Origin: Candidatus Iainarchaeum sp. | GTDB lineage: Archaea > Iainarchaeota > Iainarchaeia > Iainarchaeales > JAZDEL01 | Reading direction: 5' to 3' | Assembly (NCBI GenBank): GCA_043808785.1 | Contig: JAZDEL010000004.1 | Location: forward strand, 60,001-92,000 | DNA length: 32,000 nucleotides | Shown: one piece after another, positions 1-32,000 of the stretch | Layout of the letters: the number at the start of each line of letters is the position of its first letter | Numbering within the stretch: the stretch's first letter is position 1 | Notes under the pieces: generated by a model | Seen by the model: the letters and a program-made list of their open reading frames with translations, nothing else | Database searches by the model: none | Told to the model about the DNA's origin: nothing | Program-made: the position numbers and the translations under genes

Positions 1-61
1 AATTTTTGAGCAGCGCGGAAACAATTATGTTCGCGTCTACGACAAGCCTCGGAAGCGCCAA
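1..61 (-). CDS. PIN-domain toxin (VapC-like), 5' end only; the gene continues beyond the window start
   Basis: Not in the ORF track because it runs off the window. Reading the minus strand from TTG at 61..59 gives (M)ALPRLVVDANIIVSALLKN, the typical PIN N-terminus (hydrophobic strand, catalytic Asp, N..isall). A GGAGGTG Shine-Dalgarno sits at 73..67, 5 nt upstream. The start lies 16 nt after the stop of the RHH gene (80..78). Confidence 0.5.
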   Translation of the reverse strand, partial: MALPRLVVDANIIVSALLKN

Positions 62-77
62 GAAAACACCTCCCGCG

Positions 78-320
78 TCACGAGCCCATGCCGTGCCTTC
101 TCGCAATTCCCGCGTTTATTTTCCTGCCGAATTCGAGGGCGTCTTTCTCGGTCAGCTCGCTGTTCCTCGTGAGTTCGTCGAGTTTCTTCAGAACCCTGAG
201 GCGCTTTACCCTGCCCTCAAGGAACTGCCGCGTTTCCTCGCTCCAGTTCACGCCCTTGACCTCGTTGAGTTCCCTTTTGAGTTTCTCTGGGATTGAAACA
301 GTGAGGGTTGCATTAGCCAT
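78..320 (-). CDS. Ribbon-helix-helix (CopG/VapB-like) antitoxin or autoregulator
   Basis: 80-aa ORF. The N-terminus TLTVSIPEKLKRELNEVKGVNWSEETRQFLEGRV has the strand-helix-helix pattern of archaeal RHH antitoxins. GGAGG (reverse complement of 328..332) lies 7 nt upstream of the ATG. A PIN-like start follows immediately downstream. Confidence 0.65.
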   Translation of the reverse strand: MANATLTVSIPEKLKRELNEVKGVNWSEETRQFLEGRVKRLRVLKKLDELTRNSELTEKDALEFGRKINAGIARRHGMGS

Positions 321-342
321 AAGGTTGCCTCCTTGGTGTTTG

Positions 343-365
343 CACTAATATTAGTGTGATTAGTG
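343..365. promoter_or_regulatory. Candidate operator/promoter of the RHH-PIN operon
   Basis: Perfect 14-bp palindrome CACTAATATTAGTG (343..356) plus a third ATTAGTG half-site (359..365). It lies 23-45 nt upstream of the RHH start codon, and its AT-rich core could double as a TATA box. Confidence 0.35.
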
Positions 366-631
366 TTTTTAATGGTTTCGCTGACGGGGGCGGGATTAAC
401 ACCGATTCTGCAAAAAAGGCGCGGTTTTTGATGGTTTGGTGTTAATCGGTTTTCGTGGAAAATCGACTGGAATGGGAATTCACGCATGCATAACATCAAA
501 AACCCGTGCGCGCATGAATTTCTCGGCATGGGTTTCCCGCAAGGATGGCTGGCGATAATATGGCGGAAAGCGCGAGGACGCTTGCGCAACCGGGGCAGAC
601 GAAACTGGACAGGAGCAGAATAAAGTAATGG

Positions 632-1225
632 CTACCATGGGTCGTTTAATTCCCGGATGCCCACTATGCTGCCGTAATCTTTTACATAATATTTAATTTT
701 TCTTTCGGTTAAGCCGAACTCGTAAAGCTCTTTCAGGAGTTTTACATCATTATGGCAGTAATCTTTTACTCTTTGCATTTCTCCAGCAGCCCACATCTTA
801 GGCACTAATTTGCCATCCTCAGTTTTCGCCAAACCAAGGTTCAGTTTCGCGAGGTCATTGAGGCTTGCATACTGGCGGGTTCTCCGTTTTATGGTCTGAA
901 AAAAATCTAACGTTTTTTTACCAATCTTTTGCAGAACATTCAACGCATCATGCGGCTGCAAAACCAGATAATCAAAATCAACTATATTGTGCCCGACCAC
1001 CATATCGAAACTGCCTAATTTTTCAAGCAGGGCCTTTTCTTCGGCTTCTTCATACTCATACTTCTCGCCGCTATCCGACAGCACGCAAGCGCAAGCCATG
1101 CCAAGTTTCGGGGTCAGTTTGCAACGAAGCAGTTCTTTCTGCGACCAGGAATAAGTCTGGTAATGAGGATCGACATCCTCAAACAGGCGTTTTGTTTCTA
1201 TATCAAAAAAACCAATGTGACCCAT
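632..1225 (-). CDS. DEDDy-type 3'-5' exonuclease, PolB-exonuclease-like (RNase H fold)
   Basis: 197 aa. Exo I is FFDIET, Exo II is GHNIVDFDYLVL and Exo III is YCHNDVKLLKELY (YxxxD). Its ATG directly abuts the stop of the upstream gene (TAGATG on the minus strand, 1228..1223), implying an operon. Confidence 0.7.
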   Translation of the reverse strand: MGHIGFFDIETKRLFEDVDPHYQTYSWSQKELLRCKLTPKLGMACACVLSDSGEKYEYEEAEEKALLEKLGSFDMVVGHNIVDFDYLVLQPHDALNVLQKIGKKTLDFFQTIKRRTRQYASLNDLAKLNLGLAKTEDGKLVPKMWAAGEMQRVKDYCHNDVKLLKELYEFGLTERKIKYYVKDYGSIVGIRELNDPW

Positions 1226-2182
1226 CTAACCATACCCCATAAATTCCGATGTTGCGCCCGGGAAACATTTTTTCTTAAAGTTGCAATAAGTGCAGTCGCT
1301 TTCATTATCTGTTTTCGGAAACTTGCCTTCGGATGCGCTATTTTTAGTGCCCTCGTCAAGCATGGACTTCATCTGCGCAATGCTTTCCCGCATGTAGTTT
1401 TTTACCTGGGCAGCATCCGAATTTGAAAAAGTTTTCTCCTCAAAAAAGCCATCCTTAAGATATACTTTTTTCAGTTCAATTTGGGCAGGCGACAAATTTT
1501 CATTTTTTGAAAAGAACGGCAGGAAAATGTTGTTCTTCAAAACGGAATCCTCTTCGGCAGATTCGCCCCTTGCTGATGTCGTCCAGTCGTATAAAGTCAA
1601 ATTTCCGCCGCTTAACACCCCGAACCTGAACATGGCAAAAACACGGGTGTCCTCAAAATAGAAGACGGGGAACCCCTTCGCATCGTAGTCCTTCGGAAAA
1701 CGCCAGGTCTTAGGGTCTGAAGCCTTAATTTCCCTCAGAAGTTCCGAGTTAAGGAAGGCGGCGAGGCAGCTTTTGGCAAGTTCCAATTTTTCCTTAACAA
1801 AATCGTCATCCACAATCCGCGAATACTCGTGGTCCTGCAAGATAAGGCCTTTGGACCGATCCTTTTTCAAGGCACGGTTTTTTGACCCCTCAAGCCCCTC
1901 CCTAAATTGCCGCTCCAGCCCCGACAACAGCACGCCCCCTTCAACCTCGCGCCCCTTCTTTAATTCAACAAGAAAATAAGCAATCGAATTAGAAACGAGT
2001 TCCCCAACCCATAAGGGCACTGTTTTCAGCCCTTTAAGCCTGTATATCTCCCGCGCATCTTCAGGGCTGTCCCAGAAGCAGCCGCCCCAACCCCCATAAT
2101 ACTTATAATAGTACATTCTTTTGCATGTTTGGAAAGAATAATCGCGTGTAAAAGACCAAAAAAACTCATTTGGATAAGCCAA
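1226..2182 (-). CDS. Cas4/AddB-like PD-(D/E)XK-fold protein with a 4-Cys (Fe-S) signature
   Basis: 318 aa with a TTG start. It has an N-terminal Cys in FQTCKRMYYYKYY, a QhxxY motif (AQVKNYM) and a C-terminal CTYCNFKKKC (C-x2-C-x5-C), matching the Cas4/AddB cluster layout. LTLYDWTTS sits where hhDYKTG is expected. Confidence 0.55.
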   Translation of the reverse strand: MAYPNEFFWSFTRDYSFQTCKRMYYYKYYGGWGGCFWDSPEDAREIYRLKGLKTVPLWVGELVSNSIAYFLVELKKGREVEGGVLLSGLERQFREGLEGSKNRALKKDRSKGLILQDHEYSRIVDDDFVKEKLELAKSCLAAFLNSELLREIKASDPKTWRFPKDYDAKGFPVFYFEDTRVFAMFRFGVLSGGNLTLYDWTTSARGESAEEDSVLKNNIFLPFFSKNENLSPAQIELKKVYLKDGFFEEKTFSNSDAAQVKNYMRESIAQMKSMLDEGTKNSASEGKFPKTDNESDCTYCNFKKKCFPGATSEFMGYG

Positions 2183-2189
2183 GGGACCA

Positions 2190-2247
2190 CCAGTTATATT
2201 TGTAATGAGTAGATATATTTATATAGTGGTGTGCCACATATTTAAAT
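2190..2247. promoter_or_regulatory. AT-rich divergent promoter region
   Basis: This 66-bp gap between divergent genes contains TATA-like ATATATTTATATAG (2213..2226) and CATATTTAAATC (2236..2247). The first is about 25-30 nt upstream of the ATG at 2249, which is compatible with a leaderless transcript. Confidence 0.35.
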
Positions 2248-2248
2248 C

Positions 2249-3307
2249 ATGGCAAAAAAAACAAAAGACGAGATAATAAAGGAAGTCTTGCAGGCCTTGG
2301 ACAAAAAGAAGAACACCATTAATGAAATAGCAACCGACATAGGCTCGAACTGGGCTACTGTAAGGAACACTCTTGCGTTTTTGGAAAAATATGGCCTAGT
2401 TGCGCACAACATCGAAAAAAACGCCAATGTTTATTTCAGGGTAACGAAAAATACCGAGGACAGAAATTACAACACTTATTTTAATTTGCCGATAACGGAA
2501 AAACAAAAACAAATGGCATATTCGCTGTTCGGAACGGTGCAGGAGGAATACAGGAAGGCTAAGGGAACAAATCCCGGCAGAATAATCGCGCAAAAAACAA
2601 TTGAGGATGTGCAAGAGAAATATAACTTGGACATTCCGAGCGGCTGGTATTTGTTCGGGCGCACCACATTAGTCCAATATGACCCGTTAGTGCAATATCC
2701 CGTAAGTGACGGATTAATAACTGGCGAGATGCGGGAATGCATCATCGCCACGGCCAAAGAATATATGGAACGAAGAAGCGTTGAAGCCATGATGTTCCAT
2801 CAGTACAAAAAATACAACAACAAACTCTATCTGACCAGGCTTAATTTATCAAAAATTTCATCCGATAAGGTCGACCTTCAGGACAGGGAAACAAAACAGG
2901 CGATTCAGGAATACCTGTCAAATTTTTTGCTATATCTCCCGAAAGGCAAAAACTCGGAAGAAGTGCAGGAAGTTGTGAGCAAATATGTGCTCACTATGAA
3001 TAAGCTTCTCTTGGGCAATGAAAACCTGAATTCCATAAAAGCATACCTGAATGATGCATTTAGCGCGACTTGGAGATATGTTGCAACTTTCAATCTCTAC
3101 AACGATTTGCAAAAATTTTACAGCCCCTTTGAACTGCTTAATGTTATGGAAAAATTAAATGCGGCAGGGCAGGATGCAATAGAACAGATAGAATTTATCT
3201 CGGAATATTATGCGCCGCCAAAAGAACCGCCGGCATTGAAACTCAACGCCCCTGAGGAGAAATCAATCAGGGACATTTTTATCGAGATGAGCAGGGAGCC
3301 CCTATGA
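2249..3307 (+). CDS. Winged-helix DNA-binding protein with a long uncharacterised C-terminal domain
   Basis: 352 aa. Residues ~8-65 (IIKEVLQALDKKKNTINEIATDIGSNWATVRNTLAFLEKYGLVAHNIEKNANVYFRV) fit a MarR/TrmB-type wHTH. I recognise no motif in the remaining ~280 aa. Confidence 0.55.
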   Translation: MAKKTKDEIIKEVLQALDKKKNTINEIATDIGSNWATVRNTLAFLEKYGLVAHNIEKNANVYFRVTKNTEDRNYNTYFNLPITEKQKQMAYSLFGTVQEEYRKAKGTNPGRIIAQKTIEDVQEKYNLDIPSGWYLFGRTTLVQYDPLVQYPVSDGLITGEMRECIIATAKEYMERRSVEAMMFHQYKKYNNKLYLTRLNLSKISSDKVDLQDRETKQAIQEYLSNFLLYLPKGKNSEEVQEVVSKYVLTMNKLLLGNENLNSIKAYLNDAFSATWRYVATFNLYNDLQKFYSPFELLNVMEKLNAAGQDAIEQIEFISEYYAPPKEPPALKLNAPEEKSIRDIFIEMSREPL

Positions 3308-3331
3308 CAAAAACCGGGCAGATGATACTCA

Positions 3332-3979
3332 ATGACGGGAAGATACTTTTTGGATATGGGAGTTATAGTCGGTTACATGGTTTACAGTGAGGGGCAGGAA
3401 CCGCAGGTGGATATTTTTTCAACCGAATGCACAAAATTTTTGAAAAAAAATACGGGTGCCACCATGGTCAGTTGTTTTTCCATCACCGCCCACGAGATGC
3501 CAAAATTCATAAAAAGATGGAAAACAATGTCGGCGGAAATAAGGAAAAAATTAGGCAACGCGGACTATGAAATAAAAAAAGTAGGCAACCTTTATGACAG
3601 GGATGTCGGAAGGGCCAATAAAATTTATTCGTTAAGGGGGCGGCTTGGCGAGGAAGAGTTAAACAAGGTGTTGTTGAATTTGGAAACAATCGCCGAAATG
3701 CGGTTTGAATACTTGAGGGATAACATGTTAACCGAAATTGTCATTCCCCTTGATGAAATAGATGAGGATTTGCGGAGCCATTTCCAGGCGAAAACGGGCA
3801 ATTACTCGGACTCGCGGGTAATAGCCAGCGCAATTCAATATGCGACCAAATATAGAGACACAATTCTTGTCACAACGGACAATAAGGATTACGACGGTTT
3901 GCCCCAATGTTTGAGAGAGCGCCAAAAATTTGACAATTATTGGGCCCCGAAAGTATTCGTCATAAAAGCCGCAAATTAG
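3332..3979 (+). CDS. PIN-like nuclease-domain protein (tentative)
   Basis: 215 aa. YFLDMGVIVGY (strand + Asp), ITAHEMPKF (Glu), YSDSRVIASAIQYA (Asp) and ILVTTDNKDYDG (Asp) occur in the order of the four PIN acidic residues, with a long helical insertion. It starts 24 nt after the wHTH gene stop. Confidence 0.4.
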   Translation: MTGRYFLDMGVIVGYMVYSEGQEPQVDIFSTECTKFLKKNTGATMVSCFSITAHEMPKFIKRWKTMSAEIRKKLGNADYEIKKVGNLYDRDVGRANKIYSLRGRLGEEELNKVLLNLETIAEMRFEYLRDNMLTEIVIPLDEIDEDLRSHFQAKTGNYSDSRVIASAIQYATKYRDTILVTTDNKDYDGLPQCLRERQKFDNYWAPKVFVIKAAN

Positions 3980-3988
3980 GGGGGCTAA

Positions 3989-4249
3989 TTAGAGCCGAAT
4001 GCTTTTGAGCAATACCACCGATTTCACCAGGGTTTCCCTGCCTTTTTTTGTTTTGCGGACGAGTTTCTCTTTTTCCAGCATCCGCACATAGTCTGCGCAC
4101 TTTGTGTAGGCGAGGTTGGTTTCTTTTCTTAATTCGGTTACGCTCCTGGCTCCGCTTTGGGTCAACTCGAGAATACGGAAGCGGTTTTTGTTTGCCAGCA
4201 CCCGAATTTTCCGGTACAATTCCTCATTCTCTAGCGAAACCCCGAACAT
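3989..4249 (-). CDS. ArsR/SmtB-family wHTH transcriptional regulator
   Basis: 86 aa. NKNRFRILELTQSGARSVTELRKETNLAYTKCADYVRMLEKEKLVRKTKKGRE matches the ArsR HTH plus wing pattern. It is divergent from the mod gene. Confidence 0.7.
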   Translation of the reverse strand: MFGVSLENEELYRKIRVLANKNRFRILELTQSGARSVTELRKETNLAYTKCADYVRMLEKEKLVRKTKKGRETLVKSVVLLKSIRL

Positions 4250-4285
4250 ACACTGAATTCGGGGTAAGATTTATAACATCATTGA

Positions 4286-4301
4286 ACACCAAATTTGGTG
4301 T
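4286..4301. promoter_or_regulatory. Candidate operator between the ArsR-like gene and mod
   Basis: Perfect 16-bp palindrome ACACCAAATTTGGTGT in the 62-bp divergent gap. It lies just downstream of the TATA-like GATTTATAAC (4268..4277) and 10 nt before the mod GTG start. Confidence 0.4.
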
Positions 4302-4311
4302 AGTGTTTTAG

Positions 4312-6201
4312 GTGGTAAAAATAGCCGCTTCGCTTATAGAAGAGCTTCCGAAAATCGTTTCACAGGGAAAAAAGGAAGCGCAAAAAATCCTTGACGGACT
4401 TTCAAAGCAGAATCGGATAACGCTGCAGACCAACGAGCTTGTTCTCCCGACAAAGGCAAAAAGCGGGCTTGCGGAACACTTCGGCCAGAGCGTCAAAGAA
4501 GTCGGCAAAAAAGAATGGTTCAACAGGATGATTTACGGCGACAACCTGCTCGCAATGCAGGCTTTGCTTGCGGGCGACCCGCAGACAGGCATGCCATCGA
4601 TGCGCGGAAAAATAGATTTGATTTACATAGACCCGCCGTTTGACAGCAAGGCGGATTACAGGACGAAAATACACCTGCCGAATGCCGACATTGAACAGAA
4701 GCCGACGGTAATAGAGCAATTCGCTTATTCGGACACATGGAAGAACGGCACAAAGTCGTATTTGGAGATGATGATTCCGAGGCTTGTTTTGATGCGGGAA
4801 TTGCTGAGCGAGAAGGGCTCTATTTACGTTCACATAGACTGGCATGTGGGGCATTATGTGAAAGTGATAATGGATGAGATTTTCGGGAAAGAAAATTTAG
4901 TAAATGAAATAATATGGTGTTACACTGGCCCCGGTTCTCCCGAAATGAGACAGTTCAATCGAAAACACGATATTATTTTCTGGTATTCGAAAAATAGTAA
5001 ATGGATTTTTAACAAAGAAGATATACGAGCACCTTACAAAGACCCAAACCAATCGTTTAGGAAAGCCTTTGATTCTGGAGATGGGTGGACTGATGAAGAT
5101 TTAAAGAAATTAAGAGAAAGAGGAAAAGTTTTAGAAGATTGGTGGTCGGATATCGCTATTGCCGCTCGGTCAAATCAGAATTTACACTTTCAAACTCAAA
5201 AACCAATCAAATTGATAGAGAGAATTATCAAGGCGTCTTCAAATGAAAATTCAATAGTTGCAGACTTCTTTGCAGGCTCGGGAACAACTGGAGCAGTTGC
5301 AGAAAAGTTAGGAAGAAAGTGGATAATGTCTGATTTGGGAAAGCCCGCTTGCATGATTGCCCGAAAGCGTTTGATTGACCAAAATGCAAAATCGTTTTTG
5401 TGTCAATCAATTGGTGATTACCAAAAGGAGCAGTTTGAGCAGTCGCAGTTCAGAAGCATCGGCGACCTGGCGCATGTTGTGATTAATCTGTATGGCGCAC
5501 TGCCGTTCCCCGCAAACGAAAGCACTCCCTCAAATCTCGGCTACATTAAGCAGTCAAAGACTTTGGTGTTTGTCGATTCCCCCTCAAAAATGACCGGCTA
5601 TAACACTCTCAAGAAGGCACAGGAATTGAGGGCTTCCTTTATGGGCGGCTGGAGCAAGGTTATCGTTTTGGGCTGGAACTTTGTCACGGACATCGGAAGG
5701 ACAATCGAAACATTGAACGACAACAATCTGGAAGTTTTGGTTATTCCGCCAGACCTGCTTGACAGGCTGAAAACCAAAGCAAGCTACGAGCAACTGATAA
5801 AGTCGGGGAAAGTGCGGTTTTCTTCCCTGCAATATTTGACAATAAAGCCGATAGAAAAAAAAGAATACAACAAGGAAACTGAGCAGCTGACTGTTTCCCT
5901 GGACAACTACGTTTTGCTATCGCCCGATGCCTTGCCTTTGGATAAAGAAGATAAGGAAAAATTGGAAAAAATTATTGAAAAGGACCCATTAAGTTTGATT
6001 GAGTATTGGAGCATCGACCCCGATTATGACGGGGAAGTTTTCAGAAGCAGGTGGCAGGAATACAGGGAGAATAACGACAATTTGAAGATTAAAAGAACCG
6101 CAAAACTGCTTATCCCGAAATCGGGGGAAAAGAAAACGATTTGTGTAAAAGCTGTCGATGTTTTTGGATTTGAAAGTGCGGCAGTGAGAGAAGTGAGATA
6201 A
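4312..6201 (+). CDS. mod: Type III restriction-modification DNA methyltransferase (Mod), beta-class N6A/N4C MTase
   Basis: 629 aa with a GTG start. Motif IV (IYIDPPFDS) precedes motif I ([12 protein letters not shown]), the beta-class order. Its size and its position upstream of a Res-type helicase-nuclease are typical of type III Mod. Confidence 0.85.
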
Positions 6202-6677
6202 TGTCCGATTTGGCTTTTGCTATATTGAGCGCTGTTTTGACTATTTTTGGCGCGCTAATAATTTTTTTGCTCAAAGATGCAGTTGAAAATTTGTTTATTT
6301 TCCCAAAAAGGAACTTTAAGAAAAGCCTGGCAAAAACCAAGGCGAGCCTTCTTTTCTATAAAAACATATTAACAAACGAGTTCAAAAGAAGCGAAATAAA
6401 TGATGCCTTCTTTGAAAAGATTTTACAGTGTCAGAAGGAACTAAGGGAAAATTGGGCTGAAATATCGGTCACATATCCGTTGGTGCAGAAAATTCCAGTT
6501 ATTTCAAGGGAGCCATCTGACGACCAGATTAAAAAAATCCAGGAGAACTTGCTGTCACTATCCAACAGCACCTTGGTTTACCTTGAAGAAACCACCTCAA
6601 ACAGCAAATTGGATGGTTGCGAATCTCGCCGGAAAAAAGTCGATGAAATTCTATCAATAATCAACAGGTGTCTTTAA
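6201..6677 (+). CDS. Small N-terminally membrane-anchored protein of unknown function, embedded in the R-M operon
   Basis: 158 aa. It has a hydrophobic helix LAFAILSAVLTIFGALIIFLL followed by a K/E-rich helical region. Its ATG overlaps the mod stop (TAATG 6199..6203) and its stop overlaps the res ATG (TAATG 6675..6679). Confidence 0.5.
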   Translation: MSDLAFAILSAVLTIFGALIIFLLKDAVENLFIFPKRNFKKSLAKTKASLLFYKNILTNEFKRSEINDAFFEKILQCQKELRENWAEISVTYPLVQKIPVISREPSDDQIKKIQENLLSLSNSTLVYLEETTSNSKLDGCESRRKKVDEILSIINRCL

Positions 6678-9574
6678 TGGTCTCCGCAAAATCACTCGGC
6701 ACAGGCGGCACTCCGCTAAAGCTTGCGGAATTGATTTCAAAAATGGCGAACAAAGAGTGGAAAGAAGGGACTCTCATCGAAAAGGTCTCGCCCATAACTG
6801 CGGATTTGCTGCGCTTTTGGGCGCCTGACGGAAGTTTCGCGGATTCGAGGAATTTTAATTTTCACGAAGGTCAGTGGCAGGCAATACTGAACGCTATTTA
6901 CACCCACGAGATTCTGAAAATAAAAGATGTGCACGATTTGTACATGTCTGTTCGCCCCGAATTGCTTGCGGAAATGGATTTGCTTGATTTGAAAAAGGAC
7001 AAATACGGCCATCCGAAGTATTGCATCAAAATGGCTACGGGAACGGGGAAGACTTGGGTCATGTCCGCGCTCCTGATTTGGCAATACCTGAATTCGAAAT
7101 ATGAAGAAACGCCCTCGGGCAGGTTCTCGAAAAACTTTTTGCTTGTCGCGCCGGGCATAATCGTTTATGAACGGCTGCTGGATGCCTATCTGGGGAAAAG
7201 AAGGGAAGACAGTTCAAGGGACTTCGAAGAATCCGACTTTAAGAAATTTGAATCGTTGTTTATTCCGCCAGCATACAACGATGAACTTTTCGGGTTTATC
7301 CAGTCTTGTGTCGCCCAAAAAGATGAAATCGGCAGAAAAGTAACTGGTGACGGATTAATCGCAATTACAAACTGGCACCTGCTTGCAGGTGAGGAAGAAG
7401 ATGGCGAAACAGGGAGCCCGCTTGATAACCCTTCCTTGAGCCTGAAGAAATTGCTGCCGATAACCCCGGGCACTTCGGCAGGCCATTCATTGGAAGAGCT
7501 TGACAATCAATACTTGCGCGGCAGGGAACTCGAGTTTTTGGCAGACTTATCTGATTTGGTTGTGTTCAACGATGAAGCACACCACTTAGGGGAATTCAAG
7601 AAAGCGGAAGAAACACTGGAGAAGAAATGGCAGGAAGCGCTGGATGAGATTTCAGAAAACAAGAAGGGCAAATTCATTCAGGTAGATTTTTCGGCAACCC
7701 CTTATACGGTGACAGGTTCGGGCCAGAAAAGGACAAGGCACTTTTTTCCGCACATAATAACAAACTTTGAGATAATAACCGCGATAAAGAGCGGTCTAGT
7801 CAAGACCGTGGTAATTGACAAACGAAAAGAGATTGCCACACTCCCTTTGGAATTCAAGGCGGAAAGGGACGGCAAAACAATCAGCCTGTCGGAAGGGCAA
7901 AGAGCGATGCTCAGGGCGGGGCTGACCAAATTAAGAATTCTTGAGGAGGGGTTTGTAAAATTTGATGCCCGCAAGAATCCGAAAATGCTTATTATTTGCG
8001 AGGATACGACAGTTGTCCCGTTAGTAAACCAATTTTTGAGGCAAGAAGGCTTGTCAGAAGAAGAGATAATGGAAATCCACTCGAACAAAAAGGGGGAAAT
8101 AGGGCAGGGCGAATGGGAAAAAATCAAGCAAAGGCTTTTCAGCATCGACAAGGGCAAAAACCCGAAAGTAATTCTTTCGGTGCTGATGCTGCGGGAGGGG
8201 TTTGATGTAAACAACATCTGCGTGATTGTTCCTCTGCGCTCCAGTTCCTCATACATTCTTTTGGAGCAGACTATCGGCAGGGGATTAAGGCTGATGTGGC
8301 GGGAAGCCGTGTATGAAGACAGTAAAAGAGAAAATCGCGAAAAATTATTAATCAAAAAAGAGGAGCCAGAACACTATCTGGATGTTCTGAGCATTATCGA
8401 ACACCCGGCATTTATTGAATTTTACGAAAAAGAATTAAGCGGGGCAATCGGGGAAACGAAAGTGTTGCCGAAGAAAGACCATGTTGTCGGAGACATAATC
8501 AGCGTAACATTGAAGGGAAATTACAAGGATTATGATTTTGCATGGCCGATAATAATTCACGACAAAGAGGAATATTTGCTGTCCGAGGAATTATCCCTCG
8601 GAAACCTGCAGCCGTTCCCGATAAAATTAGAGGATTTGCGACCATTAGTGCACAGAGAAGGGGACGTTTTTTATAGTGAGGAGCTCACGGTAAAAACGAA
8701 GTTCGGCGAATACACGGTGACCTCGGATATTTTCACGGCAAAAAGCTATAACTCGTTCATTCAAAAAATCGTGAACGCGGTCACTTCGGTCACGGTCAAA
8801 GTAAGCAAAAGGTCACCGAAAACATTCCCGATAATGCAGATAAACACCGCAATCGTCGCCAAACTGACCGATGACTACATAAGGCACAAGCTTTTCGGCG
8901 AGGAGTTCGACCCGCTCGAAAATAACAACTGGAGAATTCTGATACTCACACAGGAAAGAATAATCCAGCACATCGTGAAAAACCTGAGCCAGTCGATTTA
9001 TGATTTGCAGAATAAACTGGATGTGACCGAAGCGAAAATTGTGAAGAAATATTTCTCGGAGATAAACGAAATGAAAATACGGGAAACCTGCTCGCTGGAT
9101 GTTGCGAAAACAATTTACCCGAAAATCGCGTTCCCGTCGAACAAAGGCGGATTTGAAAAGGCATTCATAGAGTTTATCGATTCGGATTCAAAATTGAAAG
9201 CGTTTGTAAAAATAAACGAGCACTACCACGACTTTGCCAACGTCCTTTATATCAGGGAGGACGGCCTGCTGGCACATTACTTCCCGGACTTTATTGCCAG
9301 AATAGGCGACAAGGTTTACCTTGTCGAAACAAAAGCCGAGCGTGATTTAAGCAGCGTTAATGTAAAGCAAAAGAGGCTCGCCACTCTGGACTGGATTAGC
9401 AAAGTAAACGAGCTAAAGCCTGAAGACAGAATGGGCTGCACTTGGCACTATGTTCTTCTCGGCGAAAGCACCTTTTACGGCATGAGCGAAAAAGGCGCAA
9501 CTACGCAGGAAATTCTTGAATATGCGAAACTCTCAAAGGCAAAGGTTGAAGGAAAATTAGAGGCATTCTTTTAA
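6677..9574 (+). CDS. res: Type III restriction enzyme Res subunit (SF2 helicase + PD-(D/E)XK nuclease)
   Basis: Helicase motif I is MATGTGKTWV, II is FNDEAHHLG, III is FSATP and VI is QTIGRGLRL. The C-terminal nuclease motif is YFPDF...VYLVETKAE. The track starts the ORF at GTG 6668; I prefer the in-frame ATG at 6677 because of the TAATG overlap. Confidence 0.85.
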   Translation: MVSAKSLGTGGTPLKLAELISKMANKEWKEGTLIEKVSPITADLLRFWAPDGSFADSRNFNFHEGQWQAILNAIYTHEILKIKDVHDLYMSVRPELLAEMDLLDLKKDKYGHPKYCIKMATGTGKTWVMSALLIWQYLNSKYEETPSGRFSKNFLLVAPGIIVYERLLDAYLGKRREDSSRDFEESDFKKFESLFIPPAYNDELFGFIQSCVAQKDEIGRKVTGDGLIAITNWHLLAGEEEDGETGSPLDNPSLSLKKLLPITPGTSAGHSLEELDNQYLRGRELEFLADLSDLVVFNDEAHHLGEFKKAEETLEKKWQEALDEISENKKGKFIQVDFSATPYTVTGSGQKRTRHFFPHIITNFEIITAIKSGLVKTVVIDKRKEIATLPLEFKAERDGKTISLSEGQRAMLRAGLTKLRILEEGFVKFDARKNPKMLIICEDTTVVPLVNQFLRQEGLSEEEIMEIHSNKKGEIGQGEWEKIKQRLFSIDKGKNPKVILSVLMLREGFDVNNICVIVPLRSSSSYILLEQTIGRGLRLMWREAVYEDSKRENREKLLIKKEEPEHYLDVLSIIEHPAFIEFYEKELSGAIGETKVLPKKDHVVGDIISVTLKGNYKDYDFAWPIIIHDKEEYLLSEELSLGNLQPFPIKLEDLRPLVHREGDVFYSEELTVKTKFGEYTVTSDIFTAKSYNSFIQKIVNAVTSVTVKVSKRSPKTFPIMQINTAIVAKLTDDYIRHKLFGEEFDPLENNNWRILILTQERIIQHIVKNLSQSIYDLQNKLDVTEAKIVKKYFSEINEMKIRETCSLDVAKTIYPKIAFPSNKGGFEKAFIEFIDSDSKLKAFVKINEHYHDFANVLYIREDGLLAHYFPDFIARIGDKVYLVETKAERDLSSVNVKQKRLATLDWISKVNELKPEDRMGCTWHYVLLGESTFYGMSEKGATTQEILEYAKLSKAKVEGKLEAFF

Positions 9575-9642
9575 GCAGAAGAATAGGGCTCCGCACACCC
9601 ATAACAACAAAAACCCTGCGTGCGATAATTCTTTCTGATAAC

Positions 9643-11199
9643 ATGCCCGCTGCGGAAGTGAAGGAAGAAATAGAAATCAACTCCGATTTCAAATCCGCGC
9701 TCGAACTCATAGATGCGGGGCGCAATGTGTTCGTCACAGGCAGGGCGGGCACTGGGAAATCCACTTTCCTTCAGCATTTCATCGCAGGCACGAAAAAGAA
9801 GGCTGTAGTGCTCGCCCCCACAGGGGTTGCTGCTGTGAATGTCGGCGGGCAGACAATACATTCCTTTTTTGCGCTGGCTCCGGGGGTTACAGCAAAGGAA
9901 GCGGGGGAGGAGGCAAGGGGCAGGAAGAATATCGAACTCTTCAAAAAAACCGAGGCGTTCGTGATTGACGAGGTTTCCATGGTGCGCGCGGATTTGATGG
10001 ACTGCATCGATGTTTTCCTGAGAACAGCACTGCGCTCCGAAAAGCCGTTTGCTGGAAAGCAGATGGTTTTCATAGGCGACCTTTACCAGTTGCCGCCTGT
10101 GGTAACTGGCGAGGAGAAAAAGGCGTTCGGTACGCACAACAACGCGCATTACAAATCGCAGTATTTCTTCGACGCGGACGTCATGCAGGGGCTTGAATTC
10201 ACGCTCATAGAATTCGGGAAGGTTTACAGGCAGAGCGACAGGAAATTCATAGAACTGCTCAACAGGATACGGAACAAAACCGCGGATGAGCCGGACCTCA
10301 AAATTCTCAATTCGCGCGCATTAAGGGGCGCGGGGGAGGAGGATGGGTGCATCCATCTCGTGACAACAAACAGGATGGCGGACGATATAAATTTCAGAAG
10401 GCTCTCGAAAATCAGGGCGCAGGAATACGGGTTCAGGGGGTTTGTCGAGGGGAAGTTCGGCATGGACGCACTGCCCGCGGAACTCCTGCTCAGGCTAAAG
10501 GCAGGGGCACAGGTAATGTTCCTTGCGAACGATCAGATGAAAAGGTGGGTAAACGGAACCATAGGAACCATAACCGCAATCGAGGGGGAGAAAATACGGG
10601 CAAGGCTTGCGGGAGGGAAGGAAGTCGAGGTAACGCCGCATGTGTGGGAACTTTTCAGGTACAGGTACGACCATTTCGCGGGGGCGATAGAGAAGGAATC
10701 CGTAGGCGCATTCACGCAGATGCCTTTGCGCCTTGCATGGGCAATCACAATCCACAAGAGCCAGGGGAAAACTTTTGATAATGCCGTGATTGATGTGGGG
10801 AGAGGAACGTTCACGCACGGGCAGATGTATGTCGCACTGAGCAGGTGCAGGGCGCTTGAAGGGCTAAGAATAAAAACCCCGATAAGGATGGATGACATAA
10901 TGCTCGACTGGAGAATTGTGAAATTCCTCACGCGGTTTCAGTATGCGCAGGCGGAGAAGAACACGCCCGAAAAAAGGGAAATCCTGCACAGGGCGATAAA
11001 GAACGGGAGCAAACTGCGGATAGTTTACCTCAGGCCGAACGACGAAAAAAGCACGAGGGTAATAACGCCGTTGGCAATAAAACAGATGGAATATCTGGGG
11101 CACGAATTCGAGGGGCTGGAGGCTTACTGCCATACCAAGCGCGGAAGCGGGACGTTCAAGGTGGAAAGGATTCTGGAGATTGGGGAAGCGGGAGTCTGA
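9643..11199 (+). CDS. Pif1/RecD-like SF1B helicase with a C-terminal WYL-like domain
   Basis: 518 aa. Helicase motifs are GRAGTGKST (Walker A), VLAPTGVAA, FVIDEVSMV (Walker B), FIGDLYQLPPV, AITIHKSQGKTFD and YVALSRCR. The C-terminal ~65 aa, KLRIVYLRPNDEKSTRVITPLAI...GLEAYCHTKRGSGTFKVERILEI, fits the WYL pattern. Confidence 0.8.
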   Translation: MPAAEVKEEIEINSDFKSALELIDAGRNVFVTGRAGTGKSTFLQHFIAGTKKKAVVLAPTGVAAVNVGGQTIHSFFALAPGVTAKEAGEEARGRKNIELFKKTEAFVIDEVSMVRADLMDCIDVFLRTALRSEKPFAGKQMVFIGDLYQLPPVVTGEEKKAFGTHNNAHYKSQYFFDADVMQGLEFTLIEFGKVYRQSDRKFIELLNRIRNKTADEPDLKILNSRALRGAGEEDGCIHLVTTNRMADDINFRRLSKIRAQEYGFRGFVEGKFGMDALPAELLLRLKAGAQVMFLANDQMKRWVNGTIGTITAIEGEKIRARLAGGKEVEVTPHVWELFRYRYDHFAGAIEKESVGAFTQMPLRLAWAITIHKSQGKTFDNAVIDVGRGTFTHGQMYVALSRCRALEGLRIKTPIRMDDIMLDWRIVKFLTRFQYAQAEKNTPEKREILHRAIKNGSKLRIVYLRPNDEKSTRVITPLAIKQMEYLGHEFEGLEAYCHTKRGSGTFKVERILEIGEAGV

Positions 11200-11254
11200 G
11201 CACGCGCGGGGCAACGGTCATAAAATAATTTTATAAGGCGTTGCAGGCAGAAAT

Positions 11255-11860
11255 GTGCGTATTGGGGGCGGCGGCATGGGCGGCGATTGTTCGGATTACC
11301 CTGAAGATGACATGGAAATCATAGAACTCGGGGATTCCACAGGCGTTTTCATAAACGGCTTCTCCTCGCACATACAGGAAATCGAAAAATTCCTGAAAGA
11401 GGACGCCCTCAAGCAGGCGAAAGAGGGAATCAACAGGACTTTCTTGTGGATGTCAAGAAGCGGGAAGCGGATAATCGGCTACATCACGATATGCGCGGAT
11501 TCAATAAGCCTGGACAAGGTGCAGAAAGAGGAAATGATAAGGCGCGGCATAAACTACAAATCGCTTCCGGCACTGAAAATCGGCAGGATGGGGGTGCAGA
11601 AAGGATTCTGCAGGAGGGGCATCGGCACGAAAATGATTGCATTCGCGGTCAGGCGTGCGGTCATGGTGCACAAAATATCAGCCTGCAGGTTCATCACGCT
11701 TGACGCGAAAAACGAGGAGGAAATTCCAGAAAGCCTGAAGCCGATACATTTCTACAAGAGGATGGATTTTGAAATCCTGAAAACAAAGCAGAAGAGCAAA
11801 GTGGCGCACATGTACCGCGATTTGTTCGCGATTATCAGGGCGGAAGAAAACAAACATTAA
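11255..11860 (+). CDS. GNAT acetyltransferase, TacT/AtaT-like toxin-type
   Basis: 201 aa. FINGFSS...FLKEDALKQAKEGINRTFL resembles the N-terminal region of TacT-type toxins. ALKIGRMGVQKGFCRRGIGTKMIAFAVRRA contains the R/QxxGxG acetyl-CoA motif, followed by FITLDAKNEE...FYKRMDF. The start could be GTG 11255 or ATG 11276/11312. Confidence 0.6.
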   Translation: MRIGGGGMGGDCSDYPEDDMEIIELGDSTGVFINGFSSHIQEIEKFLKEDALKQAKEGINRTFLWMSRSGKRIIGYITICADSISLDKVQKEEMIRRGINYKSLPALKIGRMGVQKGFCRRGIGTKMIAFAVRRAVMVHKISACRFITLDAKNEEEIPESLKPIHFYKRMDFEILKTKQKSKVAHMYRDLFAIIRAEENKH

Positions 11861-12018
11861 GCCGAGGAAAACAACTTCTCGTTTTTGTGCATGACATCCA
11901 GGAGAATCCTGTCGGATTTGGTAAGCCTTGCTTCAGCTTCCTTTTTCTTCATCCTGTCCAGGAACCTTACTGCTTCGTCCCCTACAAGCGTCGGGGTTGC
12001 GCGTATGGGCTTTGCCAT
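11857..12018 (-). CDS. Small 53-aa protein (below the ORF-track cutoff), function unknown; possible antitoxin-like partner
   Basis: Manual minus-strand translation gives MAKPIRATPTLVGDEAVRFLDRMKKKEAEARLTKSDRILLDVMHKNEKLFSSA*. A GGTGAT RBS-like element (reverse complement of 12023..12028) lies just upstream of the ATG at 12018..12016. An AT-rich, TATA-like CTTTAAATAG (reverse complement of 12052..12061) lies ~35-45 nt upstream. The 3' end overlaps the GNAT gene by 4 nt, in convergent orientation. Confidence 0.35.
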   Translation of the reverse strand: MAKPIRATPTLVGDEAVRFLDRMKKKEAEARLTKSDRILLDVMHKNEKLFSSA

Positions 12019-12115
12019 GGAAATCACCTGAATTATTATTAGGATAAGGAACTATTTAAAGGGGTGACATTTGGCCCCACAATGGCAGGAAGGCTGCAAA
12101 CCCAAAACCTTAACC

Positions 12116-12146
12116 ATTAATATATAACTTATGATTTAAATAATTA
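12116..12146 (+). promoter_or_regulatory. TATA-like promoter elements of giant gene 1
   Basis: ATTAATATATAA (12116..12127) and GATTTAAATAATTA (12133..12146) form an AT-rich patch 40-70 nt upstream of ATG 12185. Confidence 0.35.
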
Positions 12147-12175
12147 CGATTGGGGATTAGTGGCTTTAACAGCAA

Positions 12176-15100
12176 GTGGTTCGCATGCCGAGGGACGACG
12201 AGGAAAAGCTGGAGTTCGGGGAAGAGGAGGATATCGGCGGGCCGGGGCTTGGGAGCGATGACGAATTTTCCGTGGCGGGGGATGAGGGGCTTGCGGGCGC
12301 GGGGGGCGCAGGCGGTGCCGGTGCAGGCGGGGGCACAGGCCTGCTCGGCGGAATCTACTCGAAAATAGAGGGCGCGTTCTTCGGAATCATGGATGCGCTG
12401 CAGAACCGCGGCATACCTGTCTATTCGGTAATTGAACCTTTGGAGAACCGCGGAATACCTTTTTTCCCCATGAGCATTGCGCTCGCGATTGTCGTGCTCT
12501 TCCTAGCATACGGCTTCTTTTTTGCACAGCCGCAGGAAGTAAGGCTGAACTTCACCATAATTGACGCGGCGGGGGAGCCGCTGGGCGGCGTGAGCGTGAA
12601 CATTGCCGGCGGCGGAATATCCGAAAGGGGCGTGTTCAAGGACCAGCAGGTGCTGATACTTAAAGGCGCGCATCTGGGGACGGAACTTGAAATAAAGGCC
12701 ACAAGGGCGGGCTATGCGGAATTCTCGAAAACCATGGTAGTGAGCGGAAGCGATAATGCGGTTTATGTGCAGATGAAAAAGGAAGCGGGCATAATAGTGG
12801 GGAAAATAAAACTTATAGACGCGGAAACCGACGACACCGTGGCGGCGGCGAACGTCACCGCGGAGTTCGCTGACGGGAGCACGGTGAACTGCAACTACGC
12901 GGGCAACGGCATTGTGGAATGCGCGGGCGTTGCCGAGGGGGAAAAGGCGCAATTGCACATAAGCACAAGCAATTACGAGGACAAGGATGCGGAAGTCGCG
13001 TTCTACGCGGACAGGGTGGACAGCATAAGCCTCGAGCCGAAGGGAGGGGCGAATGCGGGAACATCGAACCTTATTGTGAAGGTTACGGACGCGGACACAA
13101 AACTGCCGCTCAGCGGGGCGGGCATGCAGGTTTATGACGCGGCATCAAACGCGCTGATAAGCGAGGTTAAGTTTGACGCGGAATACGGCGAGGCAATTAC
13201 AAAGGGGACTTCGGTAAGGATTGTTGTCAGCGCGGACGGGTATGAAACTTACGATTCGGGCGCCGCAGCGGCGGGGGGTTCGGGCGCTTCAGGCTCTGGC
13301 ACTTCCGGCACGTCAGGCGGAACAAAAACAATGCGCAACGACGAGGAACCGTGGAATGTCGCGCTGCACAAGGGCGGAACAACCATGCACGTGACTGTGC
13401 AGGACGCCTCGGAAAGCGGGCTGCCGCTTTCGGGCGCGAAAGTTATGCTGTTCAATTCAAAGTCGGAACTATTGCAGGAATATGCGACAAAATTCGGCGG
13501 GGATGCGGAATTTGCAGGACTCGAGCCGCTGGCGGATTATTACGCTACGGCATACAAGGACGGCTATCTCCCCTCAAGAATCACGGCAAAGCCGAGCGAA
13601 AAAAAGGGCTACAAAATAGAGCTCGAGAAGGCCACAACCTCGAACTCCGGCCTGCTTGAAATTACGGCCGAGGATTCATTCGGAAATATAGGGAACGATA
13701 CACTGCTGAACATATATGAAATCGTGGGGGGGAAGAACCTGCCGCTCGGAATTGCGCAGCAGAGGTGCGATTATTTCGGAAAGGCGAACATAACAATTGC
13801 TGACGGGAAAACGGTTTATGTTTCCGCATCAAAGGGCGTTGAAAGCGGGGAGGGAACTGCAACAATAACCGCAAACTCGGCAAACCAGATAGCGATAAAA
13901 ATGAGGCGCCCCGCGGGGGTTGTCCTGCTTGTGCTGATGGAGGAAGGCACGGAAGTGAGCGACGGGAACGTGCTTGTGAAAACGGGGGCGGGGCAAACCC
14001 TGCTGAACGCACAGTACAAGACGGGGGGAATTGAATTTGTTGCGGGAACGAACAAATTCGTGAAACTCACATACACCTATCCCGACGGGAAAACGTTCAG
14101 GGAGGAGGTGAATGTTTCGGGAAAGGAGCGCGCGGAGGTGCAGGTCAGCAGGGAGGGCACGTCAGCATTCGCGCCAAAGCTGGAGTTTTTGGGGATTACC
14201 GATGCGTCCGGAAGGGAAGTGGAGGGCCTGGCAAAGGGCATGGATTATTACCTGAAATTCAGGCTTGAGATGCCGGAAGGGGAGTACAAGGGCGGAATGC
14301 ACGTGCGTTTGGGGGAGGATAGCGTGAAATATGCGGATTCCATGGATGCGGGAATAATAGGGTTCAGTGCTGTCGGCGCGGGGCACACGTACGGCAGGAC
14401 TTACTCGCCATTGCCCGAGCCGGGTTATGAGGGAATAGATTACATGAACAGGGGGCAAGAGGGCAAATACAACAAATGGCTTGAATTATATTTCAAGAGC
14501 GGCGGCTCGAAGAACGTAAAGGTCAGGGTTAAGGCAAAGGAGACCGCAACAAGCGATTCTATAGCCCTGCATTACAGGGCGTGGACCGAGGGCGGGGAGG
14601 GCGCATATTACAGGGAACCTGCTGATGAGGCGCTCGGGAATGAGAGGGCAAACAGTTTGCGCTCTTCCCTCTACGCGGAAACGAAAACCGCGGAGATAAA
14701 GATTTTCGACGAGTTCCCTAATTGCGAGAACGAACTCTGCACATCTTACAAATTCGTGAGGGAGGACGGCACGGAATATGAAACCGCGGATTTCAAGGCC
14801 GCGAAAGGCGGGCTGTACGCGCTTGAGATCGAGGTGAACCCCAGGGAGGCGGCAAACCTTGCAATAAAGGGCTCCACTGTGAAGGCAAGCCCGAAGATTG
14901 CTTTCCAGGGATATGCAATAAACAATTTCGCGGAATTCCCCGATACGAACAGCAGCGACACTTCGATAGAGGCAAAGGATATTGCGCTCACAAAGGACAA
15001 GGCAGTGAAGGTGAGGCTTTACTTCAAGGTTCTTGATATCGGGAACACGCACATAACCGTGCAGGCGCTCACGCAGAAAAGCGCGCTCACGGAGAATTTC

Positions 15101-18100
15101 TATTTCAATTCGTATGTGGAGAAGGGGCTTTCGGTTACCGTGCTGCCCGCGTTCGTTGCAACGGGCAAGGACTTCGAGGTCATTGTGAAGGGTGACGCGG
15201 GGGAGGGCGTTGAGAACGCGGTGCTGAAATTCAGGAACGCGTACAACGAACTGCTGCGCACGGTTTCGGGAGACGGAACGAAAGGGAACGGAATGAACGG
15301 GAGCTACACGATAAAGAATTCGTTCGATGCGGGAAAGATAGAACTTGAGGTCAGCGCCGACGGGTACAAGCCCGCAACAGTGGGGATTGAAATCGGCAAG
15401 GCGGGCGTGCTCGAACTGCCGGCGGAAGTGAGGATAATGATCCCCAAGGGGCAGGGGAGCGCGGAAACAAGGGTTGCGATAAAGAACAATTCCGCGAGCA
15501 TAGTGCAGAACCTGACGTTTGAGGTGAAGCCGAAGGGGGGTGTGCCTGACGGAATGGAAATAAGCGTCGCTCCCGTGACTTACATTTCCGCGAACTCCGT
15601 GCATTACGTAACCTTCCGCGCGGAATACCGGGGCAGTGAAGAGAGGGTGCATGCCGGCGCCGAGGTAATTGCGCGCGGCACACTTGAGGGAAAATACCCC
15701 GTGAACGCGAGCACGAATGTTATTGCGGATTACAACCCCAAGCTTGACAGCGAGTGCCTTGAACTAAGCAAGGAGAAGCTTGTGGTTTACCTCGCGAGCG
15801 GAATAAGCCAGCAGCAGTATTACAGCGGCCTGTATAACTCGGGATATTACGCCACGCAGGATTACCTCACGAACGCGCAGGGATACAATAACCAGTATTA
15901 CTCGCAGTACGGGCAGAGTTCATACAACCCCACGCAGGACCAGTATTACCAGTACAATGCGTACACCGAGCACTCGGAAGTGAAGGTGACTTTGAGGAAC
16001 AAGTGCAATATCGCGCTCACAATTACGCCCGAGGCTGTTGCAGCGGAGAACGTGGACAGCGAGATAAAGATAGAACTGGATAAGGAAATAACGCTGGAGG
16101 CCGCGGGCAGCGAGAGCGGCGGGAGGAAACTTGACGAGAAGGAAATAACTGTCATTGTTACGGACAGCGTGATGAGGAATTATGACACAAGCCGGCAGTT
16201 CGATTATGAGATATTCTTCCGCTCGGACGCGCTGACAAAATCCCTGCCATTGGAGGTTTACATATGGAACCCGGCGTATGCGCTGCAGGCGAACAGGAAC
16301 ATAGAGCTGTGGCTTGCGGAGAGCGTGCCCGGGCAGCAGGCTACTGCCGCAACCCCTCTCCTTATCAGGAACGTGGGGCAGGCGGATATTGAGAATATAA
16401 ATTTCCAGGTTGTGACCTCGGCAAGCGCCGGCTCCACAACGGCAAGCATAGAGCCAAGGTACGCGACAGCTGTTCTGCACGTGGGGGAAAGCATAACCCC
16501 TCCTCCTGTGCTGGTTGCGAAGGCGATAAGGGACCAGAAGGCAACACCGGGGGATGTTGTGAAGATAGACATAAAGGGAACCATAGGCGGAAGGTCGTAT
16601 TATTTCGGGCCGATAAATGTCACAACTCACGTGAGCCCGCCCGAATGCATAAAGGTCACGCCCTCTGATGTTTCATTCAGCAGCACAGTTTGCGAGGAGG
16701 GCGCCCTTGAGAGGGACATAACTATTACGAACCACTGCGCGGACGCTGTCAGCATACGCGGGATAAGCCCGGACAATATTTCGGGGAACATGCTTGTGCT
16801 CGGCGCGGGCGCGCAGTATATTGAGGCTGGGCGGGAGGTAAAGGCGAAATTAGTGCTTGACAAGAGGCAGTGCTATGACGGGCCTACGGAGCCTGTGGTG
16901 CTGAAGGGCTTCCTGATGAGGACACAGCGCTGGATCGATTCGAACCCCATAAACCTTAATGTGAAAATAGGGAAGCGCGCGGGAAAGGCGGAAACCGCGG
17001 CGCAGGTTGTTACAGTGGAGGTCTGCGCAACCACGGGGAAAAAGGAAACGCGCGAGGTTTCATTCCCCGTAATTGCGGCAGGCGCGAACTGCGACAGGGC
17101 ATACTGCGATGCGCAGCAGATGGCGCAGTACCTTGCGGGGATAATAGAGACAAAAATAAAGGACGTGAAAAGGCAGGTGGCAAGTTACGGCGCGGATGCA
17201 CAGAAGGCGCAGTGCGGGAACAACGCATATGAGGGGTATTGCACATTCGAAAGTTTGGGCATAGGGAGCGCGGACATGGAACTGTTCTTCCAGAACGACA
17301 CAATGAGCGACGGCATGCTTGAGAGCGAGATGGAAAAGAAGGGGGCGGAACTGAAGGGCTACTCAGTGGAGTACACAAGCCCGGGCGCAAATGCGGGAAG
17401 GAACATAGGGGCATACGGGAAGCGCGTCTGGCTAACGGATTCCTTCACAGGCTGCGGGAGGTATGTGGTGAATGTTACCGGCGCGGTGAGGGTGCAGGGC
17501 GCGAGGCTTATGCCGGATTATATTTCGGTTGTAGTGGAAATGCATCCCGAGAAAGGGGGCAGTGCGCGCGAGATAACCGAGCAGTGCACGCCGAAGATAC
17601 AGAACATAATGAATTTCCTGCCCGTGGATAAGGGCTATGGCACGGGGAACTCGCAGTACAGCTGGCTGGGGACTGTTGTTGCCGATGAGGAGGAATACAA
17701 AAGCCTCGGGGAGGAGGTTGCAAAATCATTGTTCGGGGACAAGAAGAGGTTTGTGGAGAGCAGCAGCACTAACAGGCTTGAAATAAGGAAGGGCGTTGAC
17801 GAGGGCTATGTGGCAAAGGTTAGCATGGAGCGTGTCGGGGATGCGCAGCCGATGGCGGTTTACGCAAACATAAAGGTGGCGGCGGGGGCGAAACAGCAGG
17901 ACATTGCCACGGAGGCTGCAAAGGCGATCAGGGGGCTTGGCGGCGCGAGCATTGACGGCTGCATCGCGCCCGAGGGAGAGGACAATTACTTCCTGCTAAG
18001 GGCGGCAACAGGAATGGAGGAACTGGAGATAGGCGAGTGCACAAATGCGCTTGGACAGAAGGATGTGCTGAACGTGCTCTACAACAAGGAAAGCTGCTGT

Positions 18101-20158
18101 GAGTTCACGGTTTACGGGGTTATGGCGGAGACAATAACAGTTGGCGCAACTGTCAGGAGCGACACCCCCTCGGGAATAGGGAAGGTTACAGTCGTGCCTG
18201 TTGCGCCGGAACCAACACAGCAGAAGAAGGGGGAAAGCGCCACAACCGAGGTACCGCTCGGGGCTGTTTCCGCTTCCGGTGCCGCACAACAGAAGGCAGA
18301 TGTAAAATCAGTTGCCGGTGAAATTTCCTCCCCTACAGGCATGGCATTGCTTGCGGATGAGGAAGGGGCGGCGGATGCCGGGCAGCCAGATGGCACGGCT
18401 GAAAATCCGCCTGCAAACGGCGGCACCGCAACCCCGCAGGGCGGAGGGCAGAAACCCGCGGCAGCGGAGCAGGGCACGGGCGCCGCGCAGGAAAAGGCGC
18501 CGGCACAGCCGCAGGCAAAGCCCGCTGTGCAGGACAGCAGGGCGGGGAAGTACGCGGCAAAAATGAAACTTTGCGTCACGGGAAACCAGAGCCTGCAGCT
18601 CGCGCAGGGCAAGGAGATTCTTATTAACGCGCAGGCAAGGTCGAAGGCGAAGAGCCAATTGGACGCGAAAACCCGCAGCGTTAAGGTGCAGGTCTGCGGG
18701 ATAAACCCGAACAGGCTTGCGGGAAAGATGGAAGGATTAAAGGCGGGGGATGTGAGGTATGCGATGCTTGTCTGGGAGGGCGCGCCCGACAGCCTGACTT
18801 TAAACGACATAAAGATTTCCACGGATGCGGAAAAACTCAAGGCAAGCATAGAGGCGAAGATAAACAAAAACGATTTCAGCGAGGTGAAGAGCGAGGATGC
18901 GCAGATGAAGCAGGACGCGATTTTGTATTACTACATGCCCGCGTGCTCGGCAACCGCAGCGGTTCTGGGGTTTTTAACAAAAGGGTGGCCGGGCATATTC
19001 ATCGAACCCACTGTTGACTGCGTCATACCCGGCGCACTCGCATACCTCGGGCAGACATCATACGGCAACAGAGCCAAGGAGAATTTGTACGGTTATTTCG
19101 AAAACATAAAGGGGCTTTCCCCGGAAATCATCAAGCCATACCTCGGCTGGCTTGAGAGTTTCATGAAGGGCAATTCCCCGCTGGAAACCGGAAACACGGA
19201 GGGTGCGGTGGACGACGCCAGGGTGGCGGCAACTGTGTCAATAAGCGCCAGGGCAGCAGGAAAGATTGTGGCAAACAAATGGGAGGCAATATTCCCCAAA
19301 TCATTTACCAGCCTCCTTAAGAACAGCGCGTACACGGGCATAATAACCGGCGCGCTTTCGAACGCGGCGGGGCTTTATTTCTACGATAAACATATCGCGC
19401 AGGAAACCGCGAAAAAGCAGGGCGGGGCAGTGCAGACAGGGAACCAGCCGCAGAATGTGGATACAACAGGGGACGGAAAGAACGACACAACCGTGCTTTA
19501 CCAGGGCTCGGGAATAACTTTCGATAAGTACGGAACATACAAGATTTCGCGCACGAAGCAGGGGCTGGATGTCAAGGACGTTTACGAACCTGTCGCAGGC
19601 CTGCCAGAGGGAACAAAGCCCGAGCAGATGCTTTGCGATGCGCAGAGCATGTCCCTGCCTGCGGGCGGCGCGGGCATACTCCCAGACCCTAACCGCCCGC
19701 CGAGCGGTGCCGGGGTGCCGCAGCATTACTACGCGATTTTCAATTACCTCGACAGGTATTCGGGAATGATACACGGCGCATCGGTTGCAAGCGGGGTGCC
19801 CGAGGCGCTGCTTGTCACTGTCGCGATATGGAAGGGGGAACTTGACACGCGGACGCCGAGCGATGCGTGGATAACGGGATGCAACGCGAAGGCTGCGGAT
19901 GCGAAGGCATGGAGCGCCGCGGACAAGAGCTTCGGGTGCGCGGCGAAACAGCTGGGCGAAGATATGGCATCGTGCGGCGGGGATTACTCCGAGGAAATGG
20001 TTACCTGCGCGCTGAAACTTTACAACAACCGCGACAGCGACAAGGGCGCGAACCAGTTCACGCCGATGAGCGACGCCAAGTACGCGGAATACTACGCGAT
20101 TTTCAGCGCGTGGAATGCGTATCCGAAAGGCGCAACGGGCAAGGTTACGGCAGGCTGA
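12176..20158 (+). CDS. Giant membrane-anchored surface protein 1 (2660 aa): acidic/Gly-rich N-terminus, conserved GIPVY motif + TM helix, multiple CarboxypepD_reg/Ig-like beta-sandwich repeats, Q/N/Y-rich segment, A/P/Q-rich linker, C-terminal hydrophobic segments and a lysozyme/SLT-like tail
   Basis: An uninterrupted 7983-nt ORF; the likely true start is ATG 12185. The TM helix is PMSIALAIVVLFLAYGFFF. Repeats of ~70-90 aa of the type LIVKVTDADTKLPLSGAGMQVYDA...VSADGYETY and MHVTVQDASESGLPLSGAKVMLFN...AYKDGYLP match the carboxypeptidase-regulatory-like pattern. It is paralogous to the genes at 21702 and 30271. Confidence 0.85.
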   Translation: MVRMPRDDEEKLEFGEEEDIGGPGLGSDDEFSVAGDEGLAGAGGAGGAGAGGGTGLLGGIYSKIEGAFFGIMDALQNRGIPVYSVIEPLENRGIPFFPMSIALAIVVLFLAYGFFFAQPQEVRLNFTIIDAAGEPLGGVSVNIAGGGISERGVFKDQQVLILKGAHLGTELEIKATRAGYAEFSKTMVVSGSDNAVYVQMKKEAGIIVGKIKLIDAETDDTVAAANVTAEFADGSTVNCNYAGNGIVECAGVAEGEKAQLHISTSNYEDKDAEVAFYADRVDSISLEPKGGANAGTSNLIVKVTDADTKLPLSGAGMQVYDAASNALISEVKFDAEYGEAITKGTSVRIVVSADGYETYDSGAAAAGGSGASGSGTSGTSGGTKTMRNDEEPWNVALHKGGTTMHVTVQDASESGLPLSGAKVMLFNSKSELLQEYATKFGGDAEFAGLEPLADYYATAYKDGYLPSRITAKPSEKKGYKIELEKATTSNSGLLEITAEDSFGNIGNDTLLNIYEIVGGKNLPLGIAQQRCDYFGKANITIADGKTVYVSASKGVESGEGTATITANSANQIAIKMRRPAGVVLLVLMEEGTEVSDGNVLVKTGAGQTLLNAQYKTGGIEFVAGTNKFVKLTYTYPDGKTFREEVNVSGKERAEVQVSREGTSAFAPKLEFLGITDASGREVEGLAKGMDYYLKFRLEMPEGEYKGGMHVRLGEDSVKYADSMDAGIIGFSAVGAGHTYGRTYSPLPEPGYEGIDYMNRGQEGKYNKWLELYFKSGGSKNVKVRVKAKETATSDSIALHYRAWTEGGEGAYYREPADEALGNERANSLRSSLYAETKTAEIKIFDEFPNCENELCTSYKFVREDGTEYETADFKAAKGGLYALEIEVNPREAANLAIKGSTVKASPKIAFQGYAINNFAEFPDTNSSDTSIEAKDIALTKDKAVKVRLYFKVLDIGNTHITVQALTQKSALTENFYFNSYVEKGLSVTVLPAFVATGKDFEVIVKGDAGEGVENAVLKFRNAYNELLRTVSGDGTKGNGMNGSYTIKNSFDAGKIELEVSADGYKPATVGIEIGKAGVLELPAEVRIMIPKGQGSAETRVAIKNNSASIVQNLTFEVKPKGGVPDGMEISVAPVTYISANSVHYVTFRAEYRGSEERVHAGAEVIARGTLEGKYPVNASTNVIADYNPKLDSECLELSKEKLVVYLASGISQQQYYSGLYNSGYYATQDYLTNAQGYNNQYYSQYGQSSYNPTQDQYYQYNAYTEHSEVKVTLRNKCNIALTITPEAVAAENVDSEIKIELDKEITLEAAGSESGGRKLDEKEITVIVTDSVMRNYDTSRQFDYEIFFRSDALTKSLPLEVYIWNPAYALQANRNIELWLAESVPGQQATAATPLLIRNVGQADIENINFQVVTSASAGSTTASIEPRYATAVLHVGESITPPPVLVAKAIRDQKATPGDVVKIDIKGTIGGRSYYFGPINVTTHVSPPECIKVTPSDVSFSSTVCEEGALERDITITNHCADAVSIRGISPDNISGNMLVLGAGAQYIEAGREVKAKLVLDKRQCYDGPTEPVVLKGFLMRTQRWIDSNPINLNVKIGKRAGKAETAAQVVTVEVCATTGKKETREVSFPVIAAGANCDRAYCDAQQMAQYLAGIIETKIKDVKRQVASYGADAQKAQCGNNAYEGYCTFESLGIGSADMELFFQNDTMSDGMLESEMEKKGAELKGYSVEYTSPGANAGRNIGAYGKRVWLTDSFTGCGRYVVNVTGAVRVQGARLMPDYISVVVEMHPEKGGSAREITEQCTPKIQNIMNFLPVDKGYGTGNSQYSWLGTVVADEEEYKSLGEEVAKSLFGDKKRFVESSSTNRLEIRKGVDEGYVAKVSMERVGDAQPMAVYANIKVAAGAKQQDIATEAAKAIRGLGGASIDGCIAPEGEDNYFLLRAATGMEELEIGECTNALGQKDVLNVLYNKESCCEFTVYGVMAETITVGATVRSDTPSGIGKVTVVPVAPEPTQQKKGESATTEVPLGAVSASGAAQQKADVKSVAGEISSPTGMALLADEEGAADAGQPDGTAENPPANGGTATPQGGGQKPAAAEQGTGAAQEKAPAQPQAKPAVQDSRAGKYAAKMKLCVTGNQSLQLAQGKEILINAQARSKAKSQLDAKTRSVKVQVCGINPNRLAGKMEGLKAGDVRYAMLVWEGAPDSLTLNDIKISTDAEKLKASIEAKINKNDFSEVKSEDAQMKQDAILYYYMPACSATAAVLGFLTKGWPGIFIEPTVDCVIPGALAYLGQTSYGNRAKENLYGYFENIKGLSPEIIKPYLGWLESFMKGNSPLETGNTEGAVDDARVAATVSISARAAGKIVANKWEAIFPKSFTSLLKNSAYTGIITGALSNAAGLYFYDKHIAQETAKKQGGAVQTGNQPQNVDTTGDGKNDTTVLYQGSGITFDKYGTYKISRTKQGLDVKDVYEPVAGLPEGTKPEQMLCDAQSMSLPAGGAGILPDPNRPPSGAGVPQHYYAIFNYLDRYSGMIHGASVASGVPEALLVTVAIWKGELDTRTPSDAWITGCNAKAADAKAWSAADKSFGCAAKQLGEDMASCGGDYSEEMVTCALKLYNNRDSDKGANQFTPMSDAKYAEYYAIFSAWNAYPKGATGKVTAG
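12402..12460 (+). repeat. Intragenic direct repeat encoding the duplicated NRGIP unit
   Basis: AGAACCGCGGCATACCT (12402..12418) and AGAACCGCGGAATACCT (12444..12460) match at 16 of 17 nt and are 42 nt apart. They encode QNRGIPVY and ENRGIPFF. Confidence 0.7.
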
Positions 20159-20164
20159 TTCCGC

Positions 20165-20218
20165 CCGCGGAAAACAAACCACTGAACCGCGGTTTCGCGT
20201 GTTGTTTTTGTTTTTTCC
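20165..20218 (+). terminator. Putative terminator after giant gene 1
   Basis: Two self-complementary CCGCGG blocks (20165..20170 and 20187..20192) can pair. They are followed by the T-rich tract TGTTGTTTTTGTTTTTTCC (20200..20218), an archaeal-type oligo-T signal. Confidence 0.4.
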
Positions 20219-20265
20219 CATTCCCGCGGAACAGGCGGGCGGGCAAACAATTATTAATCATATAA

Positions 20266-21555
20266 ATGAATTATCTAACGGTTCCCATGCGCACCCAATG
20301 CAGGAAAGGATTCACGCCATTCACCGCGCCGCGCGGCTTTACATTGTTCACCGCGCTTGTGGCATTCATACTCATCGTGCTTGCGATGCTCCTTGTGCAG
20401 GCGATGATACGCGCGGAGAGGGGAACTACCGATGTTGTAAGCGACATGGGAGAGCAGGCGGAGATGGAGGCGATTGCCGACCTTGTGAGGGCTGACGCAC
20501 TGCAGAGGTTCAATTACACGATAAGGTACTCGATTGAGAACTGGATAACCCAGCCGGGCAACCAGTACCCTTTGACGCGCGGAAAGCTTTCCTGGAAGGA
20601 CGTGCAGGGCGAGTTTGTGAAGTCTAACTTCGGGGAAGAGGGCGGCGGAACGCAGTTCGCGAACATTGCCGCATATAATCTTTCAAGCATACTTGCGGAG
20701 GCGGGGGATGTGAGGGGCTTTGACATAAGTTTCACGAACAACGACACCGTGAAATTAAGGAACAGCGTACAGGGGATATTCGAAAAAAGCCTGGGCGAGG
20801 AAACTTTCTTCGAGGTTGTGAAGTGCCCCGAGGGGGCTTACGAAAACTGCGTCGGCACTTTCTATGTGACGCTGGACCTGGCAAACATGGATGATGCGGA
20901 GTACGAGGCACTGCCGCAGATAACCGTGGAGAGCACGCTCACAAAAAGGGTGATGAAGGTGCCGATGCTGCCACGCGGGAAATTCAGGATTTACGTGCCC
21001 TTGCGCGTGTTCAGGGCGATTGCCGCTGCGAGGGAAATTGCGATAGGAAGCGGCGGCACGGAGGCGGGCGGGTACATGGACGGGGACGGGCTGCTGGGGG
21101 GCGGGTTCCACAATGAAATAAGCGGAATAAATGCGGGGCAGGGCTGCACAAGCGGCTGCGGCGGAGGGGCGGACGACCCGGAAAATGTGAAAACTACGCT
21201 GCGGGGCGATGCCGAGGGCAGGATAAACGACTGGGCAAACAAACTCGCGGAAAAGCTGAAGCCCGGTGACGGGTTCGGGGATTTCATAATGCAGGGCGCG
21301 GGAGGCCTGAGCGGAAACAGGGCGAAGGAAGTAACCGTAACCGCGGAAATCACGCACACTTGGCACCTGCAGGGCGGCGGGGAGGCGTACTGCGCAAAGC
21401 CTTGGGATACGCAAACGAAAATAGTTTTCCGGGAGACGAACCCCGAATACATAGTCAGCGGCGGGGAGGGCGCGCAGAGGGAATATACGGTAGCGATTAC
21501 CGACGTGTTCGACCAGGGCAACCCGCAGGACATATACTGTTCGGAGAGGGGATAG
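20266..21555 (+). CDS. Type IV pilin-like protein with a class III signal peptide
   Basis: 429 aa. The N-terminus MRTQCRKGFTPFTAPRGFTLFTALVAFILIVLAMLLVQAMI has a short charged leader, an [KR]G cleavage-type motif and a ~20-residue hydrophobic helix. The TATA-like TTATTAATCATATAAA (20251..20266) favours the in-frame ATG at 20287 as a leaderless start. Confidence 0.6.
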   Translation: MNYLTVPMRTQCRKGFTPFTAPRGFTLFTALVAFILIVLAMLLVQAMIRAERGTTDVVSDMGEQAEMEAIADLVRADALQRFNYTIRYSIENWITQPGNQYPLTRGKLSWKDVQGEFVKSNFGEEGGGTQFANIAAYNLSSILAEAGDVRGFDISFTNNDTVKLRNSVQGIFEKSLGEETFFEVVKCPEGAYENCVGTFYVTLDLANMDDAEYEALPQITVESTLTKRVMKVPMLPRGKFRIYVPLRVFRAIAAAREIAIGSGGTEAGGYMDGDGLLGGGFHNEISGINAGQGCTSGCGGGADDPENVKTTLRGDAEGRINDWANKLAEKLKPGDGFGDFIMQGAGGLSGNRAKEVTVTAEITHTWHLQGGGEAYCAKPWDTQTKIVFRETNPEYIVSGGEGAQREYTVAITDVFDQGNPQDIYCSERG

Positions 21556-21615
21556 GGGCAGCAAGGTTCCGCACGTGCGGCGCGAACAATAGTAATAAAA
21601 ATTCAACAAACCAAA

Positions 21616-21640
21616 GGTTAATATAAAAGTAATATAATTA
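21616..21640 (+). promoter_or_regulatory. TATA-like promoter elements of giant gene 2
   Basis: GGTTAATATAAAAGTAATATAATTA lies 60-85 nt upstream of ATG 21702. The leader contains a 7-bp-stem hairpin, AACGCGC-AGT-GCGCGTT (21645..21661). Confidence 0.35.
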
Positions 21641-21701
21641 ACTTAACGCGCAGTGCGCGTTTGTCGGTTAGGCGGGTGCAGGCCGGGGGAAGTGTGGGCA
21701 C

Positions 21702-24700
21702 ATGGCTGAAAACACCGGGCTTTACAGGAGCCTTGAGAATAAATATTACGATTTCCTCGATATGCTCGAAGCCAGGGGCATTCCGGTTTACAAGCTCGTG
21801 AACGCGATAGAGGCGCAGAACATACCCACCTTCCCGATTGCGATTTTGCTGAGCATTGCTGTGCTTGCGCTGCTTGCGTGGGGCATTGCCGGAATTCTCG
21901 CGCCAGCGCAGGGCACGCTCACTGTTGTCGTGCAGGACTCCGGGGGAAGCGCGCTTTCGGGGGCGATTGTAACGGTTACGCCCGCATCCGGGCAGAGTTT
22001 GCCCCCCACAACAACTAACCGCGACGGGGAGGCAAAATTCGGCGTGCCGCTTAACCAGCTGATTAAGGCCGAGGCAAAGAAGGAGGGGCACAGCACTGAG
22101 TCTGAGAGCACGACGGTTTCCGCGCAGGAAGGCAAGGTGCTCATAATACTGAGTGAGGAAACAGGCACGGAGCACAAGACAATAAGCCTTGTGAAGTACG
22201 GCACGAACGAACTTGTCAGGGATTCGGTCACAGTGCAGTTCAGCTGCAGCGGAAGCGGCTGGAAGGCCACTGAAACAACAACGAACGGCAGGATTGAACT
22301 TGATGTGCCGGGGGATTGCGGAACAATGTACGCGTTCCCGCAGGGGGGATATAGCACAAGCAACGACAGCTTCGGCAGCGGGGACGCATTCACAATGTAC
22401 CTTTCGCAGGAGGAGGCGGGGAAGGGAATTGTGATTGCATCCGTTACGGACAAGGACGGGAAAACGATTTCGGGGATTGATGTTTCGCTTTTCGAGGAGG
22501 GCATGGGAAGGGTGATTACACTCACAACGCCCGCAAGCGGAATGCTCACATTCAAAAATATTCCCGCAGGGCGCTATTACCCCGTGACTTATGACGCAAC
22601 AGGAACCTATGCGGAGTATGACGGCAGCGAAAGCGGCAATGTAAAGAGCCTGCAGGCGGGAGGGAGCGTGGAGTTCGGCATAGTGCTTGGCAAGGCAGCT
22701 GTAGGGACCATAAAAATCTACGCGCGCGACAAGGAGACCCTTGAGGGAATTTCGGGCGCGAAAATTTCACTCAGCAAGGGCGGCACGCAGATAAAGGACG
22801 AGTTCACGGGCAACGACGGGAAGGTTACGCTCTACGTGGGGGAGGATGTGGCTTACGATGTTACAATAGACAAGGCGGGATATCTCATAGAAAACCTGAA
22901 CGGAATTATGCCCAGCGCGGATTTCAGGGAAGTGATGCTTGCAAAGGCGACCGAGCAGAACAGCCGCTCGCTTGCCGTAACCGTGCAGGACGAGAGGGGC
23001 GCGCCTGTGGAGGACGCAAGGCTTGTGCTCAAGCTTGCCAGCGACGGCACCCCTGTCGGCAGCGAACTAGTTACAGGGGCGAACGGCAGGGCGAGGTTCG
23101 AGAGGCTCGAGGCGGGCACATATTACGTTTATGCATACAAGCCGGGATATGGCGACGGAAGTTCCGCGCCGGTTACGGTGAGCGGCAGGGAGGAGGCAAC
23201 CGCAAAAGTGACAATAAACATAGGCGAGGGGGGCATAGGAGCAAGCGTGCTTGACGAGCAGGGCCAGCCTGTCGGGGGGGCAAGGGTAAGGCTTGTGAAT
23301 GCGCGCGCAATGGAAACGATGCAGGATTCGGTTGCGGACGCGCAGGGATATGTTAAATTCGGCGTGAGGATTGACAAGAAAGTTTTCCTTATTGCCTCCT
23401 CACAGGGCTTCATGCAGCACACGACAGTGCCCCTGCAGGCTGCGAAGGACACAACGCAGGACATTGAAATAAGGCTTGTTAAGGCGGTGCCGAACCTGCA
23501 GGTGAAACTGCTCGGGATTTACACGGGCGGCCAGCAGGTGGGGGAATCGGACGGGATGCTTAACGCAGGCGGGCTTTACACAGCGAAACTGCAGTTGCTT
23601 ATTCCCGAGGGGGCGTCATTCAACGAGGCGGGCGTGCATGTGCGCACAGGCGCTGCGGACAGCACAATCATGGAGAAGGATTATTTATACATAACAAATG
23701 TGCGCGCCGCATACAGCTCCGTAATGCGCGGCACATCCTATAACCCGCCGAACGGTTACGCAAAGGACGCGGAGCATTTGACAAGCGGGAACGCGAAATG
23801 GGCGAATGTAAATTTCACGCAGGTCGGGGGAGGGGTTTATGATGTTGAGGCGGATATACAGGTCAGCGGCGCAGCTGCGAACGGCACAGCGCTTGATTTG
23901 TGGTACAGGGGCTGGGGAAAGGCGGGGAGTTATGTAAGGTTCCCTGCCGACACGGCATTGGGAGGGGCGGAGAGCAATGCGGAGAAGCAGGCATTATATG
24001 CGCAGGCAAATAACAGGCACTACACTGCGGGAATTGCTTCCCCGTGCTACGGGAATTTCTGCGCGAACTTTTTAATCGAGGATTTGGACGAGGGGCTGAA
24101 GACAGCTGTAATTGACGAGTATGTGGCAAGGGCGGGGGGAAGATACAGCCTTGCATTTTCGGTGAACAGCATTTCGGAAAGCGTTTTCGGCGGGGCGAAA
24201 CTGAAGATTTACGACAGCACAGGCAGCCTTGCGCTCGGGGATTATGAGATACTCACCGCGGCGGGGGAAAACAAAAAAGGCGCGGGAAAGGGCGGCCTTG
24301 TGGAACTTGACATAGGGGACATAAGCAAAGATGGGGTTGTGCAGGGGCGCGTGAATTTCAGCGCCGTGAAGGAAGGCACTGCACTGCTTGAGGTGAGCGT
24401 TGTCTCTGACGCCGAGAAAGTTTTCACGCAGGAAATAAGGTTTAACATCGAACCCGCGAAGGCGATGGTTGTTGAAGTTGTGCCCAAAGTAATCGTGCCT
24501 TATGTGAACAACAACATGCTTATCCACGTTGCCGATGAAAGCGGCGCCTCGATTGCGAACGCGCGCATTGCGCTGCTCAAGGACGGGGCGATTATTGCGG
24601 ACGGGGAAACGGATTCTTCGGGAGTGTTCCCTTACACGCTGCTTGCCCCGAGCGCCGGGAGCGTATTGAGGATTGAGGCGGAAAAGACAGGCTACAAGAA

Positions 24701-27700
24701 GGCGGCGCTCGAACTCACTGTTAACGAGAACATACTCAATGTGAAGCCGCAGAAGATTAAGGAAACGCTCACGCTCGGCAGCGAGACAAAGAAGGAGGTC
24801 GTGATAATCCTGCGGAACCTCACCGTAATACCGCTCGCGCTCGAGGAGATGCAGGCGAGCGGCGAGTTCAAGGATTATGTCGCTTTCGATTTCGGGAAGG
24901 TTGCCGCAGGTGCGCTGATTGATGTCAATGCCGACTCGAACGCAACCTTCGGGATTTCGGTAACTGGAAAAGGCAATAACATAACCGCGCCGAAAACAAC
25001 AAGCGGCTCAGTGGGGATTTATGTAAGCAATCCCGAGTTCGGCAGGACATGGGTTACGCAGGTGCCTGCGGAAGTCAGGATAGGGTTCGGTGCCGAGGTT
25101 GACGATGCCGAGTGCTTTGGCTTGTATCCGACAGACTGGAAGCTGTTCACGGGCACCGCAAAGAAAACACTTGCCGTGACTCTCACGAACTCGTGCACGG
25201 TTTCGGGGGAGCCTGTTGCGCTGAAGAAACTGCAGGCGCGCTTAGTCCCGAGTGCGCAGAACGAGCTCGGAAAGTTCAGGGTTTCATCCGAACTGAACGA
25301 GGGCGGTGCTGTAGAGCTCTCGAACAAGTTCCAGACAATTACAATGAACGTGCCCGCGGGGGAAAGCGCCTCGGAGCCCGCACAGTCGGCCCTTACCCTC
25401 GAGTTCCTGCCAGCGGACATCGCTTCCGGCGGCGGGGAGTTCACGCTGGAGTTCGTTGCCGTTAATTACACCGAAGGCGGGGACGAACAATTGAAGCAGA
25501 AAATAAAGGCGGAGGTGCACATAGACAACCTTGCGCAGTGCGTGGAGATAGTGCAGGACAGGGATTTGGTTATCGAGACCGCTGGCTACAACACGGGCTG
25601 GGGGAATTACGGGAATAATTTCTGGAACGGCGGGAGCAACAATTATTTCAACCCTATGCAGAACACGTGGCAGAACTACGGGATGGGGGCACAGAATTAC
25701 GGCATGGGGATGCAGAATTATGGCGGCGCGAACCCGATGATGGACACAACATACCGCGGCACGGGAACGCCGAATTACATGGGCAGTTACAATTACCTGA
25801 GCCAGCAGTATTACCCGAGCGCGAGCTGGAGTTACCCTTTCCAGGCATCGGATTATTACGACAGCAGGGCATCGAGTTCATGGGGCGTGGGGGGAAGCGG
25901 AACGCAGTACGGAGGGGCGACAAAATTCACGGTGAAGAACAACTGCGCATCGGGCGTGGATATAGAACTTGATGTTGACCCCGCGCTGACGGTGCAGGAC
26001 GGCAGTTTCAAGATAGACAGCACCGCGGGGAAGGATGTTGAAGTTAGGTCGGCTTACGCGATAGGGAGGTACGCGATAAAGGTAAAGGCGAAGGTTGCGG
26101 GGAGCACCGAGGCTGCAGCGGAAGTGAAAACCGTTTATGTCACCGTGGAGAACGCATACACGAAAAATTACATGGACTGCATAAGCGTCGAGCCCGCGCG
26201 CACGATAAAGTTCAACGATTTCCTCGCGAAGGCGCAGACGCTTACCGTGACAAACACGTGCTACAACGAGGGCGTGAGGCTTATGCCAACGACAAGCGGC
26301 ATAAATTTCAGCGGCGCAAGCACGCCTGTGCAGAGCGAGGGAGTGGGGAGCGAGGTAGTGAAGCAATGGGCCGTGCTGGGCGCGCCGATGTACCAGTCCA
26401 TGGCTGACGGGAAGGTGATGGAGAAGGTAAAATACGAGATAATAAAGAACATAGCGTGGCACGACAGGGCGAAGCAGCAGGTCTCCGCCAACAACCCCGT
26501 AAGGGTTATTGCGAACATAAGGTACGAGGTAAGCGCGGCATATTACGCCGTCGAGGAGCGCACTACACTTTACGTTAATTTCACGAACAAGTACGGGCAG
26601 AGCCAGAGCGTGCCATTCAGCATGATACTCGAGGATTACTGGGAGCTGGGGCCCTTCGTGGAGCAGTATGCCCCGACTTTCGGGAGCGCGTGCCCAAGCA
26701 ATTCTTGCATCAACACGGATGCCATGAACTTTTACAAAACCTACAACGGCGACTGCATACCCGACGAGCACCTGAACAGGGTTTTCAGCAGCGCGGACAA
26801 CGGAGGAGTGATGAAGATTTCGCAGAACGCGCGCGACCCGAAAACGGGGGCGCTTGTGGAGACGAGCGGGTTCGGCAGCGGGGACACGATAGCCGAACTC
26901 ACGGTTGTGGGGGACGCGGATGACGGAAAGACGGACGGCTGGATTAATATCGGGCACGGGGCAAGGGCGCAGTTCACGATTGCGAAGGGCAAGCAGAACA
27001 TAAATATGAAGCTGGATTTGAGCAACCGCGACGGGGAGAAGATTGACGGCTCGGTTAAGCTGCTGTTCACGATAAACAGGATGAGCCCCGGCCTGAAGTC
27101 CGCGGAACAGCACAGCATAATGGTGACATTCTGCATAAAGGCGGGAAAGACGGGGAAGGCGCTGACGGAGGAGGAGAAGCTGGCTGATGCAAGGACACCG
27201 AAACCCGCGGTTTCCGCGGGCGGCGTTAAGTGCGATACCGGCGGAGCGTTCGGGAAGTACGGGTTCGATAAGTTACTGTGGGACTGGAGATTTACGGGGG
27301 ACAATGTTGAAAACGGAAGCGCGGTAACAAGGCTGGCGTGCAACTCGCAGAAGTGGGACGGCGCAACAAACACCATGATCGACAACATGAACGGCGCGAA
27401 ATTCTGCGACGGAACGCAGTTCATGATTACGCTGGAGAAGAAGGCGGAGATGATAGCAAACATTCTGAATGCACACAGTGGCGAATTGTCGTGCGGCTTC
27501 TGCGGCACTGACGCACAATACAGGACTTCGGAGAACCTCTGGAGATGGGCACTGAAGCAGGTCGCTGTGCCAGATGCATATGCCGGAGATACGTTCTATT
27601 TTATTCTTGCGGATGCGGGCGAAGGAAAACTTGAGGTGCTCGAGAGAAGCGGCAAGATTGGCGCTTCGGAAGCAAAAGAATTCCCGCAACTGGCAATTAC

Positions 27701-29480
27701 AGCCACGGAAGTGACGAATGAAAGCGGGAAGAGCAATGCGGCGGAAATATTCACCAGCGTAACAGCCACACTCCGGAACACAGAAAACCAGAAGAAGGGA
27801 TGGTTCTCGGATGTTCTTGCGGTTGTCAAGGATGAAACTGGTGACAGCCAGGGCCACAAGGAAGCATATGAATCGCTCGGCATGAACCACGTCGAGCTCT
27901 ACAATAAAAAAGACAGAAATGAAGGCACAATAGGCGCCTGGTTTATGACCCTTGGAGAGTTCTATGCCCTGGATAAGGCGATAAAAGAGGCAGGGGACCA
28001 ATGCAAAAGCGGCACGTGCACATTCAAACTGGCACTCTGGGACGATAAAACAAAAACTAGGGTTCCAAAAGACATTACACTTGACTCAAAAGTCCTACAG
28101 GACATATATAAAAATATTGAGTTCGTTTACGGAATAAGGAACTATGCGGGCACGACGCCTGCCGAGAGGGACGAGGCGATGCTGAACGGGGCATCAGTTG
28201 TGCCAAACCTCCTGCAGTTCTATAAGGAAAACATAGATTTCCAGGCGCTGCTGATAAAGGACGGATACGGCAAGGGCTTCACCGCGGACTTCAAGGCGAA
28301 GTATCCGAATGAGATAATAAACGACGGCGCGGGATGGAACTTCACCAAAGGCGCGCTTGCGGAATCGGGAAACTACTCCGCGCTGCTGAACTACAAGTGG
28401 GATAAAGATATGAAAGCAAGCGGCGTGGATGTCACTGCCGTGAAGAAGCAGGGGCTTGCGGATATCGACGGCAAAAACGAGCCGAAAACCGCTTACGTGC
28501 AAAACCCGTTCATGAACATGGCGTTCGACGGGGATGTGGGGCTGGATAAGGATGGAGTGTTCCGGAGGAGCGGCTACGGCATTTTGATGAAGCTTGAGAA
28601 GTATGAGGGCGAAGCCGTATATGCGCGCTACAGTGCAAACCCGTCATATGCCGCCGAGTATAAAATGAACAAGGTGGGCTCCACTGGCGAACCGCTGAAT
28701 ACGTATTCCCTCCACTACAATTACGACTGGGAAAACACGAGCACGGGGAGGATTCTTGAATTAACAGGCAACACCGTAAAGTTCAACCCCACAGATCCCG
28801 TCGTAATAAACCTGCAGATAGACAATAAGGGGCCGCTCAAAAAGGAAACCATAGGGTTTGTTTACGACATCAGCAACAAAGTGTGGAGCCTGAAGACGCT
28901 AAGCAAAGACGGCCGCGCTAATCCGCTGGATTGGATAGTGCAGCAGAACTCAATGGGCGGCACGAAAACAGACGGCGACACGATAAAAGGCGAGTTGGAA
29001 CACCCATGGGGCATTTGCTTTGCCAGGGGGATCTTCAACGACCCCACAGTCTCATACGAGGCTGAGCACGAAGGCCACCTAATACTGAGAAGCATTGTTT
29101 ATGCGCCAGTGAATGTGACATTTGAAGGGGCAAAGCAAAACAAAATAGGGCCGACAAAATTCGAGATATTGTGCACGGATGACCGCATCCAGAAACAGAA
29201 CATAACAATCCTTGACGATAAAAGCACGGTGTTGCCTAGTGCGAGCGGCACCGACCGCCTTAACGGCACGGAAGACAACAGGCTGTCCACGCACTACACT
29301 TGGAAACAGTTGTTCGAGATGATAAGCGACAACGGCACCACTATTGAAAAAATAGGCCCTAGCCAGAGGGCGAATTATGTGTGCGTAGACACAAGCAATG
29401 GCGGAATGACGCTTTTGTGGAACGAGGATTACATACTGAACCAGCTCTCCCCAACTGGCGAGGCACCTAAAGGGAACTGA
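21702..29480 (+). CDS. Giant membrane-anchored surface protein 2 (2592 aa), paralog of giant 1
   Basis: An uninterrupted 7779-nt ORF. The N-terminus is LYRSLENKYYDFLDMLEARGIPVYKLVNAIEAQNIPTFP followed by the TM helix IAILLSIAVLALLAWGIAG. At least 6 CarboxypepD_reg-like repeats are present (e.g. LAVTVQDERGAPVEDARLVLKL...GRARFERLEAGTYYVYAYKPGYG). The mid-region is homologous to giant 1, and there is an N/Q/Y/G-rich segment. Confidence 0.85.
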   Translation: MAENTGLYRSLENKYYDFLDMLEARGIPVYKLVNAIEAQNIPTFPIAILLSIAVLALLAWGIAGILAPAQGTLTVVVQDSGGSALSGAIVTVTPASGQSLPPTTTNRDGEAKFGVPLNQLIKAEAKKEGHSTESESTTVSAQEGKVLIILSEETGTEHKTISLVKYGTNELVRDSVTVQFSCSGSGWKATETTTNGRIELDVPGDCGTMYAFPQGGYSTSNDSFGSGDAFTMYLSQEEAGKGIVIASVTDKDGKTISGIDVSLFEEGMGRVITLTTPASGMLTFKNIPAGRYYPVTYDATGTYAEYDGSESGNVKSLQAGGSVEFGIVLGKAAVGTIKIYARDKETLEGISGAKISLSKGGTQIKDEFTGNDGKVTLYVGEDVAYDVTIDKAGYLIENLNGIMPSADFREVMLAKATEQNSRSLAVTVQDERGAPVEDARLVLKLASDGTPVGSELVTGANGRARFERLEAGTYYVYAYKPGYGDGSSAPVTVSGREEATAKVTINIGEGGIGASVLDEQGQPVGGARVRLVNARAMETMQDSVADAQGYVKFGVRIDKKVFLIASSQGFMQHTTVPLQAAKDTTQDIEIRLVKAVPNLQVKLLGIYTGGQQVGESDGMLNAGGLYTAKLQLLIPEGASFNEAGVHVRTGAADSTIMEKDYLYITNVRAAYSSVMRGTSYNPPNGYAKDAEHLTSGNAKWANVNFTQVGGGVYDVEADIQVSGAAANGTALDLWYRGWGKAGSYVRFPADTALGGAESNAEKQALYAQANNRHYTAGIASPCYGNFCANFLIEDLDEGLKTAVIDEYVARAGGRYSLAFSVNSISESVFGGAKLKIYDSTGSLALGDYEILTAAGENKKGAGKGGLVELDIGDISKDGVVQGRVNFSAVKEGTALLEVSVVSDAEKVFTQEIRFNIEPAKAMVVEVVPKVIVPYVNNNMLIHVADESGASIANARIALLKDGAIIADGETDSSGVFPYTLLAPSAGSVLRIEAEKTGYKKAALELTVNENILNVKPQKIKETLTLGSETKKEVVIILRNLTVIPLALEEMQASGEFKDYVAFDFGKVAAGALIDVNADSNATFGISVTGKGNNITAPKTTSGSVGIYVSNPEFGRTWVTQVPAEVRIGFGAEVDDAECFGLYPTDWKLFTGTAKKTLAVTLTNSCTVSGEPVALKKLQARLVPSAQNELGKFRVSSELNEGGAVELSNKFQTITMNVPAGESASEPAQSALTLEFLPADIASGGGEFTLEFVAVNYTEGGDEQLKQKIKAEVHIDNLAQCVEIVQDRDLVIETAGYNTGWGNYGNNFWNGGSNNYFNPMQNTWQNYGMGAQNYGMGMQNYGGANPMMDTTYRGTGTPNYMGSYNYLSQQYYPSASWSYPFQASDYYDSRASSSWGVGGSGTQYGGATKFTVKNNCASGVDIELDVDPALTVQDGSFKIDSTAGKDVEVRSAYAIGRYAIKVKAKVAGSTEAAAEVKTVYVTVENAYTKNYMDCISVEPARTIKFNDFLAKAQTLTVTNTCYNEGVRLMPTTSGINFSGASTPVQSEGVGSEVVKQWAVLGAPMYQSMADGKVMEKVKYEIIKNIAWHDRAKQQVSANNPVRVIANIRYEVSAAYYAVEERTTLYVNFTNKYGQSQSVPFSMILEDYWELGPFVEQYAPTFGSACPSNSCINTDAMNFYKTYNGDCIPDEHLNRVFSSADNGGVMKISQNARDPKTGALVETSGFGSGDTIAELTVVGDADDGKTDGWINIGHGARAQFTIAKGKQNINMKLDLSNRDGEKIDGSVKLLFTINRMSPGLKSAEQHSIMVTFCIKAGKTGKALTEEEKLADARTPKPAVSAGGVKCDTGGAFGKYGFDKLLWDWRFTGDNVENGSAVTRLACNSQKWDGATNTMIDNMNGAKFCDGTQFMITLEKKAEMIANILNAHSGELSCGFCGTDAQYRTSENLWRWALKQVAVPDAYAGDTFYFILADAGEGKLEVLERSGKIGASEAKEFPQLAITATEVTNESGKSNAAEIFTSVTATLRNTENQKKGWFSDVLAVVKDETGDSQGHKEAYESLGMNHVELYNKKDRNEGTIGAWFMTLGEFYALDKAIKEAGDQCKSGTCTFKLALWDDKTKTRVPKDITLDSKVLQDIYKNIEFVYGIRNYAGTTPAERDEAMLNGASVVPNLLQFYKENIDFQALLIKDGYGKGFTADFKAKYPNEIINDGAGWNFTKGALAESGNYSALLNYKWDKDMKASGVDVTAVKKQGLADIDGKNEPKTAYVQNPFMNMAFDGDVGLDKDGVFRRSGYGILMKLEKYEGEAVYARYSANPSYAAEYKMNKVGSTGEPLNTYSLHYNYDWENTSTGRILELTGNTVKFNPTDPVVINLQIDNKGPLKKETIGFVYDISNKVWSLKTLSKDGRANPLDWIVQQNSMGGTKTDGDTIKGELEHPWGICFARGIFNDPTVSYEAEHEGHLILRSIVYAPVNVTFEGAKQNKIGPTKFEILCTDDRIQKQNITILDDKSTVLPSASGTDRLNGTEDNRLSTHYTWKQLFEMISDNGTTIEKIGPSQRANYVCVDTSNGGMTLLWNEDYILNQLSPTGEAPKGN
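25671..25727 (+). repeat. Three tandem QNYG(M/G)G units inside giant gene 2
   Basis: The stretch encodes QNYGMGAQNYGMGMQNYGG. The underlying DNA units are CAGAA(C/T)TA(C/T)GG(G/C)ATGGGG. Confidence 0.7.
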
Positions 29481-29484
29481 AACC

Positions 29485-29997
29485 ATGAAGCCCCAAATCC
29501 TCATTGCAATCCTTCTCGGAGCCCTGCTGTTCGGCATGGGCGCTTTTGTTTCGTATTTCTTCAGCCTCGGGATAACGCCATTCAGCCTCGGCTTCGGCGA
29601 AATTGTTGATCTGGCATTGCTCACGCTTGTTGTGCTTGTTTCATCGCTTTTCCTTTTCGGCTATGCGGGCGTCTTCGTTCTTTTCCTCATAGGCACGACT
29701 TACGGGCAGAGCCTGATGCTTAACCCGCTGATTGCGTGCGTTTCCGCAATACCCCTGCTCTTCGCGCTTGTTGCGGGGAATTTCACGGGAATTTTCCTGC
29801 GCGATGATATGGATGAGAAAAGCAATGTAAGGGACCAGAGGTTCTGGATTTCCGCGCTTATTATTATTGCAGTTGTGTCGGCGGTGCTTGTTGCTATCGC
29901 AATCCCGATGCTTCCGCAGGTAACCGTGAATGTGAGCGAACTGCTTTCCGGCTTCCAGCAGGCACAGCCCTCCGGAAGCGGGCTGCCCTTCGGGTAA
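29485..29997 (+). CDS. Polytopic (about 5-TM) membrane protein of unknown function
   Basis: 170 aa with five hydrophobic stretches: ILIAILLGALLFGMGAFVSYFF, LALLTLVVLVSSLFLFGY, VFVLFLIGTTY, LIACVSAIPLLFALVAGNFTGIFL and FWISALIIIAVVSAVLVAIAIPML. It starts 4 nt after the giant gene 2 stop, so it is probably co-transcribed. Confidence 0.65.
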   Translation: MKPQILIAILLGALLFGMGAFVSYFFSLGITPFSLGFGEIVDLALLTLVVLVSSLFLFGYAGVFVLFLIGTTYGQSLMLNPLIACVSAIPLLFALVAGNFTGIFLRDDMDEKSNVRDQRFWISALIIIAVVSAVLVAIAIPMLPQVTVNVSELLSGFQQAQPSGSGLPFG

Positions 29998-30164
29998 GCG
30001 GCGATTAACCGGTGCGGGCGGCGTACAGTTCGGGCAGGGGCAGCGCGCTAAGGGGCAAAGTTAACCCGCATATGCTTGTTTCGGCTTTTGGTTCCGATTT
30101 TCTACATAACCAAAAAACGTGCGCAGCGCAAAAAAGGCGCAAACGGCGCGCAATCGGCGCACCA

Positions 30165-30199
30165 GAATATATAAATAGTTATTGAAACTAATTAATTAG
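30165..30199 (+). promoter_or_regulatory. TATA-like promoter region of giant gene 3
   Basis: GAATATATAAATAG (30165..30178), followed by the perfect 12-bp palindrome CTAATTAATTAG (30188..30199), lies 70-105 nt upstream of the start. Confidence 0.3.
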
Positions 30200-30270
30200 T
30201 GAATAATGAGTGAAATCGCCGCGGTTGCGCGCAAAATTTTGCCTGCGGCGGCGAAAGGGGGATGCCGGGC

Positions 30271-32000
30271 ATGGGCCTTAAAGAGATATACAGGGGAATG
30301 GAAAACGGCTATTATTCGTTCCTTGACTCCCTTGATGCCAAGGGAATTCCCGTTTACAAAATCATAGACCCTATAGATAAAATTGTCCCGTCGCTTGCGC
30401 TGCTGCTCGGGTTCGTTGCTCTTGTTATAATCGCGGGGCTGTTCCTGCTTATCGCGCCGATGGTTGTGCCGCAAGCATCGACACTGAAAATAAATGTTGC
30501 GGATGAGGGGGGCACGCCGATTTACAGGGCGAAGGTTACGTTCACGCTTGATGAAAAAACCACTGAAGCGGAAACGGATTACGAGGGAATGGCGCAGCTG
30601 GAGAATGCCGCTGTCGGGAAAAAGGTTTCCGTGAGCGCGGGGAAGGGCGGCTACCTGACGGAAAGCGCGGAGATTGAAATTACCGAGGCGCCGGTGCAGC
30701 TGCGCACAATCACCCTCAAGGAGGAAAGCGCGGCATACGAAACAAAAACGATAAGGCTTGTCGATTCCGCGGGCGCATCGCTGATGGAAAGCTTCGTGCT
30801 GAAGTTCACGTGCTCGAACCCGTACGCGGAACCGCCTGCGGATGTTTACCTCCAGCCCTCGGATTACGGCACGGCAACAGTGAGGGTGCCCACAAACTGC
30901 GAAACCCTGCGCGTAACAGTGAAGGACGGCACGGGCTACGCGGATTACGGGCCTGTTGATGTAAGCGGGAGCGACAAGACAATAACCCTCAGCGCGGCGG
31001 AGCGCGGGAAGGGAATGATTATCGCGTACGTGAGCGGCGAGGAGGGCACGCCGCTCAACGGCATAACAGTGAACCTCTACAGGTATGACGATATTGCCGA
31101 TAACCCGAACGTGGGGCCCATAGATTCGGAATACAGCTACGGGGGGAAGGCGGAATTTTCAAAGGCCGCGGGCAGTTACGTGCTCCGCACCTATGACGAG
31201 GAGGGCACTTACGGCGAACAGCAGTCCCCGAAAATCGTGCTGATTGACGGCGATACCGTCAGTTACGGTTTCACCCTGAGCGCAAACGTGAAGGGGAGCA
31301 TAAAAATAAAGGTTACTGATGCGGACACGGATGAGGCGATTGAGAATGCGGATGTCACGCTCGCCTATGAATCGAGCGGCAACGAACTTGCGGGGATGAA
31401 AACCGATGAAGATGGGCTTGCCGAGTTCAACATAAGCAGGGACGAAACATACAAGGCGACGGCGTATGCGGAGGGCTACTCCTTAGGCACGCTCTCGGGG
31501 CTGAGGAAGTCCGCTGACCAGTACACAATCGAACTCGAAAAATGCACCCCGAGCAGGTGCGGGACACTGAAAGTGCTTGTGATTGACGAGGAAAATGTGC
31601 CTGTGCAGAACGCGATTGTCGTGCTTTACGACGCGGGAAAGAACTGGCTTACAGGCTATGGGGAAAGGCTTTCGGACATAAACGGCGTTGCGGAGTTCAA
31701 GGGCGTGAGTTCCGGGAATTACTGGGCGTTTGCTTTCAAGGAATCGGCATCGGGGAGAAGCGATGCCGCGTACTTCTCCTCGCGCTCGCAGGGTTCGGGA
31801 GCAACGCTGACTGTTGCAATGCAGATAGGGCAGGGCGTTATCAGGGCGAGGATTACGGACAAGTACGGCGAGCCTGTGCCTTTCGCGGGAGTAGATGTAA
31901 GGAATGCCGCGGACGGGGGGGAGATAGGCGCTTCCCTCGGCGACGCGAACGGGATTTTCACAATCGAGACAAAGGCTGACAAGCGCGTTTATTTGGTTGT
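30271..32000 (+). CDS. Giant surface protein 3, N-terminal >=576 aa (runs off the window end); absent from the ORF track
   Basis: My manual translation of this frame found no stop from 30214 to 32000. The N-terminus is MGLKEIYRGMENGYYSFLDSLDAKGIPVYKIIDPIDKIVPS followed by the TM helix LALLLGFVALVIIAGLFLLIA. CarboxypepD_reg-like repeats follow (IKIKVTDADTDEAIENADVTLAY...AYAEGY; LKVLVIDEENVPVQNAIVVLYD...). GGGGG lies 9 nt upstream of ATG 30271; ATG 30262 is an alternative in-frame start. Confidence 0.75.
   Translation, partial: MGLKEIYRGMENGYYSFLDSLDAKGIPVYKIIDPIDKIVPSLALLLGFVALVIIAGLFLLIAPMVVPQASTLKINVADEGGTPIYRAKVTFTLDEKTTEAETDYEGMAQLENAAVGKKVSVSAGKGGYLTESAEIEITEAPVQLRTITLKEESAAYETKTIRLVDSAGASLMESFVLKFTCSNPYAEPPADVYLQPSDYGTATVRVPTNCETLRVTVKDGTGYADYGPVDVSGSDKTITLSAAERGKGMIIAYVSGEEGTPLNGITVNLYRYDDIADNPNVGPIDSEYSYGGKAEFSKAAGSYVLRTYDEEGTYGEQQSPKIVLIDGDTVSYGFTLSANVKGSIKIKVTDADTDEAIENADVTLAYESSGNELAGMKTDEDGLAEFNISRDETYKATAYAEGYSLGTLSGLRKSADQYTIELEKCTPSRCGTLKVLVIDEENVPVQNAIVVLYDAGKNWLTGYGERLSDINGVAEFKGVSSGNYWAFAFKESASGRSDAAYFSSRSQGSGATLTVAMQIGQGVIRARITDKYGEPVPFAGVDVRNAADGGEIGASLGDANGIFTIETKADKRVYLV

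Follow-up and report, generated by a model that had tools for sequence, protein, structure and literature searches.

What do several very large genes, strung together with those of a pilin-like protein and a small membrane protein, contribute to the cell of an archaeon of the phylum Iainarchaeota? Giant surface proteins as such are of an already known kind in DPANN archaea (PMC10266531, PMC5498576). The window studied here, by which we mean the whole stretch of 32,000 nucleotides that was analysed, contains most of a six-gene set of four paralogous membrane-anchored giants of ~2,500 residues (A to D), a pilin-like protein (P) and a small membrane protein (T). The giants A and B and part of C are present together with P and T, and the gene of the fourth giant, D, which is seen in relatives, lies beyond the window end. 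The cluster, which is real but uncharacterised, is conserved throughout the Iainarchaeota (Diapherotrites), a phylum of small-celled archaea, and stands under selection; no publication on it was found in the literature. Its features in the window are as follows.

12116..12145, plus strand, AT-rich TATA-box-like patch upstream of A, predicted from sequence features
12185..20158, plus strand, giant gene A, 2657 aa when started at ATG 12185 and 2660 aa from GTG 12176, where the ORF opens
12353..12526, plus strand, N-terminal IPVY motif of A (12353-12469), then a single TM helix (12470-12526)
13061..15439, plus strand, stalk of A, four detectable CarboxypepD_reg-like beta-sandwich repeats and a conserved mid-region
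15797..15964, plus strand, Q/N/Y-rich low-complexity linker of A, aa 1205-1260
17087..17170, plus strand, 'NC..YCDAQQ...L' motif of A, aligned with FCDxTQ in B
18185..20155, plus strand, P/A/Q-rich linker of A (18185-18532), then its C-terminal region
20245..20274, equivalent AT-rich patch upstream of P
20287..21555, plus strand, gene P, pilin-like protein, 422 aa (NCBI V1676_03665; P0178 is 100% identical)
20287..20409, plus strand, class III signal of P, MRTQCRKGFTPFTAPRG|FTLFTALVAFILIVL
21617..21646, equivalent AT-rich patch upstream of B
21702..29480, plus strand, giant gene B, 2592 aa
21720..21899, plus strand, IPVY motif of B (21720-21836) and TM helix (21837-21899)
21909..24761, plus strand, stalk of B, six CarboxypepD_reg-like repeats
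21909-22148, 22422-22661 and 22701-22943, plus strand, repeats 1-3 of B
22962-23219, 23226-23480 and 24507-24761, plus strand, repeats 4-6 of B
25584..25865, plus strand, Q/N/Y/G-rich low-complexity linker of B, aa 1295-1388
25878..29477, plus strand, distal half of B (structure model, pLDDT 77.5)
29485..29997, plus strand, gene T, polytopic membrane protein of 170 aa with 4-5 hydrophobic helices
30166..30195, equivalent AT-rich patch upstream of C
30271..32000 (start 30271 or 30262), plus strand, giant gene C, 576-579 aa, interrupted by the window end
30286-30393 and 30394-30468, plus strand, IPVY motif and TM helix of C

The start of A at ATG 12185 is that of the public gene calls and gives a protein identical to P0098, while B is identical to P0001, a protein of a Candidatus Diapherotrites archaeon MAG. 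Orthologs of C at full length comprise 2444-2659 aa and are followed by D. AT-rich 30-mers precede A, P, B and C, none was found upstream of T, and the start of T lies only 5 nt past the stop codon of B, so that T and B probably share a transcript.

All three giants begin in the same way. A motif of the form [LI]Y..hE..[YF][YF].hhD.L...GIPVY.hh..h[ED]...IP.F is directly followed by the sole strong hydrophobic helix of the protein. We define a family of 'IPVY-anchored' giants by two features: the motif [LI]Y..hE..YY.hhD.L...GIPVY...D.hE...IP.F, which has to lie in the first ~120 residues and mostly lies in the first ~70, and a single TM helix behind it. A, B and C all belong to this family. In A the motif is preceded by an acidic/Gly-rich extension of ~55 aa, which occurs in almost no aligned A-type relative. 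The positive-inside rule is indecisive for the N-terminus of the giants, which is net acidic. With a profile of the motif, 1071 representative clusters are recovered at E<=1e-3, of which 595 reach E<=1e-10; most of the 1071 are 2000-3100 aa long and the motif is always N-terminal. The same motif stands at the head of a 525-aa Peptidase_C25 protein. Judged by these clusters and the Peptidase_C25 protein, the IPVY motif looks like a generic anchor for surface display.

Behind the anchor the giants continue with a stalk. Matches to CarboxypepD_reg (PF13620), a domain label that says nothing about function, score 58.9 bits for A, 127.2 for B and 73.6 for C, all above the gathering score of 32.3 bits; SpaA, SdrD_B and Big_1 are also matched above their gathering scores in Pfam. 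For the repeats, of which five to six had been claimed, an iterated repeat HMM finds six in B and four in A, and the six positions in B are matched in full-length C- and D-type relatives. The paralogy of the three giants is evident from 24% identity between A and B over about 920 aa (E 9e-30) and 30% identity between C and B across all 579 aa (E 1e-54). The homologous mid-region peptides are ALHYRAW...REPADEALG at 14564-14638 in A and LDLWYRGWGK...FPADTALG at 23892-23963 in B.

The regions distal to the stalk matched nothing in Pfam, in NCBIfam or among PDB sequences. The model of the distal half of B comprises three Cys-containing ASH/PapD-like beta-sandwiches, an alpha/beta region with KYGFDKLLWDW (27252-27287) and FCDGTQF (27402-27455), and a beta-rich C-terminal domain. 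Foldseek matches to this half are ASH/PapD/cadherin-like (E down to 2e-8). Cys, Gly and Pro residues are invariant at numerous positions along B, and the invariant Cys of the modules suggest disulfides. In A the 'NC..YCDAQQ...L' motif opens a moderately well-modelled alpha/beta domain (aa about 1620-2010), and through this CDAxQ module a distant homology links the C-terminal half of A to that of B (hhalign probability 82%, E 1e-5). The C-terminal region of A is weakly conserved, modelled with low confidence and without a family match.

Many of these features had been proposed in a sequence-only reading of this DNA, and most of its claims agree with our results: three giant ORFs, intact here and of the sizes given above, their paralogy, the N-terminal motif with one TM helix, the repeats and mid-region peptides, a Q/N/Y-rich segment near residues 1200-1400, a distal part of >1000 aa without a recognised catalytic motif, an AT-rich patch for each giant gene, and a class III signal protein and a small 5-TM protein between the giants. 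One claim did not hold. N-x-S/T sequons, said to be frequent, are about as numerous as the composition predicts (A has 16 where 15.2 are expected, B 19 where 20.5 are expected), and their frequency is no evidence for extracellular exposure.

P has the short, positively charged leader, the [KR]-[GA] site and the hydrophobic N-terminal helix of ~20 residues which are known from archaeal class III signal proteins. This prepilin-type N-terminus is kept in 36 orthologs as M-x(3-10)-[KR]-[GA]|F-[TN]-L-[FY]-T-A-L-[VL]-x-F-[IV]-L-I; in P itself the cleavage-site region is imperfectly duplicated (9 aa). With FTLFTAL, the predicted mature N-terminus is similar to the GFTLIE type of bacteria, except that position +5 is Thr and not Glu. 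In contrast to other class III signal proteins, P and its relatives are 367-620 aa long, carry a globular domain without Pfam or PDB match and have no assembly genes next to them. The P family comprises 78 clusters, whose source names are all Diapherotrites, Micrarchaeota or unclassified archaeon MAGs.

A genome scan revealed 63 loci, nearly all from Iainarchaeum/Diapherotrites MAGs; the complete genome AR10 and Ca. Iainarchaeum andersonii are among the cluster-bearing genomes, and AR10 encodes an additional solitary giant away from the cluster. The recurring gene order is A-P-B-T-C-D. In 25 of the 26 informative loci P precedes B, and in 18 of 20 C is found downstream of B. A T-like gene comes after B in 15 of 22 loci; T is absent from a few clusters (L001, L014 and L030). 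Each giant has one distinct ortholog in each genome. Identity between orthologs in other genomes is 31-88% (35-79% for A) vs 22-30% between paralogs. Computed against the closest relative, dN/dS is 0.17 for A, 0.25 for P, 0.18 for B, 0.16 for T and 0.10 for C, which means purifying selection on all five genes. The sequence-only reading had assumed old duplications maintained by selection and a linkage of the giants to the pilin-like and 5-TM genes, and both are borne out by these numbers. Frameshifted pseudogenes or ordinary S-layer or adhesin families, which it had named as outcomes that would speak against it, were not found: the genes are intact, and the homologs match no S-layer or named adhesin family of Pfam or NCBIfam and bear generic annotations ('carboxypeptidase regulatory-like domain-containing protein', 'hypothetical protein').

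Since each giant keeps its own ortholog and the gene order is fixed, the four paralogs appear to be non-redundant, which most likely means that they act jointly, either in a single hetero-oligomeric fibre or in a defined set of them. As the most likely function we regard that of a surface fibre or attachment assembly with several subunits. The main rival is that A to D are the cell envelope itself, an S-layer equivalent or fibrous sheath with a structural rather than adhesive role. Single-copy orthologs in fixed order throughout the phylum would be expected of housekeeping envelope parts and not of fast-turnover adhesins, and the purifying selection on the giants points the same way. Estimated from the AR10 record length and the gene sizes, the giants take up ~2.5% of a 1.24-Mb genome, and in the Micrarchaeon Mia14 2.5% of the genome is reportedly given to four surface-layer proteins (PMC5498576). 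The S-layer protein SbsB is found among the Foldseek matches (E 1.9e-5), this match is however generic Ig-like with a TM-score of 0.08-0.12. Archaeal S-layer proteins are recognised by a Sec signal together with a C-terminal TM helix or PGF-CTERM, or by a match to an S-layer model, but the giants have neither a signal peptide with a C-terminal anchor nor a PGF-CTERM, and no S-layer domain of Pfam or NCBIfam was detected in them. Nor do the known lattice-forming S-layer proteins resemble four hinged subunits of about 280 kDa each. We consider an envelope role rather unlikely.

It is improbable that A to D are independent adhesins, adjacent only through tandem duplication and with P and T as unrelated neighbours. 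Tandem arrays of giants with the same anchor and different heads do exist in other archaeal lineages, and the lone giant of AR10 (L053) fits such a view, but the order A-P-B-T-C-D and the four orthogroups are kept down to about 30% orthologous identity, far longer than is usual for synteny without selection, and T abuts the stop codon of B. Much the same doubt applies to the reading that the cluster serves a type IV pilus-like machine as an accessory. P would then polymerise, or prime a pilus or pseudopilus that stays short, with the help of an ATPase, a platform protein and a peptidase encoded elsewhere, and the giants would be pilus-associated adhesins or stators. The conserved prepilin-type signal of P with its long hydrophobic helix and the nearly constant position next to B suit this idea, and archaeal type IV pilus loci are accompanied by large adhesin-like proteins (PMC4858521). 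The giants, however, have TM anchors of their own and no class III signal, and the large, usually single-copy P resembles a minor pilin or pilin-like anchored protein more than a major pilin. A type IV pilus locus should contain an ATPase and a platform protein, yet neither T2SSE/FlaI (PF00437) nor PilC/FlaJ (PF00482) is encoded in the window or appears in the precomputed Pfam lists of the loci L001-L006 and L070/L071 (+/-10 kb), and no prepilin peptidase gene was seen in the window or in the loci with precomputed Pfam calls. A cytoplasmic position of the large domains (N-out/C-in), in which they would serve as an intracellular scaffold tethered to the membrane, is very improbable. In its favour, a cleavable signal peptide is not evident. 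The best Foldseek matches, moreover, are ASH-domain proteins (Hydin, CPC1, CEP192) that are cytoplasmic in eukaryotes, so that the fold alone is no proof of export. Against it, a gingipain-family protein (Peptidase_C25) carries the same IPVY anchor, and gingipains are secreted or surface proteases; the stalk matches surface- or adhesin-named Pfam families, the Cys of the modules are invariant, and the partner P bears an export-type signal.

The surface assembly favoured here differs from the systems to which it may be compared. The 'SPEARE' proteins of Nanohaloarchaeota are also very large membrane-bound ectoproteins with largely tandem Ig-like/fibronectin-like domains, from DPANN archaea with likewise about 1-Mb genomes, and contact with other cells is proposed for both (PMC10266531). 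They are single genes of 6,000-9,400 aa, 9,409 aa for SVXNc_0300 (PMC10266531; Hamm et al. 2019 as cited there). They carry a Sec signal peptide and a VirB4/TraG-like ATPase domain, which was first taken for a protease/endonuclease, and a gene for a VirB4-like ATPase lies beside them (PMC10266531). By description, the Iainarchaeota giants are set apart by being four paralogs of ~2,500 aa, by the IPVY anchor at their N-terminus and by their linkage to a pilin-like and a small TM gene; A and B (2,592-2,657 aa) stay below the >5,000 aa of the SPEARE type, no ATPase, protease or nuclease Pfam domain was found in the giants, and no ATPase gene in the cluster. Giant1-5 of Apilactobacillus kunkeei are several extracellular giants encoded by consecutive genes in a small genome too, where they make up 6% of 1.5 Mb, against about 2.5% here; compared by description, they are bacterial, 3,000-8,000 aa long and differently anchored, and a pilin-like partner is not mentioned in the abstract (PMC12863079). 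MSCRAMM/pilin-type adhesins of Gram-positive bacteria share the beta-sandwich rod of SpaA, SdrD_B, CarboxypepD_reg and Big_1 domains that presents a distal head. Such adhesins carry a Sec signal at the N-terminus and are fixed to peptidoglycan by an LPXTG sortase anchor at the C-terminus, whereas the giants are archaeal, with an N-terminal TM anchor, a conserved cytoplasmic motif and unrelated heads. In Foldseek the Cys-modules of B are best matched by ASH/MSP/PapD-like proteins, namely Hydin, CPC1, the SPD-2 domain of CEP192 and chaperone-usher chaperones (E 2e-8 to 1e-4), a fold-level resemblance with 6-16% identity across the listed matches and a query-normalised TM-score of at most 0.11, which carries no information on function.

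How such an assembly might be built can be outlined. Apparently without a cleavable signal peptide, each giant would be inserted as a type II membrane protein via its single N-terminal TM helix, leaving the IPVY motif of ~40 residues in the cytoplasm and about 2,400 residues exported. According to Pfam and the model, the exported part begins with a long stalk of prealbumin/Ig-like beta-sandwich domains; a flexible Q/N/Y/G-rich hinge, putatively disulfide-stabilised ASH/PapD-like modules and a subunit-specific alpha/beta plus beta 'head' of a fold without match would follow towards the distal end. A to D may assemble into hetero-oligomeric fibres on a common membrane base, made of the shared motif and TM helices, T and the hydrophobic N-terminal helix of P; P itself would be cleaved by a prepilin peptidase whose gene lies outside the cluster. 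In the head domains of the giants no fold typical of binding or catalysis was recognised, so 'adhesion' is argued by analogy with Ig-repeat surface proteins, whose example suggests that the heads could bind partner cells, particles or polymers. Iainarchaeota are to our knowledge not established as episymbionts or as host-attached, and the giants are probably extracellular, while any host-attachment role of theirs is putative. It is about an even call, in our judgement, that the window encodes part of a cell-surface assembly of four giants, P and T conserved across the Iainarchaeota, which would serve these archaea as an attachment or contact organelle or as a fibrous outer coat.

Five genes, all on the + strand, occupy the window from 12.2 kb to its end:

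12185..20158, + strand: giant surface-protein gene A, 2657 aa; the ORF opens with GTG at 12176, the public gene calls (protein record P0098) use the ATG at 12185
20287..21555, + strand: pilin-like gene P, 422 aa (NCBI V1676_03665, protein record P0178)
21702..29480, + strand: giant surface-protein gene B, 2592 aa
29485..29997, + strand: small polytopic membrane-protein gene T, 170 aa
30271..>32000, + strand: giant surface-protein gene C, at least 576 aa, truncated where the window stops

The B protein has an identical counterpart in a Candidatus Diapherotrites archaeon MAG. The rest of C and a fourth giant gene, D, were deduced from relatives and lie beyond the window. When one genome for each GTDB species was searched using nine aligned B orthologs, 63 loci were found. 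Almost all belong to MAGs that bear the label Iainarchaeum or Diapherotrites, and a few to MAGs labelled Micrarchaeota; Ca. Iainarchaeum andersonii SCGC AAA011-E11 and GW2011_AR10 (CP010424.1), a complete genome, are among the carriers. Gene calls around the B orthologs and ORF maps of all loci show a recurring order of giant A (~2470-2930 aa), one or two P homologs (367-620 aa), giant B, T (150-190 aa), giant C (~2370-2660 aa) and giant D (2312-2381 aa, from gene calls), so the window holds only part of a six-gene unit. Among loci with enough flank, 25 of 26 have P upstream of B, the lone exception being a frame-broken assembly, C follows B in 18 of 20, and a T-like gene comes after B in 15 of 22. 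The linkage of the giants to both small genes proposed by the sequence-only reading is therefore conserved. Strict criteria placed giant A upstream in 14 of 22 loci, a number that is too low.

In each genome every window protein is matched by a separate ortholog, with identities of 35-79% for A, 34-73% for P, 31-76% for B and 38-87% for C, whereas the paralogs are only 22-30% identical to one another. The dN/dS values against the closest relative (L006) are 0.17 for A, 0.25 for P, 0.18 for B, 0.16 for T and 0.10 for C. These numbers indicate that the duplications are old and that every copy was maintained, as had been suspected from the divergence of the paralogs at the DNA level. The genes of the cluster are real, old, under selection and syntenic across a phylum. 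With 1.24 Mb as the record length of AR10 and genes of typical size, the four giants would take up ~2.5% of the genome. In three more divergent Iainarchaeota (L028, L034, L037) the available sequence contains a P-like gene (474-483 aa) followed by two giants only, one of ~2300-2570 aa and a D-like one that runs off the end of the locus in each case; this variant may be a reduced or ancestral form.

The first 10 kb of the window have a GC content of 0.41-0.48, compared to 0.50-0.58 from 10 kb to the window end. Positions 1-11860 code for an RNase H-like exonuclease, a PD-(D/E)XK protein, a wHTH protein, an N6/N4 DNA methylase, a 158-aa ORF, a ResIII helicase, a PIF1 helicase fused to WYL, and a GNAT protein. 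The methylase, the 158-aa ORF and the ResIII helicase form a type III restriction-modification-like trio, and the whole stretch looks like a defence or mobile island adjoining the giant cluster. According to the ORF maps of all loci, the island genes of the first ~11 kb are not repeated beside the giant cluster in other genomes. In L006 an 821-aa DNA methylase (N6_N4_Mtase and NmeDI_C; 5980-8445) sits between giant A and P, which indicates that the cluster tolerates the insertion of mobile or defence genes. The gap preceding A contains on the - strand a 56-aa ORF (11857-12027; MAKPIRATPTLVGDEAVRFLDRMKKKEAEARL... from an internal ATG), convergent with the GNAT gene, which may encode a small DNA-binding or antitoxin-like protein. 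AT-rich 30-mers, described earlier as a promoter patch of each giant, are located upstream of A, B and C and also of P. T has none and starts 5 nt past the stop of B. A scan for bacterial sigma-70 promoters and terminators gave counts near the shuffle expectation and, being based on a bacterial model, is uninformative for an archaeon.

All three giants share the N-terminal motif [LI]Y..hE..[YF][YF].hhD.L...GIPVY.hh..h[ED]...IP.F, called here the IPVY motif, followed directly by one TM helix, which is the sole strong hydrophobic helix of the whole protein. A single TM helix is also predicted in D and in more distant 'X' types. CarboxypepD_reg-type repeats score above the Pfam gathering score in A, B and C, with overlapping SpaA, SdrD_B, Big_1 and bMG3 matches. 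An iterated repeat HMM revealed four copies in A and six in B (aa 70-149, 241-320, 334-414, 421-506, 509-593 and 936-1020), and full-length relatives of C and D were matched at the same six positions as B. The giants have a common anchor and a beta-sandwich stalk. Their paralogy is supported by 24% identity between A and B across ~920 residues (E 9e-30) and 30% between C and B across all 579 residues (E 1e-54); the homologous mid-region peptides were found in place, as were Q/N/Y(/G)-rich linkers at 1205-1260 of A and 1295-1388 of B. The frequent N-x-S/T sequons, taken before as a sign of extracellular exposure, are not enriched over the expectation from composition (16 observed and 15.2 expected in A, 19 and 20.5 in B). 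A has a 55-residue acidic, Gly/Ala-rich extension ahead of the motif (window 12185-12350), which is nearly absent from the other A-type proteins of the alignment (occupancy 0.08).

Past the stalk, where no catalytic motif had been recognised, searches of Pfam, NCBIfam and PDB sequences gave no match, with sub-segments searched to E<=1. The region B 1393-2592, modelled with AlphaFold2 on 29 sequences (mean pLDDT 77.5, pTM 0.59), contains three beta-sandwich modules, an alpha/beta region with the conserved elements KYGFDKLL.DW and FCDAxQF..L..K, and a C-terminal beta-rich domain. All 69 PDB matches of this model at E<=1e-3 in Foldseek are Ig-like or ASH-MSP-PapD-like sandwiches, among them Hydin/CPC1 central-pair proteins, an SPD-2 domain, chaperone-usher chaperones, cadherins and SbsB. 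Since the query-normalised TM-scores do not exceed 0.11, these matches span the sandwich part only; BFVD matches with the whole 1200-residue model as query are equally generic Ig-like. The model of A 1600-2657 is poor (pLDDT 52, moderate confidence only at aa ~1620-2010 and 2120-2200) and has no Foldseek match below E 0.3. An SLT/lysozyme-type domain considered by eye in the last ~120 aa of A ('GVPEALLVTVAIWKGEL...') is unsupported, as Pfam at E<=1 is blank there, pLDDT is below 45 and Foldseek finds nothing below E 0.3.

A comparison of the full-length alignments A3 and A5 with hhalign recovered the N-terminal homology only. Local profile-profile comparison of the C-terminal halves, however, aligned the A and B families (probability 82%, E 1e-5) and brought their '[FY]CDAxQ' motifs into register. 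The paralogs therefore follow a common plan of anchor, stalk, low-complexity hinge, Cys-containing sandwiches, CDAxQ alpha/beta module and variable head. Some family members carry extra C-terminal modules, which suggests modular heads. The B-type protein P0069 (3046 aa) has by eye a CAP/SCP-like C-terminal tail, and P0100 (2877 aa) is named by NCBI a 'thrombospondin type 3 repeat-containing protein'.

P is pilin-like. The class III signal noticed in the sequence is a prepilin-type N-terminus, M-x(3-10)-[KR]-[GA]|F-[TN]-L-[FY]-T-A-L-[VL]-x-F-[IV]-L-I, kept in 36 orthologs and followed by a long conserved helix and a globular domain that contains two invariant Cys residues as a pair. The protein has no Pfam or PDB match, and the source names given for its family of 78 clusters all read 'hypothetical' or 'uncharacterised' and belong to Diapherotrites, Micrarchaeota or unclassified archaeon MAGs. 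In the window the cleavage-site region carries an imperfect 9-aa (27-nt) direct duplication (20302-20345; RKGFTPFTAP / RGFTLFTAL), absent from L006 and every other ortholog. It gives P two candidate [KR]G|F sites, and the hydrophobic helix comes after the second only.

T is indeed a small polytopic protein, with 4-5 hydrophobic helices and the conserved elements FFG, NP, PL..A..G and DL.GK.N.F. An assignment as a SpoIIM/DUF95-like or protease-type membrane protein was rejected: Pfam searches with 14 orthologs at E<=1 gave only scattered sub-threshold matches to unrelated membrane families, and no conserved catalytic set of His, Ser or Glu is visible. The divergent genome L070 encodes five small polytopic membrane proteins (88-134 aa; 17612-19457) after its last giant, and a 505-aa protein (22409-23926) that has a canonical archaeal pilin signal (MAQGTVEYLVII) and matches Glug faintly, all of which may be further components of a surface assembly.

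The IPVY motif is widespread outside the cluster. A k-mer search with the N-terminal motif gave 23 short fragments only, and an exhaustive HMM search was needed; with a 64-column N-terminal profile it revealed 1071 representative clusters (50% identity) at E<=1e-3, 595 of them at E<=1e-10. All of the best 150 of the 1071 clusters have the motif inside the first ~120 residues, and most of them inside the first ~70; full-length carriers mostly have 2000-3100 aa. One Micrarchaeota-labelled MAG (L063, 10007-11584) encodes a complete protein of 525 aa in which motif and TM helix are combined with a gingipain-family Peptidase_C25 domain (E 1.5e-13) and a short stretch of stalk that by eye seems to be one beta-sandwich domain. 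In this MAG the anchor is reused for enzyme cargo. Tandem giant pairs in other archaeal lineages, for example the adjacent accessions MCD4740340/41 and MFC2174420/21, have the common anchor and unrelated distal regions; one of these proteins is named by NCBI for thrombospondin type 3 repeats. Peptidase and tandem giants with other heads fit a generic N-terminal surface-display anchor rather than one specific to A-D. AR10 contains a second locus (L053, CP010424.1 294792-317017) with a lone IPVY-anchored giant of 2166 aa amid housekeeping-like genes, so the family is not limited to the six-gene cluster. Conserved small genes after lone giants (L055, L057, L058, L064) were considered as functional partners and rejected, since by eye their N-terminal sequences look housekeeping-like, a P-loop GTPase being one example; synteny there is taken to reflect close genome relatedness, not function.

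The single TM helix, the adhesin-type stalk domains and the many Cys, Gly and Pro residues invariant in the B alignment point to a type II orientation, which would place ~2,400 residues outside the cell. With their large domains predicted to be exposed, the giants are very probably membrane-anchored extracellular structural proteins, and an intracellular scaffold is less likely. The four non-redundant paralogs, P and T probably function together in one membrane-based surface assembly; that A-D are independent adhesins is less likely. A pilus-accessory role of the cluster is also less likely; neither the window nor the loci with precomputed Pfam calls contain genes for a pilus ATPase, platform protein or peptidase.

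The strongest competing explanation takes the giants as the cell envelope itself, a substitute for an S-layer. Their housekeeping-like conservation speaks for such a role, but they show no S-layer feature, and the hinge-and-head architecture argues against it. That the giants' assembly is an attachment or contact fibre is the favoured reading, at about even odds; their distal heads would presumably bind something. A more far-reaching reading, which we consider rather improbable as a whole, makes the IPVY motif the recognition tag of an archaeal anchoring or sorting system for surface proteins that has so far escaped notice. P and T would then be dedicated base components, and four different 280-kDa subunits would join in a single, defined hetero-oligomeric fibre organelle, which would serve Iainarchaeota as their main interface with partner cells. 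Other cargo, such as the C25 peptidase, would be displayed by the same tag in related DPANN lineages.

Such a tag would be functionally analogous to those of sortase/LPXTG, archaeosortase/PGF-CTERM and the T9SS C-terminal domain, from which it differs in being N-terminal and staying in the membrane. Giant surface proteins are already known from DPANN: those of the SPEARE type in nanohaloarchaea come with a VirB4-like ATPase (PMC10266531), and the surface-layer proteins of Mia14 take 2.5% of its genome (PMC5498576). Among bacteria, A. kunkeei has Giant1-5 (PMC12863079). Instead of one protein of 6,000-9,000 aa, the cluster described here encodes four conserved paralogs of ~2,500 aa, which are anchored N-terminally via a conserved motif and tied to a pilin-like and a small membrane-protein gene; unlike the SPEARE-type proteins they come without an ATPase. 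What is most original here is the anchor motif. No description of the cluster or of the IPVY motif was found in the full-text literature that was searched, which is incomplete, so an earlier mention may exist, and the census of archaeal type IV pili (PMC4858521) mentions neither DPANN nor AR10.

The finding provides a defined set of six genes (A, P, B, T, C, D), a simple sequence tag with which over 1,000 related surface proteins can be pulled out of metagenomes, and specific predictions on topology, pilin processing and hetero-oligomerisation. The genomes of DPANN archaea are tiny, and how these organisms form an envelope and make contact with other cells is largely obscure, especially in Iainarchaeota, which are not known to have a cultured representative. 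In genomes of that size a conserved block of ~31 kb (~2.5% of the genome) under purifying selection indicates a central role of the cluster. If the IPVY motif is indeed a sorting or anchoring signal, it would represent a new mechanism of surface display for archaea.

Follow-up and report, generated by a model that had tools for sequence, protein, structure and literature searches.

The giant surface proteins encoded in the window (the whole 32,000-nucleotide stretch of Candidatus Iainarchaeum sp. DNA analyzed here) share an N-terminal module that is itself new, marks a large, unnamed family of DPANN surface proteins, and is the best-conserved part of that family. We tentatively favor the reading, which we place somewhat short of probable, that the ~45 residues of this module cap a type II signal-anchor on its cytoplasmic side, that the anchor stays uncleaved, and that the module would serve the giants as a shared handle for anchoring or assembly.

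Translation reproduced the N-terminal sequences quoted in a preliminary description of this DNA, whose G1 string begins one codon ahead of position 12344, and showed the motif reported there in all three + strand giants, directly preceding their only hydrophobic helix. By open reading frame and translation, G1 is a giant surface protein of 2657 aa with an ATG start (12185..20158), G2 one of 2592 aa (21702..29480), and G3 one that has its N-terminal 576 aa in the window (30271..32000) and continues past 32000; these and all other features given here lie on the + strand. G1 is sequence-identical to the database representative P0005, which begins MPRDDEEK, and is laid out as an N-terminal extension, the module, one transmembrane helix, and an ectodomain of Ig-like/CarboxypepD_reg repeats (CarboxypepD_reg match, 6e-16). 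Its extension is acidic, Gly/Ala-rich, specific to G1, and ~52-55 aa long as read from the translation (12185..12340), and it is atypical, since in 131 of the top 150 profile matches the module begins at residue 1-2. A TATA-like TTTAAATA at 12135-12142 agrees with the ATG at 12185 as the G1 start. The G1 module, LLGGIYSKIEGAFFGIMDALQNRGIPVYSVIEPLENRGIPFFP (12341..12469), comprises helix 1, an RGIP turn, helix 2, and an RGIPFFP turn, with helix limits inferred by alignment to the G2 model, and it leads into the membrane-spanning helix FPMSIALAIVVLFLAYGFFFA (aa 94-114, 12464..12526), the only segment scoring above 1.6 among the 2657 aa in a hydropathy scan.

In G2 the module occupies aa 1-45 (21702..21836), with helix 1 at aa 5-24, an RGIP turn at aa 25-28, helix 2 at aa 29-37, and a QNIPTFP turn at aa 39-45 as placed by AF2 and column frequencies, and it is followed by the membrane-spanning helix FPIAILLSIAVLALLAWGIAGIL (21831..21899; AF2 and hydropathy scan). 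Domain matches in G2 were CarboxypepD_reg (3e-37), bMG3, SdrD_B, SpaA, and Big_1. The G3 module, aligned as MGLKEIYRGMENGYYSFLDSLDAKGIPVYKIIDPIDKIVPSLA (aa 1-43, 30271..30399), has a second unit that is one residue shorter and without the G/N, and precedes a membrane-spanning helix at 30394..30468 (hydropathy scan) and a CarboxypepD_reg match (2e-20). Each full-length giant contains 24-31 Cys, and Pfam and PDB searches with the C-terminal halves of G1 and G2 gave no match.

The claim that the motif is better conserved than the ectodomains held modestly within the window and clearly family-wide. G1 and G2 are identical at about 15 of 39 motif positions (~38%, hand count), against ectodomain identities of 23-30% among the window giants (BLASTP), and the three-way alignment shows no variation at Y, E, D, L, GIPVY, and P. 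Among 61 full-length proteins, mean column conservation was 0.58 over the first 40 residues versus 0.13-0.45 elsewhere, and column frequencies in 151 sequences showed Y8, E12, D20, G26, Y30, and P42 to be invariant in 97-99%.

The internal duplication noted earlier is genuine and has a 14-residue period: the mean BLOSUM62 score is +2.09 at a 14-residue shift, every other shift in the range 5-24 gives a value between -2.0 and +0.2, and 0 of 500 column permutations reached the observed value. The end of helix 1 and its turn are repeated in tandem as helix 2 and its turn; no third copy of the 14-residue unit was found upstream. The 17-nt DNA repeat reported in G1 is 16/17 identical over those 17 nt and extends to a 20-nt direct repeat (12399-12418 and 12441-12460, together 12399..12460; 18/20 identical), each copy of which encodes L(Q/E)NRGIP, and its spacing of 42 nt equals the period of the protein duplication. 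Two [GN]IP.[FY] units had been ascribed to all three giants; they are present in G1 and G2 but not in G3, whose shortened second unit reads D-K-I-V-P-S-L-A without G/N. The shortened unit without G/N also occurs in G3-type proteins of other genomes, and the G3 of the window additionally lacks the final Pro of this unit. The G1-, G2-, and G3-type variants of the module are mostly retained across genomes, and this pattern of sequence retention suggests that the variants may have non-redundant partners.

A profile of the three N-termini, searched against 1.84 billion proteins along the lines that the preliminary description had proposed, matched 847 protein clusters at E≤1e-3, of which 198 remained at E≤1e-10 (both counted as cluster representatives), indicating that the motif is not a chance resemblance. 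Almost all of the 150 best matches carry the module at their very N-terminus, and all 27 recovered genome loci are DPANN MAGs assigned to Iainarchaeota/Diapherotrites, to Micrarchaeota, or to an unclassified archaeon, so that the module extends far beyond the three paralogs of the window. A functionless motif, shared only through recent paralogy of the three genes or resembling by chance, would fit the paralogy of G1, G2, and G3 across their first 500-900 residues (BLASTP), over which G3 and G2 are 30% identical at 582 alignment positions. We consider this scarcely credible: it is contradicted by the family-wide search, by the presence of the module in two DPANN phyla, by its conservation well above that of the remaining protein, and by the type-specific variants, which are for the most part retained from genome to genome.

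The proposed association with giant proteins was also borne out, with 60 of 151 retrieved carriers measuring 2,300-3,100 aa. Carriers long enough to be complete are mostly 2,300-3,000 aa, with an overall range of ~1,800-3,600 aa; in the fetched loci, most shorter carriers run into the end of a contig or an assembly gap, and the smallest carriers that look complete there measure ~1,800-2,050 aa. One mid-length carrier that was checked for truncation sits on a 2-kb contig of 3x coverage. In a word-index homology search, the N-termini matched nothing but short fragments from tiny contigs, which were uninformative on taxonomy, and no relatives turned up among the IMG/VR viral contigs scanned. P0015, considered as a link to an insect allergen repeat (PF06757), was rejected because its 13-fold repeat inflates the profile score and the archaeal N-termini have no PF06757 match.

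The ultra-small archaea of the Iainarchaeota and Micrarchaeota have genomes of ~1 Mb and an almost unknown cell-surface biology. A cluster of three to four 2,500-residue proteins takes up ~24-35 kb, or about 2-3% of a genome of that size, and is conserved in two phyla, yet these proteins are annotated only as 'carboxypeptidase regulatory-like domain-containing protein'. The module is the sharpest signature of the family, and a model built from it would detect and name these proteins in metagenomes, fix start-codon calls, and merge fragmented gene calls.

The preliminary description would have been refuted by a match of the motif to a described signal or domain family or by its confinement to the three paralogs, and neither was observed. 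Scanned against Pfam and NCBIfam at E up to 10, the three N-termini gave only noise (YoaK, MamI), a PDB sequence-profile search with the module gave nothing below E=0.05, and Foldseek comparison of the module model with the PDB gave 0 matches. We also found no paper on the module in the literature on Diapherotrites/DPANN giant proteins and the Micrarchaeota S-layer. A Tat signal was rejected, as none of the three N-termini contains RR or matches a Tat model (Pfam, NCBIfam). The motif had been called neither Sec nor Tat, which stands insofar as Tat is absent and the motif itself is no Sec signal; however, the 22-26-residue hydrophobic helix that follows is almost certainly an SRP/Sec signal-anchor, and the module is an N-terminal extension of this signal rather than an alternative to it.

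We examined the predicted fold using an AF2 model of the G2 N-terminus (75-sequence alignment, pLDDT 90.8), which has helices at residues 5-24, 29-37, and 43-66 and a pLDDT above 95 in the module, giving the order helix 1, KGIP turn, short helix 2, (G/N)IPxFP turn, and membrane helix. Helix 1 has 20 residues and is amphipathic, with a heptad-spaced aromatic/aliphatic stripe and the near-invariant Y8, E12, and D20, and helix 2 has nine residues and carries Y30, D34, and E37. Taken together, the conservation of the module, its near-invariant residues, and its model confidence point to a domain that folds and takes part in a specific interaction. The first beta-sandwich domain comes directly after the membrane helix. 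In the hydropathy scan, each giant had a single strongly hydrophobic segment, and no complete giant had a C-terminal anchor or helix. The 24-residue length of the AF2 helix and a median uncharged run of 28 residues accompany the 22-26-residue hydrophobic stretch, which is anchor-like in length and unlike the short core of a cleaved signal peptide. The sequence of the membrane helix is poorly conserved apart from its hydrophobicity and thus gives no direct sign of helix-helix packing.

These proteins resemble bitopic type II signal-anchor proteins (N-in/C-out) in architecture, with a single N-terminal helix of ~20-25 residues, a small N-terminal domain that would be cytoplasmic, and a large C-terminal part with extracellular-type domains, and this is the mode that we propose for the module; type II is, however, a general architecture and not a family, and the sequence and predicted fold of the module have no known relative. 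Charge gives a weak bias in the same direction, with 1.8 K/R per 15 residues before the membrane helix versus 0.9 after it, but the module is net acidic (4.8 K/R versus 7.5 D/E). Short acidic N-tails can cross a membrane without a signal, so that an inverted topology, with the 45-residue N-tail outside and the 2,500-residue body in the cytoplasm, could be reconciled with the short, net acidic tail and the weak charge bias. Such an arrangement is nevertheless very improbable, because the body consists of Ig-like, CarboxypepD_reg, macroglobulin-type, and SpaA-type domains that begin ~5-8 residues past the membrane helix and, with its many Cys, is typical of extracellular proteins, and because K/R remains higher on the N side.

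On the signal-anchor reading that we favor, the hydrophobic helix would act as an ordinary SRP/Sec signal-anchor that stays uncleaved with its N-terminus inside and C-terminus outside, while the module would fold at the cytoplasmic face without itself being translocated. The three or four co-encoded giants could then use the module as a common handle that fixes and organizes their anchors in the membrane, with each other, the small membrane protein MEM, the long helix of the pilin-like protein PIL, or some cytoplasmic factor as possible partners. A quickly folding N-terminal domain may additionally lock the N-in orientation, despite the net acidic character of the module. Archaea lack SecA, and the module offers a concrete handle on how they insert and organize very large surface proteins.

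Alternatively, the module and hydrophobic helix (~66-70 aa) might together be a Sec signal peptide that is long, cleavable, and conserved in its N-terminal extension, comparable to ESPR (extended signal peptide region) or to 'stable' long signal peptides. In that case the module would adjust how fast or in what way very long cargo is targeted, or would persist after cleavage as a small membrane peptide. This reading is possible but rather unlikely. The tie to very large cargo and the poorly conserved membrane helix, as in signal peptides, are consistent with it, as are the Pro and small residues at -3/-1-like positions directly past the hydrophobic stretch in many members (LAPAQG before T and LLPAGA before E, for example), which may be signal-peptidase sites. 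However, a hydrophobic stretch of this length is long for a cleaved signal, and cleavage would release the giants because they have no second membrane anchor. Like the module, ESPR is a conserved N-terminal extension before a hydrophobic targeting segment found selectively on very large surface proteins, but it is bacterial (type V secretion; autotransporters and two-partner-secretion proteins), is followed by a classical cleavable signal peptide, and is unrelated in sequence, whereas the archaeal module, predicted to fold as a hairpin of two helices, has invariant acidic and aromatic residues and precedes the sole possible anchor helix of 22-26 residues. YSIRK and KxYKxGKxW are likewise family-specific conserved N-region motifs on big Gram-positive surface proteins, thought to steer where or how secretion occurs, but they are bacterial and short and lie within an otherwise normal cleavable signal. 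Membership was rejected for each, with no match to ESPR (PF13018) in Pfam at E up to 10 and none to YSIRK (PF04650) or KxYKxGKxW in Pfam or NCBIfam, and we know of no signal extension that reaches a folded, invariant acidic/aromatic domain.

A further reading is that the module holds an endoproteolytic site, either cut between G and I of K-G-I-P-V-Y (or of (R/K)-G-I-P-x-F-P in G1-type proteins) by the prepilin-type peptidase that presumably processes PIL, or formed by the [IV]-P-x-F-P before the helix and read by a small archaeosortase-family enzyme. We regard this as improbable and a prepilin-type site as unlikely. The residues around the first site do follow the class III -2/-1 rule of type IV prepilins and archaellins, in that 84% of 151 sequences have K/R25 and 97% have G26, followed by I/L/V, and a genuine class III-like protein, PIL, is co-encoded. 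Yet the hydrophobic helix, which begins at residue 43-44, is not at +1 but 17 residues on, after K31, D34, E37, and K/R39, in accord with the earlier decision not to call [RK]-G-I-P-V-Y a prepilin site. The would-be leader, the 25 residues ahead of G26, is a long, net acidic helix and the best-conserved one in the protein, unlike the short basic leaders of class III proteins, and the N-termini match neither the Class_IIIsignal nor the N_methyl model (Pfam, NCBIfam); on the position of the helix and the long, conserved leader, a classical class III site was rejected. At the second candidate site, -1 is G in only 56% of sequences and N in 35%, and G3-type proteins do not have this site.

The archaeosortase option draws on the Pro-rich motif, which, as in VPXXXP-type signals, directly abuts a membrane helix, and on four related loci (L011, L013, L022, and L031) in which a small exosortase/archaeosortase-family gene with conserved Cys/Arg/His precedes a giant gene by 0.5-3.2 kb. 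The giant downstream is G1-type in three of these loci and of unassigned type in L011. Exosortase and archaeosortase signals (VPXXXP-CTERM, PGF-CTERM), however, are C-terminal and end in a basic cluster, whereas the module is N-terminal, is followed by 2,500 residues, and has no basic cluster past the helix, where K/R is sparse, so that a classical sortase signal was rejected. No sortase gene occurs in the window or, apart from those four loci, in the fetched parts of L001-L027, and none was found by Pfam annotation in L029, L030, and L032.

Around the giants, the gene order G1, PIL, G2, MEM, G3 is conserved across loci, with three to four giants per cluster that all carry the module, and our neighborhood search yielded MEM, PIL, and the upstream archaeosortase-family gene (in the four related loci, not in this window) as partner candidates. 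PIL, a type-IV-pilin-like protein between G1 and G2 (20287..21555), has a class III-like N-terminus in which PRG is followed by FTLFTALVAFILIV, and the pattern M..(K/R)(G/A)F(T/N)LFTALV is kept in 15 loci. Its 62 homologs are all hypothetical proteins of Diapherotrites/Micrarchaeota. The AF2 model of PIL (pLDDT 88) has a 68-residue N-terminal helix and an alpha/beta head that matched no fold in the PDB, and no prepilin peptidase gene lies within the window. MEM, between G2 and G3 (29485..29997), is a small membrane protein of 170 aa with 4-5 predicted TM helices that matches no Pfam or NCBIfam family. Nine loci encode a MEM-like protein (147-201 aa, 3-5 predicted TM helices) at or near the equivalent position, and only two Gly are invariant, with no evident catalytic residues and no conserved polar residues.

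A bolder reading, which we hold to be unlikely, is that Iainarchaeota and Micrarchaeota have a biogenesis pathway of their own for giant surface proteins and that the module could be what this pathway recognizes, and hence a new class of archaeal N-terminal sorting or assembly signal. A dedicated partner (MEM, a prepilin-type peptidase, an archaeosortase-family enzyme, or a cytoplasmic factor) would then build a single surface organelle, maybe for contacting other cells, from three to four 270-kDa proteins together with a pilin-like subunit. If the module is a true dedicated signal, it would represent a new sorting principle for archaea.

Among surface structures described in related archaea, the S-layer of Micrarchaeota has another protein, of 101 kDa (10.1101/2021.04.28.441871), and the ARM-1 nanotubes are host-derived (PMC11329633). 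The SPEARE-type proteins of Nanohaloarchaeota reach 8,880-9,409 aa in two genomes and are reported to combine an ordinary Sec signal peptide with a cytosol-facing VirB4-like ATPase domain (PMC10266531). The giants of the window differ from them in size and apparently in having neither an ordinary Sec signal peptide nor that ATPase domain, but both are giant, Ig-domain-rich DPANN surface proteins thought to mediate cell contact (PMC10266531).

Three very long open reading frames were listed in the window, all on the plus strand: the giant surface-protein genes G1 (2657 aa from ATG 12185), G2 (21702-29480, 2592 aa) and G3 (from 30271, past the window edge). We moved the start of G1 from the listed GTG at 12176 to the ATG at 12185 because the product is then identical to a database representative beginning MPRDDEEK. 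The TATA-like TTTAAATA at 12135-12142 agrees with this upstream ATG being where G1 truly starts. Translation reproduced the N-terminal motif that a preliminary description had reported as common to the three giants, with Y, E, D, L, G-I-P-V-Y and P invariant in the alignment and a hydrophobic stretch following. The motif, which we call the module, begins at residue 1-6 in G2 and G3, and in G1 follows an acidic, Gly-rich extension of 52-55 aa (about 52 aa, Gly/Ala-rich, in the translation of plus-strand positions 12185-12340). Such extensions are rare in the family, most members carrying the module at their very start.

A profile built from the three N-termini and searched against 1.84 billion representative proteins matched 847 proteins at E≤1e-3, of which 198 reached E≤1e-10, taking the motif beyond the three paralogs and excluding the reading that it is shared by chance or mere paralogy. 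In nearly all of the best 150 the match starts inside the first dozen residues, and the KGIPVY turn lies 27-28 residues after the annotated start in 131 of these. Carrier length is 2,300-3,100 aa in 60 of the 151 retrieved proteins. The shortest matches with contig data lie on contigs of only 0.5-7 kb and are therefore fragments; among the loci fetched for comparison, most shorter carriers stop at a contig end or assembly gap, and the shortest apparently complete ones reach about 1,800-2,050 aa. Scanning one genome per GTDB species with the pattern GIPVYK[VIL][IVL][DN] yielded 27 confirmed loci, all from DPANN metagenome-assembled genomes labelled Candidatus Iainarchaeum, Diapherotrites, Candidatus Micrarchaeota or 'archaeon', and a scan of IMG/VR viral contigs found no relative. 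NCBI names the homologs 'carboxypeptidase regulatory-like domain-containing protein'. One database match, the insect allergen repeat protein P0015 (PF06757), was rejected as a false positive. Each of its 13 repeats is similar to the part of the module from helix 1 through the turn to helix 2 and carries F.DFLDYL..SGID.Y.IVN, probably a convergent helical hairpin that inflates the match.

Alignment of 61 full-length members gave a mean column conservation of 0.58 over the first 40 residues versus 0.13-0.45 elsewhere, which makes the module the most strongly conserved stretch of the family, as the preliminary description had proposed relative to the ectodomains. Inside the window the contrast is smaller: by hand count G1 and G2 agree at about 38% of motif positions, and BLASTP gives 23-30% identity between ectodomains. 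Across 151 sequences (G2 numbering), the conserved columns are Y8 (97%), E12 (99%), D/E13 (83%), K14 (69%), Y/F/W15 and Y/F16 (all), D20 (99%), L22 (89%), K/R25 (84%), G26 (97%), I/L/V27 (all), P28 (88%), V29 (81%), Y30 (98%), D34 (86%), E37 (91%), G40 (56%, with N in 35%), I41 (83%), P42 (99%), F44 (85%) and P45 (89%). AlphaFold2, given G2 residues 1-73 and 74 homologs, returned a model with a mean pLDDT of 90.8 (96-97 over residues 11-60) and predicted helices at 5-24, 29-37 and 43-66. In the predicted order, an amphipathic 20-residue helix 1 with heptad-like hydrophobic spacing (4, 8, 11, 15, 18, 22) leads through the KGIP turn to a 9-residue helix, and through a (G/N)IPxFP turn to a 24-residue membrane helix.

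The internal duplication suspected earlier is real and family-wide. Module residues 18-30 score a mean BLOSUM62 of +2.09 against residues 32-44, a shift of 14 residues, compared with -2.0 to +0.2 at other shifts from 5 to 24, and none of 500 column permutations matched this score. Both copies follow the pattern (hydrophobic)(L/I/V) D x (L/I)(D/E) x (K/R) G I P x (Y/F); no third one was found upstream. At the DNA level, G1 bears a direct repeat, as noted previously: 12399-12418 and 12441-12460 agree at 18 of 20 bases and are spaced 42 nt, or 14 codons, apart.

No entry in Pfam, NCBIfam or the PDB, the last by sequence and fold, matches the module, so that it corresponds to no signal or domain family described there, and our literature search found no paper on it. 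Nearest in function are the N-terminal signal extensions of very large bacterial surface proteins (ESPR, YSIRK), together with generic type II signal-anchors; membership of the ESPR or YSIRK family itself was rejected for want of a Pfam or NCBIfam match. The giants also differ from SPEARE-type giants of Nanohaloarchaeota, for which an ordinary Sec signal and a cytosol-facing VirB4-like ATPase domain are reported (PMC10266531), and from the 101-kDa Micrarchaeota S-layer protein (10.1101/2021.04.28.441871). The module is a new, unnamed N-terminal unit of a general kind already known, a cap or extension on the signal-anchor of a giant surface protein, and in principle would surprise few specialists. 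It nevertheless delineates a large protein family that lacks annotation, along with a conserved cluster of several giant genes in two little-understood phyla, and offers a precise experimental handle.

By hydropathy, each giant has only one strongly hydrophobic segment, directly after the module, and no C-terminal membrane anchor; Ig-like domains (CarboxypepD_reg, bMG3, MG4, Big_1, SpaA, SdrD_B) start a few residues past the helix. This hydrophobic helix probably acts as the SRP/Sec signal-anchor, so the earlier statement that the sequence is not a Sec signal stands for the motif and does not extend to the helix behind it. Archaea lack SecA, and the 2,500-residue ectodomain would therefore be threaded co-translationally, with the module remaining at the cytoplasmic face in a type II topology. 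Support for this topology is only moderate, with 1.8 Lys and Arg per 15 residues ahead of the helix, 0.9 past it, and a net acidic module; an inverted one is unlikely given the extracellular-type domains of the giant bodies. A rival reading is a long signal peptide that is cleaved and bears a conserved extension, whether ESPR-like or in the manner of a 'stable signal peptide'; this would suit the Pro and small residues right after the helix in many members, but the helix spans 22-26 residues and is the sole anchor of the giants. Residues around two candidate sites would likewise fit cleavage, with a prepilin-type peptidase acting at KG|IPVY or a neighbouring sortase-family enzyme at IPxFP. However, the first site does not directly precede the hydrophobic helix and its would-be leader is the most conserved helix, while the second is not conserved and, for a sortase signal, lies at the wrong end without a basic tail.

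Because the module is predicted to fold as a mini-domain and its acidic and aromatic residues include invariant ones, we infer that it presents a specific interaction surface. As such it may serve as an anchoring or assembly handle common to the co-encoded giants, with the giants themselves, the small membrane protein MEM, the helix of the pilin-like protein PIL or a cytoplasmic factor as candidate partners, and it may also lock the orientation of an otherwise acidic N-terminus. The preliminary interpretation is partly supported, in that the module matches no family already described and occurs well beyond the three paralogs; its role as a dedicated targeting, insertion or anchoring signal is putative.

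The order G1-PIL-G2-MEM-G3 seen in the window recurs in related loci (L001, L002, L006-L008, L014/L031, L016-L019, L022 and the AR10-like contigs L029/L030), and one contig (L007 with L023) has a fourth giant. Module variants are mostly type-specific across genomes, with EE(R/K)GIPFFP in G1-type, xxNIPSFP in G2-type and DPID(K/S)(V/I)(V/I)PSFA in G3-type proteins; exceptions include the L014 G2-type protein. Mid-protein segments rich in Tyr, Gly, Asn and Gln occur in G1 (aa 1205-1263, 15797-15973) and G2 (aa 1293-1400, 25578-25901), with similar ones at about aa 1,150-1,500 in 24 of 67 full-length homologs, at a place where conservation drops in the family-wide alignment. In the C-terminal part of G1, a linker of about 118 aa rich in Ala, Pro, Gln and Gly (18197-18550) is followed by moderately hydrophobic segments (18917-19060, hydropathy 1.3-1.4); several G1-type homologs have comparable weakly hydrophobic segments about 400-850 aa from the C-terminus.

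PIL (20266-21555, plus strand; 367-622 aa across loci) is a conserved type-IV-pilin-like protein with a textbook class III-like N-terminus, M..(K/R)(G/A)|F(T/N)LFTALV(S/A)F(V/I)LI, whose cleavage-site region is partly tandem-duplicated in the window (RKGFTPFTAP / RGFTLFTALV). Its AlphaFold2 model (pLDDT 88) joins a 68-residue helix at the N-terminus to an alpha/beta head, a predicted shape with the 'lollipop' outline of a pilin, and matched no PDB fold; nor was a Pfam family found. All 62 PIL homologs are 'hypothetical proteins' of Diapherotrites/Micrarchaeota. MEM (29485-29997, plus strand; 4-5 TM) spans 147-201 aa with 3-5 predicted TM helices across loci and keeps its position directly after the G2-type giant in at least nine, at a sequence identity of only 17-27%. 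It belongs to no known family, and a search for conserved polar or catalytic residues saw none.

In four related loci a small exosortase/archaeosortase-family gene (160-181 aa; L022 55-549, L013 1309-1791, L011 148-645, L031 1896-2441) lies 0.5-3.2 kb upstream of a giant gene, G1-type in three and of no assigned type in L011. The three proteins scanned against NCBIfam carry the TIGR04178 signature (33-49 bits, cutoff 23), Cys, Arg and His are invariant among three aligned, and the L031 copy matches Pfam PF09721. The giants have no C-terminal sorting signal, and the window lacks a gene of this kind. There, G1 is preceded by genes for a GNAT acetyltransferase (11255-11860), a PIF1-like helicase with a WYL domain (9643-11199), a Type III restriction-modification system (Mod 4312-6201, Res 6668-9574) and a winged-helix protein (2249-3307), with minus-strand nuclease-like genes also within 1-11860. 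GC is 0.42-0.47 over roughly the first 10 kb versus 0.51-0.58 over the giants, and positions 1-11860 may represent a defence or mobile island that was inserted here. This candidate island occupies the place of a regulator and the sortase-family gene in related genomes. L031, the cluster most closely related to this one, encodes a further pilin-like protein (194-739, 181 aa, N-terminus ..QKGQEFSVFKLLISAIV) and, at 1003-1899, a polytopic membrane protein of 298 aa, both upstream of the sortase-family gene; the surface-structure locus may therefore exceed the window's five genes.
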